A DNA stretch of 64,000 bases from an uncultured Candidatus Poseidoniales archaeon (lineage in GTDB: Archaea > Thermoplasmatota > Poseidoniia > Poseidoniales > Poseidoniaceae). The notes beneath the pieces are model-generated. The model was not told the DNA's origin. It made no database searches and was given only the letters and a program-made list of their open reading frames with translations. This document shows positions 1 through 64,000 of this stretch, one piece after another. The stretch covers positions 12,592 to 76,591 of the forward strand of contig CAJJCP010000028.1 of assembly GCA_905182715.1 (NCBI GenBank), in the 5' to 3' direction. How positions within the stretch are numbered: position 1 is the stretch's first letter; every line of letters starts with the position of its first letter. Both the position numbers and the translations under genes were made by a program.

Positions 1-704
1 TCAAAATGTGCTAACGAAGCGACACCTAATGTTCCGCTCAACCTTTCTGAAGGCTTTGAGTGACCGGTTAATTCTCCAATGATGGATTTACGGGATACTC
101 CCCAGAGTACAGCAAACCCTTCAACACCTCGGAATAATTCATGGCGCTGTAACAGTTCGATATTGTGATCTAAGGTTTTGCCAAAGCCAATTCCCGGGTC
201 GAGTACAATGCATTCGACTGGATGGCCTGCAGCAACCAAACCTCGAGCAGTTTCAAGTAATTGTGAACTGACTTCTTTTGCACAATCGACGTACGATGGC
301 TGCTCTTGCATGGTTTGTGGTGTTCCTTGCATGTGCATGATGCAAACACCGCAACCACTGTTGAGAACGGTTTTGACCATTTCCGGGTCGCGTAATCCGG
401 AGACGTCATTGATCAAATCTGCTCCAGCATCGAGTGCTGCCTGGGCTACTCGTGGCCTGCGAGTATCAATGGAGATGAGTCCCTCTGCGTTTGCTTCACG
501 CAGTGCTTCGATAACGGGGATGACTCGTTGGAGTTCTTCTTCGACCGATACAGCATCCGCATTCGGACGTGTTGATTCTCCACCAATATCAATCCATGTT
601 GCCCCTTGTTGCCACATGCGTAGGCCCGCGTTGACTGCGGAATCTAGTGTGCCTTGGCGACTTTCTTCATGAAATGAGTCTGGTGTGACGTTGAGTATTC
701 CCAT
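1..704 (-). CDS. folP: Dihydropteroate synthase, 3'-truncated at the window edge. The most likely start is the Met at 702-704 (MGILNVTPDSF); an alternative upstream Met lies at 788-790.
   Basis: The reverse-strand translation contains MGILNVTPDSFHEE...GGESTRP...DPGIGFGKT...GVSRKSIIG, all pterin-binding DHPS motifs. The frame stays open to position 1, so it is missing from the ORF table because there is no stop inside the window. Confidence 0.85.
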   Translation of the reverse strand, partial: MGILNVTPDSFHEESRQGTLDSAVNAGLRMWQQGATWIDIGGESTRPNADAVSVEEELQRVIPVIEALREANAEGLISIDTRRPRVAQAALDAGADLINDVSGLRDPEMVKTVLNSGCGVCIMHMQGTPQTMQEQPSYVDCAKEVSSQLLETARGLVAAGHPVECIVLDPGIGFGKTLDHNIELLQRHELFRGVEGFAVLWGVSRKSIIGELTGHSKPSERLSGTLGVASLAHF

Positions 705-827
705 CACATGACAAGAATCAGTTTCTTTTCGATGCAGACCTGCCGAAATTCGGCCTCGGTGAACAATTTGAGGTCGAAATGTACCGCCCATGAACCCTGC
801 GAGTTCGGCAGATTTGATAACATGTGA

Positions 828-1484
828 GTGTCAAGGGTGAATATGTCCGGTGATACTATGGAGAGTTCTTTAGGTGAATTCGGTCATGAAGCAGAAGTTT
901 TCGAGGCGAATGGTCCAAGCGAGCATCGCCGAGAACTCGCAGACCGCTTGATTCGCCGGCTCAATGTTAAAGATCACAACTCGATTTTCGAAATGATATC
1001 TGCAAAGGCTTACTACAGCGGTATTTTACTCGCAATCCTTATCTTTTTTTACTGGATTTTCGTCTCTTCAGCCAACGATGATTCAGAGATTGGAGTCTCT
1101 ATTCTGATGAAAATCGGTTTTGCAGATGTGGCTATTGCGGTTATGCTTCTTGGACTCACTTCCGCCTTCTTCCGAGATTACAGTCGCGAACTCGGGCAAT
1201 TATTACCTTCACTCATATCAGGTGCAATGATTATTGTCTGCGGTTTCTACTTCATCGAACCATTAGTGTATGGTTTTGTATCCGACGAACTTGCCATTGA
1301 AACGGCTATTTGGCGTAGTGCTCGTCTTGGTTTCCTCTGGGGGGGTGTGACATATTGCGCTCATTTCCTTGTTGATGCATCACTTTTATTGTGGTTAAAA
1401 CAATTCTGTGTCAATCATGACATCGATATTTCTCCTGCGGCTGAAGAGCGAACCCGTGACCCTGCATCAGAATCAATCGCTTAA
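828..1484 (+). CDS. Hypothetical integral membrane protein
   Basis: 218-aa ORF with about 4 hydrophobic helices (ILLAILIFFYWIFV, VAIAVMLLGLTSAFF, GAMIIVCGFYFIEPLVYGFV). No family recognised. Confidence 0.45.
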   Translation: MSRVNMSGDTMESSLGEFGHEAEVFEANGPSEHRRELADRLIRRLNVKDHNSIFEMISAKAYYSGILLAILIFFYWIFVSSANDDSEIGVSILMKIGFADVAIAVMLLGLTSAFFRDYSRELGQLLPSLISGAMIIVCGFYFIEPLVYGFVSDELAIETAIWRSARLGFLWGGVTYCAHFLVDASLLLWLKQFCVNHDIDISPAAEERTRDPASESIA

Positions 1485-1505
1485 GACTGCACCTTTCTTG
1501 TAGGG

Positions 1506-2093
1506 TTGACATCTCGTAGCATCATGACAGGTGAGCGAGTGGATGTTTTGCGCCTTGGCTATCGCCTTGGTCGAGACCCCCGAATTACCACTCATCTGGC
1601 TTTAGTCGGTCGTGCACTTGGTGCAGACCGTTTTCTTTTAGCTGGCGATAAAGATCCAAAAATGTTTGAAAACCTCGATTCAGTAGCCAATCGTTTCGGT
1701 GGTGGAATGGATTGTGCGCATATCAAGAATCCTATGGGTTGGCTTCGACGCTTTGTCGAAGAAGATGCAGGAGACGGAATGCCAGGTGTTGCCGTTCACC
1801 TCACCATGTACGGTGAACCATTCCGTGAAGCGATTCCTCGTATTCGCCGTGACCGTCCAATGGTTATTGTCGTAGGTGGCGCTAAAGTACCAGGAGATGT
1901 CTACAAGTACAGTCAATACAACATCGCAGTTGGCAATCAACCGCACTCAGAAGTTGCCGCATTGGCGTTGTTTTTGGATGCCTGGTATGGAGAGGCAGGA
2001 AGTAACCGTTCATTCGACGACGCTCGGCTCATTATCGAGCCATCGGCGAAGGGAAAGAGCGTTCGTGATTTAGACCGTGAAGAAGAAGAGTAA
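1506..2093 (+). CDS. trm56: tRNA (cytidine56-2'-O)-methyltransferase aTrm56 (SPOUT family)
   Basis: RVDVLRLGYRLGRDPRITTHLALVGRALGAD and VHLTMYGE...IVVGGAKVP match archaeal Trm56. The true start may be the Met at 1524. Confidence 0.8.
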   Translation: MTSRSIMTGERVDVLRLGYRLGRDPRITTHLALVGRALGADRFLLAGDKDPKMFENLDSVANRFGGGMDCAHIKNPMGWLRRFVEEDAGDGMPGVAVHLTMYGEPFREAIPRIRRDRPMVIVVGGAKVPGDVYKYSQYNIAVGNQPHSEVAALALFLDAWYGEAGSNRSFDDARLIIEPSAKGKSVRDLDREEEE

Positions 2094-2174
2094 TTATTTA
2101 CTTACTTCCTTGCATGTGTCCGGTTAGACTTTCTTTTAAGCCTTCTTTTTTCGAGTTATTTTCGCACCTGCTTC

Positions 2175-3521
2175 ATGCCAATCATTATGGGGGTTCGTTT
2201 TCGACCAAAACTGATGTCGGCATTGGATGTACAAACCGGCTCATTCAGTCCGGGGGGAAATCAACGCGGAGTTTCCGGTGCTCCATCCTTCCAAGATGCT
2301 GCTGATGGCTTGGTTTACGGCGTCGATTTACCACCCTCTGCAGATGGCCCTGGCGTCCTCCTTACTGCCGATGGGGGTCGCTATTGTGGGACTCTCTTTG
2401 GAGCACGTGGACATGGTGAAGGGGAATTAGTATTCACGACAGGAATGATGGGGTATCAAGAATCGTTAACCGACCCCTCTTTTGCTGGTCAAGTGCTTAC
2501 ATTCACCTATCCCTTGATTGGAAACTATGGCATTCATGCAGGAGCATCTGAATCTGCCGGAGTATGGCCTCGGGGCGTGGTTGTTCGACATGCTATGCAT
2601 CAACCCGATCACCGGTTCTCAATAGGGAAAGTTGAAGATTTACTCCGCTTACACGGTGTACCTGGCATCCAGGGCATTGATACTCGTTCAATTACTCGAA
2701 GAGTTCGAGAACTTGGAACGGTACTTTGTGTATTTGGCCCAGAGTCAGAAGAAGAACTTTTGCAACAACGACTCAAACATCTCACATCTCCCGATCTTGA
2801 GGACTTGGTTGACCAAGTATCGCTCTCATCACCGGTCGTTCTCAATCCAGGTGCACTGGATGCACTCGACCACCCTCTTCCTCGGCTTGGTGTCCTTGAC
2901 TGCGGGATTAAGTACAATATTTTGCGTAATCTCTGTCTTCATTTCGAAGTGATATGGTGCCCTCCGGAAACCTCTTTCGATGTACTTGTCCATGAATATC
3001 AAATCGATGCCTTATTTTGTTCAAATGGTCCTGGTGACCCTGCTCATCCTGGAAAAGCCACACTGGCCCGTAATACACTTGCTCTGGCAGTTCAAGCGAA
3101 ATTACCTGTCATGGGCATTTGTCTTGGACATCAATTGATGGGACTTGCATCAGGATTGCAAACCTACAAAATGCGCTACGGTCATCGAGGAGCAAACCAA
3201 CCTGTTGTCGATTTGAAAACTGGCTTAATCTCCATTACCAGTCAAAACCATGGTTTTGCAGTTGCAGACCCGGAAGCGGGTATGCTTGCAGCCCATCCCA
3301 GTGGTGCATGTTCTCCCCCTGGTGTCAATCAGCACGGAGCTGAAGTCGTTGTTCGCTTTGTCAATGCAAATGACAGAACAGTCGAAGGATTGGACCTCGT
3401 TGGCCATCCTTCGTTTACAGTGCAATTCCACCCCGAAGCTTGTCCTGGTCCTCATGATGCAGCACCTTTGTTCAAACAATTCCGTGATATTGTAGACGCA
3501 GCATTAGGGGGTGTAAACTGA
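2175..3521 (+). CDS. carA: Carbamoyl-phosphate synthase small (glutamine amidotransferase) subunit. The start is uncertain: the roughly 65-aa N-terminal extension may be an artefact.
   Basis: LVFTTGMMGYQESLTDPSFAGQVLTFTYPLIGNYG and the GATase triad region MGICLGHQL are present. The stop TGA overlaps the carB ATG (ATGA at 3518-3521). Confidence 0.9.
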   Translation: MPIIMGVRFRPKLMSALDVQTGSFSPGGNQRGVSGAPSFQDAADGLVYGVDLPPSADGPGVLLTADGGRYCGTLFGARGHGEGELVFTTGMMGYQESLTDPSFAGQVLTFTYPLIGNYGIHAGASESAGVWPRGVVVRHAMHQPDHRFSIGKVEDLLRLHGVPGIQGIDTRSITRRVRELGTVLCVFGPESEEELLQQRLKHLTSPDLEDLVDQVSLSSPVVLNPGALDALDHPLPRLGVLDCGIKYNILRNLCLHFEVIWCPPETSFDVLVHEYQIDALFCSNGPGDPAHPGKATLARNTLALAVQAKLPVMGICLGHQLMGLASGLQTYKMRYGHRGANQPVVDLKTGLISITSQNHGFAVADPEAGMLAAHPSGACSPPGVNQHGAEVVVRFVNANDRTVEGLDLVGHPSFTVQFHPEACPGPHDAAPLFKQFRDIVDAALGGVN

Positions 3522-6500
3522 TGCCACGCCGTGACGATCTCAAGACGATTCTCGTTCTCGGAAGTGGTCCAATTAAGATTGGTCAGGCTGCAGAATTTGA
3601 TTTTTCAGGAAGTCAAGCCGTTCGCGCATTGAGGGAAGATGGCTACGAAGTCATCTTAGTCAATTCGAATCCAGCAACCATTCAAAACGATCCGGAAATG
3701 GCTGATAAAGTCTACATCGAACCATTACTTCCAGATACAGTGCGTCGCATTTTGGAAATTGAACGGCCTTGTGCATTACTTGCTGGAATGGGTGGTCAAA
3801 CCGCACTCAATATTGCCAGCGAACTCGCTCACGATGGCTCACTCGAGCGCCTTGGTGTGGAATTGATTGGTTCGGACTTGGACGCCATCGATAAAGCAGA
3901 AGACCGTGAATTATTCAATCAAGTCTGTAAATCAATTAATCTTCCAATTTCGAATGCCATTGCTTGCAACACGATGGATGGAGTTATCGCCGCTGCTGAA
4001 TCCATCGGAACTTGGCCGATTCTCATCCGTCCTGCTTTCACTCTTGGTGGGCTTGGCGGTGGAACTGCCTGGGATCTGGGGCAATTAGTGGAAATTGCTA
4101 CACTTGGATTACGCAACTCTCGAATCAACCAAGTCTTAATCGAGGAATCAATTCTTGGTTGGCAAGAATTAGAGTATGAAGTCATGCGTGACGGTGCGGA
4201 TAATGCTACTATTGTTTGTACAATGGAAAACATCGACCCTATGGGTGTCCACACCGGTGAATCAACGGTCGTCGCACCATTGCAATCCTTTTCCGATGCG
4301 GACCATCAAATTCTTCGAAATCAAGCACTTGCCCTCATTCGGGAATTAAACATCAAAGGTGGATGTAATGTTCAATTCGCATACAACCAATCAACAGGTG
4401 AGACACGGGTGATTGAAGTTAACCCACGTGTTTCTCGCTCCTCTGCTCTCGCAAGTAAGGCGACAGGATATCCAATCGCCCGTATGGCTGCTAAGATTGC
4501 AGTTGGATACACTTTGGATGAATTGCCTAATCCAATTACCGGTGAGGGTACGACTGCTGCTTTTGAACCGACACTCGATTACTGTGTGGTCAAAATTCCT
4601 CGGTGGCCGTTTGACAAATTCCGAACGGCAGACCGTACTCTTGGAACTTCAATGAAATCCACTGGAGAAGTGATGGCAATAGGACGGAATTTCGAAGAGG
4701 CTTTCCTCAAGGCTTGGGCTTCACTGGAACAGGGCTATGCACATCCTCGACCATTGACTCGGGCCGATGAATCAGAGGGTGAAGGGATGGCTGAACGGGC
4801 CATGTCTGCCTTACCTGATTCAACACTTGTTGAATGGTGTAGAGTTGCAACCGACCGAAGAATGGGTGCATTGATTGAAGCATTCCGAAGAGGCTGGAGT
4901 GTAGAAAAGGTTCACGAAATTACACGAATAACTCGCTGGTTTTTGTATCGGTTTGAACATATTGCGCAAATTGAAAAAGAAATTACCGATACCTCAGCAC
5001 TCCCAACGGAATTGAATCGGGAACAACTCCGTTCATGGAAGAGTCACGGTTTCTCGGACGAGCATATTGCTGATGCATTAGCAGGCTTCCCATCAACCGG
5101 TCCCCGTTCTTTACCAGCCGGTCGAGATGAGGTGGCAGTCATGCGTCGCCGCCACACTCTCGCTTTGCATCCACGTTTCCGAATGGTCGATTCATGTGCA
5201 GCTGAATTTGCTGCGGAAACTCCGTACTACTACTCAACTTACGAGTTGGATGATGCTAAGGGCGTAGATTCGCTTCCTGGTCTTGAATCACGTACAAAGG
5301 AACGACTTGTCACTGTTGGGAGTGGGCCAATTCGAATTGGCCAAGGTATTGAATTTGATTATGGCTGTGTCCATGCCGTTAAAGCAATACGTGCTGCCGG
5401 TAAGGATGCAATTTTAATCAACAATAATCCTGAAACAGTTTCGACTGACTTCGATACCTCTGACCGATTGTATTTCGACCCCTTAACCCTTGAATGCGTT
5501 TCAGAGATTCTTCTGCGCGAACAAGCACATGGGATTCTTTTACAATTCGGAGGGCAAACTGCGATTAATTTGGCCTTGCCATTGAAGGAACGTCTTCCAG
5601 TTCTTGAGCCATTAGGACTGAACTTATCGATTATGGGTACTTCGTGTGATGCAGTCGATGAAGCAAGTGACCGAGAGCGATTTGAAGCATTCGCGAAACG
5701 TTCTGGTCTTCGTATGCCGAATGGAAAGACCGGTACGAGTGCGGAAGATGTCCGCAATGCTGCCTTGGAAATCGGCTTCCCAGTACTTATTCGTCCATCG
5801 TATGTTCTCGGTGGCCGAGGTATGGAGATTCTTTCAAACCAACAACAACTCGATGCGTATCTTACCGAAGCCTATCTCGCTCCCGATAAACCACTCTTAG
5901 TCGACGAATATCTTGGGCATGCAACTGAAATTGATGTCGATGCTGCTTGTGATGGCGAGGATGTCTTGATTGGAGCAATCATGGAACATCTTGAGGAAGC
6001 AGGAATCCACTCTGGCGACTCGACATGTTTCATACCTGCTCAGAATATTTCAGAGCCGATGCTGGAGAAGATTGCTGAACAAACTAAAATCATCGGTCTT
6101 GGTCTCAAAATAAGAGGCTGCTATAACATACAATTTGCACTTCAGGGTGATGATTTGTATGTGCTTGAAGTAAATCCCCGTTCATCACGGACAGTACCTT
6201 TCGTAGCGAAGGCCACTGGCCTTCCGATGGCACGGATTGCAGCAAATATTACCATCGGCATCCCTCTTTCACAGCAAGAAATACCTCGAAGAACTTCCGG
6301 TCAAGTCTGCGTAAAAGCACCTGTGTTCCCCTTTATCAAACTCCGAGGGCTTGATCCAGCGCCTGGCCCGGAAATGAAATCAACCGGTGAAGTGTATGGG
6401 TCTGATGTTTCTGCTGACAAGGCATATCTGAAAGCCAGGTTAGCAACTGAGGTTCCTGTTGCGACATCGGGAGGAGCATATCTCACTGTGCGAAATGAGG

Positions 6501-6865
6501 ACAAGTCCTCTCTTATTCCAATTGCACGTGAACTCGCTGAAATTGGATTTACGCTCTATGCTACGCCGGGTACATGTGATGCCCTTCGAGAGGCTGGAGT
6601 TTCTGCGAATGTTGCCTATCGTATTGCCGATAAAAATCACCCCGACGCCTTGGACCTTATGCGACAAGGTGAAGTTTCATTCATTGTCAACGTTCCAACC
6701 GTCTCGGGTGGCGCTGTCCGTGACGGAAACATGATGCGACGTTTGGCTGTCGAATTGAATATACCATTTGTCACGACCCTTCGTGGTGCTAAAATGGAAG
6801 TCGCTGCAAGTAAAGCAAAATTGAGTGGTCCATTAGAACCACGAAAGTTAACCGTACATTACTGA
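3521..6865 (+). CDS. carB: Carbamoyl-phosphate synthase large subunit
   Basis: 1114 aa with duplicated ATP-grasp halves (ILVLGSGPIKIGQAAEFDFSGSQA and LVTVGSGPIRIGQGIEFDYGCVHA) and a C-terminal MGS-like domain. Confidence 0.95.
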   Translation: MPRRDDLKTILVLGSGPIKIGQAAEFDFSGSQAVRALREDGYEVILVNSNPATIQNDPEMADKVYIEPLLPDTVRRILEIERPCALLAGMGGQTALNIASELAHDGSLERLGVELIGSDLDAIDKAEDRELFNQVCKSINLPISNAIACNTMDGVIAAAESIGTWPILIRPAFTLGGLGGGTAWDLGQLVEIATLGLRNSRINQVLIEESILGWQELEYEVMRDGADNATIVCTMENIDPMGVHTGESTVVAPLQSFSDADHQILRNQALALIRELNIKGGCNVQFAYNQSTGETRVIEVNPRVSRSSALASKATGYPIARMAAKIAVGYTLDELPNPITGEGTTAAFEPTLDYCVVKIPRWPFDKFRTADRTLGTSMKSTGEVMAIGRNFEEAFLKAWASLEQGYAHPRPLTRADESEGEGMAERAMSALPDSTLVEWCRVATDRRMGALIEAFRRGWSVEKVHEITRITRWFLYRFEHIAQIEKEITDTSALPTELNREQLRSWKSHGFSDEHIADALAGFPSTGPRSLPAGRDEVAVMRRRHTLALHPRFRMVDSCAAEFAAETPYYYSTYELDDAKGVDSLPGLESRTKERLVTVGSGPIRIGQGIEFDYGCVHAVKAIRAAGKDAILINNNPETVSTDFDTSDRLYFDPLTLECVSEILLREQAHGILLQFGGQTAINLALPLKERLPVLEPLGLNLSIMGTSCDAVDEASDRERFEAFAKRSGLRMPNGKTGTSAEDVRNAALEIGFPVLIRPSYVLGGRGMEILSNQQQLDAYLTEAYLAPDKPLLVDEYLGHATEIDVDAACDGEDVLIGAIMEHLEEAGIHSGDSTCFIPAQNISEPMLEKIAEQTKIIGLGLKIRGCYNIQFALQGDDLYVLEVNPRSSRTVPFVAKATGLPMARIAANITIGIPLSQQEIPRRTSGQVCVKAPVFPFIKLRGLDPAPGPEMKSTGEVYGSDVSADKAYLKARLATEVPVATSGGAYLTVRNEDKSSLIPIARELAEIGFTLYATPGTCDALREAGVSANVAYRIADKNHPDALDLMRQGEVSFIVNVPTVSGGAVRDGNMMRRLAVELNIPFVTTLRGAKMEVAASKAKLSGPLEPRKLTVHY

Positions 6866-8161
6866 TTAACAAGCACTGTATGCTTCAATGATATACTTGG
6901 TAAGTGGGCTTGTCCATGCGAGTTCACTGATGCCTTCTTCACCTTCAACATCATAGATTCGAACAACATCTCGAACTCGAACATTGCCTGCAGAGGAACG
7001 GGCTAGAATGGTTGCAGCCTTGACTGCTTTACCAGTACCGTGTGGATCGTAGATTGTGTCGAGTGCCTCTTTAAGGAACCAATCGACTTTTCCGCCTGGT
7101 TCGCCTTCGTATGTACGTGTAATTTTCTTAGACCCAAACATTCCACTGGACTTTTTCTTCTTTTGAGTGCCAGCTGCTGCCTTGGTTGCTGCTGCTTTGG
7201 TAGAAGTGCCCGCACTCTTTGCTTTGGTTTCTTTGGGTTTTGATGAAGAACTCGAAGCAGAGCGACCTTTGAATTCTTCTTCAAGTTCTGCTCGAATCTC
7301 CTTTTCTATTTCACTTCGAATACTCTTTTCAAGTTTGGAGCGTAATTTATCCTCTACGGCAGCAGGGTCTCCATTCGCAAGCTTGTTGAGGGCGTCGTCA
7401 CGTTCGTCTTGCATAGCCTGCATGACATTGATGTAGTGCGCAGCAACTTGGATGAGTGAAGTTTCCATTGACGCTTCGAGTTGCATCGATACCACTTCGC
7501 TTGAGGAATCTCTCCACTTCCGCCATTGAAGCATAGTGTTGGCATGAATATCTGAGCCACATTTTGGGCAGAAACTTCGCTTCGGAGGTTTGAGGACCGG
7601 AATTGCTCGCATCGATTCAGGATCGATACCTTCGTGTTCACCACTTGCAACGTCGTGAATGTGAGTTGATGCTTCCATTCCGTTATCCATTGCTTCTCGG
7701 AACAAACCTTCCTTGAGGTCTAATTTACCAGCTTGGATTAAATCCCATCCATTTGTTCCACGAACAACTGCGCGAATTGCTGCATTGGCTGCTGGTGATT
7801 TGCCCCATTCATGGTTTGCAAAAACAGAACTGGACTCATTACCAGTCACTTCAATAGAAAAAGCATCAGAAAGATCGACGTCCTCACCTTCAGCAGGAGC
7901 AGCAATCCCCAATACAATCGGGTTTGCTCCATCTTCAATCTTAGCAATCATGTCGAATTTCTCTGCCATTGAAAGGTCATCACGTATGCGAATGACCTCT
8001 TTGAGTTGGTTCAAATCGTGACCTGTGGCAGTAATTGGTCCTTGACCAGTCAAGTCGTGTCCACACGAGAGACAAAACTTGGCTGCGGCTTCAACACCTG
8101 CTTCACAAGTTGGACAGTAGACTCCCGCCATAGAGGGCAATGGTATCCCACCACTTTTCAA
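6866..8161 (-). CDS. Hypothetical protein with two zinc-ribbon motifs, a coiled-coil region and a Lys/Ala-rich histone-H1-like low-complexity stretch
   Basis: CPTCEAGVEAAAKFCLSCG and CPKCGSD Cys pairs, the repeat KSIRSEIEKEIRAELEEE, and a K/A/T-rich tract (KPKETKAKSAGTSTKAAATKAAAGTQKKKK). Its stop abuts the carB stop with zero spacing. Confidence 0.6.
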   Translation of the reverse strand: MKSGGIPLPSMAGVYCPTCEAGVEAAAKFCLSCGHDLTGQGPITATGHDLNQLKEVIRIRDDLSMAEKFDMIAKIEDGANPIVLGIAAPAEGEDVDLSDAFSIEVTGNESSSVFANHEWGKSPAANAAIRAVVRGTNGWDLIQAGKLDLKEGLFREAMDNGMEASTHIHDVASGEHEGIDPESMRAIPVLKPPKRSFCPKCGSDIHANTMLQWRKWRDSSSEVVSMQLEASMETSLIQVAAHYINVMQAMQDERDDALNKLANGDPAAVEDKLRSKLEKSIRSEIEKEIRAELEEEFKGRSASSSSSKPKETKAKSAGTSTKAAATKAAAGTQKKKKSSGMFGSKKITRTYEGEPGGKVDWFLKEALDTIYDPHGTGKAVKAATILARSSAGNVRVRDVVRIYDVEGEEGISELAWTSPLTKYIIEAYSAC

Positions 8162-8219
8162 GTGTGACGGTCGGATGGAGGCAAAAGTACCCGAAAGAAC
8201 TGCAATTCAGAGGAACCAG

Positions 8220-9827
8220 TTAGTTTCCTAGAACCTGTAGGCATCCATGAAGCAAGTGAAGAATTTCTTCTCTGTCCATTTCGGCAAGAATTGGTGCTAA
8301 TCGAGGTCCCTTTTCGGTGCCCATTAGCGCTGCATATGCTACTTTGAAGGCACTTCGAGGTGATTCATCGAGATCTTTTGCTGACTGAGGGATGGAAGCA
8401 CCAATCGCAGTTGGATTCCAGTCACATGCGTTCAGCGCGACAACCAACGACTTCATGATTCGGCGCTCGACTTCATCGAATGCTTCGAGCATACTGGTGT
8501 TTGGTTCCGTGAGAATATTAATTCGCATTTCATCTGGGAAATGACTTGATTGAATCCAATAACGCATCCTGTTGAGCCTGTCTTGTAATTGAGGAGTGAT
8601 TTCTTCAAGCGCACCAGATGCTTGTAGACTCGCCCAAACATCAGAATCATTTTTCTTGGTTTGAGCTAATAATGCAAGGTGGCGGAAGGTCACTGCGGTT
8701 GCTTCTACCTTTTCACCCGAAGTCACTGTTGCCATTTTCATGGCTCCCGCAGCATCTTCGATTTGCACCTTTTGTCTCCGACTGAGTTCCTCATTGGCTA
8801 ATTCTTGTTGGAAATCTCGTGCAGCAAGTCGTTCAAATTCGTCAGCTAAGGTAACCAGACCCATTCCCGTATCAAATTCAATCGCCTTATTGGGTTTTGA
8901 TTTGGCAACCAAGAGTCGTAATATTTCAGGAGGGACCAATCGTAATGCTTCGATTGGACCGATGGTGTTACCAGCTGATGATGACATTGCACCTTGGCCT
9001 TTGAGACTGATCCATTCATAGACAAGTGGATGAGGTGGTTCATGGCCAAGTATTTGCACGATTTCTCGGCCGGTTGAATAGGAACCTCCAGCAGCACCGT
9101 GGTCTTTGCCAAACGCTTCACATGTTACGCCAATCCATCCCCATTTCGCAGGCCAATCGATTCGCCAGGGCAATTTCCCTTCGCCTTTGGTAATGTCAGA
9201 AGAACCCGAAACTCCGTACTCATCTTCCCAATGAACAAGTGGATATTCGTATCCTGTGACTCGGACTTTGTCAAGTCCTCCACGAGAATTTAACGGGCTC
9301 CATGGGAACCAACCATCGGGTAATTCACGTCCAGATATACGCTCAATGGCCTCACGTATGTCATCAGCACGGTCACATGCTGTTTTGGAAAGTTCGGCGA
9401 AGCGGCCGCTTCTATAGGATTCAAGGTTGTCGATGAGTCGTGGGCGAACACCAATTTCTTCAAGCGCCTTGAGGAATGGTTCGAGGAAGTGATTCGCATA
9501 GGTCCAGCCTTCATTTTGGAACCGTTCCCAATCGGGATTTCCGTCTTCCTTGGGTGCTGGAATCGCACCTAATTGGTTCCCAACAAATTGTTCATATTCG
9601 GGTCCAAGGAAATCATAGACCTTTCGTAAAGGGTCCGCACTGTCGATGATAAACACAAAATCAACAGTAAGTCCTGCATCTTTTGCTGCACGAGCAATCA
9701 TATCTCCGGTGAGGATTTCACGAAGATGTCCAATGTGGAATTCTCCACTTGGCGTGATTCCTGTCGAAACAACATGCGTATCGCTCTTGTGAGCGAGTGC
9801 TTGTGCTGCAACATCTGCCCAGTGCAT
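8220..9827 (-). CDS. lysK: Lysyl-tRNA synthetase, class I (archaeal type)
   Basis: Class I signature motifs HIGH (EFHIGHLREI) and KMSKS-like (AMSSSAGN); the overall LysRS-I N-terminus is ITPSGEFHIGH. Confidence 0.9.
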   Translation of the reverse strand: MHWADVAAQALAHKSDTHVVSTGITPSGEFHIGHLREILTGDMIARAAKDAGLTVDFVFIIDSADPLRKVYDFLGPEYEQFVGNQLGAIPAPKEDGNPDWERFQNEGWTYANHFLEPFLKALEEIGVRPRLIDNLESYRSGRFAELSKTACDRADDIREAIERISGRELPDGWFPWSPLNSRGGLDKVRVTGYEYPLVHWEDEYGVSGSSDITKGEGKLPWRIDWPAKWGWIGVTCEAFGKDHGAAGGSYSTGREIVQILGHEPPHPLVYEWISLKGQGAMSSSAGNTIGPIEALRLVPPEILRLLVAKSKPNKAIEFDTGMGLVTLADEFERLAARDFQQELANEELSRRQKVQIEDAAGAMKMATVTSGEKVEATAVTFRHLALLAQTKKNDSDVWASLQASGALEEITPQLQDRLNRMRYWIQSSHFPDEMRINILTEPNTSMLEAFDEVERRIMKSLVVALNACDWNPTAIGASIPQSAKDLDESPRSAFKVAYAALMGTEKGPRLAPILAEMDREEILHLLHGCLQVLGN

Positions 9828-9836
9828 GAGTTCACC

Positions 9837-10430
9837 TCAGACAGGAACAGCTCGGATCATACCGCGGAGTGGAACTCCATCGATTTCATTGCGAGTCGTT
9901 TTGTTCACGAGGACGATGACTAAGCCAACATCTCCGCCTGCAGCTCGAATCGAACCGATGGTCTTGCTGAGTGTAGTGCCAGAGGACATGACGTCATCGA
10001 TGATGACTACTTTCTTGCCAGACACTTGGCCGTATTTACTCGAAAGAACTCCATGTCCATCATCACCTTCGACATTACGATAGATGGTGTATTCTGAGCC
10101 TAAGCACCGAGCAACTTCGTGAGCAAAACTGATTCCATTGATTGAAATTCCAACAATTGTATCGATGTCGGCTGCTCCGAGTTCTTCATCAGCAATATCG
10201 GCCATAATGGAACCAATCGCTGCGATTCGTTCAGGGCGAACGCCAATGCTTCTCCAACCGATTCGAACATCAGTAGGTCGTTCTCCAGTTTCTCCTTCGG
10301 CTAATAGCCAAGAGATGGTATCTTGCGAAAGAGATAACTCATCGGCAATTTGTTGGGAATTCAACCCTTCTTTTCGCAAACCGAATGCTTGTGCTCGTAG
10401 TTCTTCAATACTTACTGCCATTGTACTCAT
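9837..10430 (-). CDS. GfcR-family regulator: N-terminal HTH fused to an orotate-phosphoribosyltransferase-like domain
   Basis: HTH segment LNSQQIADELSLSQDTISWLL followed by the PRTase motif VVIIDDVMSSGTT. Confidence 0.75.
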   Translation of the reverse strand: MSTMAVSIEELRAQAFGLRKEGLNSQQIADELSLSQDTISWLLAEGETGERPTDVRIGWRSIGVRPERIAAIGSIMADIADEELGAADIDTIVGISINGISFAHEVARCLGSEYTIYRNVEGDDGHGVLSSKYGQVSGKKVVIIDDVMSSGTTLSKTIGSIRAAGGDVGLVIVLVNKTTRNEIDGVPLRGMIRAVPV

Positions 10431-10539
10431 TCGGCGGTAGGGACACTAACTCATCAACCCTTTGCACATTCATGATGTGTAGCCCCCAAGATGGCTTGCA
10501 TCCAAAGGCTTCAAGAAAGAATGACGCAGGGCCTCGTCT

Positions 10540-10950
10540 ATGAGCGACTTTGATTATGAGTCCTTGCTCGACAGAGCACGGGAAAATATCCCTGAAGAAA
10601 TCTCTTCGAGATCCCGATGGCGATTGCCAGAGCCGCAAATTATGATCGAAGGTCAAAACACAATTTTCCGAAACTTTAACGAAGTTGTTTCAATGATGGA
10701 CCGAGATGATAACCACGTGTATCAATATCTTTTGAATGAACTTGGAACATCGGGTTCACGAGATGGACCTCGTGCACGATTCAAGGGACGTATACCTCCA
10801 AAGAGAATCAAGAGAACGCTCGTTAATTACGTCAATTCCTTCATCAAGTGCAGTCAATGCTCTGCTCCTGATACGAATTTCGTCAAGCAAGACCGAACGA
10901 CTTTACTCAAGTGTCAGGCTTGTGGTGCTACTCGTCCAGTGAAACTTTGA
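10540..10950 (+). CDS. eif2b: Translation initiation factor 2 subunit beta (aIF2-beta)
   Basis: 136 aa with a C-terminal zinc ribbon (CSQCSAPDT...LKCQACGA), typical of archaeal eIF2-beta. Confidence 0.85.
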   Translation: MSDFDYESLLDRARENIPEEISSRSRWRLPEPQIMIEGQNTIFRNFNEVVSMMDRDDNHVYQYLLNELGTSGSRDGPRARFKGRIPPKRIKRTLVNYVNSFIKCSQCSAPDTNFVKQDRTTLLKCQACGATRPVKL

Positions 10951-10964
10951 TTCACTTCACGTTC

Positions 10965-11303
10965 TCACTCAAGTTTGAGGCGGTGCTTTTCTGCGATCGT
11001 TCCAGAACGCAGGTGCTCAAGAATATCTTCTACAGCATTTTCATCAGCCACAGTATACCAAACCCCTTCTGGATAAACGACGCATGTCGGTCCAAATTCA
11101 CAATAATCAAGACATCCCGATTTCTGAACCCTTACATGAGGGATGCCAGCTTCTTTCGCAGAGGTTTTCAGTAGCCTCATCAACTCTAAACTGCCTCTCT
11201 TCGAGCAAGATGGGCGGCTCGCACCTTCCGGACGTTCATGGCCGCAAACAAACACATGGCGTTCATAGCCAGGTGTTGTCCGTCCTTTTGGGTCAGTTGG
11301 CAT
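10965..11303 (-). CDS. Thioredoxin-like [2Fe-2S] ferredoxin
   Basis: RHVFVCGHERP...PSCSKRGS...SGCLDYCEFGP gives the four-Cys pattern of the NuoE-like 2Fe-2S ferredoxin family. The start is taken at the Met giving MPTDPKG, which avoids overlap with the PCD gene. Confidence 0.7.
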   Translation of the reverse strand: MPTDPKGRTTPGYERHVFVCGHERPEGASRPSCSKRGSLELMRLLKTSAKEAGIPHVRVQKSGCLDYCEFGPTCVVYPEGVWYTVADENAVEDILEHLRSGTIAEKHRLKLE

Positions 11304-11307
11304 GCTC

Positions 11308-11556
11308 TCACTCCGCTGACATTTGAGAAATCTTTGCAGCAAGGTCGTAATCTTTCTGAGTGACGGCTTCAACTGAATGTGTGAACAGTTCTACGACGAC
11401 ATAGCCCCAGCCAAAGTGAAGTTCAGGGTGATGATTTTCTTGTTCGGAAAGAACAGATACAGCATCGACAAATTGTTTTGCGAGCGCAAAATCTTCAAAT
11501 TCATATTCGGCCATCAGGCGTCCGTCAATGAGTTCCCAGCCATCTGGGACCTTCAT
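11308..11556 (-). CDS. Pterin-4a-carbinolamine dehydratase (PCD/DCoH)
   Basis: 82 aa with DGW...EFEDF..A..FV...AE...HHPE...GWGYVVVELFTHS, the hallmark [EDKH]-x(3)-H-[HN]-P motif. Confidence 0.8.
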   Translation of the reverse strand: MKVPDGWELIDGRLMAEYEFEDFALAKQFVDAVSVLSEQENHHPELHFGWGYVVVELFTHSVEAVTQKDYDLAAKISQMSAE

Positions 11557-11560
11557 TCAA

Positions 11561-12007
11561 TCATCCCCAAAGATGAGCGTCATCACTGCCTTCGCTCTCT
11601 TTCTCCACCTTTTCATGGAGTTTTGAACGTCGCTTCATATCTGCTCGTTCGAAAGCAAGCAAACGCTTGTCATCGATGTATGCAGGTCGAGTGTGTGCAA
11701 CTAAGACAATCTGTGCAATGATGTCTCGTGCAATGTAATGGGTTTGGCCATCTTGCGTCAACAATTCAATACTGGATTTCCCAGAGGAGAGGAGTCGGCC
11801 ACGGAGCCAAGTTTCATCATCAGAAACAATCGATCGAGCATCTACAAGAATCTCTACAAAATCATCGCGTCGCAGACCATGACGTCTTTTGAGCAAATCT
11901 CCATTGTGAACATCTACAAATTCTGAAAGATCCGGAGACCCCATGTCTTCCCAAAGTGCTGTTGCCCAATCGGGTAGTTCGACTCCCTGCCTCTTTTTGT
12001 TCGCCAT
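11561..12007 (-). CDS. Hypothetical protein
   Basis: ORF lying between PCD and the divergent NOG1 gene. The likely start is MANKKRQG at 12007; the longer upstream start would overlap NOG1. No family recognised. Confidence 0.4.
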   Translation of the reverse strand: MANKKRQGVELPDWATALWEDMGSPDLSEFVDVHNGDLLKRRHGLRRDDFVEILVDARSIVSDDETWLRGRLLSSGKSSIELLTQDGQTHYIARDIIAQIVLVAHTRPAYIDDKRLLAFERADMKRRSKLHEKVEKESEGSDDAHLWG

Positions 12008-12054
12008 GTACAGTTCACGGGGCGAGGCTACTTGAACCTCGCTCTTTGAATAGC

Positions 12055-13254
12055 ATGAAACCAACATTGGCCTCATCTTCAACGGATGTCTTCATCAAGT
12101 ATGGGCCGCCGGCTAAGAACGGGGAGAAGTGTATGAAAGTCTCATGGCGTAAACTCCCTACTGTTTTACTCGAGGATGAAGTCCTTGACAAAGCCTTCTC
12201 CAGATCCAAGAAAGCAGCAGACAGAGTCGATGATTCTGACCGAACCTTTCGGGTCCGTAAACAAATGAATCGAATGGTTCAAACCGCTGCTGATATTATT
12301 TCTACAACCCTTCTCGACACTGTCAACACCTGGCCATCTCTGGACCAATCACCTCAATTTGATGTCTCAATGATCGACGCATGTGTTGGTTGTGATGATT
12401 ATCGCCACCACCTTTCCATGCTTCAATGGGGCGCTCGGCAAGTAACGAGTATCGCCATTCAAAACAGCAAAAAAATTGTTCGAACTGCTAATACCGAACT
12501 TATGCATACTGCTCGCAGAGAAGCATACGGGCGAATCTCTTCGATCTTACGTCGTGTCGGACCTTCGTTGTCTTGGTTAAGTGAAGCGCGTGAAACCCTC
12601 AAGCGTCTGCCGACTGTTGACCACATGCTTCCATGTATCGTCGTGTGTGGTGCTCCGAATGTAGGTAAATCTGCTTTCATTTCCGCTTTGAGTTCTGGAA
12701 AGATGGAAGTCAACCACTATCCCTTCACCACGAAACAAATTCACGTTGGGCATTTTATCCACCGGAGATTGCAATACCAATTGGTCGACACTCCAGGTCT
12801 CTTAGACCGGCCCCTTGAAATGCGTAATGCAATTGAATTACAAGCGATTGCCGCGTTAGAAAACATAGGTTCACTGGTGCTTTTCCTCGTTGACGAGAGT
12901 GAAGCATGTGGCACTCCAATCGAAGAACAGCAACATCTGTTAGAAGATGTTCAAAAACTTCTTCCAGGCACTGATATGATGATTGTTACCTCCAAAGCCG
13001 ACCTTTTGAAACCACTTCCCGAAAATTGGGATGAAGTTGTTGCTGCGGAGAAAGAATGGCGAGAAGAAGGCTCAGGCGGAGAACCTGTCTTGCCTCTCTT
13101 GTATGACTTGAAAGGTCGAGTTACGATGTCTGCAACAGAATTTATTGGCATGGATGCAATGCGATTAGAAATCGTTCGTCGAGTGAATCTTGCTCGACCA
13201 GTGAACCCAATGGCACTGCCTGACGGTTGGTATCGAAGAGACAAAGACGATTGA
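12055..13254 (+). CDS. NOG1-family GTP-binding protein
   Basis: NOG1 N-terminal domain (KLPTVLLEDEVLDKAF) followed by a P-loop GTPase (VCGAPNVGKSAF, DTPGLLDRP, TSKADLL). The start at 12055 (ATG) or 12133 is preferred over the GTG at 11956. Confidence 0.8.
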   Translation: MKPTLASSSTDVFIKYGPPAKNGEKCMKVSWRKLPTVLLEDEVLDKAFSRSKKAADRVDDSDRTFRVRKQMNRMVQTAADIISTTLLDTVNTWPSLDQSPQFDVSMIDACVGCDDYRHHLSMLQWGARQVTSIAIQNSKKIVRTANTELMHTARREAYGRISSILRRVGPSLSWLSEARETLKRLPTVDHMLPCIVVCGAPNVGKSAFISALSSGKMEVNHYPFTTKQIHVGHFIHRRLQYQLVDTPGLLDRPLEMRNAIELQAIAALENIGSLVLFLVDESEACGTPIEEQQHLLEDVQKLLPGTDMMIVTSKADLLKPLPENWDEVVAAEKEWREEGSGGEPVLPLLYDLKGRVTMSATEFIGMDAMRLEIVRRVNLARPVNPMALPDGWYRRDKDD

Positions 13255-15036
13255 TCACATTTGTTCGATTGGAACAATACCCAAACCTTCCATGCTGGTT
13301 CGCATGAGGTTACGGGCAATTTCTGAGAGTTGTAGATTGAACACATTGAGTTCTCCATCTTTAAGGATCATACAATCTCGATAGAAACTGTTGAATGAAG
13401 TTGCTAATTGGAGCAATTGATTTGCAAAGAGATGCGGGCGGCGGTCATTGACTGCCTTTGATAACACATCTGAATGGACACAAATGGTCCGTAGTAACTC
13501 GACCATGCCTTTTGGCATCTGTGATGGAACCGCAATCTCTTTGTTTGAAATATTCGCTTCGATATCGATGCCTGCCTTTTCACACTTTCTCACTATAGAA
13601 CATGCCCTTGCATGACTGTACATGACGAAAGGCGCCGAGCCACCTTCGAACGCTAATGCTTCTTCCCAACGGAAGGTGAATCCTTTGTCTGGACTGACCT
13701 TTATGATGTTAAAACGCACAGCTGAAGTTCCAGCAGCCTCAGAGATGGAGGCGACCAGTTCGTCGGCATAGTCCGGGTGGAGTTGACGAACAACTGCTGC
13801 TGCTTGGGCTTGAGCCTCTTCCAGTAAATCATCCATATAGACGACATTGCCTTTTCGAGTTGACATTTTACCTTCTGGTAATTTGATGAATGAATAAAAC
13901 AAAACGTCCGGAGTCTTTTGACCTAATTCCGTCAACGTCATACCAACTTGCTTTGCCTGCAGCTTGTGGTCCTCACCAAGCACATTGATCAGTTGGTCGC
14001 ATTGATTCCATTTCCAGATGTGGTAAGCGATATCTCTGGTCGCATACAATGACGAACCATCGCCTCTGCGGAAGAAGAATTCTGTTTTACCTTTCAAACC
14101 CCGTGCTCCCAAGTCCAAATATTCAGCACCGTTATCTGCAACTCCATGAATCTCAAAGGTCTTGAATTTCTCCATTAATTTGGCAACATCACCATTGGTT
14201 ACAAACATCGACTCTTTGGTAAAGGTGTCAAATCCAATTCCTAGCCGATGTAAAGTAGTGAGCATGCCATCCAATACCGGTTGGTATGCGTCTTGGAATG
14301 CTTGTAAGACCGCTTCATCACCGTGTTCGCTGGCGTGAACCATTCGTCCGATTTCGATTTCGATTTCTTCTTTATCTGAACGTTCTTGTCGAATTGATTG
14401 TGCGGCTTGATACCATCGAACCCGTTCATGGTCCGCTTTCCCTTGCCATTTTGGATTGACAGGGTCTCTTTGGTCGAGCGTTTGCTCAACTTCTACTGCG
14501 GAAAGGTTTGCCAGTGCCCAGGCTAACACACCCACTTGCTTCCCCATATCATCAACATAGTATTCTGCACGGACATTGTTGCCGTGGAGACGATGTAGGC
14601 GAACCAGCGTGTCGCCCAATATGGCGTTACGTGCACGACCTACATGGAACGGGCCGTTTGGGTTCGCTGAAGTATGTTCGATGAGGATTTGTTGTTCAAC
14701 TGCAGGTTTTTTGCCGTATGCATCACCAATTCGAACGCCATTATTCATGACTTGATTTGCTAGCCAATGTGGGTCTGCTTTGATGTTGAGATAACCTGCT
14801 ACGGCATTGACTTCTCCAAGAGCAGGATTACTCGAAAGTGCTTCGGCAAGTTGCTCTGCAATTTCTATCGGAGATTTTCCAAGTTCCTTTGCGAATGGAA
14901 AACAAGGTAATGAGAGATCACCTTGAGCGTGCTCTCTCGAACGTACGAGCATGCTTCGCCAGTGTTGCGAAGTGACACCGATGCTTTGCAGTGCAGTTTC
15001 AAGAAGAGGTTCAAGGACGGTTCTGAGCATTTGCAT
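13255..15036 (-). CDS. argS: Arginyl-tRNA synthetase
   Basis: HTSANPNGPFHVGRARNAILGD is the class I HIGH region of ArgRS; the protein is 593 aa and ends in ...IEQM. Confidence 0.95.
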   Translation of the reverse strand: MQMLRTVLEPLLETALQSIGVTSQHWRSMLVRSREHAQGDLSLPCFPFAKELGKSPIEIAEQLAEALSSNPALGEVNAVAGYLNIKADPHWLANQVMNNGVRIGDAYGKKPAVEQQILIEHTSANPNGPFHVGRARNAILGDTLVRLHRLHGNNVRAEYYVDDMGKQVGVLAWALANLSAVEVEQTLDQRDPVNPKWQGKADHERVRWYQAAQSIRQERSDKEEIEIEIGRMVHASEHGDEAVLQAFQDAYQPVLDGMLTTLHRLGIGFDTFTKESMFVTNGDVAKLMEKFKTFEIHGVADNGAEYLDLGARGLKGKTEFFFRRGDGSSLYATRDIAYHIWKWNQCDQLINVLGEDHKLQAKQVGMTLTELGQKTPDVLFYSFIKLPEGKMSTRKGNVVYMDDLLEEAQAQAAAVVRQLHPDYADELVASISEAAGTSAVRFNIIKVSPDKGFTFRWEEALAFEGGSAPFVMYSHARACSIVRKCEKAGIDIEANISNKEIAVPSQMPKGMVELLRTICVHSDVLSKAVNDRRPHLFANQLLQLATSFNSFYRDCMILKDGELNVFNLQLSEIARNLMRTSMEGLGIVPIEQM

Positions 15037-15045
15037 GAAAACACC

Positions 15046-16293
15046 TCACATCATGGGATAGCGGCAGATGCCAGCAAGCCCTCCAAATCCAAGGAGTAAT
15101 TGCGAGCCTTCTTCGGTGTCAACCGATATATAGACTATTTCAGTATTGCTTTTAGATGCTAAAACTCCGAGTTCATCAATAAGTGAAACGTTCTTCAATT
15201 CTTTTGCAGCATCGCCTGATGCATCACATGAAGGGCAGTTCGGTAATGCTTCCATACGACCAACGCTTGCAGTCCATTCGTGATTACATGAGGCGCATTC
15301 CAAAGTAATCGAATTCTTTCGCAGACCTTCAGATACTAATAAGCGGCCAACAGCGCCTTGTTCAAGTGCTTCACGTATCATCTTCTCACCGTACGTTGCT
15401 TTTGGTGCAGGTTTGACGAGTTCACTAAGGAAGGCATTCATCACTTGACGTTCAGCATCAAGTTCAATTTCGCCCATCATTGCTCCAGCATTCTCGACTA
15501 ATTCACGAACCCCACTGTCGTTTGAGTAACCAACGTCAAACGTAGTCTTAGCGATTTTCTTGACGATCTCGTGGTGAAAATATTCATTTTTGACAACGAA
15601 ATCTTTGGTAGCGCCTGGGCCACCGACGATAATTGCCTGAATGTTCTCTAAATTTGGCAGCCAGTATGAGGAGGCATGTTCAGATGCTCTCTTGAAGAAA
15701 TTATGTGCGGCTTCTTCAATTAACCGTTCGAAACGTTGAGCGGATTGACCACCTTGTCGGTGTTTGCCCATTATATTGGATACCAAGTGTTCTTGAACGT
15801 GAATTCTCTTTCCTGAAGCAATACCAAATGCAGCTTCGGAACGGTCGATAACAAACAAACCGTATGATTTCTTATCGACCAGCATATCTTCGAGTTGCGT
15901 CAACTCAAATACCGAATCGCACCGGTATCGGAATGAAATCAATGGTTGTGGAGGTTCTTCAACAACGACGTTTATCATTCTGTTCTTATTGTTCCCGATA
16001 ATGATTGAACCAACAAACAGAGCAATGCCATGTTCGCCGGCATTTTTGTATTTAGAAAGTGTTGAAAGAGCAGATTCAATTGCACCTTGAACATTTTTTC
16101 GTGTTCCTTTGGATTTGATGTTCGCAGCCTGCCCGTGTTCGTTTTGGAGCAATGAACGTGCATCAGAAACTTGTCGGTCTGGTGGGATAATAATTGTGAC
16201 TAATTCTGTTCCGAATCCCTTCATTTCTCTCAAATCTTCGAGAGCGATTTTCAGACGAAGTCGTCGCGTTGCGAGAACTGCATCATCTGACAT
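15046..16293 (-). CDS. prf1: Peptide chain release factor aRF1 (eRF1 homolog), carrying a mini zinc ribbon in domain 3
   Basis: NIKS motif (AANIKSKGT), GGQ motif (HRQGGQSAQRF), and a C-terminal CASCNHEW...CPSCD. Confidence 0.9.
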   Translation of the reverse strand: MSDDAVLATRRLRLKIALEDLREMKGFGTELVTIIIPPDRQVSDARSLLQNEHGQAANIKSKGTRKNVQGAIESALSTLSKYKNAGEHGIALFVGSIIIGNNKNRMINVVVEEPPQPLISFRYRCDSVFELTQLEDMLVDKKSYGLFVIDRSEAAFGIASGKRIHVQEHLVSNIMGKHRQGGQSAQRFERLIEEAAHNFFKRASEHASSYWLPNLENIQAIIVGGPGATKDFVVKNEYFHHEIVKKIAKTTFDVGYSNDSGVRELVENAGAMMGEIELDAERQVMNAFLSELVKPAPKATYGEKMIREALEQGAVGRLLVSEGLRKNSITLECASCNHEWTASVGRMEALPNCPSCDASGDAAKELKNVSLIDELGVLASKSNTEIVYISVDTEEGSQLLLGFGGLAGICRYPMM

Positions 16294-16445
16294 AGGAGTT
16301 GGCCTCATTTCAATGGCATGGTTGAGGGGTCTTCAACTCTCTTATGCAGTACAATCGTTTCCTTTCAGATTTTCACTCGATTGATGACCGTAACTCTGTG
16401 TTCAAGGGGGATAGTCTCAAAGTATGGAGGCGTAAGGAGTGTTTG

Positions 16446-17150
16446 ATGACCCGTCGTCAAGTCGTTGCTTTGGGAGGTAGCCTCCTGCGCCCTGAAGAGT
16501 CTGAGCAACGTACGGCGTGGTTTGGCCAAATACGGCAACTTGCGGTACACATTGAGGGGAATGGCCGACACCTTGGAATTGTAGTTGGTGGAGGGCTTCC
16601 TGCCCGTGAAGGGATTGAACTTGCCAAGACTATGGTTAGCGACAGTCACCGTCTTGACGAAGTTGGAATTGCTGCAACACGTCTCAATGCAACTATCATT
16701 CAACAAATTCTTCTCGACATCGGCATCGATGTGGCCCCTGTTATTCCTACAACCACGGAGCAAGCCGCAGAACTTCTTGCCAAGCACAACTTGGTCATCA
16801 TGGGGGGAACGACACCCGGCCATACAACCGATGCTGTTGCGGTCGCCTTTGCTCGAGATGCCGGCGCTGGACACTGTATCATTGCCACAAATGTGAGCCA
16901 TGTTTTCGATAAAGACCCTCGAGAACATGAAGACGCCCAATCTTTCAGTACGATGACCTTTGATCAACTCGCAGAAATTACTGGTATCGATGAACCGCTT
17001 GCACCGGGTGCATCTGCAGTCATTGACCCCATTGCGGTTGGATGGGCAAAAAAAGCCGCCATTACTCTTGCTGTCCTTGATGGACGTAATATGCTACTTT
17101 TGGAAGAAGCATTGGATGGAAAATCATTCGAAGGAACACTTATTCAATGA
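16446..17150 (+). CDS. pyrH: Uridylate (UMP) kinase, archaeal type
   Basis: VVALGGSLL...IVVGGG...IMGGTTPGHTTDAVA, an amino-acid kinase fold typical of UMPK. The start is set at MTRRQVV. Confidence 0.85.
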   Translation: MTRRQVVALGGSLLRPEESEQRTAWFGQIRQLAVHIEGNGRHLGIVVGGGLPAREGIELAKTMVSDSHRLDEVGIAATRLNATIIQQILLDIGIDVAPVIPTTTEQAAELLAKHNLVIMGGTTPGHTTDAVAVAFARDAGAGHCIIATNVSHVFDKDPREHEDAQSFSTMTFDQLAEITGIDEPLAPGASAVIDPIAVGWAKKAAITLAVLDGRNMLLLEEALDGKSFEGTLIQ

Positions 17151-17156
17151 GGTGTA

Positions 17157-17441
17157 ATGATGGTAGATGCAAATAAAGTAAAGGAAAACCTCGCCAAAAT
17201 GGGAAATAAAGCACGCAATTCTCTTTCCACAGGTAAAGTACAACCTCACAAACATTGTCGGATTTGTTTCACACCGATTAAGTTGTCATCTGAACCTCGT
17301 GTCTGTAAAGACCAAGCTTGTATTGACAAGAACGGTCGTGATGAACGAAATCAAAAGCAGATGCGAATCTGGATGTTTGTCTTCCTTGGCTTGTTTGCCT
17401 TCAGTTTTATTGGCCCAATCGTACTTCGTTCAGTCTTTTGA
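17157..17441 (+). CDS. Small zinc-ribbon protein with a C-terminal transmembrane helix
   Basis: CRICF...CKDQAC followed by IWMFVFLGLFAFSFIGPIVL; starts 7 nt after the pyrH stop. Confidence 0.4.
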   Translation: MMVDANKVKENLAKMGNKARNSLSTGKVQPHKHCRICFTPIKLSSEPRVCKDQACIDKNGRDERNQKQMRIWMFVFLGLFAFSFIGPIVLRSVF

Positions 17442-17960
17442 ACCGAGGGCGGATTTCCTTCTGAATTCATCAAGCATCTCTTGAGGTTCCTTATCTCCGA
17501 GAGAATCAACCTTTGAAATCGCTTTCATTTGGTCTCCAAGTTTGAACAATTCACTAAAGGCTTCATCTATATTCTGAACTTGCTTCAAGAATCGAATCGG
17601 TGGCCATCCGCAATCGATGACGCCAGGTTCGAGTGTACTTTCTTCAACCCAAGCCGCACAAGCATCACCGTGGCACAGTGCTGAGAAGTTGTCTAAATCC
17701 ATCCAGAAGGTTCGGCGACCACAGACCGGGCAATCCTTGCACTCCATTGTTGAGAGTACATTTACTCCATTTTCGCCGATGACATCGATGTCCCAAACGA
17801 CAACAGTTGAAGAGGTGAGTAACATGAGTTCACTCTTTTTGAGAAAGTTTCGTAAGACTTGCCAAGCCGTATCTTCACTCGAAAAGCATCCAAGTGCCAA
17901 TGAATTACCGCCTTCTTCTACGACTGAAGCAACATAGACACGCTGGACTTCATCGGCCAT
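17430..17960 (-). CDS. Hypothetical Cys-rich protein
   Basis: 176 aa with CKDCPVCG...CHGDAC, a possible zinc finger. No family recognised. Confidence 0.45.
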   Translation of the reverse strand: MADEVQRVYVASVVEEGGNSLALGCFSSEDTAWQVLRNFLKKSELMLLTSSTVVVWDIDVIGENGVNVLSTMECKDCPVCGRRTFWMDLDNFSALCHGDACAAWVEESTLEPGVIDCGWPPIRFLKQVQNIDEAFSELFKLGDQMKAISKVDSLGDKEPQEMLDEFRRKSALGSKD

Positions 17961-17996
17961 AGCATGTCGTGGATGTTGCTGGGTTTCAAGCCTCGC

Positions 17997-18359
17997 TCAG
18001 TTTCGAGTCCATTCCAGTTCAACAACAGCTAAGCCACCTGAGTGGGGGAGAGGTGCTTCTGGCTTTTCGATGCGAACATGTAATGTTTCAACTTGAGCCT
18101 TCACACAGAGTTCATCGACGACCTTTTGGGCCATTGTTTCCATAAGGAGGATTGGCTTTTCCGATTGCAACATCACTTTGTCAATGGCGATTTGGATATC
18201 AGCATAGTTCAATGTTTGATCGAGTTTTTCTTCGATCTGGGAGTTTCCAAGCGTTGCCCAGACGCTGAACACGAATGGTTGATTATGCTCATGTTCATGG
18301 GAGTAATAGCCATGTTTAGCCATCACTGTATAGGACTCTAAAGCAACACGAATTGTCAT
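17997..18359 (-). CDS. folB: Dihydroneopterin aldolase family protein
   Basis: 120 aa; the pattern IRVALESYTVMAKHGYYSHEHEHNQPFVFSVWATL...NYADI...KP.AP...AVVE matches the FolB/DHNA fold. Confidence 0.65.
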   Translation of the reverse strand: MTIRVALESYTVMAKHGYYSHEHEHNQPFVFSVWATLGNSQIEEKLDQTLNYADIQIAIDKVMLQSEKPILLMETMAQKVVDELCVKAQVETLHVRIEKPEAPLPHSGGLAVVELEWTRN

Positions 18360-18367
18360 AGAATCAC

Positions 18368-18655
18368 CTATTCGTCGCGCTCATGGACCCAAATCAAATG
18401 GTAGCCGAATTGAGTTTTGACCGGTTCCGAAACAGTAGCTACTGGCATTGTCCATACCGCTTCTTCGAATTCACGAACCATCTGACCCTTGCGGAACCAA
18501 CCGAGGTCTCCACCTTTTTGGCTTGAAGGGCAGGTGCTCTTTTTACGAGCAAGTTTCTGAAAATCTTTCAATTTCTCAACCTTATCCTTGATTTGAACTG
18601 CTTCTGACTTTGAAGTCACAAGGATGTGAGATGCCCATGCACTTGGAGCGACCAT
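18368..18655 (-). CDS. Parvulin-type peptidyl-prolyl cis-trans isomerase
   Basis: HILV...CPSSQKGGDLGWFRKGQMVREFEEA...FGYHLI gives a PpiC rotamase domain of about 95 aa. Confidence 0.8.
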   Translation of the reverse strand: MVAPSAWASHILVTSKSEAVQIKDKVEKLKDFQKLARKKSTCPSSQKGGDLGWFRKGQMVREFEEAVWTMPVATVSEPVKTQFGYHLIWVHERDE

Positions 18656-18694
18656 GTGGCTACCTGCTGGCTTCAGTTATTGAAACTCTCGCCA

Positions 18695-20500
18695 TCAAAC
18701 ACTCAGGTCGTAGGCGAGCAATCTCATGTAGGTTCCATACACTGTTGTTGAAATGGCTAATGATTCTTCATTAAATCGGTCCATTGTGTCCAGATACGTA
18801 TGGTATTCCCAACTACCGCTTCCGTAACAAACAACGGCACGTCCGTTTTTGCCACCCAAATCATAGACGAAGGGGCAATGGTCGGAATTACAAGGCATTT
18901 GATCGTCGTCTCCTTGGGCTCCATCAAGTAAACTAAATTGAATATCATACTTGTCAGCAATCTCACTTCGTTCTTGTTTATAGAGGTCAGTGATACGGAC
19001 AATGTGCCCGTAATCTTCTTCGTTATTGGTGAATAATTTCAAAGAGTTACCACGGTTCGCAAAATCAGCATCAACGTGATTCATATCGAGATTAATGTAC
19101 AAGCGAAGGTTATCTCTGAGACTGCTTTGCATCTGTTCAACATATGCTCTACTGCCCCACAATCCTTCTTCTTCTCCGCCCCATGTGCAGAATCGAATTG
19201 TACGATCTGGGGTTCCTGTTTCATTGACCACTTCTGCAATTTGGCGGGCCATTTCAAGAATACTCGAAGTTCCAGAAGTATCGTCAACAGCACCTTGTCC
19301 ATGATAGACGGTGTCATGGTGTCCACCAGCGATGACCAATTCAGAAGTTCGTCCTTGAATGGTTCCACACGGCACATATATGGTTCGTTCTTGGTCGTTC
19401 GTCACATCGATAATCAATTCGATGGAGGCAGGTTCAGTTGAATTAATAACCATGGTTTCAAACATTTCACCTGCGTCTTTGGACATCGAGATGAACGGAA
19501 TGTCAGTTGGAAGGTTGCCACCGTTTGCTGCGACCAATGAATCATAGTTGGTACCTTTGAAAATTGGTACACAGTCGTTGCCTTCGATTTGGCCACACTG
19601 GTAATTCTTATTGACACTAATCAGTCCAGCAAGGTCATTGATTGCCGCATTGCTGTAGAGTTCAGTATTACCGACTTTTGAACTGTCTCCACGAACATAG
19701 CCAATGGTTCCAGTAGCAGTTTGCCACAATGCTTCATCGGTTCCGTTGCCGAGGTCGGTCACCGTAATGTCTTCATCAAACATGTATTCAGATTGGCCGG
19801 AGAATCCTTGGATGACGTAATCAACTCGGTGTTGGAAGGGTGTAATTTGAGAACCTCCTGAAATAATTACACCTTCGCAGGCAAGAGAAAATGCACCACG
19901 GACACAGAGTCTGAAACTGGGTTCTGAATTGACATGATGCATAGGAACTTGGAATTCGTTGATTTCTGCAGCATAACCCATCTCTTGGAATTTCTGACTG
20001 ATGTATTGTGAAGTATTTGCTTCTTCTGTTGTCGCACTCATTCGCCCTTCCCAATCAGGATGGCCAAGATTGACGAGGTCTTCTGCAAAGTTCCGAGCTT
20101 GTGTTTGGTCGAAATCAATCAATTCGTAATCATAGTCACGCTCAAATCCTAGCCATGCTGGTTGAATGATAAAAACAGTAGCCGTCACCATGAGTAAAGC
20201 CAATCCGATAGCAACCAGTCCACCGAGATTCAACGGGCCATAGACGGTTGTCGACATGCGTTGTTTGAAGGTAAGAGGAGATTCAAAGTCATCATCTTCT
20301 AAACTCAAATTTGCAGTCATTGTTTCCTCTTTTGCGGTGGAAGCATCATTTCTTTCATCCCAAACACCTTTTGTTGACGCCTCAGATGAAACGAGGCGTT
20401 GAATGAGGAGAGATTTGTTACCACTGACGGCAAGTCCTTGACTGCGTAGCATATCTTTGAGCTCAGCAACAGAGTGCTTTGACAATGCAGATTCGTCCAT
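18695..20500 (-). CDS. Membrane-anchored M28-family zinc aminopeptidase with an N-terminal SAP domain
   Basis: SAP motif SVAELKDMLRSQGLAVSGNKSLLIQRLV, a TM helix GGLVAIGLALLMVTATVFII, and M28 metal ligands (GGHHDTV...DDTSGTS, WGGEEEGLWGS, HTYLD). Confidence 0.8.
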   Translation of the reverse strand: MDESALSKHSVAELKDMLRSQGLAVSGNKSLLIQRLVSSEASTKGVWDERNDASTAKEETMTANLSLEDDDFESPLTFKQRMSTTVYGPLNLGGLVAIGLALLMVTATVFIIQPAWLGFERDYDYELIDFDQTQARNFAEDLVNLGHPDWEGRMSATTEEANTSQYISQKFQEMGYAAEINEFQVPMHHVNSEPSFRLCVRGAFSLACEGVIISGGSQITPFQHRVDYVIQGFSGQSEYMFDEDITVTDLGNGTDEALWQTATGTIGYVRGDSSKVGNTELYSNAAINDLAGLISVNKNYQCGQIEGNDCVPIFKGTNYDSLVAANGGNLPTDIPFISMSKDAGEMFETMVINSTEPASIELIIDVTNDQERTIYVPCGTIQGRTSELVIAGGHHDTVYHGQGAVDDTSGTSSILEMARQIAEVVNETGTPDRTIRFCTWGGEEEGLWGSRAYVEQMQSSLRDNLRLYINLDMNHVDADFANRGNSLKLFTNNEEDYGHIVRITDLYKQERSEIADKYDIQFSLLDGAQGDDDQMPCNSDHCPFVYDLGGKNGRAVVCYGSGSWEYHTYLDTMDRFNEESLAISTTVYGTYMRLLAYDLSV

Positions 20501-20545
20501 GCAGCGCTTAGGGGGGTTTGGTTCAAGAATGCGGCGGTGCGATGC

Positions 20546-21118
20546 TTACTCTATTTCTTCACCAGTCCAGCGTTGACCGAGTGTATGTTCAATGCCAATA
20601 TGGTCGAGGATCCGTGCGACGACAAAATCCACAATGTCATCTAGCGATTTTGGATGATTATAGAATCCTGGAGATGCTGGAATGACGATTGCACCCCACT
20701 GGGAGAGTTTGAGCATGTTTTCCAAATGGACAGTTGCATACGGTGCTTCACGTGGTACAATGATGAGTTTTCTTCGCTCTTTCAAAGCAACAATGGCAGA
20801 CCGAGTAATCAAGTTGTCACCGATTCCAGCACCCAACTTGCCAAGCGTGGTCCCTGAGCACGGGCAAAGAACAACTGCGTCTATGTTTGCAGAACCCGAT
20901 GCGGATTTCGCACCGATGTTTTTGTCACTTTCGAGAAGTGCACCTGTTGATTCTGCCAACTCTTCTTTGGTTGTGTTGCATTCGTGCTTGAGGGTGATTT
21001 CACCAGCATTCGTGACGACTAATCGGACCGGAATATCCTTCTCTCGAAGAACTTGAACCAAACGTTGACCGTATACTGCTCCAGATGCACCAGAGATTCC
21101 TACAACAACTTCGCCCAT
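20546..21118 (-). CDS. ubiX: Flavin prenyltransferase UbiX
   Basis: VVGISGASGAVYGQRLVQVL...LCPCSGTTLGKLGAGIGDNLITR, characteristic of UbiX/Pad1 flavoproteins. Confidence 0.85.
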   Translation of the reverse strand: MGEVVVGISGASGAVYGQRLVQVLREKDIPVRLVVTNAGEITLKHECNTTKEELAESTGALLESDKNIGAKSASGSANIDAVVLCPCSGTTLGKLGAGIGDNLITRSAIVALKERRKLIIVPREAPYATVHLENMLKLSQWGAIVIPASPGFYNHPKSLDDIVDFVVARILDHIGIEHTLGQRWTGEEIE

Positions 21119-21198
21119 GTTTGCTGGTTGGGCTTCTACCTTTTATGCACTTGTTTTCAAGGAACTCGAAGATTCGAGTAGAAATTGAGCGGACTCTC

Positions 21199-21858
21199 TT
21201 ATCTCTTATGACTTCGATGAATCGATTCGTCCATTGTTTGGAGAAGGGCAGCAAGCAATTGGTCATATTCGATGGCATACCCAAGTTGAGCAAGGGAAGT
21301 TGTCGTATCGTTTTCGAGACCGCAACCGGCAAGCATCTCGACTCTTCCTTCTGGAGTGTTGTAATTAATGGTGAAACCATGGCGTGATGTCCATCGCAAG
21401 AACGATAGTCCAATGCTGGAGATTTTTTTATCATCGACCCAGACACCTTGCATTCGTTCATCCCTGTAGCCCTTGATTCCACATGTACCGAGTGCCTTAA
21501 TGATCCATTCTTCAAGAAGTGCTATAATTGCAGCAACAGAGACTTCACCTTCTAAGTCCCATTTGAAAATGGGATAGGCAACCAATTGCCCTGGGCCATG
21601 CCATGTCAAACCACCACCCCTGTCCACTGGGTGCGTGAGGTAATCTTCAGGGGGCAGGATTCCGTCGTTTCGTGCACGTGGTCCAACCGTTACAATTTCA
21701 GAATGTTCCATAATCAACATTGTATCGATTATTTCATCGTCAATTCTCTGCTTTTGCAGTTCCCTCATCAAATCAAGGGCCTCGGTATAGTCGACTAAAC
21801 CAATGAGGCGGACATCGACTTTACGTTCTCCGCTCATGGTTGCTCCAAGGCGCAACAT
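21199..21858 (-). CDS. lipB: Octanoyltransferase (lipoyl(octanoyl) transferase)
   Basis: RGGGLTWHGPGQLVAYP motif plus the BPL/LPL catalytic-domain pattern. Confidence 0.8.
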   Translation of the reverse strand: MLRLGATMSGERKVDVRLIGLVDYTEALDLMRELQKQRIDDEIIDTMLIMEHSEIVTVGPRARNDGILPPEDYLTHPVDRGGGLTWHGPGQLVAYPIFKWDLEGEVSVAAIIALLEEWIIKALGTCGIKGYRDERMQGVWVDDKKISSIGLSFLRWTSRHGFTINYNTPEGRVEMLAGCGLENDTTTSLAQLGYAIEYDQLLAALLQTMDESIHRSHKR

Positions 21859-21877
21859 GGCATCAATTCATGCCTTG

Positions 21878-22330
21878 TCAAAATTGGCCGGTTGAACCAA
21901 AGCCACCTTGGCCACGTTCTGTTTTGCCGAGGTCTTCGACTGAAGTTTCTACAATATTGACCTGAGGGACGGGTGCAAACAAAAGTTGTGCTACCCGCTC
22001 ACCTTTAGCGACGACAAATTCTTCTCCTTCTCCAATCCAGGTTGCAAGAACCATCAATTCTCCACGATAATCAGAGTCAATGGTTCCTACGCCGTTGGGC
22101 ATTATCATTCCCTTCTTACCAAGCGAAGAGCGGCAACGGATTTGTCCTTCCCATCCTTCTGGAATGGCAACTGCTAATCCAGTTCGGATCATCGAACTTT
22201 TTCTTCGAACAACCACGGTTTCTTCAAGTGCATACAAATCCCAACCAGCAGCTTGAGGGGAGCCTTGAGTTGGCAAACGGGCCTCTTCATCAAGTCGTGC
22301 AAATTCTACAGTCAGTTGTACTCTTTCCAT
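21878..22330 (-). CDS. dut: dUTP diphosphatase
   Basis: AAGWDLYA...GTIDSDYRGEL...GERVAQLLF...TERGQGGFGSTG are the dUTPase motifs. The start is set at MERVQLTV. Confidence 0.85.
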   Translation of the reverse strand: MERVQLTVEFARLDEEARLPTQGSPQAAGWDLYALEETVVVRRKSSMIRTGLAVAIPEGWEGQIRCRSSLGKKGMIMPNGVGTIDSDYRGELMVLATWIGEGEEFVVAKGERVAQLLFAPVPQVNIVETSVEDLGKTERGQGGFGSTGQF

Positions 22331-22779
22331 ACCTCTGTTAGGTCTGAGGGGGTTCTTGACGCTTGGCTTCACTTTTCTTGAACCAGTTTTTCCACGTTGG
22401 ATCTTATGCGAAATAAAAATAAACTGACGTGATTGAGAATACGGCAACATACATCAAAGCCTTCAAAGATTGAATCCACCATTCGTTTTCTTCGGCATCA
22501 ATGAACTCTCATATGAACTCTACTGCGGATTGAATAACTCTGGGCCATACATTCTCCAATTCTTCCCTATTACGAAAATTTGGTTGGCTTTGAGCAGTTC
22601 TTCAATTCTTGAAAAAGATTTGAAATCGTTCAATGTTCTGTATTTCTTGCTCTCCGGCTTCTTTTCTTCATTCCATCCCTCTTTCTCGCCACTTTGGAGG
22701 CTATTTGGCCTCTATTGCCTCTTTTCGGCGCAGTAATGTCGTCGAATAATCGTTCTTTTGGAGGGGGTATTACCCACAT

Positions 22780-22789
22780 AGATAATATA
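22780..22789 (+). promoter_or_regulatory. TATA-box-like element about 22 nt upstream of the csp GTG start, possibly driving a leaderless transcript
   Basis: GATAATATA lies at the distance expected for an archaeal TATA relative to a leaderless start codon. Confidence 0.3.
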
Positions 22790-22810
22790 CCACTAGTAAA
22801 ACCACGAAGC

Positions 22811-23002
22811 GTGGCACAAGGTACAGTCAAGTGGTTTAACCAAACAAAAGGATTCGGATTTATTGAAAGAGAAGGTGGCAATGACCTCTTCGTTCACATC
22901 TCAGAAGTAGAAGGCGAAATAACAGACGGGGACACCGTCGAATTCGAAGTCGGCGAAGGTCCAAAAGGACCGAACGCTGTCGGCGTCCGTAAGGTCGAGT
23001 GA
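22811..23002 (+). CDS. csp: Cold-shock protein (CspA family). The GTG start is preferred; the ORF finder's longer ORF begins at 22694.
   Basis: (V/M)[32 protein letters not shown]...[21 protein letters not shown] carries the canonical RNP1/RNP2 cold-shock domain. The GTG at 22811 gives the standard M-x-x-GTVKWFN N-terminus. Confidence 0.75.
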
Positions 23003-23370
23003 AATCACCTCTCGCATACTTTGATGGGCGGAAACGCTCTCCAAGGTTTATGAGCGGAACTCTCTTCATCATTCAAACTACACTTCCACGTTCGTGGGAA
23101 GAATTTGAAATCGGATCATTCTCCCAACTCTTAATAGAAGCTGGCGCAGCATGCGTCCAGAGAACACAGATTCATTCAATGTACAGTTGGGCTGATACGC
23201 TCCATTCTGATTCTGAATGGTCTCTTGAAATTAAAGTGAGTTCCTCAAAAAAAGATACCGTTCTTCTGAAAATAGAAGAACTTCATCCGGATGACACCCC
23301 GCAACTCCTACATTGGGAAGTCCAAGCATCTCAAGGGTACGCTGATTGGACTCAAATAGATCGTAAATGA
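22999..23370 (+). CDS. Hypothetical protein (weak call)
   Basis: 123-aa ORF overlapping the csp stop by 4 nt. No recognisable motifs. Confidence 0.25.
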
Positions 23371-23425
23371 CGATGTTATCATTTTTCCAGATGCTTGATT
23401 CATTGAGGGTCACTCCCTTCAGTTC

Positions 23426-23509
23426 GAGTGGAAACGCACCTCTCTCTCTGAGGATTTCAAACCCAATGGTTTTTGTAAATCAGGGGGGGCTGTTTGGAGT
23501 GGAAACGCA
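23426..23509 (+). repeat. Two exact copies of the 13-mer GAGTGGAAACGCA, 71 bp apart, upstream of nrdB
   Basis: Copies at 23426-23438 and 23497-23509; this is a direct repeat, not a palindrome. Possible operator sites. Confidence 0.3.
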
Positions 23510-23716
23510 ACAAAACATAGTGTACTTATTACAGCAAGAACGAGGCCTTTATACTCTGTGGGTAGATATTGCCTTTGTCGACCGCAAGGGATGTTTTTAG
23601 CAAACCAATATCACTCGCCAAATCGCTATGCTACATGGGGAGATGGGGGTGAACATTATACACTACCTCGGAGGGCAAATGAATTCCAGCAAGTGAAACA
23701 AACGGGGGTACGAGTC

Positions 23717-24763
23717 ATGGTCATCGAACAAGGAAAAAAATCAGCAAGTAATGATGGGTTTGAATTAGACCTCTCCCAGGAACATATCGAACCAATGTTA
23801 CAAGAAAATCTTGACCGCTTTGTTTTGTTCCCTATACAACATGCAGAAATCTGGGAAATGTACAAGTTGCACGCTGCCTCTTTTTGGACTGCAGAAGAAA
23901 TCGATCTTGCTGAAGACGCCAAAGATTGGAAGTCATTGAGCGATGACGAGCGCCATTTCCTCAAACACGTTCTCGCCTTCTTCGCAGCAAGCGACGGAAT
24001 TGTGAATGAGAACCTTGTAACCAATTTCGCTGATGAAGTCCAATGGGCTGAAGCACGTTGTTTCTATGGTTTCCAAATTATGATGGAAAATATCCATGCA
24101 GAGACCTATTCTCTTCTCATCGACACCTACATCACTGATGACAAAGAAAAAGATCACTTGTTTAACGCTCTAGAGACGGTCCCATCAGTGAAGAAGAAGG
24201 GCGACTGGGCTATGCGCTGGTTATCTCGTAAGCAGGGTTCCTTTGCTCAACGATTGGTCGCCTTTGCTGCTGTTGAGGGGATTTTCTTTTCCGGCTCTTT
24301 CTGTGCTATCTTTTGGCTCAAGAAGCGCGCTCTCATGCCAGGGCTCACCTTTTCGAATGAACTGATTTCTCGAGACGAAGGCCTTCACTGTGACTTCGCA
24401 TGTTTACTCCACAATCAATTGATCCGTGGAGCTGGAGAAAATATGATTCACAGAATCATTTCTGAAGCAGTGGAAATTGAAATTGAATTCGTTACTTCTG
24501 CACTGCCAGTCTCATTGATTGGGATGAATGCCGACCTCATGCAAGAATATATCCGCTTCGTTGCTGACCGATTAATGGTCTCACTCGGTGCGACTAAATT
24601 GTATAATGCTACAAACCCATTCCCTTGGATGGAAATGATCTCAATGCAAGGTAAAACGAACTTCTTCGAAAAGAGAGTTGGCGAATACCAGAAGGCTGGT
24701 GTCAAAGACGGCGGAAACCTCGGAAGCGTTCAACAACGCTTCTCAGTAGACGAAGACTTTTGA
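23717..24763 (+). CDS. nrdB: Ribonucleotide reductase class Ia small subunit (R2), eukaryote-like
   Basis: [27 protein letters not shown]...[14 protein letters not shown]...[15 protein letters not shown]...[14 protein letters not shown]...FSVDEDF is colinear with eukaryotic RRM2. Ferritin-like diiron ligands are present. Confidence 0.9.
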
Positions 24764-24823
24764 ACCGTATTGGATGAACTAAAGTTATAGCGCAATCACA
24801 CATGAATTAATGGAGGAAAAAAA

Positions 24824-25516
24824 ATGACAATGCAAGTAGTCAATAGAGAAGGCGAGCGAGAGGATGTTCGTTTCGATGCGATACACGATAAACTCAAAAC
24901 ATTAACCTACGGTCTTGATCCAAATTGGATTGACCCAGGGCATGTTACCAAATTGACCATCGAAGGACTCTATGATGGAGTTACGACCCGTGAACTCGAT
25001 CAACTCGCTGCTGAAACCGCAGCTTCTCTCGCTTCTCAACATCCGGATTATAGCCGCCTTGCAGCACGAATTTGTGTTGATGACCTCCATCGCTCAACCA
25101 AGACCGTCTTCTCAGAAGTCATTACTGATTTGCGTGAATACATTGATCCTGAATCAGGGAAGCACGCACCGCTGATTTCTGAAGAAGTCTATTCAATCAT
25201 CATGGCGAATGCAGAGGTTCTGGATAACCATATTGATTACACTCGTGATCACAATTACGACTATTTCGGATTTAAAACTCTCGAACGTTCCTACTTACTA
25301 CGCTTGTATGGCGAAATTGCTGAGCGCCCACAACACATGTTGATGCGTGTTGCAGTTGGTATTCATCACTCCAATATCACGAAGGCCCTGGAAACATACG
25401 ATTTGATGAGTCAAGGCTACTTCACTCACGCAACACCTACTCTGTTTAACTCAGGGAACCCCAACACCTCAGATGTCATCGTGTTTCTTACTCACCATGC
25501 AAGACGATTCACTTGA
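24824..25516 (+). CDS. nrdA: Ribonucleotide reductase class Ia large subunit (R1), N-terminal fragment (ATP cone plus start of the catalytic domain). A +1 frameshift at about 25454-25457 interrupts it.
   Basis: [20 protein letters not shown] (ATP cone) ...[13 protein letters not shown]. The conserved continuation [13 protein letters not shown] is in the +1 frame. Confidence 0.9.
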
Positions 25517-27218
25517 CGGAATTTACGATACACTCAAGCAGTGTGCTTTGATTTCAAAGTCGGCTGGTGGTATTGGTCTCTCGATTCATCACATTCGTTC
25601 AAAGGGCTCTTACATTAAGGGCACTAATGGGCAGAGCAATGGTATTGTTCCAATGCTGCGTGTCTTTAACGACACAGCGCGATATGTCGACCAAGGTGGC
25701 GGCAAGCGTAAGGGCTCCATTGCCATTTACCTCGAACCTTGGCATCCCGATATCCTTGCCTTCCTCGATTTGCGAAAGAATCACGGAAAGGAAGAACTTC
25801 GTGCACGTGATCTCTTCTATGCTCTGTGGACTCCTGATTTGTTCATGGAGCGTGTTGAACAAAATGCCGACTGGTCTTTCTTCTGTCCAAATGAGTGCCC
25901 AGGACTTCAAGATGCCTATGGTGCAGAATTCAAAGAACTCTTCGAATCCTATGAAGCACAAGGATTGGCCCGAGAAACACTCCCTGCACGAGTTGTCTGG
26001 GACAAATTAGTTGAATCTCAAATTGAAACTGGAACTCCATATATGTTGTACAAGGATGCAGCAAATGAAAAGTCCAACCAAAAGAATCTGGGAACAATTC
26101 GTTCATCGAACCTTTGTACTGAAATTATGGAATACACAGCTAAAGACGAAGTTGCGGTCTGTAACCTCGCATCGATTGCCCTCAACAAATACGTAGATGT
26201 AGCAAATCAATCTTTCAATCATCAACTCTTGTATGACGTGGCTTACCACGCAACTGGGAATCTGAATCGAGTCATCGATGTCAATTACTATCCGGTTGAG
26301 GAAGCTCGTAATTCGAACATGCGCCACCGACCAATCGGTCTTGGTGTTCAAGGTCTTGCTGATACATTTGCTCTTCTAAAGTTGCCTTTCGAGAGCCCTG
26401 AAGCCCGAAAACTCAACAAAGAAATTTTCGAAACAATTTACTTCGCTGCTTGTACCGCTTCGAAGGATGGAGCCATGGTCGAAGGGCCGTACTCAACTTT
26501 CCAAGGTTCACCTGCAAGTAAGGGTGATTTGCAATTCGACCTTTGGGGAATGAATGAACACAGTGGACGATGGGACTGGACTTCTCTGAAAGCAGAGATT
26601 GTTGAGCATGGAATGCGTAATTCACTTCTTGTTGCTCCAATGCCGACTGCTTCGACTTCACAGATTCTTGGAAATAACGAATGCTTTGAAGCGTTCACAT
26701 CGAACCTCTATGTTCGTCGAACTCTTTCTGGTGAATTCATTGTATTGAACAAGCATCTTGTTCGAGATCTCATTGAATTAGGAATTTGGGGAATTGAAAT
26801 GAAAGATGAAATCCTTCGTCACAAGGGCTCAGTTCAGAACATTGCAGGAATTCCTGACCATGTCAAAGAGTTGTACAAAACAACTTGGGAAATCAAGCAA
26901 CGTCACGTCTTGGACATGTCTGCTGACCGCGGTGCATACGTTGACCAAAGTCAATCACTCAACATCCACATGGTCGATGCAAACCCGGCTAAAGTCACTT
27001 CAATGCACTTCTACGGATGGAAGCAGGGACTCAAAACTGGAATGTACTATCTCCGAACCAAGGCTGCAGCAGATGCAATTCAATTCACTGTTGAAGCAAA
27101 GAAAGCTGAAGATCAAACCGTTGGTGGATTAGCTGAGCGTGCTGAAGACATTTCAAGTCTCGAAGCCATCGCTTGTTCACTTGATACGCCTGATGACTGC
27201 CTTAGTTGCGGTTCATGA
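25455..27218 (+). CDS. nrdA: Ribonucleotide reductase R1, C-terminal fragment continuing from the frameshift
   Basis: [47 protein letters not shown]...[15 protein letters not shown]...[15 protein letters not shown]; very eukaryote-like, including the C-terminal CxxC tail. Confidence 0.9.
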
Positions 27219-27348
27219 ATCGATTGATTGAAGTTTATAGATACTCGAGGGTGTAAACCTCCACTCGGGGATTTCAAGTCCTACGGGTGAGGCCCTGAGT
27301 GCGTTTCATCACGCTTCTTTTCCTTGCTCGTAGGCAACTTCTCATTTC

Positions 27349-28164
27349 TTAAGCCGAATGAATCGCATGGCCAAGAGTTGCAAGAACAGCTTCATGGGTC
27401 ATTTCAGTCATGGTCGGATGTGCATGGATTGTTCCAGCAATGTCTTCGAGTAAAGCACCCATCTCAAGAGCGAGCGTCCACTCACCGACCAGCTCACTGA
27501 TGTGAGTACCGACACCTTGGATTCCAAGAATACGATGATCATCTTCCCGTGCGCATACTCGAACAAATCCAGCAGTCTTTTCTGCTTCTTGAGTGAGTGC
27601 GCGTCCGTTTGCTCCCAAGGGGAACTTTCCGATAATCACTGGGTGTCCAGCAGCCTTTGCTTCTTCGGGTGAAAGTCCAACGGATACAATCTCTGGTTCA
27701 GTGAACACAATTGCAGGAACTGCGACTGGATCGTATGCCCGCTTGTGACCGGCGATGATTTCAGCAACCATTTCTCCTTGGAAAGATGCGACGTGGGCCA
27801 ACATTTCTCCTGAATCACATACATCGCCAATTGCATAAACGCCACGCATGTTGGTTTCACAACGGTCGTTGACTTTTACAAACCCACGTTCATCCAAAGC
27901 AACGCCTGTTGGCGCCAGAGATGCTGAGTTTGGTTTTCGGCCAACCGTGACCAGTACTTTGTCGACAATGATGTTCTGCATTTTCGATTCGTCTTTTTCA
28001 TTTTTGTCAATGAAGTTGAGTTGTGTGCGACCGTCTTTTGCTTTTTCAACACCTTTTGCGAAACACACCGAGATGGGTCTTAATTTTCTGCTTCTTAATT
28101 GAAATTTCAAGCGGTCGTCGCAGTTCCTTGTCAAAGATTGGCAGGACACTGTCCATTGCTTCAA
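27349..28164 (-). CDS. lpdA: Dihydrolipoyl dehydrogenase (E3), C-terminal fragment (NAD-binding part, central and dimerisation domains)
   Basis: AKGVEKAKDGRTQLNFID...TVGRKPN...VYAIGDV...HAHPTMTEM match E3. It joins the upstream fragment through a 1-nt frameshift near 28055-28065. Confidence 0.85.
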   Translation of the reverse strand: MKQWTVSCQSLTRNCDDRLKFQLRSRKLRPISVCFAKGVEKAKDGRTQLNFIDKNEKDESKMQNIIVDKVLVTVGRKPNSASLAPTGVALDERGFVKVNDRCETNMRGVYAIGDVCDSGEMLAHVASFQGEMVAEIIAGHKRAYDPVAVPAIVFTEPEIVSVGLSPEEAKAAGHPVIIGKFPLGANGRALTQEAEKTAGFVRVCAREDDHRILGIQGVGTHISELVGEWTLALEMGALLEDIAGTIHAHPTMTEMTHEAVLATLGHAIHSA

Positions 28165-28780
28165 CGACAGTCACTTCAGAACCGAGCATTCGGAATGTGA
28201 TCCCAAGTTCAAGCCCGATGTACCCTCCACCAACGATGGCGACGTGCTTTGGTAATTCTTCAAGCGTCAAAGCCTCACGAGAGGAAATGACGTTTTCGTC
28301 ATAAGGCATGAATGGAAGTTCAATTGGGACTGATCCATTGGCAAGAATGACATGTTCAGCTTGGATGATGGTGGCATCTTTCCCTTCACCGACTTTGACT
28401 GTTTTCGCGTCTTGGAATTCTGCCCACCCGATGATGAGTTCAGCACCTGCATTCTTGAGCAAATGTTCGACGCCTTTGTTGAGCCGAGTGACGATCCCTT
28501 CTTTCCATGAGACTAAGTTCCCCATGTTCAATTCAGCAGGCCCGGGGATTGAGATCCCCATGTGCCCATCATTTGATGCATGCTTTGCTAATTTGTGGAA
28601 TTGATGTGCGGCGTGGATCAAAGCCTTCGATGGAATACAGCCTCTGATGAGACAGGTTCCACCTGCTTTTTCACCTTCGACGATGATGGTTGACAAACCG
28701 AGTTGTCCTGCGCGAATGGCAGCAACATATCCTCCAGGGCCGGCTCCGATGACGAGAACTTGACATTTTTTAGTTTGCAT
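28046..28780 (-). CDS. lpdA: Dihydrolipoyl dehydrogenase (E3), N-terminal fragment (FAD-binding and redox-active disulfide)
   Basis: VLVIGAGPGGYVAAIRAGQLG...GGTCLIRGCIPSKAL...VAIVGGGYIGLELG. The reading frame leaves the conserved sequence at ...DKEL..KKQKIKTHLGVF. Confidence 0.85.
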   Translation of the reverse strand: MQTKKCQVLVIGAGPGGYVAAIRAGQLGLSTIIVEGEKAGGTCLIRGCIPSKALIHAAHQFHKLAKHASNDGHMGISIPGPAELNMGNLVSWKEGIVTRLNKGVEHLLKNAGAELIIGWAEFQDAKTVKVGEGKDATIIQAEHVILANGSVPIELPFMPYDENVISSREALTLEELPKHVAIVGGGYIGLELGITFRMLGSEVTVVEAMDSVLPIFDKELRRPLEISIKKQKIKTHLGVFRKRC

Positions 28781-28791
28781 TTTTTAGCACC

Positions 28792-30072
28792 TCACATGAA
28801 AATTGTAGCCGGATGTTCGAGGTAAGACTTCACCAACTGAACGAGGCTTGCTCCGTCATGGCCATCAACAACTCGATGGTCCCATGATGATGAAAGATTC
28901 ATCATTCGACGAATGACAATGTTGCCATCTCTGACGACTGCACGGTCCTTTGCGTTATGGACGCCAAGAATTCCAACTTCTGGTTTGTTGATGATTGGCG
29001 TTGCACCGAGGCCTCCAAGTCGTCCGAGGCTGGTGATTGTGAAGGTTGATCCTGAAAGGACATCAGCGGTTGCTTTACCATCGCGAGTTGCACTTGTGAC
29101 TCGCATCATTTCTTCAGCAGATTGCCAAATATCCATGGCTTCAACATGTTGGACAACAGGAACAAACAATCCACGGTCAGTTTGAGTTGCAATTCCAAGA
29201 TTGATCGCTTCGTGTCGGGTGACGACGTTTGAATCGTCATCATACACAGCGTTGCATTCCGGACGCTCTCCCAATGCCTTGACCAATGCTTGCATAATGA
29301 AAGGAAGATAGGTCAATTTCGGTGCACCTTCTGGTCGAGTTGCGTTGAGATGTTGACGCAATTCTTCGAGAGCGGTGACATCAACTTCTTCAAAGTAAGA
29401 GAAGTGAGGAATGGTTGTATAGGATGAAACCATGCCTTCTGCAATCTTTCTTCGCAGACCAATGACCTTGATTTCTTCGGTTCCATTTCTCTCAATACGG
29501 GCAGAAGCCCCGATTGGTCGAGCACGGCTTGCGCCACTTGCTCCACCGGCAATGTGAGCATCAAGGTCTGCATGACTGATTCTACCTGCAGGTCCGGACC
29601 CAGCGACCATGTTGAGGTCAATGTTGGCTTGACGTGCACGTTGTCGAACTGCAGGGCTTGACAATGCTTTGGTTCCTGCTGCACGTTGAACGGCGGGTGC
29701 TGCTGCAACCGGTGCTGCTTTTGGAGCAGGTGCGGTTCTGACTTTTGGTGATGCAGGTGCCGGTTCTGCTTTTGGAGCAGGTGTTGGCTCTGCTTTTGGT
29801 GCATCATCAGGTGCTGCAGCGTTTCCATCTCCCTCAACTTCGAATTCGATGCAAACAACGCCAACCGGTAGTGTGTCGCCAGCTTCACCAACGACTCGAG
29901 TTACTTTCCCATCAACAGGTGAAGGGATCTCGACGGTTGCTTTATCGGTCATCACGGAAAGAATTGGATCATCTTCTTTGACAATGTCACCAACAGCGAC
30001 CATCCATTCTACAACTTCGCCTTCGACGACTCCTTCTCCAATATCTGGCATCTTAAATGCAAATGTTCCCAT
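28792..30072 (-). CDS. Dihydrolipoamide acyltransferase (E2) of a 2-oxoacid dehydrogenase complex
   Basis: Lipoyl domain (FKMPDIGEGVVEGEVVEW...SVMTDKATVEIPSP), a peripheral-subunit-binding domain (SSPAVRQRARQANIDL), and the catalytic DHRVVDG. Confidence 0.9.
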   Translation of the reverse strand: MGTFAFKMPDIGEGVVEGEVVEWMVAVGDIVKEDDPILSVMTDKATVEIPSPVDGKVTRVVGEAGDTLPVGVVCIEFEVEGDGNAAAPDDAPKAEPTPAPKAEPAPASPKVRTAPAPKAAPVAAAPAVQRAAGTKALSSPAVRQRARQANIDLNMVAGSGPAGRISHADLDAHIAGGASGASRARPIGASARIERNGTEEIKVIGLRRKIAEGMVSSYTTIPHFSYFEEVDVTALEELRQHLNATRPEGAPKLTYLPFIMQALVKALGERPECNAVYDDDSNVVTRHEAINLGIATQTDRGLFVPVVQHVEAMDIWQSAEEMMRVTSATRDGKATADVLSGSTFTITSLGRLGGLGATPIINKPEVGILGVHNAKDRAVVRDGNIVIRRMMNLSSSWDHRVVDGHDGASLVQLVKSYLEHPATIFM

Positions 30073-30074
30073 AT

Positions 30075-31085
30075 TTATTCCTCCTGTGTTTTCTTTATTG
30101 CTTCAGCTATTCGTGCTGGACTTGGGATATAATCCCATTCCGTAGTGTGAGGGAAAGGTGTATCCCATCCGGTCACTCGAGTAATTGGTGCTTCTAAGTG
30201 GTAGAAGCATCGTTCTTGAATTGATGCACTCATTTCTGCACCAAATCCGCTGGTCTTTGGTGCTTCGTGAACAATCACGCAGCGACCAGTTTTCTTGATT
30301 GAATTGACGACAGTATCTCGGTCCCAAGGTACCAATGTTTGCAAATCGATCAGTTCACAATCAATTCCAGAGTCTTTGATAGCCTGTTCACACATGTGAA
30401 CCATGGTACCCCATGCAATCACAGTACAAGCACTGCCTTCTTGGACGATACGAGCTTCTTCCAAAGGAACGATGTAATGGCCTTCTGGAACTTCAGCGTC
30501 CGGATGACCACTCCATGTAGGAACGTTGTGTGGGTCGCCATAAAATGGTCCTCGGTAGCAACGCTTTGGTTCAAAGAAAATGACAGGGTCGTTGCATTCG
30601 ATCGCAGCGGTCAGTAGGCCTTTGGCGTTGTATGGAGTTGAACAGTAAACAACCTTCAAACCCGGCGTATGGGTGAATTGAGCCTCAGGTGATTGTGAAT
30701 GATGGTGGCCACCTTTGATTCCTCCACCGGCAGGTGTTCTGAATGTCAATGGTGCAGTGAACTCTCCACCGGAACGGTGTCGAACTTTGGCAATTTCATT
30801 GACAATTTGGTCATAGGCTGGGAATATATAGTCTGCAAACTGGATTTCAGCAACAGGTCGCAGGCCATTCAAGCCCATGCCCATTGCAATCGCTGCAATT
30901 CCACCTTCAGCAAGTGGGGAGTCAAAGACCCGGTGTTCTCCGAATTTCTTTTGCAAGCCGTCAGTGACTCGGAATACTCCGCCAAAGAATCCAACATCTT
31001 CTCCAAAGATGACGACGTTCTTGTCCTTCTCAAGTTGTACTTCCAAAGCGGAATTGAGTGCCTTAATCATGTTCATATCAGTCAA
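30075..31085 (-). CDS. Branched-chain 2-oxoacid dehydrogenase E1 component beta subunit
   Basis: EIQFADYIFPAYDQIVNEIAKVRHRSGGEF...HSQSPEAQFTHTPGLKVV... is colinear with BCKDH/PDH E1-beta. Confidence 0.9.
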   Translation of the reverse strand: MTDMNMIKALNSALEVQLEKDKNVVIFGEDVGFFGGVFRVTDGLQKKFGEHRVFDSPLAEGGIAAIAMGMGLNGLRPVAEIQFADYIFPAYDQIVNEIAKVRHRSGGEFTAPLTFRTPAGGGIKGGHHHSQSPEAQFTHTPGLKVVYCSTPYNAKGLLTAAIECNDPVIFFEPKRCYRGPFYGDPHNVPTWSGHPDAEVPEGHYIVPLEEARIVQEGSACTVIAWGTMVHMCEQAIKDSGIDCELIDLQTLVPWDRDTVVNSIKKTGRCVIVHEAPKTSGFGAEMSASIQERCFYHLEAPITRVTGWDTPFPHTTEWDYIPSPARIAEAIKKTQEE

Positions 31086-31096
31086 ATCATCTCACC

Positions 31097-32338
31097 TCAC
31101 TTTCCAAGTTCCTCTCTCTGTTCTTGGACATGCCAAGGTACAGTTTCGTAGACTTCGGTAAAAATAGTTGATGCAGGCGGATAAGGTCCACTTGCCAAAT
31201 CTCCAAACTCACATGCGGCTTTGTATGATGCCATGACTTCATCATCAATTTTCTTAGCCAATGCCGTGTGGCGGGTCTCATTCCACAGTTCTGCTTTCAT
31301 GAGATGATCTTTGAGTCGTTCGATAGGATCTCCACCAGGCCAATATTTGAATTCATCACTTGGGCGGTATACCGAGGGGTCATCGGAAGAAGAATGGCCA
31401 CCAGCACGGTAGGTATACACTTCAATGTGGGTTGCTCCTTTGCCAGCAGCAGCTCGCAAACGTGCCCACTTTGTTACGCTGTAAAGTGCGAGGAAATCAT
31501 TTCCATCCACTCTGAAGGAGGGGATGTCATAGGCTAATCCACGCTCTGCGAAAGTTCGTCCACCTGTTGCAAGGTTGGCGTGAGTTGAAATTGCCCATTG
31601 GTTGTTCACTACATTGAGAATGACTGGTGGCTTAAACGTCGAAGCGAAATTCAATGCGTAGTGATAGTCACCTTGTGCAGATGTTCCATCACCGAGCCAT
31701 GAGATACAAACTTCATCATCGCCTTTGTATGCACTTGCCATCGCTACACCGACTGCTTGGGAGAATTGAGTTCCTACAGGAGATGAAATTGAAATGAATC
31801 GTCCTTGTTTCCAAGTATAGTGGACTGGCATCTGGCGTCCTTTGACATTATCTTCGGTGTTGCCGATGCAATGGCAAATCATACTGACCATGTCGCGTCC
31901 TCGAACAAATTGAGCACCAGGTTGTCGATAGGATGGGAAAATCCAATCTTGTGTTTCAAGCGCCATGGTTTGGGCGATTGCAATTGCTTCTTCGCCAAAA
32001 GACCGCATATAGAACGAAAGTTTACCGGTTCGTTGCATTTTGATCATCCGGTCATCAAATATTCGAAGACGCATCATGTATTCGAGTCCTTGAATCAAGG
32101 TCTCTGCATCCAAGAGAGGGTTCCATTCACCTTCTGCTACACCGTCATCATTGAGAACACGAATCAAACCTGATGCGTGAGCGACTGTATCTTGTGCAGA
32201 ACACTTTGCAGGGTCTGGCCGATTCAAATCGCCGGGCTGCTCAGTAAACTTTCCGCCAAAATCAGCATCTTCACCAGGTCGGAATGGAGGCCGACCGATG
32301 GTGTACGGCTTAGTCGTGGCAGTCACTCTCTCGGTCAT
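31097..32338 (-). CDS. Branched-chain 2-oxoacid dehydrogenase E1 component alpha subunit (TPP-binding)
   Basis: TPP motif region GDGTSAQGDYHYALNFAS...; YRAGGHSSSDDPSVYRPSDEFKYW is typical of E1-alpha. Confidence 0.9.
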   Translation of the reverse strand: MTERVTATTKPYTIGRPPFRPGEDADFGGKFTEQPGDLNRPDPAKCSAQDTVAHASGLIRVLNDDGVAEGEWNPLLDAETLIQGLEYMMRLRIFDDRMIKMQRTGKLSFYMRSFGEEAIAIAQTMALETQDWIFPSYRQPGAQFVRGRDMVSMICHCIGNTEDNVKGRQMPVHYTWKQGRFISISSPVGTQFSQAVGVAMASAYKGDDEVCISWLGDGTSAQGDYHYALNFASTFKPPVILNVVNNQWAISTHANLATGGRTFAERGLAYDIPSFRVDGNDFLALYSVTKWARLRAAAGKGATHIEVYTYRAGGHSSSDDPSVYRPSDEFKYWPGGDPIERLKDHLMKAELWNETRHTALAKKIDDEVMASYKAACEFGDLASGPYPPASTIFTEVYETVPWHVQEQREELGK

Positions 32339-32347
32339 TGTTCCACC

Positions 32348-33376
32348 TCAGTTCATCCCGCCCTTAAGAGGTACGGGTGAATCGTTTTCATCTTGAGCGA
32401 CATACACATATGCGCCAGGCATTACTTCCGAGTTCTCGGCATCCAGTGTTTTTCGCAGTAAAAGTCCAGCCTTGAAGGATGAGCGTACGAGTGGTCCACT
32501 GGCAATTCCAGCAAAACCCATTGTAATCGCTTCCTTTGCCCAGGTGTCATACATCTCCGGCTCCGGGAAACGGTCAACCGTCAAATGGCTTGACGAAGGA
32601 GCAAGATATTGTCCAATGGTGACGAGGTCCACACCGGCATCACGCAGCAGTTGTAATGATTCAGTAATCTCTTCATCACGTTCGCCAACTCCGACCATTA
32701 ACGAAGATTTCGTGATGATATCTGGCCGAAGGATTTTCGCTTGACGGAGAATCTCGAGCGATTGAGAAAAGGATGCTCGGTGGTCACGAACGGTTTTGTC
32801 AAGGCGGGGTACACATTCGACGTTGTGGGCAAAGACCGAAAGTGGACTTCCATCAAGAAGATGAGCAAGAGCCTCATGGTCTCCTGCTAAATCTGAGCAA
32901 AGCAATTCAAGCGTGACATTTGGCTGGCGTTCATGAACAGCAGCAATACATTGCTTGTAGTGATCTGCTCCGCTGTCGGGTATGTCATCTCTGTTGACGA
33001 CCGTAATAACGACGTGTCGAAGATTCATCGATTCAACAGCAGTTGCCAAGTGCGAGGGTTCCTCAAGGTCAAGAGGTGGAGGTGTTTTGATTGTACCAAC
33101 AGCACAAAAACGACATCCACGTGTACATTCTTGCCCAGCAATCATGAATGTTGCATCACCACTGGCCCAGCAATCATGGATATTGGGGCATCGCGCTTCT
33201 TGGCAAACGGTGTGTAAGGCATTGTCTTGAACAGCCGCTTTCGTCTTGTTGAAAAGAGCTTGCTGCTCTCCCGAGGGGAGAGTTGTACGGAACCAATCAG
33301 GTAGCCGTTCACGTTTTGGTTTTGGACGTAAAGCAGGAGGCGTTTTACTCGCCATCGGTAGTTGTTTGCTCGACAT
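32348..33376 (-). CDS. lipA: Lipoyl synthase
   Basis: CEEARCPNIHDCW (auxiliary cluster) and CTRGCRFC (radical-SAM cluster). Confidence 0.9.
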   Translation of the reverse strand: MSSKQLPMASKTPPALRPKPKRERLPDWFRTTLPSGEQQALFNKTKAAVQDNALHTVCQEARCPNIHDCWASGDATFMIAGQECTRGCRFCAVGTIKTPPPLDLEEPSHLATAVESMNLRHVVITVVNRDDIPDSGADHYKQCIAAVHERQPNVTLELLCSDLAGDHEALAHLLDGSPLSVFAHNVECVPRLDKTVRDHRASFSQSLEILRQAKILRPDIITKSSLMVGVGERDEEITESLQLLRDAGVDLVTIGQYLAPSSSHLTVDRFPEPEMYDTWAKEAITMGFAGIASGPLVRSSFKAGLLLRKTLDAENSEVMPGAYVYVAQDENDSPVPLKGGMN

Positions 33377-33530
33377 ACATGTTCCCCCTTGTTTCACCCT
33401 ATGCTTTGCCTTTCAAAAAGATGTGCCGTGGTCTTTTTTTGTCATGTACTATGCAAACCGAGATTCCATGTCATTTTCGCATGATTTTTTTTTGAGAGCA
33501 TTGATGAGGGGCGAACGATTCGAACAGTTC

Positions 33531-34277
33531 ATGGCGCAACGAGTTGCATTGATTACTGGTGGTGGAAAACGTATTGGTGCAGCAACAGTTTCTCTTCTCT
33601 TGGACAATGATTGGTTCGTATTTATTCACGTCCGATCTTCAATCTCAGAAGCCCAAGCAATTCTTCAAACATATGAGCAAAAAAACGGTTCAAAAGCACA
33701 GGCTGAAATCATTCAAGCCGACCTCAATAGCGATGAGGATTTGGCTACGCTCATCGGGGTCGTTCTGAACCATGAAAAAGTAAAATTGAATGGTGGATTA
33801 CATGCTCTAATTCACAATGCTTCAATCTATAGTTCAGAAGACTATGCGTCAGTAAGTCTTGAATCTCTCCGACTTAACACCCGCCTTCATATCGAAGTCC
33901 CCTTCCTTTTGACACAAGGTCTTTTGACGCCTCTCAAATCGGGTCAAGGTTGTGTAATTGGAATGATTGATACTTCATTGGGACGAGCTTGGAAAGGCTT
34001 GTCACATTACACAGCAAGTAAAGCAGGTTTACGTCAATTAATGATGAATTTAGCAGGTGACCTTGCTCCGGAAATCCGAGTGAACTGTGTTGCACCTGGT
34101 GCCATCATTGCCGCCGATTGGGAAAGCGAGCACTTCGCCTCAGTCCTCGAAAAAGTACCCCTGGGCCGTGCAGGTGAACCAACTGATGTTGCTCAAGCCA
34201 TCCTCTTTCTTCTCAATTCCACCTACCTTTCTGGCCAAACAATCAATGTTGATGGCGGCTGGTCAGTTTCACCTTGA
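33531..34277 (+). CDS. folM: FolM/PTR1-like short-chain dehydrogenase (pteridine or dihydrofolate reductase family)
   Basis: ALITGGGKRIG closely resembles the TGGGRRIG / TGAAKRLG fingerprint of FolM/PTR1. IQADLNS, LIHNASIY and YTASKAGL...LAPEIRVNCVAPG match the SDR catalytic YxxxK. The alternative start is at 33504. Confidence 0.7.
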   Translation: MAQRVALITGGGKRIGAATVSLLLDNDWFVFIHVRSSISEAQAILQTYEQKNGSKAQAEIIQADLNSDEDLATLIGVVLNHEKVKLNGGLHALIHNASIYSSEDYASVSLESLRLNTRLHIEVPFLLTQGLLTPLKSGQGCVIGMIDTSLGRAWKGLSHYTASKAGLRQLMMNLAGDLAPEIRVNCVAPGAIIAADWESEHFASVLEKVPLGRAGEPTDVAQAILFLLNSTYLSGQTINVDGGWSVSP

Positions 34278-34328
34278 AGCAATGTGCTTAGGGGTTTTCT
34301 TCAAATCCTCTGTGCAGTTCGGAGGTCT

Positions 34329-34415
34329 GCAGGGGTGGCTGAGGTGGTCAAAGGCGCCGGGCTTAAGATCCGGTCCCGTATGGGTTCGTGGGTTCGTATC
34401 CCACTCCCTGCACCA
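34329..34415 (+). tRNA. tRNA-Leu (anticodon UAA), class II with a long variable arm and a genomically encoded CCA
   Basis: The 87-nt sequence folds by hand into a cloverleaf: acceptor stem GCAGGGG/TCCCTGC (7 bp, one G-U); D stem GCT/GGC; anticodon stem CCGGG/TCCGG with loop CTTAAGA (anticodon TAA at 34364-34366); variable arm with a CCC/GGG stem; T arm GTGGG-TTCGTAT-CCCAC; discriminator A followed by CCA. Confidence 0.85.
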
Positions 34416-34434
34416 CTCTCTCAATACTCATTCG

Positions 34435-34456
34435 CCCCCTCGTAGAGGGGGGTTTT
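34435..34456 (+). terminator. Hairpin plus T-tract downstream of the tRNA-Leu
   Basis: CCCCCTC-gta-GAGGGGG is a perfect 7-bp stem, followed by GTTTTG. Confidence 0.4.
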
Positions 34457-34505
34457 GTTGAACATTCAATGCAAAACCGTTTAACACTCGGTTGAACAGG
34501 CCACG

Positions 34506-37460
34506 ATGGTGAACAGAGTGTCCTCAACGCATGCAACTTCCGTCAACCGCCTTTTACCCGTCCTTTTGGTCATCTTGCTCATCGGCTCAATTCTTCCGAT
34601 GACAGCACCTTCTTCACCCTCGACGTCATTCGATTCTGTTCTCGAAGATGAACCGAGTGTATTGCCCGCAGGAAACGATTGCAATGCGTGCCAATCATAC
34701 GACCTGTATCTCGATGAAATGACCTCAGAGGCTGGCGGAGATGGTTCAATCACCACAGAGGAACCTTCAGGCTCTCACCAAGAAATGAGTGCGCTGGGTG
34801 GAATTCAATTCCGTAGTAATGAAATGATTTCCGATCTCGCAGTGTATGGCCGTGACAATACCGACAAAGTAACTTTGACTGTATTCATGCAATTCAAAGG
34901 TACGGAAGGTTCCACTGCTGATGTTACCTACTCTTTGGACTCTGGTGGCTCAGAAATTGATTCAGTCTCTGAAACTCGAGATGACCCTTGTACCAGCAAT
35001 GTCCTTGGAACAAGCAGTTGTCCCTGGGTGACCACTACAATTGATTTCGAAATACCTTCGAGTGGGTTCATGGTTGAAAACGGTGAGCAACTCGAGTTGA
35101 ACATCGATGCTCAGGCAACATGTGAGAGCAGCACCGGCGGAGTTGGTGGCGGCAGTTGTGAAGTGAATGTCGCTTTCGGCGATGTTGAAGATACTTCTGG
35201 AACTTCCAAACTCGAACTCAAAGCGAATGCTCTTGCAGACTCTTCTGTCCGAGTTCACCGCCCAGGAGCTAGTTTCCTTGACCAAGAAGTGACTGAATGG
35301 TCACCAAATCACCGCCCAGATTTCCGTACCATGCAATTCACTGTTGATGTTCGAAATGCTTTCGGTCGTGATGATATTCAAAACGTTGATTTGATTATGA
35401 GTACACCTAATGGTGCAAATTCTGAGTTCGATAAAACATTCGACGATGATGAACTTAAGTTGGATAATCAAGGATTGATTGGAAATTATACGTGGACGTA
35501 TGACTCTGGAATAAGTGCTGGAGATTATCCATTACGACTTGAAATCAGCGACGTCCAAGGCCATACACTTGTCTTTGAACATTCAGGAATCACTTTTATT
35601 GAGCATGACATCTACCTTTCTCTCCCTTCTTCTCAGCCAGATACTGTTCTGATTGCTCCAGGGCAAACGTCCAGTATTGAATTTTTGATAGAACATACTG
35701 GCTCTACCTCTTCATCAATGAATATCGTCTTTGATTTGGTAGGTTCACCTTTCCCTTCATCATGGTCTGACCCTATATGGGATCAAGCCGGTGGATATAC
35801 GCTCAATGGTGGAGGCACCTTTGCTCGCCCGATACTTTCCTTTGATGTGGTTGATGGTGATCTTACCAATGCTCCAAGCAGTATTGAAATCGAAGCCCGA
35901 GCATATGCAGATACTGAGAATGCCCAAAACGACCAAGTCGCGATTAAGACAATTGTTCTATCGATTGAAGAATCCGATGTCCTCGCGCCACCCCGTATTG
36001 CAGTCTTTGAAGACTTTGAACATCAAATACAAATTGCCGATTCAACTCGTGTTGATGCCTATGATGAGACACTTTCCCATTATGTTGATGCTGGTGATAC
36101 CAAAGGCGAATTCTTTGTTGATGTCTTTAATGCTGGATTTATTACCGATTCGTTCCGATTGCGGGTTACGGATTTACCCGACGCTTGGCAATTCAAATTC
36201 TTCGATAACGACACAGGGATGGAACTGACTGAAGAAGGAATTTATTCAACCACTCCTGACATTGGTTCAAATCAAATTCTCACTCTGCGCATGGAAATAT
36301 TCCCTCCAAATGAGCGCGATGCCCAAGATATTGGTTTGGTTGAGTTTTCAGTTTCCAGTACCGCCGATACCGAACTCAGCACACAAATAGCGTTCACAGT
36401 CCATCGAACCTTTGGTATCTTAGTGGAAGTCATAGCAGACTCTGACGGGGGGACACTCGGGACCGTTGGTCCAGTTTCACCAGGCTCAAGCATGTATTAC
36501 AATATGCGAATCACCGATTCAAGTGAAACACTTGGTCAAACGACATGGCGGATTAAAAATCCTGCTGAATTAGATCGAAACCTCGAAACTCCGGACGGTA
36601 ATCCCGACTATGGTACTTGGGATTATGATATCTCGAATGGGACCGAATCGAACATCGTTGTCGTCTATCTCGAAGCAGATGAGCACGTAGATATCAAGCT
36701 TGATTTGACTTTGCGTTCCAAGGTCGAGGCCGGATTCCATACGATTTATGTCCGTGTCATCGAAGAAGGCGTTGATTCTGAAGAGGCGCGATACTTCGAC
36801 TTACCAATTACTGTTGAAGTCCGAGATGATGTTCAACCAGGGCAACTTGAAATCACCGATGCGAGTACCGAAATTATCCGATTTGAATCGGATGAAGAAC
36901 GTAACATCAACTTCAAGATTGATAATCAAAACAACATACCTCTCGACGTGGTCATCACTTTGGAAGAACCCGATGGCTGGGATGGCTTGATTCGTGCATC
37001 CTCTGACCAAAACGGAGGAAGTTTCCTCCTGCTCACACTTCCTGCTTACTCGAGTAAAGATTTCTCAGTTGCAGTTACGCCACCTTCAAATTTGAAAGAC
37101 GGTGATGATGTGAAATTCACCCTTACAGTTACGCCGATGGATGAGGAAGTACCTTACGATAGTGAATTCACACAAATCATGTCGTTTTCATACCAAACTG
37201 AATGTTCTGGAATCGCATGTCTACTGAATGAGATTATGAATCCAGAACCTCAAACTTTCGCACTTGGAATTGGCCTGGCATTTGTTCTCATCTTTGCAGT
37301 ATATCGTCGTGGACAAAATGCTGGTGTTGGGAGCGAACCTCATCAAACTTGGGTCGACGAAGAGTTCGATTTCGGACTCGAAACAGTCGAACCAGTTGTG
37401 GAACCTGTTGTCGAAGAAGATGATGATTTGGAACTTTTAGATGAACTTGAAGATCTTTGA
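34506..37460 (+). CDS. Large secreted or cell-surface protein (984 aa) with an N-terminal signal/anchor and a C-terminal TM helix plus acidic tail
   Basis: N-terminal LLPVLLVILLIGSILPMTAPS; C-terminal FALGIGLAFVLIFAVYRRGQ followed by an acidic tail (EEDDDLELLDELEDL). Internal beta-rich segments have no enzymatic motifs. Confidence 0.6.
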   Translation: MVNRVSSTHATSVNRLLPVLLVILLIGSILPMTAPSSPSTSFDSVLEDEPSVLPAGNDCNACQSYDLYLDEMTSEAGGDGSITTEEPSGSHQEMSALGGIQFRSNEMISDLAVYGRDNTDKVTLTVFMQFKGTEGSTADVTYSLDSGGSEIDSVSETRDDPCTSNVLGTSSCPWVTTTIDFEIPSSGFMVENGEQLELNIDAQATCESSTGGVGGGSCEVNVAFGDVEDTSGTSKLELKANALADSSVRVHRPGASFLDQEVTEWSPNHRPDFRTMQFTVDVRNAFGRDDIQNVDLIMSTPNGANSEFDKTFDDDELKLDNQGLIGNYTWTYDSGISAGDYPLRLEISDVQGHTLVFEHSGITFIEHDIYLSLPSSQPDTVLIAPGQTSSIEFLIEHTGSTSSSMNIVFDLVGSPFPSSWSDPIWDQAGGYTLNGGGTFARPILSFDVVDGDLTNAPSSIEIEARAYADTENAQNDQVAIKTIVLSIEESDVLAPPRIAVFEDFEHQIQIADSTRVDAYDETLSHYVDAGDTKGEFFVDVFNAGFITDSFRLRVTDLPDAWQFKFFDNDTGMELTEEGIYSTTPDIGSNQILTLRMEIFPPNERDAQDIGLVEFSVSSTADTELSTQIAFTVHRTFGILVEVIADSDGGTLGTVGPVSPGSSMYYNMRITDSSETLGQTTWRIKNPAELDRNLETPDGNPDYGTWDYDISNGTESNIVVVYLEADEHVDIKLDLTLRSKVEAGFHTIYVRVIEEGVDSEEARYFDLPITVEVRDDVQPGQLEITDASTEIIRFESDEERNINFKIDNQNNIPLDVVITLEEPDGWDGLIRASSDQNGGSFLLLTLPAYSSKDFSVAVTPPSNLKDGDDVKFTLTVTPMDEEVPYDSEFTQIMSFSYQTECSGIACLLNEIMNPEPQTFALGIGLAFVLIFAVYRRGQNAGVGSEPHQTWVDEEFDFGLETVEPVVEPVVEEDDDLELLDELEDL

Positions 37461-37551
37461 GTTTTTTGCCGACACTTTGGCTGAGGAATGCTCTACTGCG
37501 GCCCCCTTTCTTTGAAAGTCCCGTCGAGTTAATACTCCGTGAAATGAAGTA

Positions 37552-40512
37552 TTGTATGAACATCGCACCATTTCCCTTATGAGGCATCAAACCAGCCCGT
37601 CAACAGTGAATCCAATGCGCACGACTGTTTCTCCCTCCGAGCCGCGCTTCCAATGGCAGATTCTTCAACATCGGAACGCCTTCAAATCGTTCTCCTTAGC
37701 GGCCTTGATGGTGCTCTCAACATTTGCTGCAATCCCGTATATTTCGATGGATGCCCTCGCCGCTTCTGACCAAGATGGAGATGGTTTGACCTATGGTTTG
37801 GAATACCTCATGAATACCGCTCCAAATGACCCTGATTCTGATAACGACGGTTTGCCTGATGGATGGGAATGGCAATACGGCCTCGATCCTCTTTCGAGTA
37901 ACGGCGGAGATGGCGCAGTTGGCGATCCTGATGGCGATGGGATGTCGAATCTACAAGAGTATTCATACTTACAACCCCAAAATTGGGACAGCTCCTCAAC
38001 ACCTGGAGTTCTTGACATGGGTGTTTGGTGGAACGGTACAGTTCCAGTTAACGATTGGAATGAAGAAGGCGCCCTACAATACAACAGACCTGGCTGCGGT
38101 GATAGTGGCTCAGATGGCGTTGGTAGCGTGATTCTTTGTGACGAAGACCCCGTAGGAAATATTTGCACGAATGGTTTCGATGATGATAAAGACGGCCTTG
38201 TTGATTCTGCTGACCCAGATAATGATGGGGATGCAGATTGTTCTTCCAATGATGATGATGGCGATGGTATTGCTGATGAAGACGTGGCCGGTTGGGATAC
38301 TGACGGCGACGGAATGGATGACGGTTGGGAGGCTGCAAACGGCCTCAATGCCACATCCGCTTCCAATGCAGACGGACCGAACGGCGACCCTGACGGTGAT
38401 GGCTTGACCAACCTCATGGAATATGTCAATCCTTCATGGACAACGATGTGTGGTACTTCTCCTTGTTTCCGTAATGGCCCAGATGGTGTTGTTACTGAAA
38501 CTATTTCACCTTGCGACCCTGTTTCTGGAATTGGACCAGGTGGCTGTGCAACCTCTACTGCCGAAGTTGATGGTATTACGAGCACAAACCCCCAACGCGC
38601 AGATACCGATGGTGACGGATTAAACGACTCCTATGAGGCATTGACGCTCTTGACAGATCCAACATCTGCCGATACAGACCGCGATGGAATCGATGACGGC
38701 GTTGAAGTCAACGGCGCATATGGTATCCCTCCTCAACCCAGCAATCCCCGTGACAACAACACCGACGGTGACGCCTTTGATGACGGTGAAGAAGATACCA
38801 ATTTCAACGGTGTTTTAGATGCAGGTGAAACCGACCCTACGCGAATGGAAGATTCAGGCGATGAAGACAATGATGGTATTCAGAATTGGGAAGAAAATCT
38901 TTCATGCACGACATGGGATATTGCCGATACCGATTTTGGTGGAATAAACGATGGTGATGAGCGCAATATTTCACACGGAACAGACCCTTGTGACTCGATC
39001 ATCAATTTTGATACGACCATCGTCACTTGGAATTCAGGTACCAGCCAACTTCAAGTTACAGATGGAACCGGATTCAATCCAAGTGGTGGTGTCGGATGGT
39101 ACAACACTTCTGGTACATGGATTCCTTTTGCTTATGTGAGTACGGTGAATAATGCCATACAAGGGGTATCAACCGCTCCAAATGCTGGTGTGACGCAAGT
39201 CGCAAACCGCAACGGTTCTTTCTGCCATACATCGGCAACAGCCGCAGGAACGATTGGTACAACTCAGCAATATTGTGACGATGATTATTCTGATTCCGAT
39301 GGTGATGGCCTTGCAGATTGGCAAGAGTTACTGGGAACCTTCGGTTGGTTTTCGAACCCAACACTCGCAGATACAGATGCTGATGGTGTGAGTGATTTTG
39401 ATGAAGTCTTTGACAACACCGATCCGAATCAGCCTTGTACGAATTTACTCGATGAGGATTTAGACGGCTTGAACAATTATTTTGAAACGACAACTGGTTG
39501 TGACCTTTCTTGGATTGGAATCCTCAACGGTTCAACAGATGTGTGGATTACTGATGATGTGACGGGTGATACCGATGCCGGAGGCGTTGGAGACCGTGAT
39601 GAATATTTTGATGGTACTAACCCGCAAAACGATCCGACCGATGACTTATTGCCTGCTGATTTTGATGGCGATGGTATTCCTGATGCTGTTGAAAACCAAA
39701 CAGGAACTGATTGGACCAACCCTGATACTGACGGTGGTGGAATGATTGATGGCCTTGAATGCCCTCAGGAATTCTGGATTATCGGTTGTCAAGGTTCGCC
39801 TTTCGACCCGTTTGATCCAACCGATGATTTGATTTCATCTGAAATTGTCTTTTGGGCAAACAACACCACAGGTGTTGTTGACATTGATTCAATACATCGA
39901 TGGCGCCAAACGACCAATGATTTCTACACCGGTACAACCTATGCTCATCTTGAAGCAGTCCATCCATACGAATCGATGGTTCTTCCTTATTCGAATCTGA
40001 CGCATCTTGCAGACCTTACCTTTTCAAACGAAACTCTGGATTGGATGATTACCTATCAGAATCCATTAAATTCGGGTAATCTTCCCGTCCCATATTCACT
40101 TTCGAACTTATCGTTCTTTGTGGACCTTGCAGGGGAATTACAACGTTCCAATGATACACATAACGTCAATGTGATTACTGGGCCGATTCAAGAAATCTTT
40201 GTTCAGCAACCAGAGTACTTTTTCGATTGGGCAACACTTGCATCAACAACAGTGCCAGGTATAAATTCGAGTTATAATTTGGTTTTGCCACCCACCTTCA
40301 GTGATCCATCACACCCTCACTCCTACCTCCTCAACGTTACGACTGCAGTCATTACTGAGGCTGGTGCGACCAATGCATATGACAGTGCTGCGGCTTTGCA
40401 AACCTTCCTGACTGAAGGAAATGCAACGACTGATTTCAAGCGTAACTACGACGGTTCTGGAATCCCTTCTTCCGAAGATTTGAGCGTGACCTTGGTACAA
40501 GCCACTGCGTGA
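37552..40512 (+). CDS. Giant surface protein, segment 1 of 3: signal peptide plus thrombospondin type-3-like Ca-binding repeats. It probably continues by frameshift into 40490..42127.
   Basis: Signal-like FSLAALMVLSTFAAIPYISMDALAAS, then many D-x-D-x-DG-x-x-D repeats (DSDNDGLPDGWE, DPDGDGMSNLQEY, DTDGDGLNDSYE and others). The frame-1 stop at 40510-40512 lies just upstream of the transglutaminase Cys motif encoded in frame 2. Confidence 0.7.
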   Translation: MYEHRTISLMRHQTSPSTVNPMRTTVSPSEPRFQWQILQHRNAFKSFSLAALMVLSTFAAIPYISMDALAASDQDGDGLTYGLEYLMNTAPNDPDSDNDGLPDGWEWQYGLDPLSSNGGDGAVGDPDGDGMSNLQEYSYLQPQNWDSSSTPGVLDMGVWWNGTVPVNDWNEEGALQYNRPGCGDSGSDGVGSVILCDEDPVGNICTNGFDDDKDGLVDSADPDNDGDADCSSNDDDGDGIADEDVAGWDTDGDGMDDGWEAANGLNATSASNADGPNGDPDGDGLTNLMEYVNPSWTTMCGTSPCFRNGPDGVVTETISPCDPVSGIGPGGCATSTAEVDGITSTNPQRADTDGDGLNDSYEALTLLTDPTSADTDRDGIDDGVEVNGAYGIPPQPSNPRDNNTDGDAFDDGEEDTNFNGVLDAGETDPTRMEDSGDEDNDGIQNWEENLSCTTWDIADTDFGGINDGDERNISHGTDPCDSIINFDTTIVTWNSGTSQLQVTDGTGFNPSGGVGWYNTSGTWIPFAYVSTVNNAIQGVSTAPNAGVTQVANRNGSFCHTSATAAGTIGTTQQYCDDDYSDSDGDGLADWQELLGTFGWFSNPTLADTDADGVSDFDEVFDNTDPNQPCTNLLDEDLDGLNNYFETTTGCDLSWIGILNGSTDVWITDDVTGDTDAGGVGDRDEYFDGTNPQNDPTDDLLPADFDGDGIPDAVENQTGTDWTNPDTDGGGMIDGLECPQEFWIIGCQGSPFDPFDPTDDLISSEIVFWANNTTGVVDIDSIHRWRQTTNDFYTGTTYAHLEAVHPYESMVLPYSNLTHLADLTFSNETLDWMITYQNPLNSGNLPVPYSLSNLSFFVDLAGELQRSNDTHNVNVITGPIQEIFVQQPEYFFDWATLASTTVPGINSSYNLVLPPTFSDPSHPHSYLLNVTTAVITEAGATNAYDSAAALQTFLTEGNATTDFKRNYDGSGIPSSEDLSVTLVQATA

Positions 40513-42127
40513 AGGGAGTTGTTCAGAATTCAACACAGCATTCGTCACTATGGCTCGTCTTGCTGGATTGCCTGCCCGAATGGTGACCGGTTTCTCTGGC
40601 GGTATTTGGAACGGTGATGGTTATTCTGTTTACCCAACACATTTGTCCACATGGGGTGAAGTTCGATTGCAACAAAACTCTGCGAGTGGCGACACTGAAC
40701 TTGGATGGATTGCATTCGATGCCTGCCCCGCTGCTGAAGAAGTTGAAATTGTGAATCAAACTATTTCCTCTTTCACCTTTGACCGAGATGGTACGGTCTT
40801 GCTCAACGTGTCCGGGCAATTGCGCTACAGCGAAAACTTGTCCTCCATTTCAGAACATTCACTTACCGGATATCTTGTCCCAATGGCCTTAGAAAATGAA
40901 ATTCCTGGTCAGGCTGCAGTTCCAAACTTTGAGTTTGGTTCAGACATTACGCTTGCTGATGGAACCTTTACTTTCAACGGAACTCCTCCTGAATTGGACG
41001 GGCCGGGTATGTATCGAGTGGTTGTCAAACTCCTTCAATCAGGCTATGTTGCTGAAGCAGGAGTGATTTTTGAAGGATACATTAACGTGACAGAAGATTC
41101 AGTTCTCAGTCACACTGCTCCAAATGCAATCAATGCTCCAATTGCTGGTGCCGGAGCTTTAACAGTCATTGAAGGTAGGCTTTCATTGGAAAATGCCCCT
41201 ACGAATAATATTGCAAACATTGGAGTCAATGATTTGACGCCACCATCGGTCTGGTTGACCTATACATCTTCCGTGACCGGTTTCACAAACTTGAGCAGTT
41301 TCATGAACATTGACGGTACTTGGAGTTTTGATTTGAATCTCGACCCACTTGAAACGAAGACAAATCTTTCTGCAATTCTTGGATTCTCTGGATGGCAAGA
41401 TACGCAAGCAACCGGTATTACTCCAACTCAATTCCATTTGCGTCCTTCGACCACTTCGATTGTAATTGATGTGCGTGATGCGCCAAACTTGACCGCAACT
41501 CTTGAAGGGCCACTTGCCAATAACAGCGTCCTTCTCATCGGCGATAACCTATGGGTAAACGGTACGACTCTCACGACTGGAGCATCACCTGTGCCAATGG
41601 CAGGTAATCTTTCGCTGTCAATTCGAGAAAACGAGACTTCACAGGATTGGACTCAAGTGTTTAACCAAAGTGTTAACGGAGCGTTTAGCATCCAACATTT
41701 ACTTTTGGCAGCAGATGCTCAAGTCATGGCTGGAATTCTCGAAATTCAGATACGCTTCTTCCCCAACGCTATCGAAGCAACCGATGACGCGAATGTGACT
41801 GCAGGTGGCCCTTACCTACTGCGTGGCACGCTCATTTTCGAAGTACAAGCGAGTGCCCAATTAAGGGGGACAGATGCTACTGTCTTAGTCAGTGCAATCG
41901 ATCATCGTGGTGTGAATACAGACCTTCTTCTCTCTGGTAATTTTGATTTCACCTTCAATGGAAACTGGGTCAACACAACCGTCGATCCGCAAACTGAAAC
42001 AATGACTATCAACTGGTTGATTGATTCAACCCTCTTTGCTGGTGATTATATTTCATCACAATTCCATCAATGGTTCCGATTTGTATCAACCATCAATCGG
42101 CATGAGTACGGTTCGTGTTGCTGCTGA
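40490..42127 (+). CDS. Giant surface protein, segment 2 of 3: transglutaminase-like core and following beta-rich region, in the +1 frame relative to segment 1
   Basis: REGSCFRFNTAFVTMARLAGLPARMVTGF (Cys motif G-x-C...FV..AR.AGLPAR.V.G), then ...PTHLSTWGEV (His) and ...IAFDACP (Asp), a complete TGase-like Cys-His-Asp triad. The Cys lies upstream of the ORF finder's ATG at 40550, and there is no start codon between the frame-2 stop (40487-40489) and the Cys. Confidence 0.65.
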   Translation, partial: PWYKPLREGSCSEFNTAFVTMARLAGLPARMVTGFSGGIWNGDGYSVYPTHLSTWGEVRLQQNSASGDTELGWIAFDACPAAEEVEIVNQTISSFTFDRDGTVLLNVSGQLRYSENLSSISEHSLTGYLVPMALENEIPGQAAVPNFEFGSDITLADGTFTFNGTPPELDGPGMYRVVVKLLQSGYVAEAGVIFEGYINVTEDSVLSHTAPNAINAPIAGAGALTVIEGRLSLENAPTNNIANIGVNDLTPPSVWLTYTSSVTGFTNLSSFMNIDGTWSFDLNLDPLETKTNLSAILGFSGWQDTQATGITPTQFHLRPSTTSIVIDVRDAPNLTATLEGPLANNSVLLIGDNLWVNGTTLTTGASPVPMAGNLSLSIRENETSQDWTQVFNQSVNGAFSIQHLLLAADAQVMAGILEIQIRFFPNAIEATDDANVTAGGPYLLRGTLIFEVQASAQLRGTDATVLVSAIDHRGVNTDLLLSGNFDFTFNGNWVNTTVDPQTETMTINWLIDSTLFAGDYISSQFHQWFRFVSTINRHEYGSCCC

Positions 42128-45100
42128 AGTGGCATGGAATTTGAGTCTCAGTCAAGATTGGACTCACTTGGGCAATTCGAGTTATCTGTTTGGAGATATC
42201 TTTGACGCGCAATATACCAATATGAGTGTGCTTGGTGACAACATCACCATGCTTTCAATTATCATGCTGACACCAGATGGTATGCCAATTGACCTTTCAC
42301 AGGGATTGTTAGACAATACGACCGGAAGTTTCCTCCTCAACTTCACCATTCCAATGACGAACCCTTCCGATTCATACGAATTCCTTCTGAATATGGACTT
42401 CGACTCAATGGCACCGGCTGGCGGAGCATATTTCCGATTTGTCGATTCAGCTGTTCCACCCGCCCCACCCTCGCTTCCTTCAACACTTGTTGGTATTGAA
42501 TCTGAATTTGTTGTTAAAACTGAACGGAGTTCATTAATTGTTGAAGCCAACCAAGCCATCGACTTTAATGCGACCATTACTGATGTTGCAGACCAATCCA
42601 ACGTATCCGGTGCCGTAGTCGAATACATCTTGGACTGGGGCAATACCAATGTTTCACTGGGTCTTGATACTTCAGATTCTGAAGGTAATTCAACCCTCCA
42701 ATGGACTGCAACAGGTATTGCACCAGGCTATTACGATGTATTGGTAATTGTTTATGACGATTTGACCGACGCTCTCGGTCAAGGCAATTCACGCCGAACT
42801 GGTAACTCCTCTCTCGTCAATTTGACTGTACAAGTCCCGAGTGTGATTCGTATCGACTCGATTCCAACTGTTACAACAGCTGGATTGAATTTCAACGTTC
42901 TTGGACAAGTTCTCGATGGAGATAACGCTGCACGACCTCTTACAACTCCAGTTGAAATGTCCGCATTTTGGTTAAATAATCCCGATGAACTGTTGGTTGG
43001 GGCTTACCTCACAACTTCGAATGGAACCTTCAACATGAGTATTCCAACTGATACTTCCGGTAACGGCACTGAGCGTGGAAACAAGATTTTAGTTTTGAGT
43101 GTGAATGAAGATTCTTCGCCTTTCTACCTTACTTCCACTTCGCAGAATGGAATGTTGGTCATGGGTGTGAGTCAGTTTAACAATCTCCAGCCGCTTAATC
43201 CAGTCACAGTGAACCGTGGAGATACCGTCAATATTACAGGACGTTTGATGGAATCCTCTAATCTCTTTGCACCATTATCTGGATTTGATGTCGATATTCA
43301 ATTCCATGAAACATGGTTGGCAGGCACCCAAACAGATGGAGAAGGATATGCAAACTTTAGCCATCAGATCCCTATGTCACATCCACTTGGATTGATTATT
43401 GTATCATTGGTATTCAATGGTTCTTCAGACTTGTTGAATACCCAAGTGAACCTTTCAACCATTACCATTCGCTCGACGACCATCATGGTGGTTGACCCTA
43501 TTGCAGCAAATCCCGTTGCAGGTACTTCCTTCAATGTCACTGGTCGCGTAGTCAGTGATAATGGAAGTGGACTTGAACAACGTGATGGAAGCGTTTTGCC
43601 TTCGAACATTTTGTTCAGCCTTAATGGTCTACCAACAGGGTTCTCAGTCACAGGTGGTTCAGTTACCACTGGCGGTATATGGTCAGCCAACATCCTTCTT
43701 GGAGAAGGCTTTGAGGCTGGAAACAATTCTCTCGAGGCATCCTTTATTCCAAACGTCAACTATTACATTGGTTCGACGGTTAACACCTCGTTTGATAGTC
43801 GAGGGTTTACTTCACTGATCTTCGTTCAACCTTCACTTGATGGCATTGGTTTGCCGTCTTTGAATGACCGTACAGAACGTGGCAACGATGTCCAAATTCA
43901 GGTGCTCTTGCGCGACAATACACAGTCCGCAGTAGCAGCGCAACAGGTCATTGTGACGCTTATCGGTACAGATGTAAGTATCATCCTCACGACCTTTGAA
44001 AACGGAACTGGAGTTGGTATACTTACTGTCCCAAGTAACCAAACGATTGGTTTTAATGATCTTGAAGTGACTTTTGCAGGAACTCCAGGAACAACTGGTT
44101 TGATAGGCTCAAATGCCTCTACTCAATTCGTAGTTCTTGCTCAGACCAATTTGGTGATTTCATCCTCGCCTTCGACGCTTGTTGCAGGTGACTCATTCAT
44201 CGTTCAAGGAATATTGCTGGATGACCTCAACCAAACCCTTGCAATCAATGGCAACTCATCACTTGCAATTGTCCACCTTCTTGTCGATGGAATCCCAGTT
44301 TCGAGTATTGAAACAGATGCATTGACTGGAAACTTTTCCATTGGATGGACATTGCCAGAGGATACCTCTGCAGGTTCACACTTGATTGAAGTTCGTTTCC
44401 TTGGTGGACGTGACTGGGTTGACCCTGTAGGAGTCGGTGACCCTGCGAACCCAGATTTCTATCTTCCAAGCAGTGCTCAAATCAATTTTAACGTAAGTGT
44501 CCCTACGAAAATTATTCTTTTGACACCAACCGGCACAGTGGATCGAGAAGCAACAATGACCCTTGAAGGCCGTTTGCTTGATTTGGTAGATGTACCTTTG
44601 ACGAACCTTACTGTTGAAGTCTGGCTTGATGGACAATGGATGACCAATGTGACGACCGATGATACTGGACTCTTTACAGCCGTTTACCCAGTACCTGCCG
44701 ATGCCAAACTTGGTCCGCTTTCGCTTGAAATACGTTTTACTGGTACAACATTCTATCTGCCGAGTAACGCAACTGGAACCTGGACAATATACAGTCCTAC
44801 ACTGGTCACGGTTTCGATGGAAAGCCCTGTTGCAGTCGGTCAGAACACGACCATTACCGGTACTGTTGTCGATAACCAACTGATTGGGGTTTCTGGCCAT
44901 ACAGTTCAACTTGAAGTCGAAGGTCTCATCATAGCGACCATTGTTACAGATTCTGAAGGCCAATTCACCTTTACTTGGAATGTTCCTGATACCTTTAGTT
45001 TCGGCGACCATCTCCTGTTTGCAAATGTCGATGCTCAAGGTTACTACCGCTCGAACACGGGTAATACTTCCTTTTTCTTAGCCCACCGTTCCGATGTGAC

Positions 45101-46547
45101 GCTTATCTTTGATGAAGGCAAAGATGTAACTCGGGGTAATTTCTGGGCACTTTCGGGTCGTTTGTTTGACATCGACACGGTCAACAACGACGGCTTGAGT
45201 GGAATGGAAATCAGCCTTCGCTTAGATGATGTCGAGATTGCAACCTTGGTTACAGAATCGGATGGTAGCTGGTCAACACTTGTTCCTGCGACATCCGATT
45301 TAACTCGTGGTAACCATATTTTCACCATCTTCTTTGAAGGAACTGAAGCCCATCTTGGAACCGAAGCAACCGGTACTGCTACTGTATGGGCCAATGCAAA
45401 AATCACTATTGATGCAACCTCTGCCAATATTGTGGTACGTTCCGATTCCACCTTTGCACCGATTATACTGACTGGTTCAGTCTCTGAAATCGGCGGACTT
45501 GGTGAAGTGTTTGACAATGTCACACTGTATCTTGGTAACGGCTCACAATGTTTGGCTCAAAAAGACGGTGCACGTTGCTTAGAAAACCTCCTCATTGATT
45601 GGTCGAATGGAAACTTCTCTCTCACGACGACTGCACCTTCTTTCCTTAGTGCTGGAGCGCAATACCTGCATCTTGAAACACCTCGACAAGACGTACATTA
45701 CCTCAACTCGGCAAGTGTGAGTCACTTGATATTCGTCAAGATCAATGCGGATATCCTCGTTTCACTCGATGATGTCATCGAAGATAAACAAGAAGACATC
45801 GGTGGAAGCATTCTCATCACTGCACAAGACACTCAACAGGGCGTTGATGGGATTACAGTGACAATCTATCTCTATACCGAGAATGGGACGCAACTTTCCA
45901 CTCCACTGCAACCTCTTACCGATGCAGATGGTGTTGCAGAGTTTGATTTCAATTCAGACCCTCCTTTTGGCGATACAGATTCTTGGGGCGAATTATACTT
46001 GGAGATTCTTATCAATGACCCTCGTCTCTCAGAACAAACACTCTCTGATTTTGCTTTGCAGTCTGGTGAAGAATTTGCTCCTTCGTATGAATACCAAGAA
46101 GCAGCAACTGAAGTTCCTACATGGGTATACATCCTCACACTTCTCATCTTAGGGTTGGCAGGTGCAGGCACCGTACTTTACCGTCGCCGTAAGTCTTCGG
46201 AATTGATGGAAGAAGCCGCTGAAATCTTTGCCTATACTGCTGAGTTGTTGGCTGCGGGTGATTCCATCCGTGAATCGATCTTCACCTGTTATCAGAGTCT
46301 CTGTGCCACTTTCCAAGAACATGGATTCCTACGCCGTGATTTCGAAACAGTTCGTGAATTCGAGATGGCTATTCGTCAAGCAATGCCTCAAATCTCTGAT
46401 GAAGCGTTACTAGCTCTTGACAACATGTTTGAGCAAGCACGTTACAGTCGTGAGGAAATGGGACAGCAGCATCAAGAAGCAGCTCAACTTGCTTTGGAAC
46501 GAATGGGTCAAGAAATCTCAACACTGAAAGCGATTCCTGCACGTTGA
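42021..46547 (+). CDS. Giant surface protein, segment 3 of 3: more than 12 Ig-like/CarboxypepD_reg-like repeats, a TM helix and a cytoplasmic DUF4129-like tail. It is again in the +1 frame relative to segment 2, with the join at about 42060-42115.
   Basis: Repeating units of about 95 aa (for example TGTVVDNQLIGVSGHTVQLEVEGLIIATIVTDSEGQFTFTWNVPDTFSFGDHLLFANVDAQGYYRSNTGNTSFF). TM helix WVYILTLLILGLAGAGTVLY. The tail ...CYQSLCATFQEHGFLRRDFETVREFEMAIRQ...LALDNMFEQARYSREE resembles DUF4129, which typically follows TGase-like membrane proteins. Confidence 0.7.
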   Translation: MIQPSLLVIIFHHNSINGSDLYQPSIGMSTVRVAAEVAWNLSLSQDWTHLGNSSYLFGDIFDAQYTNMSVLGDNITMLSIIMLTPDGMPIDLSQGLLDNTTGSFLLNFTIPMTNPSDSYEFLLNMDFDSMAPAGGAYFRFVDSAVPPAPPSLPSTLVGIESEFVVKTERSSLIVEANQAIDFNATITDVADQSNVSGAVVEYILDWGNTNVSLGLDTSDSEGNSTLQWTATGIAPGYYDVLVIVYDDLTDALGQGNSRRTGNSSLVNLTVQVPSVIRIDSIPTVTTAGLNFNVLGQVLDGDNAARPLTTPVEMSAFWLNNPDELLVGAYLTTSNGTFNMSIPTDTSGNGTERGNKILVLSVNEDSSPFYLTSTSQNGMLVMGVSQFNNLQPLNPVTVNRGDTVNITGRLMESSNLFAPLSGFDVDIQFHETWLAGTQTDGEGYANFSHQIPMSHPLGLIIVSLVFNGSSDLLNTQVNLSTITIRSTTIMVVDPIAANPVAGTSFNVTGRVVSDNGSGLEQRDGSVLPSNILFSLNGLPTGFSVTGGSVTTGGIWSANILLGEGFEAGNNSLEASFIPNVNYYIGSTVNTSFDSRGFTSLIFVQPSLDGIGLPSLNDRTERGNDVQIQVLLRDNTQSAVAAQQVIVTLIGTDVSIILTTFENGTGVGILTVPSNQTIGFNDLEVTFAGTPGTTGLIGSNASTQFVVLAQTNLVISSSPSTLVAGDSFIVQGILLDDLNQTLAINGNSSLAIVHLLVDGIPVSSIETDALTGNFSIGWTLPEDTSAGSHLIEVRFLGGRDWVDPVGVGDPANPDFYLPSSAQINFNVSVPTKIILLTPTGTVDREATMTLEGRLLDLVDVPLTNLTVEVWLDGQWMTNVTTDDTGLFTAVYPVPADAKLGPLSLEIRFTGTTFYLPSNATGTWTIYSPTLVTVSMESPVAVGQNTTITGTVVDNQLIGVSGHTVQLEVEGLIIATIVTDSEGQFTFTWNVPDTFSFGDHLLFANVDAQGYYRSNTGNTSFFLAHRSDVTLIFDEGKDVTRGNFWALSGRLFDIDTVNNDGLSGMEISLRLDDVEIATLVTESDGSWSTLVPATSDLTRGNHIFTIFFEGTEAHLGTEATGTATVWANAKITIDATSANIVVRSDSTFAPIILTGSVSEIGGLGEVFDNVTLYLGNGSQCLAQKDGARCLENLLIDWSNGNFSLTTTAPSFLSAGAQYLHLETPRQDVHYLNSASVSHLIFVKINADILVSLDDVIEDKQEDIGGSILITAQDTQQGVDGITVTIYLYTENGTQLSTPLQPLTDADGVAEFDFNSDPPFGDTDSWGELYLEILINDPRLSEQTLSDFALQSGEEFAPSYEYQEAATEVPTWVYILTLLILGLAGAGTVLYRRRKSSELMEEAAEIFAYTAELLAAGDSIRESIFTCYQSLCATFQEHGFLRRDFETVREFEMAIRQAMPQISDEALLALDNMFEQARYSREEMGQQHQEAAQLALERMGQEISTLKAIPAR

Positions 46548-46553
46548 AGGAAA

Positions 46554-47054
46554 TCACCAGCGAAGGTGAAGTCGACCATTGAGGAAATGGGCACTGATTT
46601 CACTCGCTTCAGCCGGTAATGGGAGAATGCGTAGCAGGTCGTCATGGCCAGCTTCTTTTACGATAATGCGTAATTGGCGTTGAGTTTCATCTTGGAGAGT
46701 AGAAACTTCGATGTCGGAATTGTTTGCTCCATGCAGTGGTATCATGAGCCCATCCGGGTTCACAGTTCCGTGCAATTGGTCAACCATCCAAGCCAAACGT
46801 CGCTCAGGTTCGATTTCAGCGAGATGGGTTTCTGGAATCATTCCTGATGCAGTGAGGACGCGTTGATGGTTCATTTGGACTTCAGATAAATGTCCGGCTT
46901 GAATATGGAATTCCGCATGGAGTTGTTGAGGTTCTGCTTCAAGTCCCAATGTCTTTCTATCCATCGTTTTTTCAGTGACTTCATCGGAACTTTCTGTTTC
47001 CAAGTGAACTGTTTCCCATGTCGACATGGTGTATCGGTTGTGTGCGGCCTCCAT
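46554..47054 (-). CDS. Hsp20/alpha-crystallin-like small heat-shock protein (putative)
   Basis: The C-terminal LRILPLPAEASEISAHFLNGRLHL fits the LP...V....A.F.NGVL.I signature of alpha-crystallin domains; the N-terminal part is divergent. Start chosen downstream of the XPD stop. Confidence 0.4.
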   Translation of the reverse strand: MEAAHNRYTMSTWETVHLETESSDEVTEKTMDRKTLGLEAEPQQLHAEFHIQAGHLSEVQMNHQRVLTASGMIPETHLAEIEPERRLAWMVDQLHGTVNPDGLMIPLHGANNSDIEVSTLQDETQRQLRIIVKEAGHDDLLRILPLPAEASEISAHFLNGRLHLRW

Positions 47055-47085
47055 GAACCTTCGTCCTCCAACATTTGTATTCCGT

Positions 47086-49191
47086 TCACACTTCTTCAAT
47101 GGTGTGGACTTTTGAAAAGAAGCGACGAGCAAAGCTCGCGGTCGTTTGTGGGTCATTGGTGGAATTCATTCTCAAATCGCTTGGATAACAACTGATGTAG
47201 TTTCGGTCGGTATGTCGCTGATCGAGAAGGAGAATCAATGCTCGGTCACCAACCGAACGTATTGGGCGCCCCATTGCTTGTAAAATCGCATTAATTGCAG
47301 GTTGTGTTACGGTATAACGCCAAGCGTTATTTTTCCCAAACCGGTCTCCCGCATAGGCTTTGAGTGAATCTGAGAGGACGGACGGAGGTGGATTCGGAAT
47401 CCCTATACAAGCTACAGCGTCTAAGATGCCTCCATTGTAGTCGATTCCCTCTGACAGCCGTGCTCCATGAACCCCACACAGCAAGATACGTTGACCAGAT
47501 TCTTTCTCGCTACGGAGCGTTTCAACAATTGAATCTATGTCGTTTTTTGTCCAGTCTCTACTTTCCACAACTTTTCGAATACCTTTGAAGTTGGTTTCGG
47601 AAAGGATCTCTTCCATCATTCGGTATGAAGGTGAAAAAACCGCAATATGTCCGGGGGTTCCATCGATGAGTGCTTGGATATGGTTTCGAATCTTTGCCCA
47701 CATCATCGGTGTTCGCTGACTGTACTTGGTGGTGACATCACCTGCAACTAAAACGGGTCGGCGTTCTCCAGCAAATGGGGATGTATACGCTGTTTTGGTA
47801 GTTTTTCCAGCAGGGAGGTCAAGCATATCCGCATACATTTGAGGGGGATACAATGTTCCCGACATCAATATGGCTCCATGTATGGATGAAAATACAGGGC
47901 CAGACACAAGTCCGGGGTCCAAGAGATGTGAAGTGATTGTCCCATCCTTGCCTTTTTTTGAACTGAATACCAGGCTCAAGGCGGTTGTTTCTCCAAATGT
48001 CTCGATGCATTTTAGAATATGTCCCATTCGATGAGAATCCGGTTCCATTGCATCTTCATCATCTCCTGCTTCCAAATCAATTTCAACTCGGAGGAGAAGG
48101 TCGGAAAGACGGGGTAACCTATGACTTCGTTCTACAGACAAGTCTGCCAAGTCCGGATTGTCAGTCAATGTCTTTTGACCAGTCAATCCTTCATATTCGT
48201 CGCATGAACGGTGAAGAATCTCTAAGAATCTGGACACCTCAACACGTGATTCATTGGAGTCATTCGGTAGATCCGAGTGGAGTTGCCGGAACAAATCAGC
48301 AATTTTTGTTCGAGCAATTTTCATAATTTCAAATGCCCATGTGGCTACATCGAGTTCCAATGCACTTGATACTGAATTCGATTTGAGGTAATGTGCAGTG
48401 AGTGTACCCACATATTCTTCCAATTCCATCGTTGCGTTTCGAGACATGAGGGGCGTGATGATTTTCTCCATCGTCATTCGAATCCTATTTGGTAGGTTGT
48501 GCGCTTCATCGACAACAACAATAATGTCTTCAAGAGCGACTCCCATGGCTTCTAAACTTGATTTGCGAACACCTTCATCAAAGATGTGATTGTAATCTCC
48601 TACGAATATATCCGCATGGCCTGCTGCTTCTCTCGCAGCCTTCCAAGGGCAGGTTTGGGTAATTTCTCCTCCAACTCGGTGAATTTTAGTTAAATCGACT
48701 AATTCATCAACGTGGAGTGGACTGTCAAGAATTCTCTTTGTTAATCCCGGAGCACTGGTAATCCACGGGCGGCACGATTTTGTCTTTCGAGCAGTACTGC
48801 ACATCATGGAGAAAACAAGTGAGGATTCCTTTGCAAAGGGCTGAACACACATTCCCGATTGACCAATCATATCGACCAATGTGATTGGGTCTTTGCCAAC
48901 ACGAATTTGATTTATTCTGCGAACCGTGTCAACAACGATTCGATGTTGGCTCTGGCGAGATGTAAGGAAGAATACATGTTTCTTGTTTGGAGAATTCTGG
49001 GTGATCTCAAGAGCAGCCGCTAATGCAGCAGCCGTCTTTCCGATACCAGTCGGTGCAGCCGCTAAATGATAACCGCCGCTTCGAAGAGCTTCTGTAGACT
49101 CTTGAATCATCTCGATTTGACCGGGGCGGGGCTTTTCATGAGCCAAATAGGAAAACACATGTTCCTTTCCTTGACTCCCCTCCACTGTCAT
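47086..49191 (-). CDS. XPD/Rad3-family ATP-dependent DNA helicase (DinG-like)
   Basis: FSYLAHEKPRPGQIEMI...AAPTGIGKTAAAL (motif I), a 4-Cys FeS-domain region (C...C..C...C), DEAH-like VVVDEAHNL, and C-terminal helicase motifs V/VI. Confidence 0.8.
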   Translation of the reverse strand: MTVEGSQGKEHVFSYLAHEKPRPGQIEMIQESTEALRSGGYHLAAAPTGIGKTAAALAAALEITQNSPNKKHVFFLTSRQSQHRIVVDTVRRINQIRVGKDPITLVDMIGQSGMCVQPFAKESSLVFSMMCSTARKTKSCRPWITSAPGLTKRILDSPLHVDELVDLTKIHRVGGEITQTCPWKAAREAAGHADIFVGDYNHIFDEGVRKSSLEAMGVALEDIIVVVDEAHNLPNRIRMTMEKIITPLMSRNATMELEEYVGTLTAHYLKSNSVSSALELDVATWAFEIMKIARTKIADLFRQLHSDLPNDSNESRVEVSRFLEILHRSCDEYEGLTGQKTLTDNPDLADLSVERSHRLPRLSDLLLRVEIDLEAGDDEDAMEPDSHRMGHILKCIETFGETTALSLVFSSKKGKDGTITSHLLDPGLVSGPVFSSIHGAILMSGTLYPPQMYADMLDLPAGKTTKTAYTSPFAGERRPVLVAGDVTTKYSQRTPMMWAKIRNHIQALIDGTPGHIAVFSPSYRMMEEILSETNFKGIRKVVESRDWTKNDIDSIVETLRSEKESGQRILLCGVHGARLSEGIDYNGGILDAVACIGIPNPPPSVLSDSLKAYAGDRFGKNNAWRYTVTQPAINAILQAMGRPIRSVGDRALILLLDQRHTDRNYISCYPSDLRMNSTNDPQTTASFARRFFSKVHTIEEV

Positions 49192-49533
49192 AATGATGGT
49201 TCAGCGTCGACCCCTCTAAAGGATTGGGGGGAATTAAGTTTGCAGCGGTAGCACTGTTGTGAATAATTGTGCCCAGGTATGTGGGGGTCCTGAGCACGTG
49301 GGAACCATCCAACTTAGGAAGCTGGATTGGAATTGGAGTCCCCCCGCCCGTCTTTCGAGGGGAGGTCTGTTGGGTTTTGTTCTAGTCCAGCGCGTGCAAG
49401 ACGGGCACGCAGACGCAAAGCGGCAAATCCGTACGGACTGGACAAGTCCCGTTCGGCGTTGAAGGTGGCATCGCGAGTCTCGCTAACATCGTTTTGCCAA
49501 TTCATTTTCCATCCCCTCCTGCACTCTCACCCA

Positions 49534-49764
49534 CTATTCGTGGTATTCTTCGCGTCGTATCGTCGAACTCTTGGCTTGAACCAAGAGGTCATCGAGTTGT
49601 TGTGTTAATTCAGAACGAGACTTGATAGCCTGTTCTATGTAGAGTGAAAGCCCTTCTTGGGCAGCTGTTTCTGGTGTTGTGCCTTGGAGTTCGTAGAGTT
49701 GACCAAGAAGCATCTTGTCGCCATGTCCGAGAGGGATCCGGACCGAGTCCATCCCGGTGAGCAT
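49534..49764 (-). CDS. Small hypothetical protein, possibly ribbon-helix-helix-like (weak call)
   Basis: 76-aa ORF with SVRIPLGHGDKMLLGQLYELQ...TPETAAQEGLSLYIEQ. This beta-strand plus two helices pattern is only suggestive. Confidence 0.2.
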   Translation of the reverse strand: MLTGMDSVRIPLGHGDKMLLGQLYELQGTTPETAAQEGLSLYIEQAIKSRSELTQQLDDLLVQAKSSTIRREEYHE

Positions 49765-50159
49765 GGGTTGACCCTTGAGGATATTGTTGGATGGCTGCTC
49801 GGATTACATCCGAGCGGTTTCGGGCACCTTCAAGTCCAACGCGTGCATCGAGTCGATGCAAGTTCTTCCTCAGTAATTCTGAGTGAAACAAGGTTGCTTG
49901 GGGTTGTCATTTTGAGTCCTCCGTATCCATTGGGTAGGTGAGAGGGTATATCAAGGTAGCGCGAATGATGACATTTTGACTTACAGACTGATTACAATTG
50001 CCTTTGCAGTTCAGTGCCGCGTCTGATTCGTTTTGGGCGTGAACACTACCGTTCTCCCAGGTATTGGTCTCGATTTTCTGTATACGGTGGTGGGATTGTG
50101 GTCGCTTCGCCTTGAGTTGGAAGTAGAACCTTCTAATACGGGAAACTTTAGCAGACTTC

Positions 50160-50606
50160 ATGGCTCTTGAACCATCCCGAGGACTCTATCTTTACCTGCG
50201 AACGCTCACCAGTGCCATGGACGATTCGATCATCACTGATGATGAAGCAAGCATTTTGCATGTTCTTGCTCTTGCACTTGGCGTTCATCCAAGTGATACT
50301 GCTTTTTGCCTTGCAGTTGTCCGCGGAGAAGAAACCAATCCCTTCGACGGAACTGAATTTGATTACTCTGGACACCATACTGGGGATGTGACCATTTACC
50401 AATCAGCTCTTATTGCAGCTTTGGATGATGAAGTCATCTCAGAAGATGAATGGTCTATGCTCACAACACTTCGAAACTTTATCGGTATTCAAGAAGATCA
50501 GCACACTATGATTGAAGAAGCAATTCAAGCCATGGCAGATATTGATTCCAATGGTGTTCGCCGACTTGAACGATTAAAGCGATTCAATACAGTGTGTCCA
50601 TATTGA
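50160..50606 (+). CDS. TerB-like domain protein (putative)
   Basis: Two internal repeats, DDSIITDDEASILHVLALALGV and DDEVISEDEWSMLTTLRNFIGI, resemble the acidic helical repeats of the TerB (tellurite-resistance) domain. Confidence 0.4.
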   Translation: MALEPSRGLYLYLRTLTSAMDDSIITDDEASILHVLALALGVHPSDTAFCLAVVRGEETNPFDGTEFDYSGHHTGDVTIYQSALIAALDDEVISEDEWSMLTTLRNFIGIQEDQHTMIEEAIQAMADIDSNGVRRLERLKRFNTVCPY

Positions 50607-50703
50607 ATTGCAAATATAATTCTTGTCTCAAACCAGTGCTATGAAGAGTACTTTCCATGGTAATACTTAGAAAGGGTCTTTCTTTGGCACGGCTAACACA
50701 TAC

Positions 50704-52074
50704 GTGAATGGTGCTATTATGAGTGTAACAAAAGAAATCTATGAGTCAGTGGTCGCCCGAGATCCGAACCAACCTGAATTCCATCAGGCTGTTTGGGAAG
50801 TTTTAGAATCATTGGAACCAGTTATCGAAGCTCATCCGGAATACCGTTCAATCGTTGAACGAGTTGTTGAACCTGAGCGCCTTATTCATTTCAGAGTCCC
50901 TTGGGTTGATGATGCAGGAGTTGTCCAAGTAAACCGAGGATACCGTATTCAATTCAATGGTGCTATTGGACCTTACAAAGGTGGACTTCGTTTTCACCCA
51001 ACCGTCAATGCTTCAATCTTGAAGTTCCTCGCCTTTGAGCAAATTTTCAAGAATTCTTTGACAGGTCTTCCAATGGGTGGCGGAAAAGGTGGCGCAGATT
51101 TCAATCCAAAGGGGAAGTCGGATGGAGAAGTCATGCGCTTCTGCCAATCGTTCATGATGGAACTTTGGCGACACATCGGACATAACTGTGACGTTCCTGC
51201 CGGCGATATCGGCGTTGGTGGACGTGAAATCGGTTACATGTTTGGAATGTATAAGAAACTCCGAAATGAATTCCAAGCAGGCGTCTTAACTGGAAAAGGT
51301 CGCTCATATGGCGGTTCATTGATTCGCCCAGAAGCAACTGGATACGGTTTAGTCTACTTTGCTCGTGAAATGCTTGCCACGAAAGGCAAGTCATTCGAAG
51401 GTGCTACAGTCTCTCTTTCAGGTTCAGGCAATGTTGCTCAATTCGCCTGTGAAAAAGTTCTCGACCTTGGTGGAATACCATTGACCATGTCTGATTCAAG
51501 TGGATTCATTCATGATTCAGAAGGAATTGACCGAGAGAAGTTGGCTTGGATCATGGATCTGAAGAACAACCGTCGTGGACGAATTTCTGAATATACTTCT
51601 AAATTTACCAGTGCTACATTTACCGCATCTGCACCAGAACCATCTTCAAATGCTCTTTGGGGCGTCAATGTGGATGTTGCACTTCCATGTGCAACTCAGA
51701 ACGAAGTAAACGGTGCAGAAGCACAAATGCTTGTTGATAACAATGTGATTGCTGTGGCAGAAGGTGCCAACATGCCGTGCACACCTGAAGCAGTTGAGGT
51801 GTTCCAAAAGAGCGGTGTTATGTTTGCTCCAGGCAAAGCAAGTAATGCCGGTGGCGTTGCTACCTCTGGTCTTGAAATGTCACAAAACTCACTTCGATAT
51901 GGCTGGACTCGTGAAGAAGTCGATGCAAAACTCGACAACATTATGGTCAATATTCACAAGAACGCTGCTGAAACAGCCGAAAAGTATGGCCGCCCTGGCG
52001 ACTATGTTTTTGGAGCGAACGTTGCAGGTTTCTTGAAAATCGCTGAAGCTATGATGGCTCATGGTGTCGTTTGA
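50704..52074 (+). CDS. gdhA: Glutamate dehydrogenase. The start is probably the ATG at 50719.
   Basis: GLPMGGGKGGADFNPKGKSDGEVMRF (catalytic Lys region) and GSGNVAQFA (Rossmann fold). Confidence 0.9.
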   Translation: MNGAIMSVTKEIYESVVARDPNQPEFHQAVWEVLESLEPVIEAHPEYRSIVERVVEPERLIHFRVPWVDDAGVVQVNRGYRIQFNGAIGPYKGGLRFHPTVNASILKFLAFEQIFKNSLTGLPMGGGKGGADFNPKGKSDGEVMRFCQSFMMELWRHIGHNCDVPAGDIGVGGREIGYMFGMYKKLRNEFQAGVLTGKGRSYGGSLIRPEATGYGLVYFAREMLATKGKSFEGATVSLSGSGNVAQFACEKVLDLGGIPLTMSDSSGFIHDSEGIDREKLAWIMDLKNNRRGRISEYTSKFTSATFTASAPEPSSNALWGVNVDVALPCATQNEVNGAEAQMLVDNNVIAVAEGANMPCTPEAVEVFQKSGVMFAPGKASNAGGVATSGLEMSQNSLRYGWTREEVDAKLDNIMVNIHKNAAETAEKYGRPGDYVFGANVAGFLKIAEAMMAHGVV

Positions 52075-52086
52075 GAAGGTGATGAG

Positions 52087-52308
52087 ATGGTTCTTCTCGT
52101 AACGAACCAAAGCGGTAAGGAACGAAAAGTACGTGCCATCGTTGGTATTGTTCTCATTATTCTCGCAGTGAGTCTAAACCTTGCTTCCATGATCACAGTT
52201 GGACTTTTGGCTGCTGCAGGTGCTCTTTTGTTCAATGCCATTTCTGGTAATTGCTTCATTTATCGAGTGCTGGGCTACAGTACATGCCCAATTTCTGATT
52301 CATACTAA
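52087..52308 (+). CDS. DUF2892-family small membrane protein (YgaP C-terminal-like)
   Basis: AIVGIVLIILAVSLNL...VGLLAAAGALLFNAISGNCFIYRVLGYSTCP follows the DUF2892 pattern, including the terminal CP. Confidence 0.5.
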   Translation: MVLLVTNQSGKERKVRAIVGIVLIILAVSLNLASMITVGLLAAAGALLFNAISGNCFIYRVLGYSTCPISDSY

Positions 52309-52766
52309 TCAAGTTCTTTTGGACGTAGTATGTGCTGGCAATGCCATTGCCCATTCTGTTCAATAAGAAGGGCGCATGCAGCAGCCGGCATTCGATGGAA
52401 CTGCTTTGTGATTTCATACAAGACCAATTCCGTTGCAGGGTTGTGGCTGAGAACCAATACAGTTTCACCTTTTTTTGCAGATTCAATACAAGCATGAATC
52501 GTTGCAGTGGTCGGATGATAGAGTTCTTCCATCGTTTGTACAGGAAGTTCTCCAAATTCAGTTTGTAGTAACGCTAGAGTTTCGAGTGTACGTTGTGAAT
52601 CACTGACGAACACTCGGTCGGGAATCCAATCCATCTCCTTCAAAGCCGCAGCGATTCGAGGTGCATCGCTTCTCCCCCTTTTGTTGAGGGGCCTTTGATG
52701 GTCAGTCAGTGCTTTATTCTTCCAACTGCTTTTGGCATGACGCATGATGAGAACTCTGCGAGACAT
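52305..52766 (-). CDS. sixA: Histidine phosphatase SixA-like protein (phosphohistidine phosphatase family)
   Basis: VLIMRHAKSSW...DHQRPLNKRGRSDA...LVLSHNP is the RHG phosphatase motif. The gene sits directly downstream of the giant TSP3 protein gene; the ORF could extend to 52814. Confidence 0.65.
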   Translation of the reverse strand: MSRRVLIMRHAKSSWKNKALTDHQRPLNKRGRSDAPRIAAALKEMDWIPDRVFVSDSQRTLETLALLQTEFGELPVQTMEELYHPTTATIHACIESAKKGETVLVLSHNPATELVLYEITKQFHRMPAAACALLIEQNGQWHCQHILRPKELD

Positions 52767-52814
52767 AACCATGCTTCCTTGGTAAATGGGGTCAATGACT
52801 TTTTTGCACTTCAT

Positions 52815-55800
52815 TTAACCTTGGTATGGAATCCAAGATTCAGATGCAGAATCGTAATACGATAAACTTCCATCAGCAGCTTTTGACCAATTGACGCCAT
52901 TTTCTTCCCATTGTTGAGATTCTTGTTCAATGGCCGGGAGTTCCTTTGTTGTTTCGTATACCATGTTAGAATCAGTTGCCGAATCGGTATAATTCTGCGC
53001 TGCAAATGGTGAATCATCAACAACTGTTTCCTGACCCTTTCGAACAACGAGTAATGCGCCAAGACCACAGAGTGCTAAGAGTGCGAGAATTGCGTAAACA
53101 AGGCCGCCTCCACTGGACTCTGCTTCTTGTTCTGTGCGCGCAGCATCTTCAGGATAGTAATCATAGGTATCTGATACTCCATCTCCATCCGTATCTGTTG
53201 TCTCATTACGGTCCAATGGGAAATCATCTTCAGCATCATTGATGCCGTCTTGGTCAGTATCCATTTGAGTCAAAGCACATCCATCTTCGAACACAATAGA
53301 ACTCGTTGGAGATAATGGGCAATCATCGTCAATATTTTTGACTCCATCTTCATCATCGTCTTTTTGATGTTCTGAGCAACCATCGAGATCGACTCCGTGA
53401 GATTCATCAGTGTCTGGGCACAAATCTTTGTGATTGTTAATGGTGTCATTATCCTCATCAATTTGAGAATCAGCGCAACCTTCAGGATTGACTTGCTCTC
53501 CTGCAGGTGTTGCTGGGCATGTGTCGATGGTATCGTCAATCATGTCGTTATCTGCGTCTTTTTGATTGTCAGCACATCCTGAAGCATCGGTAATGAGGCC
53601 AATTTCGGTATCTGGGCAGTCATCAACATCGTTCATGATGGCATCATCGTCATCATCTCGCTGTGCATCAGAACAACCATTGGAATCCGCTTCATCTTCG
53701 TTCCCAGTCATTGGGCAAAAGTCGTCCATGTCATTGACGCCATCTTCATCTGTATCACGTTCAGCAGATGAACAGCCAACGCCATTGACGAGGGTTGATG
53801 GTGATGTAGTTGGACATTCATCCAGTTGGTCATTGATTCCATCTTCATCGGTGTCACGTTGCATATCTGCACATCCAGCACTGTCAACAGCAGAGCCGAG
53901 TGGCGTCATTGGACAAGCATCGAATGCATCCATGATTCCATCATTATCGCCGTCTTCTTGAGAGCCTGAACATCCAGTAGCGTCGACGTTCTCACCTGCG
54001 GGTGTTGATGGGCAAGCATCGATATCATTGGTGACTCCATCGAGATCATCGTCCTTCTGTTGTTCTGAACATCCCATTGAATCAACGGATTGACCTGCGG
54101 GTGTGTTCAAACAATGGTCAGGAGTATCGCCGTTTGGATTATCACCATAGCTGTCTCCATCTGCATCAAACCATTGTGTTGGTTCAGTAGGGAATCGGTC
54201 AGCCATGTTTCCATTTTGGTTATCTCCGTATCCATCACCATCTGCATCTTCCCATTGAGTGCCGTCCATTGGGAAAGCATCTGGGTCGGTGCCTGCTTGG
54301 TTGTCTCCGTATCCATCACCATCAGTATCTTCCCATTGAGTTGCGTCATTCGGGAATGCATCGCCGTTGTTTCCGGTTGGGTTATCGCCATAGCCATCAC
54401 CATCGGTGTCGGTCCATTGGGTTGAATCAGTAGGGAATTCGTCAGGAGTGGTTCCAGTTGGATTGTCTCCATATCCGTCACCATCCTGGTCAGCCCATTG
54501 AGATGAATCGGTAGGGAAAGCATCACCGTTGTTTCCAGTTGGGTTATCTCCGTATCCATCACCGTCTTGGTCTGCCCATTGGGTTGAATCAGTCGGATAC
54601 TCATCAGCATAATTGCCGGCGGCGTTATCTCCGTAGCCATCTCCATCTTGGTCAGCCCATTGGGTTGAATCGTACGGGAATGCATCAGAGGCATTGCCGG
54701 ATGGGTTGTCTCCGTAGCCGTCCCCATCTTGGTCATCCCATTGGGAACTGTCGAGCGGGAAAGCATCGGGTGAATTGCCATTTGGGTCATCGCCATAGCC
54801 GTCTCCATCCATGTCTGAATATTGGCTGCTGTCGTAAGGGAAATCATCAACCATGTCGTTGTACCCATCACCGTCGGAATCTTTCTGAGAAAGTTCACAA
54901 CCATACATGTCGACTGATGCACCAGCAGTTGTGTTGGCACATAGGTCATATTCATTGGCAACTCCATCATTATCATCATCAATGGTCAGTGAGAAGCAAT
55001 CACTGTCGCCAATTAATTGAACACTTATACTCGAGTAGAGATTGACGACTGCGCAGTAAATACCACTCATGTTTGGAGTCGTATAGGTGAATGTTGGCAT
55101 GCTCATGTTTTGTGCTGTTGCAGTAAAGGTACTGAGGGTCGAAGTAGCCAGTGATGCACCTGAACTATCAGTGACTAATATTTGGTATTTGTAATCGTCT
55201 CCTGTAACAAGGTCGCTGCCTTTGACCATGACATCATTGGTGGCTGAAGTTGAACTTGTTGAATATGAATCAATCAACATGGTCGGCAATTGTGGAATGA
55301 ACTCATCATCATGAACGCCAATAAACCCTTCATTGGAAGTCAGATTAACTTGAGTGTTATTGTATGAAAGGAAAGTAACAAACCCGTGATCATTCATGGT
55401 TGTTGGTCCATTCCATGTGATTTGCCACGATTCTGAGGTGGCCGTATCGGTCGTAAACGTGACGTTCATTTGGTCAATCATTGAGGCTGTGAGTGCCATG
55501 TCGACATCCATCGAAGTCGTGTAATTGTTATCAAATTCGACCATATCATAGACAAGCCACCATACTGTATAATCGGTGTATGTACTGAGGTTTGTTGCAT
55601 ATATTTCACCTGTTGTTGAAGAGGTTACGTAAGCTTCGAGCATTTCGATGTAGATGCAATCTCCATCTTCATCGAGCATTGCTCCAGTAGCGTCTTTCAA
55701 CACTGATACAGAACAGTATTCAGATTCTTGCATTACAGGGCTTGCCGATGTTGCATTGGCCATCATGGTCGTTGCTGTAGCACTGAAGTTACCATTGCTC

Positions 55801-57011
55801 GGCATGGACCAACTTTCAGTGTCATTCAAGAAAAACTGAACATTTGAATGGTTGTAGAGGTATGTATCTCCAATGGTTAATCCCGTGAATTCAAGCATTG
55901 AATCGGTTGTTCCATTCATGGTCACAGTGACGGACTGGAAACTTTGCCCTCCGCCTGGTAAATTTGTAGTTAATGAGATGTCATAATTATTCGTAAGAAC
56001 ACCTCCCCCAAATGATGCGTAATGATATACTTTGAAGTATGCTGTGAAATTTGATAGGGCTGTATATGCTGCTGCTTCATTATCTGAAGAAGAAGACATT
56101 GAAACAAAACTATTGAAAGAAAGTAAACTACCAGTAGCATCTTCTAAAGTTGCATCAATATCGCCACCTGCGTGCAAGAATGTTAAATTGAAGTAGTATG
56201 TGACCCCACTCATCATTTGAATTTCGTAGTAATCATCATTGGCAACTCCAGCAGAATTTATTTCGACACTTAATCCAGTACAAGCAACCGGCAATATGGA
56301 GGCTAAAGTTGCAGTAGCAGGTGTATCATTGGGTTCTAAGATATCCGGGGCATTACCGTTTCCAGTACATGGGCTTGGTATTGCGCTCCCATTACCACCC
56401 GTTCCGTTGCCACCGGTTCCGTTGCCAGTCGAGGTGCTGAATGTCCAGATGTCAAGGGTATAGAATCCATACCCGTCATAACGGTATATTTGTACATAAA
56501 CAGTCCCTCCATGTGGAGTTGCAGAATTATTTGTGCTTACTGATTCGGGGTTAAACATATATGATTCATCGATAAAAGTTCCATTCGCATCATAGATTGC
56601 AAGATCAAAATCGTTTGTATATGTGGAACCGTTTGCAGAAGTATATGTTGTGTTAAAGGAAAGTTGCAGCGCTAATCCTTCATTGGCTGCAAGGTTGACT
56701 GCGACCCAATCTTCATCATCATTGACATCGAGTTCGCCGAAGTCCGAAAAATACACAGGTGCAAACCCTGAAAGGTTTGCAGCAAAGGATGAATTGACTC
56801 CTGACATGTTGTCTGGTAAATCCATGGATAATCCAAAATCGTTTTGATTTGCACCGACTGCAGATACGCTTGGTGCAGTCAATGTCAGCGTCGTTATGAC
56901 AAGCATCAAGGCCAAGAGAATGGAACTCGATTTGTTAGGATTCGTAGAACTCAAGGAAGAGGACATAAACTTGGGACTGAGTGATAGTTTAAGAGACTCT
57001 CTACTCGGCAT
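52815..57011 (-). CDS. Giant cell-surface protein (1398 aa) with a signal peptide, about 10 tandem 33-aa Ca-binding repeats, Cys-containing bacterial TSP3/OmpA-type repeats, a C-terminal TM anchor and a cytoplasmic tail
   Basis: N-terminal ILLALMLVITTLTLTAPSVSA. Repeats FP.DSTQW.DQDGDGYGDNP.GN..DA occur about 10 times. Units of the form D-DGDGV-D--D-CP-TP-G--VD--GC (for example DLDGVTNDIDACPSTPAGENVDATGCS) repeat about 8 times. TM helix LVYAILALLALCGLGALLVV. Confidence 0.8.
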   Translation of the reverse strand: MPSRESLKLSLSPKFMSSSLSSTNPNKSSSILLALMLVITTLTLTAPSVSAVGANQNDFGLSMDLPDNMSGVNSSFAANLSGFAPVYFSDFGELDVNDDEDWVAVNLAANEGLALQLSFNTTYTSANGSTYTNDFDLAIYDANGTFIDESYMFNPESVSTNNSATPHGGTVYVQIYRYDGYGFYTLDIWTFSTSTGNGTGGNGTGGNGSAIPSPCTGNGNAPDILEPNDTPATATLASILPVACTGLSVEINSAGVANDDYYEIQMMSGVTYYFNLTFLHAGGDIDATLEDATGSLLSFNSFVSMSSSSDNEAAAYTALSNFTAYFKVYHYASFGGGVLTNNYDISLTTNLPGGGQSFQSVTVTMNGTTDSMLEFTGLTIGDTYLYNHSNVQFFLNDTESWSMPSNGNFSATATTMMANATSASPVMQESEYCSVSVLKDATGAMLDEDGDCIYIEMLEAYVTSSTTGEIYATNLSTYTDYTVWWLVYDMVEFDNNYTTSMDVDMALTASMIDQMNVTFTTDTATSESWQITWNGPTTMNDHGFVTFLSYNNTQVNLTSNEGFIGVHDDEFIPQLPTMLIDSYSTSSTSATNDVMVKGSDLVTGDDYKYQILVTDSSGASLATSTLSTFTATAQNMSMPTFTYTTPNMSGIYCAVVNLYSSISVQLIGDSDCFSLTIDDDNDGVANEYDLCANTTAGASVDMYGCELSQKDSDGDGYNDMVDDFPYDSSQYSDMDGDGYGDDPNGNSPDAFPLDSSQWDDQDGDGYGDNPSGNASDAFPYDSTQWADQDGDGYGDNAAGNYADEYPTDSTQWADQDGDGYGDNPTGNNGDAFPTDSSQWADQDGDGYGDNPTGTTPDEFPTDSTQWTDTDGDGYGDNPTGNNGDAFPNDATQWEDTDGDGYGDNQAGTDPDAFPMDGTQWEDADGDGYGDNQNGNMADRFPTEPTQWFDADGDSYGDNPNGDTPDHCLNTPAGQSVDSMGCSEQQKDDDLDGVTNDIDACPSTPAGENVDATGCSGSQEDGDNDGIMDAFDACPMTPLGSAVDSAGCADMQRDTDEDGINDQLDECPTTSPSTLVNGVGCSSAERDTDEDGVNDMDDFCPMTGNEDEADSNGCSDAQRDDDDDAIMNDVDDCPDTEIGLITDASGCADNQKDADNDMIDDTIDTCPATPAGEQVNPEGCADSQIDEDNDTINNHKDLCPDTDESHGVDLDGCSEHQKDDDEDGVKNIDDDCPLSPTSSIVFEDGCALTQMDTDQDGINDAEDDFPLDRNETTDTDGDGVSDTYDYYPEDAARTEQEAESSGGGLVYAILALLALCGLGALLVVRKGQETVVDDSPFAAQNYTDSATDSNMVYETTKELPAIEQESQQWEENGVNWSKAADGSLSYYDSASESWIPYQG
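54121..54890 (-). repeat. Tandem coding repeats of roughly 99 bp (about 8-10 units) inside the giant TSP3 protein gene
   Basis: DNA-level periodicity of units such as GTTATCTCCGTATCCATCACCATC...CCCATTGAGT...GGGAA. Sibling-frame ORFs (54107..54982 minus, 54090..54425 plus, 54539..55045 plus) are artefacts of this repeat. Confidence 0.7.
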
Positions 57012-57250
57012 TAAATTGCTGTTGGAGCAACATGGCCCTCTTTTTTGTCTTCTGGTTTACGAACCCGTGACCAAACTCCGCCCATTAATTCATCATGGTG
57101 ATTGCCACAGTAATGGAATCGGCGGTATGCCTCTCGAAATGAGTAGGCTTTTTTTCCAGTTGCTACAAGGAAACCTTCTGGTGAGAGGCGGGATACGATG
57201 GTTCCTTCTTCCCCACAACCAAGGAAATCGCATACTGCTGAGCCGCCCAT
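57011..57250 (-). CDS. Small Cys/His-rich hypothetical protein (putative zinc-binding)
   Basis: 79 aa containing CDFLGCGEEG...HYCGNHHD. Its stop overlaps the giant gene's start codon by 1 nt, suggesting translational coupling. Confidence 0.3.
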   Translation of the reverse strand: MGGSAVCDFLGCGEEGTIVSRLSPEGFLVATGKKAYSFREAYRRFHYCGNHHDELMGGVWSRVRKPEDKKEGHVAPTAI

Positions 57251-57323
57251 GAGAGTGTTAGAGGCTTACAGGTCTTTAATGGTCGTATCGAACCCTAGAA
57301 TTTCACATGAGTTCATGCGAAAA

Positions 57324-57725
57324 TCATTCAGCTTCTGGAATCGGCTCAATAACGACCAATGGAATATTCGCTTCAATTGCTTGACCTTCTTCACAAGTCA
57401 CAGAGATGACGGTTCCGGAGACAGGTGCTTGAATTTCATTTTGCATTTTCATGGCTTCCAGAATGAGAATCACTTGTCCTTCAACAACTTCGTCACCAAC
57501 ATTGACTTCGACAGTAACGACTTTCCCAGGGATATTGGCTGAAACTGTGCCCGACTTTTTCTTTTTCCCACTGGCGTTTCTTTTCTTTTTCGCCACAGGT
57601 GCTGCATCAGGTATTTCGATCTGAAATGTTTTTCCTTCCACAGTCGCAGACCAAGAAGTACCTTCGCCTTCAATGACGACTTCAAATTCGGTTCCATCAA
57701 CAATCACTTTTCTTGTTTCAGTCAT
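57324..57725 (-). CDS. Biotin carboxyl carrier protein / biotinyl-domain subunit of the acyl-CoA carboxylase (carboxyltransferase) complex
   Basis: C-terminal biotinyl domain with EAMKM (biotin-Lys motif) and flanking VEGQVILILEAMKMQNEIQAPVSG. An Ala/Pro/Lys-rich linker (PVAKKKRNASGKKKKSG) precedes it. Confidence 0.8.
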   Translation of the reverse strand: MTETRKVIVDGTEFEVVIEGEGTSWSATVEGKTFQIEIPDAAPVAKKKRNASGKKKKSGTVSANIPGKVVTVEVNVGDEVVEGQVILILEAMKMQNEIQAPVSGTVISVTCEEGQAIEANIPLVVIEPIPEAE

Positions 57726-57729
57726 ACTT

Positions 57730-57924
57730 TCACTTCCAAGGTGAGCGACTTGCTCGTTTCTGCATTAATGAGGAAAGACCCATGTTCATTCTTCGATGAT
57801 CTTGGGACCATGCAAGGCCAGGTTTACGGGCAACTTGACCAGGGTCGTCTCCACTTTGTGAGAGTAGGGAATAGACTGCAGCAATCGCTGCCATTCGCAA
57901 GGTCTCTTCATCGTGGCTTGACAT
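57730..57924 (-). CDS. Small putative accessory subunit of the carboxylase/decarboxylase complex (weak call)
   Basis: 64-aa ORF between pccB and the biotin carrier, with a partly hydrophobic segment LRMAAIAAVYSLL. Position is analogous to small delta/epsilon subunits in mmd/pcc clusters. Confidence 0.25.
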   Translation of the reverse strand: MSSHDEETLRMAAIAAVYSLLSQSGDDPGQVARKPGLAWSQDHRRMNMGLSSLMQKRASRSPWK

Positions 57925-57933
57925 ATGAACGCC

Positions 57934-59487
57934 TCAAAGGGGTATATTTCCATGCTTTCGAGCAGGGCGTAATTCTTCTTTATCCAATAACATCTCGAGC
58001 GCACGACAGAGTTTACTTCGAGTTTGGTTTGGTTCGATGACATCGTCCAAATATCCGAGTGCTGCTGCAGTGTACGGATTTGCAAACTTCTCATTAAAAT
58101 CTTCAGTCAGTCTTTGGCGTTCTTGTTCAGCGTTTCGTGAGTTTGCAATTCGCTTTCGATGAATGATTTCGACTGCACCATCTGCACCCATTACTGCAAT
58201 TTCACCGGTTGGCCATGCGACATTGTAGTCTCCACGGATGTGCTTCGATGACATGACATCATATGCGCCACCGTAGGCTTTGCGAAGAATGACTGTGAGT
58301 TTCGGAACAGTTGCTTCTGCATATGCATAGAGGAGTTTAGCACCGTGTCGAATAATTCCTCCCCATTCTTGACTTGTACCCGGTAAGAAACCTGGAACAT
58401 CTTCAAGGGTAATGATTGGAATGTTGAATGCATCACAGAAACGGACGAAACGTGCTGCCTTGTCGCTTGCATCAATGTCCAAACATCCTGCTAACACCTT
58501 TGGCTGATTGGCAACGACGCCAACAGTATGGCTACCAAGGTGACCAAACCCTACAACGATGTTTTGTGCCCAATCCGCTTGGACTTCAAGGAAAGCACCA
58601 TCATCGAGAACTTCTGAAATAACATCAAGGACATCGTATGCTTTTGTCGCTTGGTCTGGCATGATGGTGTCAAGTGCCTCGCAAGAACGGTCGATTGGGT
58701 CACTGGTTTTCTTATCCGGTGGTCGCTCGAGATTATTTTGTGGAAGTAAGTCACACAAATCGCGTGCCAACTGAATTGCTGCTTCGTCATCTGCTGCTGA
58801 AAAGTGAGATACTCCTGACTTGGTGCCATGCGTTGATGCACCGCCTAAGTCTTCAAAGTTCACTTCTTCATTGGTTACTGTTTTGATGACTTCAGGACCT
58901 GTGATGAACATGTATGAGGATTCCTCTACCATGATGACAAAATCCGTAATTGCTGGAGAATAGACTGCTCCACCTGCACACGGGCCCATAATGACAGATA
59001 TTTGGGGTACTACACCAGAGGCGCGAACGTTTCGGAAAAAGATTTCAGCATAACTGCCGAGAGATGCCACGCCTTCCTGAATACGTGCGCCACCAGAATC
59101 GTTCAAACCGATGACTGGGCGCCCTGTTTTGAGTGCCATGTCGAGAACCTTACAGATTTTGAGCCCGTGCATTTCACCCAGTGAGCCACCGTAGGCGGTG
59201 AAGTCTTGAGCAAAAGTAAACACTTGCCTGCCGTTGATAGAGCCATGACCAGTGACGACACCGTCGCCTGGGATGATGTCCTTGTCCATGCCGAAATCTC
59301 TGCATCGATGCTCAACCAACGCATCAAGCTCTTGGAATGTCCCCTCGTCGAGGAGGACATCTATGCGTTCACGGGCCGTCATTTTGCCCTTGCCGTGTTG
59401 GCGGTCGATTCGGTCTTGGCCTCCGCCCATTTCGCTGCGAGATTTACGATTTCGCAAATCTTGGAGTCGTTCCTCTGATGATGTCAT
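57934..59487 (-). CDS. pccB: Propionyl-CoA / methylmalonyl-CoA carboxyltransferase (PccB/MmdA family)
   Basis: [18 protein letters not shown]...[27 protein letters not shown]...[19 protein letters not shown], an acyl-CoA carboxylase beta (crotonase-fold) protein of 517 aa. Confidence 0.9.
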
Positions 59488-59839
59488 AGGCTTCCCAAAG
59501 GGGTCTACGGAAAACCCGCCCTTATGCGTTGCCTTTGTTTGAGGTCGTATGGAGCGTTCTACAGATACTTCCTGAAAAGCGCTTTTTTGAGTATGAATAT
59601 ACTTCCCATTTCATCAATCCACCAAGCACCTCGACTTGAACGCCATCGAACTGATGTCGAACGTCTGAAGTTTAGGGATGATGATGGTGCCCAATACATG
59701 TTCCAACGGTTCAAGGGATTCCTGGGCTTAACAATTTGATTAGGACCAAGCAAATTGATTCCTCTCCAGAAAACGGTGAAGAGTAAATACTCCGTTCATG
59801 CCTCTTGATGAAGCATAGGAAGAGTGAAACAACACGGTC

Positions 59840-60193
59840 ATGAATGCGTCTAAGGGGTGTGTTGATAGGGAGGAGATGCCTCCAACAACCATGAGCGAAC
59901 CGTGGAGAATCGTGGTTGCAAAGCCCGGCTTAGATGGGCATGACCGAGGTGCCAAAGTCGTTGCACGAGCATTACGTGATGCAGGCAACGAAGTCATCTA
60001 CACAGGTTTGCGACGTAGTGCCCAACAAATTGTCGATACTGTTCGTGATGAGGATGCACGTTTCCTCGGGCTTTCTTCTCTTTCTGGTGCTCATGAGCAT
60101 CTTTTCCCAAAGGTTTGTGAACTCTTGAAACAACAAGGTCTCAACGATGTGATTGTTTTTGGTGGAGGAATCATTCCTACTTGGCGATCGTGA
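59840..60193 (+). CDS. Methylmalonyl-CoA mutase small subunit (B12-binding domain), N-terminal fragment. A 1-nt frameshift near 60180-60195 interrupts it.
   Basis: [35 protein letters not shown]...[17 protein letters not shown]...[10 protein letters not shown] is the classic B12-binding (DxHxxG) domain. The start is probably MSEPWRIV at 59891. Confidence 0.8.
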
Positions 60194-60338
60194 ACCACTG
60201 TATGCTTGTGGTATACGTGCTATTTTCGGCCCAGGTACACCTACTTCTGAGATTTTAGAATTTATAGAACAAGCAACACAGTTGGAAAATACTGGCGTTG
60301 GCCAAGACAGCGATTGGTATTGGACCTCATCGGCATGA
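60153..60338 (+). CDS. Methylmalonyl-CoA mutase B12-binding subunit, C-terminal fragment in the +1 frame
   Basis: [24 protein letters not shown] matches the conserved C-terminus (..D...L...GV..IFGPGT..) of the B12-binding domain, continuing from GGGIIP. Confidence 0.75.
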
Positions 60339-60347
60339 GGTGATGGT

Positions 60348-61257
60348 ATGACGTTCGAGTTCCTTGAGCAAGCCAAATCTGGTGACCGCCGTTCACTTGC
60401 GCGAACATTAAGCAGTCTTGAAAACGGTTTAGTCAAGATTGAAGAAGTACTCGATGTAGATTGGTTCAGTCCCTGCTTCCTACGATGGTGATTGGCAAAC
60501 TTTAGCGATTACCGGAGCACCAGGTGTTGGTAAATCATGCCTTCTTGATGGGTTACTTCGCTCGTGGGCCGAAAAAGGACTCCGGGTTGCAGTCTTGGCC
60601 GTTGACCCTTCATCTCCACGAACGGGTGGCGCTTTACTCGGTGACCGAGTACGGATGACTGTCGTCGATGATAAGGAATTAAATGAATTAATTTATTTGC
60701 GTTCAGTTGCCACTCGTAAAGCATCTGGGAGTGTCCCAGTCATCGTAGAAGACATGACCAAAGTTCTCCTCGCTTTAGGCTGGCAGACGTGTGATTATCG
60801 AGACGGTTGGAGCAGGACAGTCCGAAGTGAGATGTGCAGCATTGGCTGATCGAATTGTGGTTGTTGAAGGGCCGGCACGAGGCGATGGAATTCAAGCTGA
60901 AAAAGCAGGCTTACTCGAATTAGCAGATGCAGTTTTAGTGAACAAATCTGATTTGCCTGGAGCAGAACTTCACGCTGATGAAATACGAGAGTCGTTTGAA
61001 TTGGGTGCAGGAAGTACCCCGCCGTTCTCTTGACTTCAGCCATACAAGGTACTGGTATTTCTGAGGCTGCTGAAATGCTTCTCATGCTTTCATCTTCTGG
61101 TCGCTCAACACGTGCACGATGGCGAGAACGCCTTTTGGCATACCATGAACGAAAAATCCTCGAATCTCCTCAACTCGATGAATTACTCGAAAAACTGGCG
61201 AAGGGTTCAATTCTGTTAGATGAAGCGTTACATATTATTGGTGGTGAACAGCAATGA
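60348..61257 (+). pseudogene. meaB: MeaB/ArgK-family methylmalonyl-CoA-mutase-associated GTPase, disrupted by at least three frameshifts (four frame segments)
   Basis: Frame segments: MTFEFLEQAKSGDRRSLARTLSSLENG; then +1 to ...LAITGAPGVGKSCLLDGLLRSWAEKGLRVAVLAVDPSSPRTGGALLGDRVRM; then +1 to IIETVGAGQSEV...ADAVLVNKSDL; then -1 to ...AIQGTGISEAAEMLL...RARWRERL. All are colinear with MeaB P-loop, switch and NKxD motifs. An SD-like GGTGATGG precedes the ATG. Confidence 0.75.
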
Positions 61258-61878
61258 GTGAACATGTTGAATTAACAAACCCCGTTGAATTATCAGTTGG
61301 TGGAATGGGCGGGCATTTATTTCGTCGTTCAATCCATCTTGGTATGTCCCTTCTGCCTTTGGTCTTCTTTGAATATGGTGAATCACTTGCCGACCTCGTT
61401 GGATTAACAGTCCCTCAATTATTATCATCAATGGTTTTTTTATTGTTTCTTTTAGAAGGCCTTCGTCTTGGTTTTGGGATCACAATCTATGGGCAAAGAG
61501 AGTATGAAGCCCGACAAGTTTCCGCTTTGGGTTGGGGCGCATTTGGTATTGGTCTGGTCTTTTTGTTGGCGCCCGTCGAAGCATACGCATGGCCAATTAT
61601 TCTTTCTTTATCCTTAGGTGACCCCTTTCTTGGTGAAATGAGACGCCGAGGTATTGGAACCCGTAATGTTATTCTTTCATCCGTTGCCTTCTTGTTCCTT
61701 GTTTGGGTTGCATGCTGGCACTTCTTTTGCTACACCATTATGGCTGGCCTTTTTGTTTGCGCCTTTGTGCGTAGCCTCTGAATGGCCTCGTCTGCGGTAC
61801 ATCGATGACAACGCAACCATGGTCCTCATTCCACTTGGAATGATTTTACTGTTCGAGCCCTTTCTCCAACTGATGTAA
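61254..61878 (+). CDS. Hypothetical polytopic membrane protein (possibly dolichol/polyprenol kinase-like), possibly frameshifted near 61650-61780
   Basis: Several TM helices and an LSLGDPFLGEMRRRGIG motif reminiscent of the GD..A..VG...G box of CTP-dependent polyprenol kinases. Two overlapping ORFs (61254..61781 frame 0, 61654..61878 frame +1) are both hydrophobic. Confidence 0.35.
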
Positions 61879-62109
61879 TCAAATTATGTGTAGAAGTTGA
61901 CTCAATATATTCAAATGATGGTTAGCATTGGCAAGGTTGAGGGATACAGATGAGCGAAGAGACCAAGGATTCAGCACCACCACAAATCGCCTACTTTGTT
62001 GTGTTTTCTCTCGGTGTCATTTTCCTCGCAATCTCCATGGTGAGATATCCTCTTTGGGGCCTTTGATTTCTAAGGGATGCTTGAAGAAGGTCACCGTTTT
62101 GGTCACCTT

Positions 62110-63594
62110 ATGTGTGGCATAGGTGGGATGTTCGGTGAGCCGGACCCTGCTGTTGTTCAAAGAATGAATACACTCCTTCACCATCGTGGACCAAATGGCA
62201 ATAATGTCTGGTCTGATGACCATATATCTCTTGGACATACTCGTTTAGCCATCGTTGACTTAGGCGGAAGTGACCAACCTTTGTTTGGCTCAGCACGTGA
62301 AGTCCTTGTAGCGAATGGAGAAATCTATAACTATCGAGAAATCCGGTCTCAGCATCCCTCTTTTTCTTGGAAAACGCAGGGTGACTCTGAGTCGATATTG
62401 GCACTTCTTGATGCCTCGAAATCGAAGCATTCCGGCGTGTTAACTGCTCGACAACACGCACAATGGATCTCACAATTGAATGGAATGTATGCATTTGCTC
62501 TTTGGGATTCTGAGACTCGTCATTTACTTTTAGCGCGTGACCCACTTGGAATTAAGCCACTTGTTCGGACATCAGTTGACGGTTCACTTCTTTTTGCCAG
62601 TGAAAGTAAAGCATTGCGGGCACATGAAGGCCATGTACCTGCACTGGATGAGGAAGCACTTGTTGCTCGTCTTGCATGGGAATACCCGCTTGATGGTACG
62701 ACGTTACTGAAAGATGTCACTCAGATTCGACCAGGTACTGTTGAAGTTTGGGCATTGGACCTTGAAGGTAAAGCCAAACTGTTTGACCGTGCTACCATCG
62801 AACAACAAAAAGTCAATCCTTTGAATACATGGGGTCCTGAAACCGATGCAGAATCCCTGCTGGAAACTTTCGTCGAAGGTGTTTCAGAACGCCTCATGTC
62901 GGATGTACCAGTTGGAATTGTTCTTTCTGGTGGACTTGATTCTTCATTGGTAGCAGCAGTTGCCCATGAGGCTGCAGAACGTGCCCATCAGCCGGTTCCG
63001 GCCTGTTGGACGGTCGCAGAAAGTGAAGAGAACCCTGATTGGATTGCTGCTGAAGAAGTTGCTTCCTCGTTTGATTTGGTCCACCATCAACATATTCTCG
63101 AACCAGATTCATTTGACACGCTCCTTCCAGATTTGTCATGGCATGGTGAAGACCTTGACGTCACCGTACTCTTTTTCCAGCCACTCTTCCAAAAGATGTC
63201 ACAACATGTGACGGTTGGATTGTGTGGACAAGGGGCAGATGAGTTGCATGCAGGTTATCCCCGCTACCGAGATCTCAAGGCACATGGCGAGGTTATTGAT
63301 GCTCGTTTGGCATCGATGGAACATCCTTTTGCACGTCAAATGGAGAATGAAGCATTGCCTGTTGGTGAGCACTGGTATGCGAAGGGTCATGCAGGCGGTA
63401 GCCATACGGGTTCACTGGAAGAGTTCCTTCAATTCGAGCTCGACCACGGGCAACTTTCAAATTTCCAATTACGATTGGTTGACCGCCATTCAATGGCTCA
63501 TTCATTAGAAGTTCGAGTTCCATTCCTTTCTAAGTCTCATCGACAAGCCAGTCATCAATTGCCGATGGAATGGCGACTTCCTGCCGAACGGTGA
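62110..63594 (+). CDS. asnB: Asparagine synthetase (glutamine-hydrolysing), N-terminal and central part. A +1 frameshift near 63580-63590 interrupts it.
   Basis: MCGIGGMFG (Ntn Cys2), ...LAIVDL..GSDQPLF..., and the SGGLDSS PP-loop. After VRVPFL the conserved AsnB sequence continues in the +1 frame. Confidence 0.85.
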   Translation: MCGIGGMFGEPDPAVVQRMNTLLHHRGPNGNNVWSDDHISLGHTRLAIVDLGGSDQPLFGSAREVLVANGEIYNYREIRSQHPSFSWKTQGDSESILALLDASKSKHSGVLTARQHAQWISQLNGMYAFALWDSETRHLLLARDPLGIKPLVRTSVDGSLLFASESKALRAHEGHVPALDEEALVARLAWEYPLDGTTLLKDVTQIRPGTVEVWALDLEGKAKLFDRATIEQQKVNPLNTWGPETDAESLLETFVEGVSERLMSDVPVGIVLSGGLDSSLVAAVAHEAAERAHQPVPACWTVAESEENPDWIAAEEVASSFDLVHHQHILEPDSFDTLLPDLSWHGEDLDVTVLFFQPLFQKMSQHVTVGLCGQGADELHAGYPRYRDLKAHGEVIDARLASMEHPFARQMENEALPVGEHWYAKGHAGGSHTGSLEEFLQFELDHGQLSNFQLRLVDRHSMAHSLEVRVPFLSKSHRQASHQLPMEWRLPAER

Positions 63595-63895
63595 TGAAAA
63601 GCTGGCCTTACGGGCCGCAGCATCGCTCACCTCGTTGCCAAAGCATATTGTTCGCCGCCCTAAACTACCTGCTGGTCGGGCGACATCCCCCACTTTAATC
63701 GATAACCTCCTTGCAGAATACAAGCCCCAAACCGATGCTCTTCTTCGGCGTTACCCCTCATTTTCTGGGGCTTTAAAGACACAGCATGATATAGCCCTGG
63801 GTTTAGGATTGTTTGAGGCAGTTCACATTTTGGATAGAGGGACGAAGAAACCTACGGGTTCGACGATGGATTTACTCAACGAGGTGATTGGTTGA
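63581..63895 (+). CDS. asnB: Asparagine synthetase C-terminal fragment in the +1 frame
   Basis: NGDEKLALRAAASLTSLPKHIVRRPKLPAGRA parallels the AsnB C-terminal region (...K..LR.A....LP..I..R.K..F..P...). Confidence 0.7.
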   Translation: MPNGDEKLALRAAASLTSLPKHIVRRPKLPAGRATSPTLIDNLLAEYKPQTDALLRRYPSFSGALKTQHDIALGLGLFEAVHILDRGTKKPTGSTMDLLNEVIG

Positions 63896-64000
63896 CATTT
63901 GTTCATAATTTAGCACCTGTGCTTGAAAGCAAACGTGAAGAACTCACTGCATGGATGTCCCAAAAAAGAACCGAAGTGCCTATTCCGATCTATGGTAGTG
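63896..64000 (+). CDS. Start of an unidentified ORF running off the window
   Basis: An open frame (LTFVHNLAPVLESKREELTAWMSQKRTEVPIPIYGS) begins at a TTG directly after the asnB stop and reaches the window edge. Identity unknown. Confidence 0.2.

Follow-up and report, generated by a model that had tools for sequence, protein, structure and literature searches.

The analysed window, 64,000 nucleotides of a contig from the Poseidoniaceae (Poseidoniales), carries a two-gene operon in which nrdB is followed by nrdA, and the encoded ribonucleotide reductase (RNR) subunits, R2 and R1, firmly belong to the eukaryote-type NrdAe/NrdBe clade (Table 1). The explanation that best fits the observations, and that is considered highly probable as a whole, is that this is a housekeeping eukaryote-type class Ia operon which was acquired on the Poseidoniales stem, and that the interruption of R1 seen in the window is an error. 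Class I RNRs are seldom found among Archaea. Those described in the literature searched are bacterial-type enzymes of Halobacteria, and no discussion of which type of RNR Marine Group II (MGII)/Poseidoniales have was found there. If the proposed explanation is correct, then the surface ocean's dominant planktonic archaea use a eukaryote-type RNR, and their oxygen-dependent lifestyle would be tied to a borrowed enzyme. The interest of the operon is evolutionary and enzymological; it is not a new kind of system.

Table 1. Features of the nrdB-nrdA operon and its upstream region (positions within the window).
Feature	Position	Strand	Details
Conserved non-coding region upstream of R2	23497..23716	+	Alignment of 13 loci
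nrdB, R2 small subunit, eukaryote type	23717..24763	+	ORF, 348 aa
R2-R1 spacer, 60 nt	24764..24823	+	GGAGG 8 nt before R1 ATG
nrdA, R1 large subunit, interrupted in window	24824..27218	+	797 aa once one base removed
ATP-cone domain of R1, divergent	24830..25093	+	Pfam PF03477
+1 insertion frameshifting R1	25454..25458	+	One extra G or A in GGGAA (TCAGGGAACCCC)

Subunits of a eukaryote-type class Ia enzyme

A preliminary description of this DNA proposed a eukaryote-like class Ia RNR, encoded as R2 then R1, that is colinear with RRM2/RRM1 and more similar to eukaryotic than to bacterial class Ia enzymes. Searches of PDB sequences bear this out over the full length of both subunits. R1 scored 1134 bits with human RRM1 and 1086 bits with yeast Rnr1, as opposed to 526 bits with the Pseudomonas aeruginosa enzyme and approximately 206 bits with that of E. 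coli, while R2 scored 485 bits with mouse R2 and approximately 50 bits with E. coli. Global identity of R1 to human is 61.1%; R1 is 61% identical to yeast (the human-yeast pair itself is 67% identical), and identity to bacterial R1 proteins other than those of Bacteroidota is 38-43%. R2 has a global identity of 65.7% to mouse, with a mammalian range of 66-68%. The E. coli NrdAB enzyme, the class Ia prototype (NrdAg), has the same fold, chemistry, and domain set, but the low scores place it in a different subclass. In comparison to eukaryotic RRM1/RRM2 (yeast Rnr1/Rnr2), the archaeal enzyme differs in being encoded by a prokaryotic two-gene operon and in its ATP-cone (see below), and, relative to opisthokont R1, it has GGGKRKGS in place of GGNKRPGA and one extra residue before RWDW.

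The domains and residues expected of such an enzyme are present. R1 has PF00317 and PF02867 domains on record and scores 687 bits with TIGR02506 (cut-off 341), and its neighbour R2 is annotated with PF00268, corresponding to a separate ferritin-like small subunit; R2 falls below every curated prokaryotic NCBIfam cut-off. The R2 start at 23717 (MVIE...) is backed by relatives whose in-frame stretch upstream spans just a few codons. Alignments with eukaryotic enzymes show that R1 retains the catalytic cysteines (C220, C431, and C446), N429, E433, the tyrosine dyad (Y741 and Y742), and the C-terminal CxxC shuttle (C792/C795), and that R2 retains all six metal ligands (D93, E124, H127, E187, E221, and H224) and the radical pathway residues W57 and Y324. 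The radical residue Y131 of R2 aligns with mouse Y177 and is Tyr, not Phe as in class Ic. The motifs named in the preliminary description (the ATP cone, the R1 tail, and an R2 FxxDxDF terminus, here FSVDEDF) were likewise all located. Judged by the R1 barrel and cysteines together with the separate R2, the operon is class I, and the presence of the radical Tyr and an intact radical-transfer pathway assigns it to class Ia, with the cofactor itself being predicted.

Based on these conserved residues and on established class Ia chemistry, a catalytic cycle can be proposed. The R2 dimer would build a dimetal-oxygen centre on its six ligands, and oxidation of Y131 by this centre would leave a stable radical there. 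From Y131, the radical equivalent would pass by way of R2 W57 and Y324 to R1 Y742/Y741 and reach the active-site residue C431 of R1, where the resulting thiyl radical would start ribonucleoside diphosphate reduction, with C220/C446 as the predicted reducing pair, helped by N429/E433. The C-terminal pair C792/C795 would re-reduce the active site from thioredoxin or glutaredoxin, and the R2 tail is expected to dock on R1.

The ATP-cone of R1 is divergent. It scores 30.9 bits against PF03477 (cut-off 25.8), versus 66 bits for both the human and Fulvitalea domains. In E. coli, Lys9 and Lys21 contact the ATP-cone nucleotide (PMC8772380). At the equivalent positions (human K5/K17), every one of the 120 archaeal representatives has N7 and A19, but Lys occupies both positions in each of the 201 Bacteroidota representatives, in human and yeast, in both phages, and in all three NCLDV sequences. 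Among the outgroups, Georgenia and Bdellovibrio have Lys at both positions and a baculovirus has it at neither; the Cellulophaga phage has no aligned FDK motif in this comparison. D59 of the archaeal R1 (human D57) is kept. Since two nucleotide-contacting lysines have been lost lineage-wide, overall-activity (dATP/ATP) regulation is probably weakened or altered in Poseidoniales R1. Their loss provides a naturally occurring test of how overall activity is regulated in an R1 resembling the human one.

Relatives and origin

The closest non-archaeal relatives of both subunits are from marine Bacteroidota, namely Cytophagales (such as Fulvitalea, Roseivirga, and Fulvivirga) and Vicingaceae (R1, 65-70% identity; R2, 70-73% identity), which share the nrdB-nrdA order. 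The eukaryote-type class I RNR of marine Bacteroidota has been attributed to eukaryote-to-bacteria horizontal transfer (Lundin et al. 2010, PMC3019208). Neighbor-joining (NJ) bootstraps separate the NrdAe-like sequences from actinobacterial, proteobacterial, and Bdellovibrio R1 at 100%, and unite archaea, Bacteroidota, and human/yeast R1 at 90%. Both subunits fall within the eukaryote-type clade and not in bacterial class Ia, in agreement with the preliminary description. These trees are to be read as indicative, as they were made with our own NJ-bootstrap and fixed-topology maximum likelihood (ML) code, the latter using a Gonnet-derived rate matrix and fixed backbones with no tree search. Additionally, the named eukaryotes in the sample were human and yeast for R1 and mouse/human for R2, taken from PDB alignments; all are opisthokonts, and therefore the donor cannot be named.

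The preliminary description had left open whether the operon was acquired by, or ancestral to, the archaeal lineage. Acquisition is much better supported than a role as ancestor of the eukaryotic enzyme: the nearest relatives outside the archaea belong to marine Bacteroidota with a published eukaryote-derived RNR, and placing the archaea specifically with opisthokont eukaryotes was disfavoured at RELL ≤0.04. The operon would have entered the Poseidoniales stem by horizontal transfer from a eukaryote-type gene pool that also takes in marine Bacteroidota, giant viruses, and flavobacterial phages, and since then it would have passed down by vertical inheritance, taken on the composition of its host, and be highly expressed. 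Such an acquisition carries the transfer published for eukaryotes and Bacteroidetes over a second boundary between domains, and it adds a third, independent lineage with which the spread of eukaryote-type RNR can be dated and polarised.

A refinement of this explanation, to which about even chances are given, is that a single transfer to a marine prokaryote, with a (non-opisthokont) eukaryote or a giant virus as donor, was followed by exchange between Bacteroidota and the Poseidoniales ancestor, such that the archaeal operon is the sister of the Bacteroidota one and no independent capture took place. In addition to the top outside identity for both subunits and the shared gene order, the archaea and Bacteroidota have in common the SGRWDW indel state and a surface seawater habitat. 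An NJ tree of 174 sequences places archaeal R1 as sister to Bacteroidota, and in a 21-taxon R1 ML comparison the placements next to Bacteroidota or the intein-bearing sequence P0123 sum to RELL 0.76. Similarly, the archaeal sequences are more similar to Bacteroidota than to opisthokonts by 5-7 percentage points, versus 2-3 points for outgroup representatives. However, Bacteroidota are slow-evolving, which inflates their identity to everything, and a 13-taxon R1 ML comparison prefers the archaea outside a group of Bacteroidota plus opisthokonts by 8.5 lnL (RELL 0.75 versus 0.21). ML comparisons of R2 and of the concatenation gave ties between archaeal placements, and nesting of the archaea in crown Bacteroidota was rejected (lnL -20356 versus -20309).

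The basal placement (RELL 0.75 with 13 taxa, and 0.24-0.33 with 21 taxa) could alternatively mean that the Poseidoniales RNR lies below the eukaryotic plus Bacteroidota crown, as an early offshoot of, or near, the eukaryotic source, and the origin of eukaryotic class I RNR is unsettled in the literature (PMC3019208). Yet the archaeal stem branch is long, and a basal position is the expected long-branch artefact; moreover, viral, Vibrionaceae, and phage members branch deeper still in the eukaryote-type clade. Poseidoniales are not known to be the archaeal relatives of eukaryotes, and no other archaeal group appears among the close matches listed. The 61% identity to human is also near the human-yeast value, pointing to the level of the crown group rather than to a split before LECA. 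This alternative is thus regarded as quite improbable. If it were true, abundant marine archaea would preserve an early offshoot or donor relative of eukaryotic RNR, and one that dispensed with canonical ATP-cone regulation. Horizontal acquisition remains preferred, and an old event that is now fully ameliorated and functional appears likeliest.

Viral sequences were also compared. The 50% cluster representatives merge archaea, Bacteroidota, and eukaryotes in one clustering, and the top 150 of them are mostly giant-virus-like, many with inteins; some of the nearest appear to lie on contigs with giant-virus-like gene content. None of these representatives is closer to archaeal R1 than Bacteroidota are, and a profile search for protist R1 gave Bacteroidota matches only. 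The NrdAe-like RNRs of NCLDV and of Tenacibaculum/Cellulophaga phages are marine members of the same subclass (52-62% identity), but their identity is lower and many of them contain inteins. A magrovirus vector is unsupported, as the archaeal allele occurs in no IMG/VR virus (64% identity at most).

Cellular class I enzymes offer further points of comparison. The marine Bacteroidota NrdAB differs from the archaeal one in belonging to another domain of life and in its canonical ATP-cone, and the archaeal clade is long-stemmed. Halobacteria, the only archaea with known class I RNRs in 2010, have bacterial-type enzymes in two groups, one of them being class Ic, where Phe occupies the radical position, and often together with nrdR (PMC3019208). 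The Poseidoniales enzyme resembles these in having an archaeal host and, as proposed here, a horizontal origin, but it is eukaryote-type, has a radical Tyr, and has no nrdR adjoining the operon.

Interruption of R1

In the window, R1 is not a single open reading frame. A frameshift that the preliminary description overlooked divides it into one frame of 230 aa at 24824-25516 and another of 581 aa at 25473-27218, and the upstream frame ends with ...TLFNSG. As a consequence, the GTPxPQ-SSCFLL loop reported in that description is present, but it is readable only by changing frame at the extra base.

If the frameshift were real, then R1 would be a pseudogene, be made as two polypeptides, or depend on programmed frameshifting, and dNTPs would come from another RNR or from salvage. 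The extra base is indeed present in the sequence as given. However, it has no counterpart in any of 84 related loci (80 species loci and four close contigs), and removal of one base yields a 797-aa R1 with no further defects that is identical at 796 of 797 positions to database protein P0001, which is intact on six contigs; this match to an intact allele indicates that the gene is not decaying. The split falls within the catalytic barrel, immediately ahead of C220, and therefore the two pieces are not expected to function. Since relatives lack the extra base, there is no slippery-site conservation among them, and programmed frameshifting was rejected. An essential E3 gene 2.6 kb away is also split by an isolated +1 insertion, which fits an error process, and the closest contigs show variable splits of another gene. 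A real frameshift is therefore very unlikely, and the split most probably reflects a one-base error in sequencing or assembly rather than biology. In annotating this contig, the breaks in R1 and in E3 should both be taken as probable indel errors.

Distribution, composition, and expression

In a scan of GTDB species genomes, 461 matched, and the best 80 of these are all Poseidoniales (86-99% identity), including CM001443.1, the MG-II genome of 2012. In all of these 80, R2-R1 lies beside the same dUTPase/LipB and 2-oxoacid dehydrogenase genes, and the gene order is also matched in four contigs at 94-96% DNA identity. The flanking genes in the window are archaeal, as had been noted at the outset, and include aRF-1 (TIGR03676, 437 bits), an archaeal class I LysRS, an archaeal UMP kinase, and aTrm56. 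GC content and codon use of the operon agree with the flanks, and GC3 is 0.40-0.41 for R1 and 0.46 for R2 (window mean 0.393, sd 0.028); as composition carries no signal of recent transfer, the acquisition is likely to be old. An assembly chimera or contamination, in which a eukaryotic, viral, or Bacteroidota fragment was joined to an archaeal contig, has the eukaryote-like sequence itself as its sole point in favour and is effectively refuted by the conserved synteny, as the left and right junctions are both repeated in 80 species-level genomes that come from many studies, and also in a chromosome of 2.06 Mb. The host-like composition and the lack of any IMG/VR viral contig above 64% identity also speak against it.

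In metagenome-assembled genomes of both Poseidoniales families, ribonucleoside-diphosphate reductase is among only six highly transcribed non-ribosomal genes (PMC9723583). The eukaryote-type RNR is apparently a highly expressed housekeeping gene in Marine Group II.

Operon layout and upstream region

R2 and R1 may be co-transcribed; their same-strand adjacency is kept in 80 loci, and no terminator-like site was found between the two genes. An Rfam scan of the window gave a tRNA and nothing else. Upstream of R2, the conserved region contains a GAGTGGAAACGCA box, a palindrome-like TGTAnTTATTACA, and an archaeal TATA-like CCTTTATA, as well as a nearly invariant 70 nt leader that ends in a GGGGG Shine-Dalgarno-like run. 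A riboswitch-like element in this leader was considered and rejected, as RNAalifold gave no supported structure. The conserved boxes may have a regulatory role, which is putative; the motif is found upstream of R2 in 11 loci and occurs twice in the window, versus 0.09 occurrences expected.

A eukaryote-type ribonucleotide reductase in an archaeal genome

The small (R2, nrdB) and large (R1, nrdA) class Ia ribonucleotide reductase (RNR) subunits of the window had been described, from the sequence, as eukaryote-like to a degree well above bacterial class Ia enzymes, and database comparisons bear this out. In searches of all PDB chains, R1 scored 1134 bits against human RRM1 and 1086 bits against yeast Rnr1, versus 526 bits against the P. 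aeruginosa enzyme and ~206 bits against that of E. coli; the corresponding scores for R2 were 485 bits (mouse R2), 435 bits (yeast Rnr2), and ~50 bits (E. coli). Global identity was 61.1% to human and 61.0% to yeast R1, which are themselves 67% identical, and 65.7% to mouse R2. R2 fell below the cut-off of every curated prokaryotic small-subunit model in NCBIfam, and R1 cleared only the generic NrdE_NrdA model. With functional positions assigned by mouse and human numbering and checked against the letters of the two proteins, R2 keeps all six metal ligands, Y131 as the radical tyrosine, W57, and Y324, and R1 keeps C220, N429, C431, E433, C446, Y741, Y742, and the C-terminal C792/C795. As read from the two proteins, the full residue set for class Ia chemistry is present.

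Features of the RNR region
Feature	Position	Strand	Remarks
GAGTGGAAACGCA box	23426-23438 and 23497-23509		2 copies in the window vs 0.09 expected
TGTAnTTATTACA site	within 23497-23716		palindrome-like; conserved across loci
CCTTTATA box	within 23497-23716		conserved across loci
Leader, 70 nt	within 23497-23716		nearly invariant; conserved across loci
R2	23717-24763	same as R1	ORF, 348 aa
R1	24824-27218	same as R2	two ORFs in different frames: 24824-25516 (230 aa) and 25473-27218 (581 aa)
R1 ATP-cone	24830-25093
R1 N7	24842-24844		equivalent of human K5 (E. coli K9)
R1 A19	24878-24880		equivalent of human K17 (E. coli K21)
Dihydrolipoamide dehydrogenase (E3) gene	27349-28780	minus	broken by a single isolated +1 insertion at ~28060-28064; parts 27349-28164 and 28046-28780

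Flanking genes for aRF-1, a class I LysRS of archaeal type, an archaeal UMP kinase, and aTrm56 confirm the archaeal setting; an XPD/Rad3 helicase and large Asp-rich repeat surface proteins are encoded there as well. Close homologues carry the names Candidatus Poseidoniales or Poseidoniaceae. A scan of a genome collection gave matches in 461 species genomes, of which the best 80 are all Poseidoniales (86-99% identity) and include CM001443.1, the Marine Group II (MG-II) chromosome. In those loci, as in the window, R2-R1 has dUTPase/LipB on one side (with or without Csp and a CutA-like gene) and a convergent E3-E2-E1b-E1a-LipA cluster on the other. This synteny, recurring in the best 80 of the 461 genomes, shows that the contig is no chimera and that the lineage stably maintains the operon. 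Base composition was also compared with the surrounding genes. R1 (GC 0.448, GC3 0.40-0.41) lies inside the range of the window (GC3 mean 0.393, sd 0.028) and R2 is somewhat GC3-rich (0.464), as is the cold-shock gene, a pattern more in keeping with high expression than with recent import.

Three side observations concern gene content. Very large secreted or surface proteins (984-1508 aa, rich in Asp-Gly-Asp repeats) are clustered at 34506-46547 and 52815-57011. A small ORF that separates the cold-shock gene from R2 (22999-23370) matches the divalent-cation tolerance protein CutA below the curated cut-off (56.7 vs 120 bits), and its position is kept in closer Poseidoniaceae loci. Finally, a contig labelled Verrucomicrobiales bacterium (NZEQ01000089.1) has R2-R1 85-87% identical to the Poseidoniales genes, and is probably a mis-binned archaeal contig.

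The R1 reading frame

In the ORF list of the window, R1 is broken in two. Near 25454 the sequence reads TTT AAC TCA GGG AAC CCC; the first frame gives ...TLFNSG, and the loop motif continues in the second. Removal of one base from GGGAA yields a 797-aa protein that differs by one residue (E578Q) from P0001, an intact database allele of R1. The GTPxPQ-SSCFLL loop quoted in the preliminary description is therefore real, yet it sits astride a frameshift that had been overlooked. R1 is unbroken, with one base fewer at GGGAA, in all 80 species-level loci (the best 80 of 461 matched genomes), and is likewise unbroken and one base shorter in four P0001-encoding contigs with 94-96% DNA identity to the window. 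Comparisons over 14.8-37.2 kb revealed only two isolated, uncompensated one-base insertions within genes, namely this one and that in E3, which is absent from related loci L001-L004 and L177-L180 and is a probable second indel error, 2.6 kb from the first. Furthermore, an M28 peptidase/SAP-domain gene that is a single 601-aa ORF in the window (18695-20500) is split into 426+90, 362+242, or 344+154 aa in three near-identical contigs (L177-L179, ~3850-5675); such errors thus vary between assemblies, which points to assemblies of such data being prone to indels. Besides the insertion, comparison of the corrected protein with P0001 showed no further decay in R1. Given its uniqueness among relatives, the second lone insertion, the M28 splits, and this intactness, the split in R1 most probably arose through an error in sequencing or assembly. 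Elsewhere, ORFs 40550-42127 and 42021-46547, on the same strand with ~100 nt of overlap, may be a single gene cut by another indel.

Relatives and origin of the operon

Outside the archaea, tblastn of plasmids identified an R1 in Fulvitalea axinellae (Bacteroidota) with 65.6% identity and nrdB-nrdA gene order. Searches from this sequence and with a profile recovered hundreds of Cytophagales and Vicingaceae proteins with 65-69% identity to archaeal R1, and the nrdB-nrdA order is found in two more Bacteroidota loci. For both subunits, Bacteroidota had the highest identity outside the archaea.

Identity to the archaeal proteins
Group	R1	R2
Bacteroidota	66-70%	70-73%
Human/yeast (R1), mammalian (R2)	61-62%	66-68%
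Tenacibaculum and Cellulophaga phages	54-59%
Photobacterium, plasmid-borne copy	56%	53%
Contigs taken as giant viruses	53-58%
Actinobacterial, Bdellovibrio, proteobacterial	39-43%	31-35%

Identity to IMG/VR contigs did not rise above 64%, and hence nothing indicates a viral carrier for the archaeal allele. Among the nearest 50%-cluster representatives, many are R1s of 1000-1900 aa with one to four inteins, recurrently near archaeal residues 290, 432, 460, 550, and 760, and the contigs of two of them (L093, L094, and L095) have a gene content that looks like giant viruses. In Tenacibaculum phage pT24 (genes at 1931-2923 and 3001-5430), R2 shares 80.6% identity with one Bacteroidota R2, but R1 only ~58% with any Bacteroidota R1; its two subunits appear to have different histories.

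Trees were built by neighbour joining (NJ) with bootstrap and by purpose-written fixed-topology maximum likelihood (ML; Gonnet-derived rate matrix, four gamma categories, RELL); the named eukaryotes were opisthokonts only, which limits statements on the donor. By NJ, eukaryote-type R1, including the archaeal proteins, separated from other bacterial R1 at 100% bootstrap, and archaea, Bacteroidota, and human/yeast grouped together at 90%. Within this clade, NJ of 174 sequences paired archaea with Bacteroidota, and in a 21-taxon ML analysis placements next to Bacteroidota or P0123, an intein-bearing environmental sequence, summed to RELL 0.76, versus 0.24 for a basal position. In contrast, with 13 R1 taxa archaea below Bacteroidota plus opisthokonts led by 8.5 lnL (RELL 0.75 vs 0.21), and R2 and the concatenation tied between sister-to-Bacteroidota and basal placements. 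The archaeal stem branch is long, and a basal pull is therefore an expected artefact. An exclusive group of archaea and opisthokonts was disfavoured by ML (RELL 0.04 or less), and nesting of the archaea within crown Bacteroidota was rejected. A deep-sister relationship of the archaeal RNR to that of eukaryotes is unlikely.

Overall, the preliminary interpretation holds in its essentials: an MG-II genome houses a class Ia RNR operon of eukaryote type, which was acquired long ago and has been conserved. The operon is not peculiar to this contig, as public genomes have contained it ever since deposition of the MG-II chromosome, and a bacterial precedent is published: class I RNRs of marine Bacteroidetes derived from within eukaryotes (Lundin et al. 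2010, PMC3019208). At that time, archaeal class I RNRs were all bacterial-type and confined to Halobacteria (PMC3019208). We found no paper linking MGII or Poseidoniales to RNR type.

Activity regulation and expression

The human K5 and K17 equivalents are Asn and Ala in 120/120 archaeal cluster representatives; T19H and R12D are additional changes in the archaeal ATP-cone. Lysine occupies both positions in 201/201 Bacteroidota representatives, human, and yeast, as well as in Tenacibaculum phage, Photobacterium, three giant-virus-like sequences, Georgenia, and Bdellovibrio, and neither position in baculovirus. The Pfam ATP-cone score is 30.9 bits for archaeal R1, down from 66. In E. coli, Lys9 and Lys21 form hydrogen bonds with the ATP-cone nucleotide (PMC8772380); the loss of these lysines and the lower score suggest that overall-activity (dATP/ATP) regulation of archaeal R1 may be weakened, lost, or altered.

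The 220 nt 5' of R2 contain blocks conserved among loci with a coding identity of only 82-95%; the proximal of the two GAGTGGAAACGCA copies is among the blocks kept in diverged Poseidoniaceae loci. RNAalifold gave no supported or conserved RNA structure upstream of R2, and the region probably comprises a promoter and regulator sites. In a metatranscriptome study (PMC9723583), a ribonucleoside-diphosphate reductase was one of just six genes, ribosomal ones aside, with high transcription in MAGs from both Poseidoniales families.

Follow-up and report, generated by a model that had tools for sequence, protein, structure and literature searches.

The frameshifts that split conserved genes in the window, the 64,000-nt stretch of metagenome contig from a Poseidoniaceae (Marine Group II) archaeon that was analysed, are very probably artefacts of a consensus collapsed from several strains rather than signs of gene decay or recoding, as judged by sequence comparison. 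The window was compared with about 45 related loci from independent assemblies in ENA, NCBI, JGI, Logan, and Tara, among which two clades of haplotypes, A and B, were sampled. L034 (clade A type) and L002 (clade B type) were the references for the first of three mixed tracts described below and L026 (clade A type) and L012 (clade B type) for the third, and the second was compared between the L001 and L002 types. Events private to the contig amounted to 16 single-base insertions vs. 3 single-base deletions (two-sided binomial p = 0.004), and all 19 were 1 nt in size. The splits in nrdA, lpdA, the transglutaminase (TGase) gene (twice), the B12 subunit, meaB, a membrane protein, and asnB that a first-pass annotation had reported were all present in the sequence, and the bias towards extra bases that it had described was both confirmed and extended.

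The ribonucleotide reductase alpha gene nrdA (24824 to 27218, plus strand; Pfam and haplotype comparison) carries an extra base at 25457 (CAGGG[A]ACCCC), which divides it into frames 24806-25513 and 25410-27215, with the Pfam domains ATP-cone and RNR_lgN before the break and RNR_lgC after it. At this site clade A reads GGG-ACC and clade B GGA-ACC, and both the G and the A are retained in the window. The dihydrolipoyl dehydrogenase gene lpdA (27349 to 28780, minus strand; Pfam and haplotype comparison) has an extra base at 28060 (plus strand TTTGC[G]AAACA), giving minus-strand frames 28049-28783 and 27352-28170, and its Pfam domain Pyr_redox_2 is broken at about profile position 200. The giant TGase-domain gene (37615 to 46547, plus strand; 2976 aa when corrected) is broken at 40505 (AGCCA[C]TGCGT) and near 42054 into frames 37543-40509, 40490-42124, and 42021-46544, with Transglut_core broken at profile position 50. 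Site 40505 is the union of GCCA-TGCG (L001 type) and GCTACT-CTT (L002 type), and site 42054 lies in a divergent patch, where the second parent is absent from the sampled haplotypes.

An RHH (CopG-like) gene of 124 aa (49534 to 49910, minus strand) carries extra bases at 49782 and 49856, and at the former (GAGGA[T]ATTG) the A and T alleles of a clade A/B SNP are both retained. Upstream of it, the intergenic stretch from 49939 to 50066 contains a -1/+1 pair at 49939/49944 and single insertions at 49988 (ACAGA[C]TGATT), where C and T alleles stand in tandem, and at 50066. The gene for the B12-binding small subunit of methylmalonyl-CoA mutase (59840 to 60338, plus strand; 165 aa) falls into frames 59828-60190 and 60153-60335 owing to one added base at 60178 (ATTCC[T]ACTTG); in the codon concerned, clade A has CCA and clade B CCT, and the window retains the third base of each.

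Six events fall in meaB (60348 to 61261, plus strand; 303 aa, Pfam MeaB), which is spread over four frames with shifts of +1, +1, and -1. These are insertions at 60459, 60787, and 61249, the last of them three codons upstream of the stop, a deletion at 61024, where the third position varies among A, C, and T, and two events at 60474 (+1) and 60484 (-1) that compensate each other within the gene. The adjoining gene for a 207-aa membrane protein (61254 to 61878, plus strand) has an extra C at 61724 (CACTT[C]TTTTG; frames 61248-61778 and 61642-61875). Its earlier description as DolK-like found no support, the intact 207-aa orthologue having no Pfam match. Lastly, asnB (62077 to 63895, plus strand; 605 aa) has a surplus G at 63583 (TTCCT[G]CCGAA) that divides it into frames 62074-63591 and 63509-63892; at this site clade A reads CCT-CCG and clade B CCTGCC-. 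The RHH insertions, the indels upstream of that gene, the meaB insertion at 61249, and the compensated meaB pair had all been missed by the first-pass annotation.

Two further candidates were rejected as lesions. Positions 37457/37543, considered as a third TGase frameshift, mark the boundary between two genes, whose products in relatives are 984 and about 2950-2980 aa long, and the in-frame stop at 52815 separates two abutting genes, likewise in relatives. The Rfam and tRNA scan of the window returned a tRNA-Leu only, which has no bearing on the frameshifts.

Removal of one base per site yielded corrected proteins that were 97.4-100% identical to relatives and had no internal stops. Without the base at 25457, NrdA is 797 aa long and 100% identical to L034, and without that at 28060, LpdA is 476 aa long and 99.6% identical to the same locus. 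The TGase protein minus both bases reaches 2976 aa with no internal stop and is 97.6% identical to L001. Identity to L026 was 99.4, 100, and 98.3% for the corrected B12-binding subunit, the 207-aa membrane protein, and AsnB, respectively, and 295 of 303 MeaB residues were as in L026.

None of the indels was found in any related assembly among the approximately 45 loci. Throughout this set nrdA, lpdA, the TGase gene, the B12 subunit, meaB, the 207-aa protein, asnB, and the RHH gene were intact, with the sole exception of L030, which has a private asnB split of its own at a different site. In a set of about 15 billion proteins, the nrdA and asnB fragments were confined to a single contig, and the members of their 90% clusters were full length (795-799 aa for nrdA and 605 aa for asnB). 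A 26-mer spanning the asnB junction had no match in GTDB representative genomes. When JGI metagenomes were scanned for the nrdA junction either with or without the extra base, a single match turned up; it was intact, and one match is too few to weigh.

The identity of the extra bases points to their origin. At all 12 insertions where both clades were sampled (25457, 28060, 40505, 49782, 49988, 60178, 60459, 60474, 60787, 61249, 61724, and 63583), the extra base was the other clade's allele at a SNP. Of two neighbouring bases in the window at these sites, one was missing in clade A and the other in clade B, and every base had the support of one clade. Both testable deletions, 60484 and 61024, fell exactly on inter-clade SNPs. 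Since the alleles stand in tandem, the excess of +1 events follows, and since the testable insertions are alternative SNP alleles, the error is placed at the consensus or merging of a strain mixture and not at base calling. The two sampled clades leave four events without an explanation, those at 42054, 49856, 49939/49944, and 50066; the window has private alleles there, so these events require the assumption of a third haplotype outside the sample.

All 19 events lay inside the mixed 26% of the window. In mixed tract 1 (25400 to 29900), the 330 informative SNPs gave 122 switches between clade A and clade B, and 14 alleles were private; mostly clade A sequence lies to the left of this tract and pure clade B sequence to its right. 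Mixed tract 2 (40300 to 45000) showed 70 switches over 226 SNPs within 40300-42340, and in mixed tract 3 (57400 to 64000), which contains nine indel events, 143 switches were seen among 639 SNPs and private alleles numbered only 10 in 6470 nt. Private substitutions were thus rare, with 10 in 6.5 kb and 14 in 4.5 kb (about 0.15-0.3%). No private indels were found in the single-haplotype tracts, 29911 to 40257 and 50116 to 57200. The former is of clade B, with about three A alleles among approximately 765 informative SNPs and 100% identity to L002-L011, and the latter is of clade A (L026 type), with 339 A vs. 1 B allele at 52827-57185. Likewise, the first 19.8 kb had no window-specific gaps against six relatives (98.5-98.7% identity).

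Control assemblies showed 2-38 switches, and 85-99% of their alleles (mostly at least 93%) came from one clade, with one exception. This was the short-read-style scaffold L031/L039, which is partly mosaic in appearance and has no indels, so some of the fine-scale allele sharing may be natural. Clade B alleles made up only about 25-30% of the mixed tracts, not 50%, so the mixing was not a simple two-sequence tie. A deterministic tie-break, as in a two-sequence overlap merger, was rejected: allele choice was independent of base identity and fell to clade A in about 70-75% of cases.

This pattern is best explained by a strain-collapsed consensus to which two or more co-occurring haplotypes at strain level contributed, all from a single Poseidoniaceae population and about 90-95% identical within the mixed tracts. 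Where one haplotype contributed, the sequence is clean, and where two did, it flips between their alleles at intervals of a few tens of bases. In this reading, the alleles of some SNPs were not aligned in one column but spread over two neighbouring ones, so that an insertion stood beside a deletion. Keeping both columns would add a base and shift the frame by +1, and dropping both would lose a base and shift it by -1. As all genes are intact in each natural haplotype, the frameshifts would exist in no organism. We infer that the faulty step was consensus, polishing, or merging.

The first-pass annotation had attributed the frameshifts to an artefact of sequence production rather than to pseudogenes or unusual decoding, and in this it was upheld by the comparison with relatives; the cause it had proposed, homopolymer overcalling, was not. 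Under that explanation runs are over-counted by the sequencer and the extra bases are inherited by the assembly, which suits events that are single-base and mostly insertions. A few sites do adjoin short runs, namely GGG at 25457, coding-strand TTT at 28060, and a T-run at 61724. However, when the context of 15 inserted bases was scored against the closest haplotypes, 12 were unlike both neighbours, 3 matched a neighbour (about 6.6 expected by chance), and none extended a run of at least 3 nt. The statement that several frameshifts sit at short homopolymers therefore holds for adjacency only, and the C at 61724 breaks up its T-run instead of lengthening it. The expected coincidence of frameshifts with homopolymer runs was not seen either: the window has 134 runs of at least 5 nt (up to 9 nt), none of them was altered in length by any of the indel events, and the error rate did not rise with run length. 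Alternative SNP alleles at 12 of 12 testable sites are not expected of random base-calling noise. No errors were seen in the clean tracts, which span 10 and 7 kb, or in the leading 19.8 kb, and sequencer-level insertion error is accordingly considered very unlikely. An apparent preference for G insertions on the coding strand vanished after closer relatives fixed the gap positions, and the nrdA GGG-A and lpdA TTT-C sites, considered as slippery +1 sites or homopolymer extensions, were rejected as such after comparison with the closest haplotypes.

Genuine pseudogenisation, in which the indels are truly part of this strain's genome and nrdA, lpdA, meaB, asnB, and other genes are being lost, is given a similarly small probability. 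The indels are present in the deposited sequence, and a real but rare genotype is conceivable; many frameshifted conserved genes in one region also recall decaying genomes such as those of Mycobacterium leprae and recent symbionts. Yet the genes hit serve core functions, intergenic sites are affected too, and the indels are common to no other assembly. Prokaryotic gene decay is marked by a deletion bias and by indels of varied size, whereas insertions prevail here and every event is 1 nt. Unlike decay of the M. leprae type, the contig shows no deletions above 1 nt and no in-frame stops, its private substitution load is near nil, removal of single bases restores proteins up to fully identical to those of relatives, and the extra bases are alleles of the sister clade. 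Even less probable is that cells recover the reading frame by programmed +1 ribosomal frameshifting or by editing of the transcript. The strong +1 bias and the otherwise functional appearance of the genes would suit such decoding, and as in bacterial prfB and Euplotes genes the coding sequence continues in the +1 frame and skipping one base gives an intact protein. Orthologues normally share their programmed frameshift sites, prfB being an example, but here the sites are kept in no relatives, although these are locally 98-100% identical, and all orthologues lack the extra base. Unlike in prfB and Euplotes, the sites have no common motif (GGG-A, TTT-C, CCA-C, CC-T-A, CAG-A, and others), several are outside coding sequence, and one of the shifts is -1. 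Equally far-fetched is a rare natural recombinant strain with real indels, in which many +1 frameshifts in core genes are tolerated or decoded; if this were true, recoding would be widespread in a member of Marine Group II.

A strain-collapsed consensus remains the preferred reading and has precedents. Long-read assemblers merge similar strains into consensus contigs, as Flye does with E. coli strains (PMC8302730), and indels in long-read consensus sequences lead to frameshifted gene calls (PMC9262707). As in the former, one contig here represents several strains, the consensus departs from every real strain, indels fragment genes, and the error is limited to polymorphic stretches. In contrast to those examples, the exact lesion can be read here as both SNP alleles in tandem, a signature not described in PMC8302730 or PMC9262707. 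Homopolymer errors of 454, Ion Torrent, and Nanopore sequencing (PMC9262707) similarly truncate gene calls by single-base indels in otherwise good assemblies, but they alter run length and increase with it, whereas the runs are untouched here and most inserted bases differ from their neighbours.

Parts of the contig are chimeric, combining two or more strains, and the same probably holds for the whole MAG. The contig is unfit for inferring pseudogenes, gene loss, or recoding in Poseidoniaceae, and these frameshifts offer no biology to pursue. A strain-collapsed consensus can be recognised by a +1 bias together with insertions that fall at SNPs and not in homopolymers; homopolymer-aware polishing would leave such errors in place, and comparison with sister haplotypes detects them without reads. 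We suspect that a long-read or overlap-based assembly lies behind the contig, because other assemblies with 'contig_N' names share the error and short-read-style ones do not. Among the former, L006 carries a private non-homopolymer insertion at 37346, with no second haplotype for comparison, and private insertions with the same signature were found in L030 at window-equivalent position 62516 and in L002 at 22710 and 29069.

All gene splits listed in the first-pass annotation were borne out by six-frame stop-to-stop reading combined with Pfam. In nrdA, the ATP-cone and RNR_lgN domains share one frame and RNR_lgC is encoded in the following one, while Pyr_redox_2 of lpdA is broken at profile position ~200. 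The giant transglutaminase-domain (TGase) gene is broken twice, and its second piece takes up Transglut_core from profile position 50. Single splits affect the B12-binding mutase subunit, a 207-aa membrane protein, and asnB, and meaB is spread over four frames by shifts of +1, +1, and -1. Other candidate readings were rejected: the ORF at 47089-49200, considered as a mutase, is an XPD-type helicase in Pfam, the ORF at 57937-59610, considered as asnB, is a carboxyltransferase, and the 37457/37543 junction, judging by the relatives, separates a 984-aa gene from the TGase gene rather than marking a frameshift. The GC content of the window is ~46% throughout. Its proteins match exactly to a contig of 100,518 bp in NCBI and ENA, and close members of their clusters bear the name Candidatus Poseidoniaceae archaeon or Euryarchaeota archaeon (Marine Group II).

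About 45 related loci were gathered by exact-protein look-up of neighbouring genes from independent ENA, NCBI, JGI, Logan, and Tara assemblies. The affected genes are unbroken in all of them, encoding NrdA (795-802 aa), LpdA (476 aa), TGase (2945-2976 aa), the B12 subunit (148-165 aa), MeaB (303 aa), the 207-aa protein, and an RHH protein (124-161 aa). AsnB (605 aa) is likewise unbroken, except in locus L030, which has its own private split at another site. The nrdA and asnB fragments of the window were found in a single contig only among 15 billion proteins, and a JGI scan for the nrdA junction matched one contig, which carried the unbroken version. When one base was deleted per insertion site and one put back per deletion, all proteins became full length without internal stops. 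Compared with a relative, the repaired NrdA (797 aa), LpdA (476 aa), TGase (2976 aa), B12 subunit (165 aa), 207-aa protein, and AsnB (605 aa) were 100, 99.6, 97.6, 99.4, 100, and 98.3% identical, respectively; MeaB (303 aa) agreed at 295 of 303 residues, and RHH (124 aa) closely matches L026.

BLASTN of all related loci against the window listed 16 private insertions (25457, 28060, 40505, ~42054, 49782, 49856, 49944, 49988, 50066, 60178, 60459, 60474, 60787, 61249, 61724, and 63583) and three private deletions (49939, 60484, and 61024). Absent from the first-pass list were two events in the RHH gene, further ones upstream of this gene, one located three codons ahead of the stop of meaB, and a pair inside meaB whose members compensate each other. 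Compared with the closest haplotypes, the inserted base was unlike both neighbours at 12 of 15 resolvable insertions, where ~6.6 of 15 would match a neighbour by chance. None of the indels altered the length of any of the 134 runs of at least 5 nt in the window, and at 61724 the inserted base is a C that breaks up a T-run. The insertion-type artefact suspected in the first-pass annotation is upheld, but its attribution to homopolymer overcalling is not.

The relatives form two natural haplotype groups per region, clade A (L026-33, L034-40, and L001) and clade B (L002-11, L012-16, and L042-46), whose alignments place the gaps at adjacent, not identical, positions. When both haplotypes are aligned with it, the window equals their exact union at the testable insertions. 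At the nrdA site, clade A reads TCAGGG-ACC, clade B TC-CGGAACC, and the window TCAGGGAACC; the same union occurs at lpdA, TGase 40505, RHH 49782, 49988, B12 60178, meaB 60459, 60474, and 60787, 61249, 61724, and asnB 63583. Each site holds both alleles of one SNP, or of two nearby SNPs, in tandem, which makes the window one base longer than each natural haplotype. Both testable deletions (60484 and 61024) fall on SNPs of which both alleles are lost. A random insertion would adjoin an inter-clade SNP and carry the other allele in ~5% of cases by our own estimate (SNP density ~0.1 per nt); finding the other-clade allele at 12 of 12 testable insertions cannot be chance. At 42054, 49856, 49939/49944, and 50066, the window alleles were found in neither sampled clade.

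All 19 events lie inside the mixed 26% of the window. At clade-differing positions the window switches finely between clade alleles, often between SNPs just 3 nt apart; 143 such switches were counted at 57.4-64 kb, 122 at 25.4-29.9 kb, and 70 at 40.3-42.3 kb. Control assemblies showed 2-38 switches, one clade supplying 85-99% of alleles (at least 93% in most). Private alleles were also counted, since any third lineage trivially shares A or B alleles. Their number was low (10 across 6470 nt and 14 across 4501 nt), so where the window departs from clade A it nearly always carries the clade B allele. Read from these alleles, the mixed tracts match a chimera rather than an independent lineage. Single-haplotype tracts, free of private indels, separate the mixed ones: clade B at 29.9-40.3 kb (100% identity to ten assemblies), an L001-like type at 45-49.5 kb, and clade A at 50.1-57.2 kb. 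Every testable mixed tract mixes its two flanking types, which fits overlapping sources from different strains or a low-coverage two-strain pile-up. Clade A alleles were chosen in ~70-75% of cases independently of base identity, so the choice is not a simple two-sequence tie-break.

The frameshifts are therefore an artefact of insertion type and not a biological feature, and we infer that consensus, polishing, or merging was the step at fault. Gene decay and programmed frameshifting or editing are, even taken together, very improbable. Decay would be expected to leave a substitution load, which is missing; it is also contradicted by the bias towards insertions with an invariable length of 1 nt, by the perfect recovery of the proteins on repair, and by the origin of the extra bases as borrowed alleles. 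Programmed frameshifting or editing is opposed by the lack of a motif common to the sites, their absence from relatives that are locally 98-100% identical, the involvement of non-coding DNA, and the existence of a -1 event. Some allele sharing may be natural, as a short-read-style scaffold (L031/L039; ERZ23491199 KOPF15-1 scaffold_259) is a partial A/B mosaic with 90 and 75 switches and 66 private alleles but no indels; it may stem from a naturally intermediate lineage or from chimeric short-read assembly.

Private single-base insertions also occur in other public assemblies of this population with 'contig_N' names (ERZ1699695, ERZ1699696, and ERZ16273742), a naming that we take to suggest long-read assemblers. 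In L030 (ERZ1699696 contig_907; L030:5597-7415), an insertion at window-equivalent 62516 breaks its asnB; L002 (ERZ1699695 contig_3985) has insertions at 22710 and 29069 and an E2 acyltransferase gene broken by a private insertion (L002:12267-13350), and L006 has one at window-equivalent 37346. Those at 62516, 22710, and 29069 are again unions of both clades' alleles. No insertions were found at these sites in NODE_, k141_, and scaffold-named (short-read-style) assemblies. Merging of similar strains into consensus contigs is described for long-read assemblers (PMC8302730), and long-read consensus indels, mostly blamed on homopolymers, lead to frameshifted gene calls (PMC9262707). An M20/M28 peptidase gene is called as 242 + 362 aa in L023:1-1133 (ERZ16273741 contig_1280) and carA as 253 + 190 aa in L025:16307-17653 (ZHAN22-3 scaffold_334), probably reflecting further assembly-level frameshifts or stops.

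The first 19.8 kb are 98.5-98.7% identical to six relatives with no window-specific gaps. This stretch (1-19827) is without indels, yet 212 positions, clustered at 9.1-9.7 kb and 11-15.5 kb, are unlike all six clade representatives, and at 13.6-19.8 kb the window alternates between L022 and L037 types with 27 switches. It may be a strain mixture too, with a poorly sampled second parent. At 22400-23620, in the surroundings of CSD and CutA1 and also upstream of the RNR small-subunit gene, the clades are only ~85-89% identical with many indels, far more divergent than in flanking genes. The length called for the RNR small subunit itself varies between assemblies (348, 390, 401, or 407 aa).

On the plus strand, a tRNA-Leu (anticodon UAA) occupies 34329-34415 between an SDR gene and the 984-aa gene, and the 124-aa ORF at 34087-34461 overlapping it is spurious. 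At 57324-61261, the gene order is carboxyltransferase, 64-aa protein, and biotin carrier, followed, in divergent orientation, by the small (B12-binding) mutase subunit and MeaB; the large subunit is absent from the 64,000 nt of the window. At 61254-61261 (ATGAGTGA), the meaB stop codon and the start of the gene for the 207-aa membrane protein overlap, an arrangement kept in relatives that suggests translational coupling. Giant acidic surface-type proteins are encoded at 37615-46547 (2976 aa, transglutaminase domain and TSP3 repeats) and 52815-57011 (1398 aa, TSP3 repeats). In its first third, the TGase gene matches clade B at 100% identity; beyond that, its identity to any relative is only 88-96%, marking a strain-variable locus. 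A His_Phos_1 gene (52305-52817, minus strand) starts in the same frame directly past the stop of the 1398-aa gene; a read-through was rejected, as the two are abutting genes in all relatives.

Follow-up and report, generated by a model that had tools for sequence, protein, structure and literature searches.

Three consecutive plus-strand open reading frames (ORFs) in the 64,000-nucleotide stretch of Poseidoniales DNA under analysis (the window) constitute a single gene, which codes for a 2976-aa cell-surface protein. The two +1 breaks that divide this gene are judged, from comparison with close relatives, to be single-base insertion errors of sequencing or consensus that are private to this assembled sequence. 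Taken together with the domain organisation, residue conservation and synteny described below, these results suggest that the intact product is probably a type-I membrane glycoprotein, that its transglutaminase-fold module is non-enzymatic, and that it forms an envelope or adhesion pair with the protein encoded immediately upstream. Amongst the archaea in the plankton of the surface ocean, Marine Group II, to which the DNA belongs, is the most abundant group; to our knowledge it has no cultured representatives, for which reason the biology of its cell envelope and of its attachment is uncharacterised.

The ORFs concerned (37552..40512, 986 aa; 40550..42127, 525 aa; 42021..46547, 1508 aa) occupy frames 0, 1 and 2 respectively. 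Taking out two nucleotides gave a CDS of 8931 nt with zero internal stops, the product of which aligned without gaps to the orthologue of a related MAG (L012) at 97.6% identity over 2976 aa, a result that upheld the proposal of the sequence-only reading that one gene of around 3000 aa had been split over three ORFs. The start was placed at the ATG at 37615, which corresponds to M22 of the listed first ORF and is the Met at which three homologues (P0006, P0021 and P0023) also begin. In tblastn the matches fell in frames 1, 2 and 3, and homologues from other Poseidoniales crossed both junctions within a single HSP, a continuity that is far beyond chance. Frame 1 is open from 40490, with PWYKPLREGSCSEFNTAFVTMARLAGLPARMV encoded ahead of the first in-frame ATG/GTG/TTG (40550); the initial observation that a Cys motif lies between the stop of the first ORF and the ATG of the second, with no intervening start codon, was thereby confirmed in frame 1, save that three of its letters had been misread, the sequence being CSEF and not CFRF.

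Table 1. Features of the giant surface-protein gene and of its upstream neighbour, in window positions.
Feature	Position	Strand	Remarks
Upstream 984-aa type-I membrane protein	34506..37460	+	N-terminal signal, C-terminal transmembrane helix, acidic tail
Surface-protein CDS	37615..46547	+	2976 aa once the surplus bases (~40505, ~42054) are dropped
N-terminal hydrophobic segment, aa 24-43, FSLAALMVLSTFAAIPYI	37684..37743	+	Read off the sequence; follows a basic n-region
Acidic TSP3-repeat region, aa ~50-737 (~690 aa)	37762..39825	+	TSP3_bac, motif and composition counts
TgpA-like ectodomain, aa 738-1060	39826..40795	+	N-terminal beta-sandwich plus transglutaminase-fold core
Junction 1	40503..40509	+	A single surplus base, best assigned to 40505 (GCCA[C]TGCG); frame 0 to frame 1
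Cys969 codon, nucleophile position	40520..40522	+	Invariant in 13/13 and 80/80 sequences
Ser1011 codon, canonical catalytic His position	40646..40648	+	Two residues before an invariant Trp
Asp1035-Ala-Cys1037	40718..40726	+	Canonical Asp, then a family-specific Cys replacing the canonical Thr
Divergent Ig/macroglobulin-like beta-sandwich array, aa ~1061-2830 (~1770 aa)	40796..46106	+	~17-18 domains
Junction 2	42048..42061	+	Net +1 base within a garbled ~20-nt patch; frame 1 to frame 2
Single transmembrane helix, aa 2835-2857	46119..46187	+	Hydropathy scan, threshold 1.8; no other segment flagged
Cytoplasmic helical tail with DUF4129	46188..46544	+	Pfam match 46287-46496; four helices modelled

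Both shifts are +1, each corresponding to one surplus base in the window. Junction 1 interrupts Transglut_core six codons upstream of the Cys; once its extra base was taken out, the Pfam match, previously confined to profile positions 50-108, covered 9-108. Two relatives (L012 and L014) read GCCA-TGCG at this point, without the extra base, and an otherwise identical 49-nt context that also lacks it is present in a TARA scaffold; the context inclusive of the extra base was found nowhere among the sequences searched, and GTDB genomes scanned for an exact copy of the junction-1 context yielded no match. At junction 2, where the net gain of one base was established relative to L001-L010 and L012, relatives read GDYVFDISFNGS and homologues are continuous. 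The two frameshifts, which are not a property of the gene, are absent from the TARA contig and from all 12 close relatives (near-identical public contigs with an uninterrupted frame): ten contigs with an identical upstream protein each carry one ORF of 2945 aa, and L012 carries one of 2976 aa. At least 2909 codons are open in 60 of the 63 species-level Poseidoniales (GTDB) loci with complete frames, and junction 1 is read through in a single frame at 80/80 species loci.

Private 1-nt insertions in the same window also break the genes for ribonucleotide reductase (RNR) and dihydrolipoamide dehydrogenase (lpdA) and a small RHH gene, the relatives again being without them, and, besides those at 40505 and ~42054, extra bases occur at 25453, 28064, 49782 and 49856; none of the eight private insertions falls within the 10.4-kb block for which identity to the abundant population is 99.9%. 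It is because the frameshifts are absent in relatives, and because equivalent insertions occur in other genes of the window, that they are judged to be errors. It is very improbable that they are real mutations, such that the gene is a recent pseudogene in this strain or is made as three polypeptides, since the RNR large subunit, lpdA and the RHH gene would then also need to be pseudogenes within the same 30 kb, and the insertions are missing from every relative as well as from the TARA contig of identical context. The sequence as given does carry both insertions, loss or variation of surface-protein genes is common, and shortened frames were recorded in 3 of 63 other Poseidoniales genomes, where they may be errors too; however, the gene exhibits no other decay, being free of stops and gaps over its whole length once the two nucleotides are removed, and like fragmentation is evident in the error-rich long-read contigs of two relatives (L011 and L013).

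The common direction (+1) of the two shifts in one gene could be read as a sign of programmed ribosomal frameshifting, or of a phase-variable switch, controlling expression of the giant protein. This interpretation was rejected as having practically no likelihood: the sites are not conserved (0/12 close relatives, plus the single-frame loci at junction 1), the same +1 insertions hit unrelated housekeeping genes in the window, no shift motif is shared between the two sites, of which the contexts (GCCA[C]TGCG and the garbled TATATTTCATCAC patch) have nothing in common, and there is no homopolymer or simple repeat at either junction.

A mosaic pattern of identity was also recorded across the window, with a breakpoint at approximately 40,320-40,360; this is near junction 1 but not coincident with it, and no claim is therefore made that the join created the frameshift. 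Given this mosaicism and the broken RNR, lpdA and RHH genes, any other 'split gene' or 'pseudogene' calls made from this sequence deserve distrust.

Analysis of the corrected protein substantiated the proposed order of TSP3 repeats, transglutaminase-like core, Ig-like array, transmembrane helix and DUF4129, with TSP3_bac, Transglut_core and DUF4129 all scoring above their Pfam cutoffs, and its assignment as a surface protein was likewise supported. The N-terminal hydrophobic segment is a putative signal peptide or signal anchor. The succeeding TSP3 region, predicted to be Ca-binding, contains the D-x-D-x-D-G motif 15 times and has 16 Cys, with Asp+Glu making up 20% of its residues; it matched TSP3_bac (PF18884) in five stretches (30.1-30.3 bits; Pfam cutoff 25), and is 80-90% identical across 15 species. 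Every extracellular region has an even count of Cys residues, namely 16, 2 and 2.

The last 400 aa of the beta-sandwich array modelled as four all-beta domains (pLDDT 85-95), and fold matches to the array comprised tandem MG domains (A2ML1, C3 and TEP1), adhesin extender repeats (6xi3 and 6xi1) and titin. Searches of the array for CarboxypepD_reg and SdrD_B returned sub-threshold Pfam matches only, and a BLAST self-comparison gave no off-diagonal matches indicative of recent internal duplication. N-X-S/T sequons number 54 in the array against 23 expected, and 74 in the whole protein against 35.4±5.2 expected, with none in the tail. The transmembrane helix, a segment that the structure model renders as helical starting with its residue 436, is followed by YRRRK, consistent with a positive-inside topology. 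Beyond it, DUF4129 scored 25.8-25.9 bits (cutoff 24.8), and it is in the tail that stretches of invariant residues are longest, as judged over 21 sequences. A PDB sequence search with this tail gave nothing meaningful, and NCBIfam returned for the giant protein far-sub-threshold, TSP3-driven matches to CglD and MtsD only.

The corrected sequence matched Transglut_core (PF01841) with 49.6 bits (cutoff 23) over positions 9-108 of the 108 in the profile, as compared with 41.1 bits for the second ORF alone. A profile search gave the TgpA structure 6g49 as top match (E 3.9e-8), and the same structure was the best fold match of an AF2 model of the module (E 1.1e-8, TM 0.48/0.58), a model of moderate confidence in which the mean pLDDT is 66 and the loop preceding the His site falls below 50. 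Top fold matches comprised TgpA, 3isr, TglA, FXIII, TG2 and TG3. In the model Cys969 opens helix 232-245, so placing the nucleophile position at a helix N-terminus.

The Cys-His-Asp triad anticipated from the sequence nevertheless proved to be incomplete: Cys and Asp are kept, and His is missing in 80/80 orthologues. The position of Ser1011 aligns with the His of the TgpA 'DAHAWVE' motif, and distant relatives read AHQWAEV; among 80 genomes the residues recorded there were T33/A25/S19/G2/N1, with His in 0/80, and no alternative conserved His was found near the active site. At the Asp-Ala-Cys site, 80/80 Poseidoniaceae-type loci share the D, the C and the P without exception, the Asp1035 position being D/E/N among more distant orthologues. 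Loss of the one residue and gain of the other are coupled, in that every domain with a Cys two residues after the Asp is without the His, and in every domain with the His that second position is Thr or a gap. Cys969 and Cys1037 are the sole Cys residues in the module, and a disulfide between them is proposed.

With the catalytic His absent from the transglutaminase-like domain, the module is probably a binding or structural unit and not a Cys-His-Asp enzyme, and the protein cross-linking role suggested for it initially is not supported. The invariant Cys could still act as a nucleophile with another base, and on that account the protein would work outside the cell as an active cysteine enzyme, be it a transglutaminase, a protease or an amidase, crosslinking or trimming envelope or substrate proteins, catalysis being performed by Cys969, Asp1035 and a non-canonical general base. 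Invariance of both residues in 80/80 genomes is in keeping with this, as are the Ca2+-binding repeats, which go together with a Ca2+-dependent enzyme class, and a fold and closest relative, TgpA, that is transglutaminase-active in vitro. An enzyme of this kind is nonetheless unlikely: the His is replaced by T/A/S/G/N throughout with no conserved substitute nearby, its loss is so perfectly tied to the second active-site Cys that a disulfide fits better, and related giant proteins commonly have degenerate cores in which the Cys is changed to Ser or Ala.

Orthologues of ~2950-3050 aa, one per genome and at the same chromosomal position, occur throughout the Poseidoniales (Marine Group II), in MAGs of both families, Poseidoniaceae and Thalassarchaeaceae. 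At NCBI they are named 'DUF4129 domain-containing transglutaminase family protein' or 'transglutaminase domain-containing protein'; the combination of domains, first thought unusual, is of a TgpA type (transglutaminase core, transmembrane helix, DUF4129) that already bears a name, and the family, although uncharacterised, is an annotated one of the TgpA kind and not a new system. As the catalytic His is absent family-wide, the automatic label 'transglutaminase' is probably misleading. No paper linking transglutaminase with Marine Group II or Poseidoniales, or DUF4129 with transglutaminase, was found in the library searched. Neighbouring genes include a 2-oxoacid dehydrogenase operon, lipoyl synthase, SDR, XPD helicase and GDH. 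A MoxR/DUF58-type operon context is typical of bacterial TgpA-like genes; genes of this type number none in the window.

Wherever the DNA reached far enough upstream (56 loci), a homologue of the upstream 984-aa protein was present directly 5' of the giant gene and on its strand (56/56), which makes plausible the earlier suggestion that this anchored protein is a partner. The two genes are a core, single-copy and strictly syntenic pair across Marine Group II. The upstream protein, with a mean column identity of 69% over 14 species, had no family or PDB match above threshold, profile search included, and the giant protein exhibited no homology either to it or to the other large TSP3-like ORF (52815-57011).

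Judged from these sequence features, the giant protein and its partner most likely have a role in surface adhesion or in the envelope. In the mechanism proposed, the signal sequence would be removed or kept as an anchor, and the C-terminal transmembrane helix would hold the protein in the membrane with its highly conserved, helical DUF4129 tail in the cytoplasm. The ~17-18 beta-sandwich domains would serve as a stalk, some 60-70 nm in length if extended, that carries at its distal end the TgpA-like transglutaminase-fold module and the ~690-aa acidic Ca2+-binding TSP3 head. Within the module, in which Cys and Asp are retained, the catalytic His is gone and the second residue beyond the Asp has become an invariant Cys, the putative disulfide would be in accord with a binding or structural unit. 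Together the giant and upstream proteins may then form a conserved cell-envelope or adhesion module, which the cytoplasmic tail would tether to an intracellular partner.

For a gene that is universal, single-copy and syntenic, a housekeeping role in the envelope is no less fitting than adhesion. It is conceivable, at a clearly lower likelihood than the broader reading, that the protein is mainly a structural component, such as an S-layer-like canopy or anchor paired with the upstream protein, and not an adhesin for particles or cells. Archaeal S-layer glycoproteins are rich in glycosylation sequons, and the strong sequon enrichment recorded here, the constant, single-copy location amid housekeeping genes in every genome examined and the very conserved cytoplasmic tail are all compatible with such a component; TgpA, moreover, is required for viability in P. 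aeruginosa (PMC3507681). Set against this, NCBIfam and PDB searches gave no similarity to known S-layer proteins, the long Ig-like extender with its distal Ca-binding head resembles giant adhesins, and Poseidoniales TSP3 genes have been interpreted as adhesion genes (PMC6461757).

A more specific and decidedly speculative proposal is that of a universal two-gene Poseidoniales envelope module in which the triad of a TgpA-type enzyme domain has been rebuilt into a Cys...Asp-x-Cys pair. Located at the far end of a glycosylated stalk of ~60 nm, the pair would serve as a switch of redox or disulfide type or for covalent capture, and the almost invariant DUF4129 tail would link what happens at the surface (attachment, Ca2+ or redox state) with a partner inside the cell. 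If true, this would be the first mechanistic role in archaea for DUF4129 and the TgpA family. The coupled His loss and Cys gain, together with the near-invariant cytoplasmic tail, provide concrete and testable hypotheses.

Amongst known systems, the database orthologues (for instance the 2976-aa ORF of GCA_028123415.1, JAOHUH010000006.1, and the orthologue in the MG-II genome CM001443.1) represent the same gene, with the same synteny and length class, the one stated difference being the two spurious bases in the window. TgpA of Pseudomonas aeruginosa (PA2873; PDB 6G49/6G4H), the best sequence and fold match for aa 738-1100, is a protein of 668-688 aa with five N-terminal transmembrane helices (DUF3488) and an intact Cys-His-Asp triad, for which transglutaminase activity has been measured in vitro and which is needed for viability of the organism (Milani et al. 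2012, PMC3507681). The likeness includes the N-terminal 'YWR' beta domain, the nucleophile Cys and GxPAR motif common to both, and the succession of extracytoplasmic transglutaminase-fold module, transmembrane helix and cytoplasmic C-terminal DUF4129-type tail. By way of contrast, the giant protein has no DUF3488 match (Pfam), one N-terminal hydrophobic segment and one C-terminal transmembrane helix, ~690 aa of TSP3 before the module and ~1770 aa of beta-sandwich domains between module and membrane, and it has lost the His and gained an extra Cys.

Binding or structural use of an inactive transglutaminase fold with an incomplete triad is known from erythrocyte protein 4.2, in which it is the Cys that is missing; the present family keeps the Cys and is without the His, and no close relationship between the two is detectable. 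Thrombospondin-type-3 genes of Poseidoniales, amongst which the giant gene likewise codes for a TSP3-bearing surface protein, have been read as adhesion candidates in a study that scored thrombospondin gene presence only and gave no description of the giant gene, of the TgpA-like module in its product or of the partner protein (Rinke et al. 2019, PMC6461757). The giant Ca2+-dependent bacterial adhesins (6XI3 and 6XI1; large adhesion protein and RTX adhesin repeats) resemble the giant protein in their tandem beta-sandwich array (fold match E 7.6e-13, TM 0.32/0.42), acidic Ca-binding repeats and distal region of ligand-binding type. However, those adhesins deploy type I secretion, outer-membrane anchoring and near-identical repeats, whereas the archaeal protein combines highly divergent domains with a C-terminal transmembrane anchor and a cytoplasmic domain.

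Frame 1 of the ORF2 region was found to be open from 40490, with its first possible start codon at 40550 and a further encoded stretch (...PLREGSCSEFNTAFVTMARLAGLPARMV...) ahead of that start. It was here, between the stop of ORF1 and the start of ORF2 and with no start codon, that the sequence-only reading had placed a cysteine motif, a location that held, although three letters required correction (CSEF, not CFRF). A protein search with a query spanning both junctions returned Poseidoniales and Thermoplasmatota proteins titled "transglutaminase domain-containing protein", many homologues crossing junction 1, junction 2 or both within a single HSP, and local alignments revealed exactly one surplus base in the window at each junction (junction 1 reading ...LVQA|xREGSC, and junction 2 ...GDY, six residues, NGS). 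Removal of these two bases, with translation from ATG 37615, the Met at which the homologous database proteins P0006, P0021 and P0023 start, gave an 8931-nt CDS with zero stops, the 2976-aa product of which aligned with zero gaps to its orthologues on the public contigs L012 (97.6% identity) and L003 (95.6% identity). With a stop-free corrected CDS, gapless orthologue alignments and homologues spanning the junctions, positions 37615-46547 are, on this sequence evidence, one gene, as had been proposed for the three same-strand ORFs.

Coordinates of the giant gene, its product and other features of the window (aa, residues of the corrected product)
Feature	Position	Strand	Remark
Upstream 984-aa ORF	34506-37460	+	ORF listing
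ORF1	37552-40512	+	frame 0; ORF listing
ORF2	40550-42127	+	frame 1; ORF listing
ORF3	42021-46547	+	frame 2; ORF listing
Junction 1 surplus base	40505	+	window GCCA[C]TGCG, relatives GCCA-TGCG; nucleotide alignment
Junction 2 surplus base	42048-42061	+	inside locally garbled patch; nucleotide alignment
N-terminal hydrophobic signal segment	aa 24-43		
Acidic region	aa ~50-737		15 D-x-D-x-D-G motifs, 16 Cys; TSP3_bac over threshold
TgpA-like module	aa 738-1060		
Cys969	40520-40522	+	conserved Cys
Ser1011	40646-40648	+	His site
Asp1035 and Cys1037	40718-40726	+	Asp, then Cys at Asp+2
Beta-rich sequence	between module and TM helix		~1770 aa
Single TM helix	aa 2835-2857		followed by YRRRK
119-aa tail matching DUF4129	C-terminus; 46188-46544	+	
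RNR large subunit, two ORFs	24824-25516 and 25473-27218	+	ATP-cone plus lgN, then lgC; private inserted base ~25453
lpdA, two overlapping ORFs	28046-28780 and 27349-28164	-	private inserted base at 28064
RHH-like gene, 124 aa	49537-49910	-	spread across three frames; insertions at 49782 and 49856
Small conserved ORF	46554-47156	-	157-166 aa long in relatives; matches no family
Second large ORF	52815-57011	-	1398 aa

The two +1 frameshifts, first noted from the sequence, proved to be confined to the window. The upstream 984-aa protein recurs unchanged in 44 blocks of the public collection, and in all 10 of the contigs from these blocks in which the downstream gene was inspected (L001-L010, comprising independent metagenome assemblies and MAG GCA_041439875.1) the giant gene was a single uninterrupted ORF, of 2945 aa in nine of them and of 2833 aa in L004, where the contig end cuts it. 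Contig L012 (GCA_028123415.1), which carries the window's exact XPD helicase, likewise encoded a single 2976-aa ORF. Exact-pattern scans of genome and metagenome collections, conducted with the 49-nt context of junction 1 with or without the extra base, detected the version with that base in neither collection, the one match in the metagenome collection being a TARA scaffold without it. Among GTDB species representatives, a scan seeded with a profile identified 268 genomes that encode a relative; in the best 80 of these the transglutaminase module was continuous, and among the same 80 a stop-to-stop frame of at least 2909 codons was present in 60 of the 63 loci with both ends visible.

Equivalent damage was evident elsewhere in the window. 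The genes for dihydrolipoamide dehydrogenase (lpdA) and the large subunit of ribonucleotide reductase (RNR), intact in relatives at 476 aa and 797-802 aa respectively, were each shown by tblastn to be split by a +1 shift from one private inserted base, and the spacer adjoining the RHH-like gene held two further private insertions (49988 and 50067). Over ~30 kb of compared sequence the private single-base insertions totalled eight, with no net deletions, and the sites exhibited neither a common motif nor simple repeats. Because they are private, recur as the same damage in other genes and lack any such motif or repeat, we conclude from the sequence comparisons that the insertions are probably sequence or consensus errors. 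Compared with such error, both alternatives for the twice-broken giant gene are poor: that it is a real pseudogene appears improbable, and that it is decoded by programmed shifting scarcely credible. The long-read, Pilon-polished contigs L011 and L013 (ENA ERZ28548085 and ERZ28548095, *_pilon contigs of Poseidoniales), in which the orthologous gene lies in about eight pieces, show how it breaks up in error-prone assemblies; many neighbouring genes (LipA, SDR, XPD, GDH) are also in short ORFs there, with pervasive indel error in both assemblies.

Across 24500-54100 the window exhibited a mosaic of identity. A 10.4-kb block (29.9-40.3 kb), which contains none of the eight private insertions, was 99.9% identical to a widespread population (L001-L010 and L023), including five proteins that were 100% identical, and identity to these contigs was 89-94% in its flanks. 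Beyond about 40,350 the window matched the L012/L014 type, the crossover (~40,320-40,360) lying within the giant gene, a pattern that would reflect recombination of lineages at ~90% ANI or, alternatively, an assembly chimeric between strains.

Pfam searches of the separate ORFs located TSP3_bac in ORF1, DUF4129 at the end of ORF3 and, at the very beginning of the extended ORF2, positions 50-108 of the Transglut_core profile. With the corrected sequence all three families were recovered, and the Transglut_core match grew to profile positions 9-108 (49.6 bits), indicating that junction 1 cuts through the domain. The layout envisaged from sequence was upheld for its transglutaminase, TSP3, TM and DUF4129 elements. 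The Ig-like region yielded nothing over the Pfam threshold (CarboxypepD_reg and SdrD_B were sub-threshold), and that array is backed by the predicted fold of its last part. The C-terminal 577 aa were modelled with AF2 (pLDDT 79) as four beta-sandwich domains, themselves at pLDDT 85-95, followed by the TM helix and a tail of four helices. The fold matches of this model were tandem macroglobulin domains (A2ML1, C3, TEP1), giant-adhesin extender repeats (6xi3, 6xi1) and titin Ig arrays; at ~100 aa per domain the array would hold roughly 17-18 such domains, which the absence of internal repeats by BLAST suggests are old and divergent. N-X-S/T sequons were strongly over-represented (74 observed against 35.4±5.2 expected, the highest of 1000 shuffles being 51), clustering in the TgpA-like module and the array with zero in the tail, a distribution that together with the positive-inside rule points to a type-I membrane protein whose ectodomain is glycosylated and whose DUF4129 tail lies in the cytoplasm.

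The only PDB relative detected by sequence was TgpA, the transglutaminase-fold membrane protein of Pseudomonas aeruginosa (6g49; E 0.018 from one sequence alone, and 3.9e-8 when a profile of 13 sequences was used). Its periplasmic domain was also the top fold match (E 1.1e-8, TM 0.48/0.58) of an AF2 model of aa 738-1100 (mean pLDDT 66, core 70-92), followed by a Cytophaga putative cysteine protease, TglA and animal transglutaminases. By profile and predicted fold the giant protein is thus a member of the transglutaminase-like superfamily. However, the Cys-His-Asp triad sought through such a model was incomplete, Cys and Asp being present and His missing in alignments: the 13-sequence alignment contained seven invariant core residues (Cys232, Trp276, Glu278, Gly293, Trp294, Cys300 and Pro301) and no conserved His around the core, and in the profile alignment the catalytic His of the TgpA motif DAHAWVE faced a Ser/Thr/Ala column. 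A profile search of 1.84 billion representatives yielded 22,918 relatives, the full-length orthologues being 2701-3088 aa with the module at about residues 735-1095. Local realignment of the core in the best 150 of these relatives distinguished more distant giant proteins with a canonical C ... AHQWAEV ... [D/E]-x-T arrangement from Poseidoniales orthologues in which the Cys is followed by a residue other than His, by D/E/N and lastly by Cys-Pro; in every domain among the 150, Cys at Asp+2 was accompanied by absence of the His, and the His by Thr or a gap at Asp+2. The distant proteins include P0083-P0103, representative-library matches 1.4-3.3 kaa long that contain 3-4 cores in tandem bearing AHQWAEV; contigs of 2.3-3.2 Mb carry some of them, and in several the first copies have Ser/Ala in place of the Cys.

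In the best 80 of the 268 species genomes the nucleophile Cys, the Asp and the Cys-Pro were each present in 80/80, and the His site was occupied by Thr (33), Ala (25), Ser (19), Gly (2) or Asn (1). On these alignments the giant protein is not a canonical Cys-His-Asp enzyme, and the earlier suggestion of protein cross-linking by a transglutaminase fails on a defining feature, the triad being incomplete family-wide. An unconventional enzyme that retains the Cys and Asp seems unlikely. Since Cys969 and Cys1037 are the only Cys of the module, and Cys counts are even in every extracellular region (16, 2, 2), we infer that a Cys969-Cys1037 disulfide may fill the former active site. In animal transglutaminases the Thr at Asp+2 forms part of the wall of the active-site tunnel, beside the Cys, which would make this geometry plausible, as a lead rather than a test.

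The window covers part of a Poseidoniales chromosome occupied by housekeeping genes (CPSase, Lys-tRNA and Arg-tRNA synthetases, aRF1, RNR, a 2-oxoacid dehydrogenase operon, lipoyl synthase, XPD helicase and GDH), and neither MoxR nor DUF58 genes were detected in it. The upstream 984-aa protein, previously suggested as a partner of the giant protein, is a plausible one, a homologue lying directly upstream on the same strand in 56/56 loci with enough DNA. It carries a signal sequence and, at its C-terminus, a TM helix, contains four Cys pairs and has an acidic tail; it is well conserved, at 69% mean column identity across 14 species, and matched no Pfam family over threshold, NCBIfam family or PDB entry. 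In every relative inspected, the small ORF sits between the XPD helicase gene and the giant gene, convergent to the latter. The second large ORF, which gave a weak TSP_3 match and had no resemblance to the giant protein by BLAST, may encode another surface protein. Contig L075 (NZEQ01000074.1), titled 'Verrucomicrobiales bacterium ARS100', carries the Poseidoniales gene pair in full synteny and is probably mis-binned.

The giant-protein family is present in both Poseidoniaceae and Thalassarchaeaceae and already bears the automatic annotation "DUF4129 domain-containing transglutaminase family protein"; the literature searched contained no study of it. Identity across 15 species was 80-90% in the TSP3 head, 58-73% in the TgpA-like module, 61-78% in the beta-sandwich array and 79% over the last 76 residues. 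In alignment A2 of the relatives, the longest invariant runs (F.YTAELLAAGD..RE.IF.CY ... LRRDFE.VRE.E.AIRQA ... D..FE.ARY.RE) lie in the DUF4129 tail, implying a conserved intracellular partner.

These features suggest a protein anchored at its C-terminus, with an N-glycosylated stalk of ~17-18 beta-sandwich domains that, from typical Ig-domain dimensions, would reach ~60-70 nm if extended, and at its tip a TSP3 head that binds Ca2+, together with a module derived from TgpA that is probably non-catalytic. The invariant cytoplasmic tail would engage an intracellular partner, and the giant protein and co-located 984-aa membrane protein would constitute a conserved envelope or adhesion module. 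Poseidoniales thrombospondin genes have been taken as adhesion genes by Rinke et al. (PMC6461757); the universal, syntenic, single-copy pattern of the gene pair speaks just as much for a housekeeping role in the envelope.

Among known proteins the closest is TgpA, which the giant protein resembles in fold, in the Cys/GxPAR motif and in ending with a TM helix plus DUF4129. Unlike TgpA it is archaeal, has no DUF3488 polytopic N-terminus, has gained TSP3 and Ig-like regions, and has an extra Cys and no catalytic His. The frameshifts are not a real feature of the giant gene. Its product is a variant within the known TgpA kind of protein.

Follow-up and report, generated by a model that had tools for sequence, protein, structure and literature searches.

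What does a surface protein built in large part from tandem repeats do for its cell, and is such a repeat region as unstable as it is tempting to assume? These questions are raised by a gene on the minus strand of a 64,000-nucleotide stretch of DNA (the window) from an uncultured Candidatus Poseidoniales archaeon. Marine Group II (MGII) archaea belong to the most abundant archaea of the surface ocean; to our knowledge, no MGII archaeon has been cultured, and their attachment to particles and algae is therefore known just from gene lists. The original prediction for this locus described a giant surface protein of 1398 aa, secreted and anchored in the membrane, with tandem DNA repeats regarded as a hotspot of copy-number variation and with neighbouring genes as possible operon partners. 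Our analysis supports the reading of a large secreted, membrane-anchored protein and contradicts the copy-number hotspot. We consider it rather likely that the product is an adhesin on the cell surface of Ca. Poseidoniaceae, anchored as a type I membrane protein and probably glycosylated, with a Ca2+-stiffened stalk and a ligand-binding tip. It would thus be a concrete, well-conserved candidate for attachment in MGII archaea, with a division of labour between a constant, predicted calcium stalk and a tip that is exchanged.

The longest ORF of the surface protein does comprise 1398 aa (window 52815-57011, minus strand), as had been claimed; residue numbers below follow this ORF. The true start is likely the ATG at 56966 (M16), which yields a product of 1383 aa, because both the N-termini of the orthologues, which align to M16 (MSSSLSSTNPNK...), and a conserved promoter-like box point there. 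When 68 orthologous loci were aligned on this ATG, the stretch from -28 to -21 had the consensus T-[G/C]-A-T-A-A-A-C, each position being kept in 62-82% of the loci, and the flanking sequence was without conservation. We infer that this TATA-like box serves as an archaeal promoter, from which an mRNA with a short leader or none is made. The base composition showed no anomaly that would suggest a recent foreign origin, and the sole match in an Rfam search of the window was a tRNA at 34329-34412. The features of the gene and its product, in order from the promoter to the stop codon, are as follows.

56987-56994, minus strand: TATA-like box TCTTAAAC, -28 to -21 from ATG 56966, conserved across loci
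52815-56966, minus strand: coding sequence of the surface protein including the stop codon; probable start ATG 56966, 1383 aa, placed by orthologue N-termini and the conserved box
56856-56966, minus strand: predicted signal peptide (aa 16-52), hydrophobic segment aa 28-50, cleavage after VSA
56412-56855, minus strand: tip domain D1 (aa 53-200), a beta-sandwich resembling PPC or collagen-binding domains (AF2, profile, Foldseek)
55962-56411, minus strand: tip domain D2 (aa 201-350), PPC/CBD-like, a variable cassette with an EPND motif and a conserved disulfide pair C215-C244
54942-55961, minus strand: three beta-sandwich domains D3-D5 (aa 351-690), Ig/FN3/MG-like, AF2 pLDDT mostly 80-94
54843-54941, minus strand: first Cys-bracketed 33-aa TSP3-type unit (aa 691-723), located by regular expression and coordinates
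54114-54842, minus strand: nine tandem Cys-free 27-aa (81-bp) units (aa 724-966), exact 27-aa spacing, TRF period 81
53223-54113, minus strand: nine tandem 33-aa (99-bp) Cys-bracketed TSP3 units (aa 967-1263), a Cys every 33 aa, Pfam TSP_3
53142-53222, minus strand: terminal Cys-free acidic unit(s) FPLDRNETTDTDGDGVSDTYDYYPED (aa 1264-1290), with Dx[DN]xDG at aa 1273
53040-53108, minus strand: single transmembrane (TM) helix (aa 1302-1324) followed by RK (positive-inside), from hydropathy and an AF2 helix, in all orthologues
52818-53039, minus strand: cytoplasmic tail (aa 1325-1398), a variable linker and a conserved terminal motif, in all orthologues

The acidic stalk of about 600 aa, in which Asp accounts for 23% of residues, contains two types of unit. 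TRF detects the tandem array that had been claimed (54139-54810); its units, which carry DGDGYGDN, recur at intervals of exactly 27 aa (81 bp) and have the consensus [FY]PxDx[TS]QWxDxDGDGYGDNxxGNxxDx. The original prediction gave them a period of 33 aa (99 bp), which belongs to the other, Cys-bracketed type (consensus CPxTPxGxxVDxxGCSxxQxDxDxDGVxDxxDx), and counted about ten copies where there are nine canonical ones (aa 724-966); the motif string that it wrote out for them is itself 27 characters long. Cys-bracketed repeats do follow the array, as described, and their number is ten, not about eight: nine in tandem, with Cys at 967, 1000, ... 1231, and one upstream at 691-723. Nor are the 27-aa units near-identical, for their pairwise DNA identity is 59-81% (mean 68%), the TRF matches are 72-75%, and the longest exact word common to two units is 22 bp. 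Collapse of the repeats during assembly is not an issue here: the units differ too much from one another, and about 60 assemblies made independently give the same picture. The repeat region also contains further ORFs at 54107-54982 on the minus strand and 54539-55045 on the plus strand, which we read as by-products of the periodic sequence. Acidic repeats are shared by one other ORF of the window, at 37552-40512.

Both types of unit have the hallmarks of calcium-binding loops. The motif Dx[DN]xDG, which binds Ca2+ in a near-identical manner in at least 12 families, thrombospondin among them (Rigden et al. 2011, PMC3123361), occurs in exact form 16 times in aa 691-1290, compared with 1.1 +/- 1.1 (maximum 6) in 2000 composition-preserving shuffles; the entire protein has 17 exact copies, and the stalk has about 22 calcium-type loops when the Gly of the motif is relaxed. 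As predicted, the DGDGYGDN units carry the canonical motif, with a further acidic ligand nearby. Among 320 27-aa units, Q7, D10, D12, D14, G17, D18 and D26 are invariant and G15 is kept in 98%; among 40 33-aa units, C1, G14, C15, D21, D23, D25 and D32 are invariant, and the latter type has the acidic DxDxDGxxDxxD loop with flanking cysteines that is typical of TSP_3. The proposed TSP3/OmpA-type identity of the Cys-bracketed units was borne out by Pfam TSP_3 (PF02412), which matched nine stretches of the isolated segment aa 960-1300 with 78.7 bits (E=2.4e-22; gathering score 25 bits), and by PDB 5wtl, an OmpA-family protein (E=1.5e-5). The score against the whole protein was just 21.2 bits, probably owing to the composition-bias correction, and a precomputed PF02412 match is present in many orthologues.

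The 27-aa units were matched by no Pfam family at E<=10 (aa 700-965), by no NCBIfam model, since the NCBIfam matches are confined to aa 983-1135, and by no PDB entry at a significant level in a sequence search. The nearest PDB match was the 'FADSDGDGYGD' loop of the alpha-amylase SusG, which is non-significant (E=0.76). Common descent of the 27-aa and 33-aa units is likewise not supported, because hhalign aligns only the 10 columns of the DxDxDGxxD core, with a probability of 6%. The 27-aa type forms at least 3347 clusters at 50% identity in archaea and marine bacteria, which points to a common acidic repeat that current domain libraries miss. AF2 models the 33-aa array with pLDDT 80-90 and leaves the 27-aa array unmodelled (pLDDT 35-44); therefore, 'rigid rod' is to be taken as an analogy with TSP3 structures.

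Is the number of units variable? The original prediction held that the locus is a contingency-type surface gene, in which tandem DNA repeats expand and contract so that protein length differs between cells or strains, and proposed a comparison of copy number across related genomes. Orthologues that are full-length or nearly so number 55, the named ones being from Ca. Poseidoniaceae. All of 51 full-length orthologues from the database, the most divergent being 49% identical, have 9 + 10 units, and so does every one of 63 complete genes, each from a different GTDB species; the locus is thus no copy-number hotspot in this between-species comparison. On average, the best match of a given unit is the unit at the same position in the orthologues, which means that positional orthology is preserved, and the length variation that does exist sits in the N-terminal tip. 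Tandem repeats are certainly present, and very distant family members have 11 instead of nine 27-aa units, so that units have been gained or lost over long times; a contingency gene, however, would be expected to have near-identical DNA units and differing unit numbers among close relatives, neither of which is seen. The data thus already contradict the contingency reading, which we regard as extremely improbable, and the locus corrects the tempting but wrong assumption that every tandem repeat marks a hypervariable locus.

In contrast to the number of stalk units, the tip of the protein varies between relatives. The mature N-terminus (VGxNQND) is kept in all orthologues, and AF2 models the N-terminal half as all-beta with a mean pLDDT of 78. 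In profile searches against the PDB, the best match of D1 was the tandem collagen-binding domain (CBD) structure of ColG, 5iku (E=0.0057), and that of D2, over its full length, was the collagen-binding domain of ColH, 3jqw (E=0.0016); Foldseek aligned the AF2 head model with 5iku at E=1.1e-8 (TM 0.38 normalised to the target). Pfam, including PPC (PF04151), matched neither domain, and the sequence support for D1 and D2 as PPC/CBD-like domains, at E about 1e-3, is borderline. For D3-D5, Foldseek returned FN3 arrays, complement MG domains and the extender of a large adhesion protein, with E about 1e-9 to 1e-11. Sequons for N-glycosylation are enriched twofold in aa 53-690, with 25 observed against 12 expected.

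D2 exists as three cassette types whose distribution conflicts with the tree for the remainder of the gene (Spearman 0.21). Between the window and one related locus (L009), the repeat arrays of the stalk are 93% identical and D2 is 47% identical; at the DNA level, identity drops to 51-59% at about 56400-56100 and is back to 87% at 55950. The extra length of long variants consists of extra N-terminal domains. Judged from these alignments, the tip is the evolutionarily plastic part of the protein, through replacement of the D2 cassette, divergence of D1 and, in long variants, additional N-terminal domains. Such exchange between lineages is the pattern expected of a ligand-binding or phage-exposed surface. 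No further copies of the tip or tail sequences were found within the window.

These features can be combined into a mechanism for the proposed adhesin. The signal peptide would export the N-terminal part, and the single C-terminal TM helix, the one hydrophobic segment predicted there (aa 1302-1324) and an anchor already suggested by the original prediction, would keep the whole chain membrane-bound. The stalk, lying closest to the membrane, would consist of ten disulfide-bracketed TSP3 units, nine Cys-free 27-aa units and the terminal acidic unit; in seawater its loops would be loaded with Ca2+, stiffening it into an extended spacer of fixed length. Beyond the stalk would come the three Ig/FN3-like beta-sandwiches, with the two collagenase-CBD/PPC-like domains outermost; we suggest that these two are the tip that binds particles, polymers or other cells. 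On the inner side, the short conserved beta-hairpin domain may tie the protein to an intracellular partner. The number of stalk units is constant, and it is the tip that varies.

Euryarchaeal S-layer glycoproteins are likewise anchored in the membrane at the C-terminus and have an ectodomain rich in potential glycosylation sites, and both features are present here. The protein might be the main S-layer-type glycoprotein or an envelope spacer of fixed height, in which the stalk sets the width of the pseudo-periplasm, the beta-sandwich head forms a canopy and the TM helix provides the anchor. Consistent with such a structural role, the gene is single-copy and syntenic in Ca. Poseidoniaceae (MGII archaea), has a well-conserved consensus promoter box of its own, encodes a strictly conserved number of stalk units and yields a mature protein of near-constant length (1317-1348 residues in most species); even the lineage-swapped exposed tips would fit phage-driven diversification of an envelope protein. 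However, the gene is missing from this locus in 10 of 80 fetched loci, and is therefore either not essential to every family member or located elsewhere in those genomes; the tips resemble substrate-binding CBD/PPC modules, not known lattice-forming domains; and other large surface proteins are encoded within the same window. Our literature search returned nothing on an MGII S-layer and nothing specific to this protein. We consider an S-layer or spacer role doubtful, and favour the adhesin.

The cytoplasmic side is the part that an adhesin explains least, as a conserved domain there is more than a plain adhesin needs. The terminal motif of about 36 aa (QQWEENGVxWSKxxDGxLSYYDxxxxxWxxY, window 52818-52925) is among the best-conserved parts of the protein, with W, E, E, G, W, L, Y and W invariant across orthologues. 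AF2 predicts it as a small sheet of four short beta-strands (pLDDT 83-85), and searches with an HMM of the tail found the motif solely at the C-terminus of proteins with the same architecture, including distant members with different tips. A domain retained in this way could belong to a cadherin- or integrin-like receptor for adhesion and sensing, in which binding of a ligand or Ca2+ outside is transmitted through the TM helix to a cytoplasmic beta-hairpin that recruits a partner. Yet the fetched loci have no partner, kinase or signalling gene as a consistent neighbour, the SixA-like phosphatase next to the gene is lineage-restricted, and the tail, which has no Pfam match even at E<=10 and no significant Foldseek match (all E>0.9), could simply serve sorting or anchoring. 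These Foldseek matches, obtained with the AF2 model of the C-terminal half and probably driven by the tail, were for the most part short segments (about 25-40 residues) of larger beta-rich proteins. A WW domain or a hairpin repeat of the cell-wall-binding type was considered for the tail and rejected for want of a Pfam (E<=10) or structural match. The receptor reading appears quite unlikely to us. A bolder version would see here an archaeal analogue of cadherins and integrins, having an ectodomain of fixed length rigidified by Ca2+, exchangeable tip cassettes and signalling or anchoring through an unclassified cytoplasmic hairpin, and would take the 27-aa FPxDxTQWxDxDGDGYGDN unit as a widespread calcium-repeat fold that has neither a curated model nor a solved structure; we judge this combination unlikely, if worth stating.

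How does the proposed adhesin compare with known systems? It is a further case of the 'thrombospondin-repeat' adhesins already known from MGII archaea. 'Thrombospondin genes' occur widely across Ca. Poseidoniales and have been read as adhesion factors (Rinke et al. 2019, PMC6461757), an interpretation that we share for this protein, and one orthologue (P0029, Ca. Poseidoniaceae) bears the NCBI name 'thrombospondin type 3 repeat-containing protein'. The likeness to such bacterial and archaeal proteins lies in the 33-aa units, with their matches to Pfam TSP_3 and 5wtl; the difference is that a fixed set of ten TSP3 units is joined here to a Cys-free 27-aa type for which neither Pfam nor NCBIfam has a model. 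In place of a peptidoglycan-binding OmpA domain or a lipid anchor, this protein ends in a TM helix and a conserved cytoplasmic domain. With the type 3 repeats of eukaryotic thrombospondin and COMP it has in common serial Dx[DN]xDG loops with interspersed disulfides, the likeness shown for the 27-aa units being confined to the motif; it lacks the C-terminal lectin-like domain, the EGF domain and the coiled coil, and its strictly periodic unit lengths of 27 and 33 aa presumably also differ from the thrombospondin type 3 motifs. Those repeats have been described as a calcium 'wire' with a calcium-dependent fold (Kvansakul et al. 2004, cited in PMC3123361), and by analogy the fold of the archaeal stalk may also depend on calcium.

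At the tip, the tandem beta-sandwiches D1 and D2, of about 120-150 aa with an EPND-type N-terminal motif, resemble the CBDs of the clostridial collagenases ColG and ColH (PPC superfamily), although no protease domain is attached to them and, as noted above, the sequence match is borderline and Pfam PPC gives none. The Foldseek match to the 'extending region of large adhesion protein' (PDB 6xi3) recalls the Ca2+-dependent giant adhesins of marine bacteria; beyond this fold match, the analogy is one of common logic, namely a membrane anchor, a long repetitive extender stiffened by Ca2+ and a distal ligand-binding module. The archaeal extender consists of non-globular Dx[DN]xDG/TSP3 loops, that of the giant adhesins of Ig-like repeats; the archaeal protein is also much smaller (about 1380 aa), and it has a signal peptide and a TM helix where the giant adhesins use a type I secretion system.

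Finally, the original prediction proposed that the gene might form an operon with a small upstream ORF and a downstream SixA-like phosphatase gene.

57011-57250, minus strand: 79-aa upstream gene for a small Cys/His protein, last gene of an acyl-CoA carboxylase cluster
52305-52766, minus strand: SixA-like histidine phosphatase (His_Phos_1), probable start M17, 48 nt after the stop of the giant gene

The upstream ORF exists as described, and its one-base overlap with the giant ORF stems from the choice of the longest ORF; ATG 56966 lies 44 nt downstream of its stop. Its product has 293 homologues, all named ones being from Poseidoniales, Thermoplasmatota or Euryarchaeota; across loci whose giant proteins are 53-75% identical, it keeps 80-89% identity. 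Wherever a fetched locus extends far enough upstream, the gene comes after carboxyltransferase/BCCP genes, and it does so also in the 10 loci that lack the giant gene. By this conservation and constant company, the 79-aa ORF is a real, highly conserved gene that travels with the acyl-CoA carboxylase genes and stands outside the surface-protein unit. Its product has no Pfam or NCBIfam match, and a zinc ribbon like that of the archaeal RNase P protein Rpp21 was not significant (E=0.2). With the TATA-like box lying between the two genes, the surface-protein gene appears to have a promoter of its own and to be transcribed separately from its upstream neighbour, and the proposed upstream operon is not supported.

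On the downstream side, the adjoining ORF (longest form 52305-52814) does encode a histidine phosphatase, with 48.5 bits for Pfam His_Phos_1 (cut-off 21.7); its score against TIGR00249 sixA, 43.8 bits, falls under the equivalog cut-off of 74.5. Linkage to the giant gene occurs only in the clade of the window and one neighbouring clade, at 38-61% identity, and the absence of the phosphatase gene from most loci speaks against a shared operon. Relatives of the SixA-like protein begin with M-x-RR-V-L-L-MRHA.

The giant gene is an unbroken open reading frame (ORF) of 1398 aa on the minus strand (52815-57011), and an ORF scan, the Cys positions and a hydrophobic helix confirm every element described in the original prediction: ORF, repeats, Cys-bracketed units and anchor are all real. 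However, the 99-bp period that had been assigned to the DGDGYGDN units belongs to the Cys-bracketed array that follows them, and the DGDGYGDN units themselves span 27 aa (81 bp). With residues numbered along the longest ORF, the features are:

aa 691-723, minus strand: additional 33-aa Cys-bracketed unit, ahead of the 27-aa array
aa 724-966, minus strand: nine 27-aa units, FPxDxTQWxDxDGDGYGDNxxGNxxDx, placed by motif spacing
Cys 967/981, 1000/1014, ... 1231/1245, minus strand: nine Cys-bracketed units of exactly 33 aa (99 bp) each, adjoining the 27-aa array
aa 1302-1324, minus strand: hydrophobic helix, followed by RK
C-terminal end beyond the helix, minus strand: 74-aa tail

Nine 27-aa units and nine tandem plus one upstream 33-aa units thus replace the earlier counts of about ten and eight. 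The motif D-x-D-G-D-G-Y-G-D is repeated at aa 733, 760, ... 949 with a spacing of exactly 27 residues. Tandem Repeats Finder places an array with matches of just 72-75% at 54139-54810, for which it gives periods of 81 bp and also of 162 and 243; it finds no array of period 99. Nor are the units near-identical, as had been thought: pairwise identity is 59-81% for DNA (mean 68%) and 56-89% for protein, and the longest exact DNA word common to two 27-aa units is 22 bp. Two ORFs in other frames within the arrays (54107-54982, minus strand, 291 aa; 54539-55045, plus strand, 168 aa) most simply arise as by-products of the periodicity, their coding being unsupported.

The acidic repeat region, or stalk (aa 691-1290), consists of 23% Asp and contains 16 exact Dx[DN]xDG motifs compared with 1.1 +/- 1.1 in shuffled sequences, a number far above chance. 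Scanned alone, the 33-aa region matches Pfam TSP_3 over 9 stretches (78.7 bits, E=2.4e-22), the OmpA-family TSP3 protein 5wtl in the PDB (E=1.5e-5) and, partially, TSP3-type anchor and cohesion proteins in NCBIfam, which bears out its earlier assignment as TSP3/OmpA-type; the whole protein scores only 21.2 bits against TSP_3, under the cut-off. For the 27-aa array, Pfam gives no match even at E<=10 and the PDB none by sequence, and its units can be aligned with the 33-aa units only across a 10-column DxDxDGxxD core. Among 320 orthologue 27-aa units, Q7, D10, D12, D14, G17, D18 and D26 are invariant, and D10-x-D12-x-D14-G15 forms a Dx[DN]xDG motif, predicted to bind Ca2+; this motif binds Ca2+ in a near-identical manner across at least twelve families, including thrombospondin (PMC3123361). 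A profile of the 27-aa unit searched against 1.84 billion proteins retrieved 3347 cluster representatives at E<=1e-3 (374 at E<=1e-30), including other Poseidoniales proteins, one Marinimicrobia protein and Shewanella 'thrombospondin type 3 repeat-containing' proteins. Four of the six top matches that were scanned lack any Pfam match. The unit is thus common yet uncurated.

The 55 full-length or nearly full-length orthologues (46-89% identity, mostly 1346-1395 aa), one of them annotated as 'thrombospondin type 3 repeat-containing protein [Candidatus Poseidoniaceae archaeon]', share a signal peptide with a VSA|VGxNQND junction, the transmembrane helix and the terminal motif QQWEENGVxWSKxxDGxLSYYDxxxxxWxxY. 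The motif counts, 9 and 10, hold for essentially all of the 51 full-length database orthologues and for 63 of 63 complete genes at species-level loci; where 8 are counted, in a few cases, a motif is degenerate and the 27-aa spacing is preserved, and 11 units are found only in very distant members with the same architecture and tail. Each window unit is on average closest to the orthologue unit at the same position (68-80% on the diagonal, 56-78% off it), with the positional partner matched for 7-9 of 9 units in close relatives. These constant counts and the positional matching indicate that the arrays are old, stable and not homogenised. Longer proteins (1534-1835 aa) carry their additional residues on the N-terminal side, within D1-D2 or ahead of them, and in no case in the stalk. 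The proposal that the repeats are a hotspot of copy-number variation is contradicted by these data, and a copy-number-variable protein is highly improbable.

Variation is instead seen at the tip, which comprises D1 (aa 53-200) and D2 (aa 201-350). Compared with the orthologue in L009, a relative with 96-99% protein identity in the flanking genes, the stalk is 91-95% identical, whereas D2 is just 49% identical; compared with two distant loci (L001 and L059), D2 is 75-80% and the stalk 57-72% identical. Three types of D2 can be told apart in 64 genes, and they do not follow the grouping given by the stalk repeat arrays, taken as the backbone of the gene; D2 and stalk identity are weakly correlated (Spearman 0.21), and in some pairs the stalk is 93-94% identical and D2 41-47%. 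In DNA, identity between the window and L009 is 51-59% at about 56400-56100 and returns to 87% at 55950, and similar tracts occur in D1 and at the 3' end of the giant gene with the sixA-like gene. We infer that cassettes have been exchanged through recombination at the distal, exposed end, the pattern expected of a ligand-binding or phage-exposed tip.

An all-beta AlphaFold2 model of aa 40-690 (36 sequences, mean pLDDT 78) resembles, by Foldseek, FN3/MG/Ig arrays, an adhesin extender and the tandem collagen-binding domains of ColG. For D1 and D2 alike, the best PDB match of the profile is a clostridial collagenase collagen-binding domain (D1, about aa 75-196, ColG 5iku, E=0.0057; D2, about aa 222-350, ColH 3jqw, E=0.0016, full length), and neither matches Pfam PPC. 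We favour, as the probable reading, a Ca2+-dependent, membrane-anchored surface adhesin in which a stalk of fixed length carries an exchangeable tip of CBD/PPC-like type. The head (aa 53-690) is rich in N-glycosylation sequons (25 observed, about 12 expected). An S-layer-type envelope protein or spacer, which the constant stalk would also fit, seems unlikely. In the C-terminal half, AlphaFold2 gives pLDDT 80-90 for the TSP3 units, 35-44 for the 27-aa array and 83-85 for a small four-stranded sheet over the last ~35 residues, and it also predicts the transmembrane helix; Foldseek found nothing significant for this model. A receptor role acting through the conserved cytoplasmic domain is quite doubtful, and would be compatible with the adhesin reading. 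Thrombospondin genes of Poseidoniales have been reported and taken as adhesion factors (PMC6461757), so the giant protein adds to a known group; new here are the resolved architecture, the invariant repeat number, the mosaic tip, the probable promoter and the uncurated 27-aa repeat.

The surroundings of the gene include:

56987-56994: promoter-like box TCTTAAAC, the window copy of the -28 to -21 box
57011-57250, minus strand: 79-aa gene, a real gene, always last after carboxyltransferase, 64-aa ORF and BCCP
52766 (M17): probable start of the sixA-like gene, 48 nt beyond the giant-gene stop

Orthologue N-termini line up with M16 of the longest ORF, and in 68 loci aligned at this ATG, the stretch from -28 to -21 is T-[G/C]-A-T-A-A-A-C, with 62-82% conservation at each position amid variable surroundings. 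In position and sequence this box would fit the archaeal TATA box of leaderless or short-leader mRNAs, and a promoter belonging to the giant gene itself is probable. The M16 start and the upstream box also mean that the reported overlap of 1 nt between this gene and the 79-aa ORF is an artefact that comes from calling the longest ORF.

With the 79-aa protein as query and one genome per GTDB species, 305 loci were found and 80 fetched, labelled Poseidoniales, Poseidoniaceae, Poseidonia or, more broadly, as archaeal MAGs (Methanobacteriota, Thermoplasmatota, Euryarchaeota), and including the original MG-II assembly CM001443. The conserved order is carboxyltransferase, 64-aa ORF, BCCP, 79-aa ORF, giant gene and a variable slot, bounded by B12-binding/MeaB first and glutamate dehydrogenase last, each on the opposite strand. 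BCCP is followed by the 79-aa gene in every one of the 80 loci with enough flank, and the giant gene comes next in about 70. It is wholly absent from 10 of the 80, where glutamate dehydrogenase follows instead and the 79-aa gene keeps its place after BCCP, which argues against the suggested operon of the 79-aa ORF and the giant gene; the constant partner of the 79-aa protein is the carboxylase cluster. The loci without a trace are L035, L061, L063, L064, L069, L073, L074, L077, L082 (the 'MGIIa-K1' bin) and L084. In L043 (7425-7715) and L071 (7431-8351) the gene is seemingly split into short ORFs with the tail detectable downstream; these could be pseudogenes or assembly/frameshift errors.

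The 79-aa protein has 293 homologues, all Poseidoniales-type, and among those listed is more conserved than any neighbour (72-100% identity); it keeps 80-89% identity at loci where the giant protein has 53-75%. Its invariant C7, C12, C48 and H52, with Cys or His at position 51, make it look like a small protein that probably binds zinc. It matches nothing in Pfam or NCBIfam, and a non-significant match to the zinc ribbon of the RNase P protein Rpp21 (E=0.2) is a lead only.

The sixA-like gene, most likely starting at M17, encodes a His_Phos_1 superfamily member scoring below the SixA equivalog cut-off, and among the 80 loci is confined to the window's clade and a single neighbouring one (38-61% identity). 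Against the closest genome (L005), the giant gene has 95-100% DNA identity over its 5' and middle portions and 80-84% at its 3' end; identity is 49-69% in the sixA-like gene (protein 59%), recovering to 89-99% downstream from 52350; 52350-53550 (minus strand) looks like a recombination tract taking in the sixA-like gene. Short inverted repeats of locus-specific sequence (such as TGTTGA...TCAACA and TACCGT...ACGGTA) follow the giant-gene stop in L007 (11422-11440), L008 and L009 and may be a terminator or stabilising hairpin in these close relatives; the window's spacer is shorter (48 nt), seemingly without a hairpin. The interval from the sixA-like gene to glutamate dehydrogenase contains a small YgaP-like transmembrane protein (PF11127, E=5.9e-12; 52087-52308, plus strand), shared only with the closest relatives, L005-L009.

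Elsewhere, 37552-46547 (plus strand) holds three large ORFs in three frames (986, 525 and 1508 aa) with TSP3_bac, Transglut_core and CarboxypepD_reg/DUF4129, respectively. The transglutaminase catalytic motif (GSCSEF...ARLAGLPARMVTGF) starts upstream of the middle ORF's first ATG, just past stop codons near 40512, and L004 has a single 2973-aa gene at the syntenic position; together these suggest a frameshift, through sequencing error or in a pseudogene. The sole Rfam match in the whole window is a tRNA gene at 34329-34412 (plus strand; RF00005, 47.6 bits).
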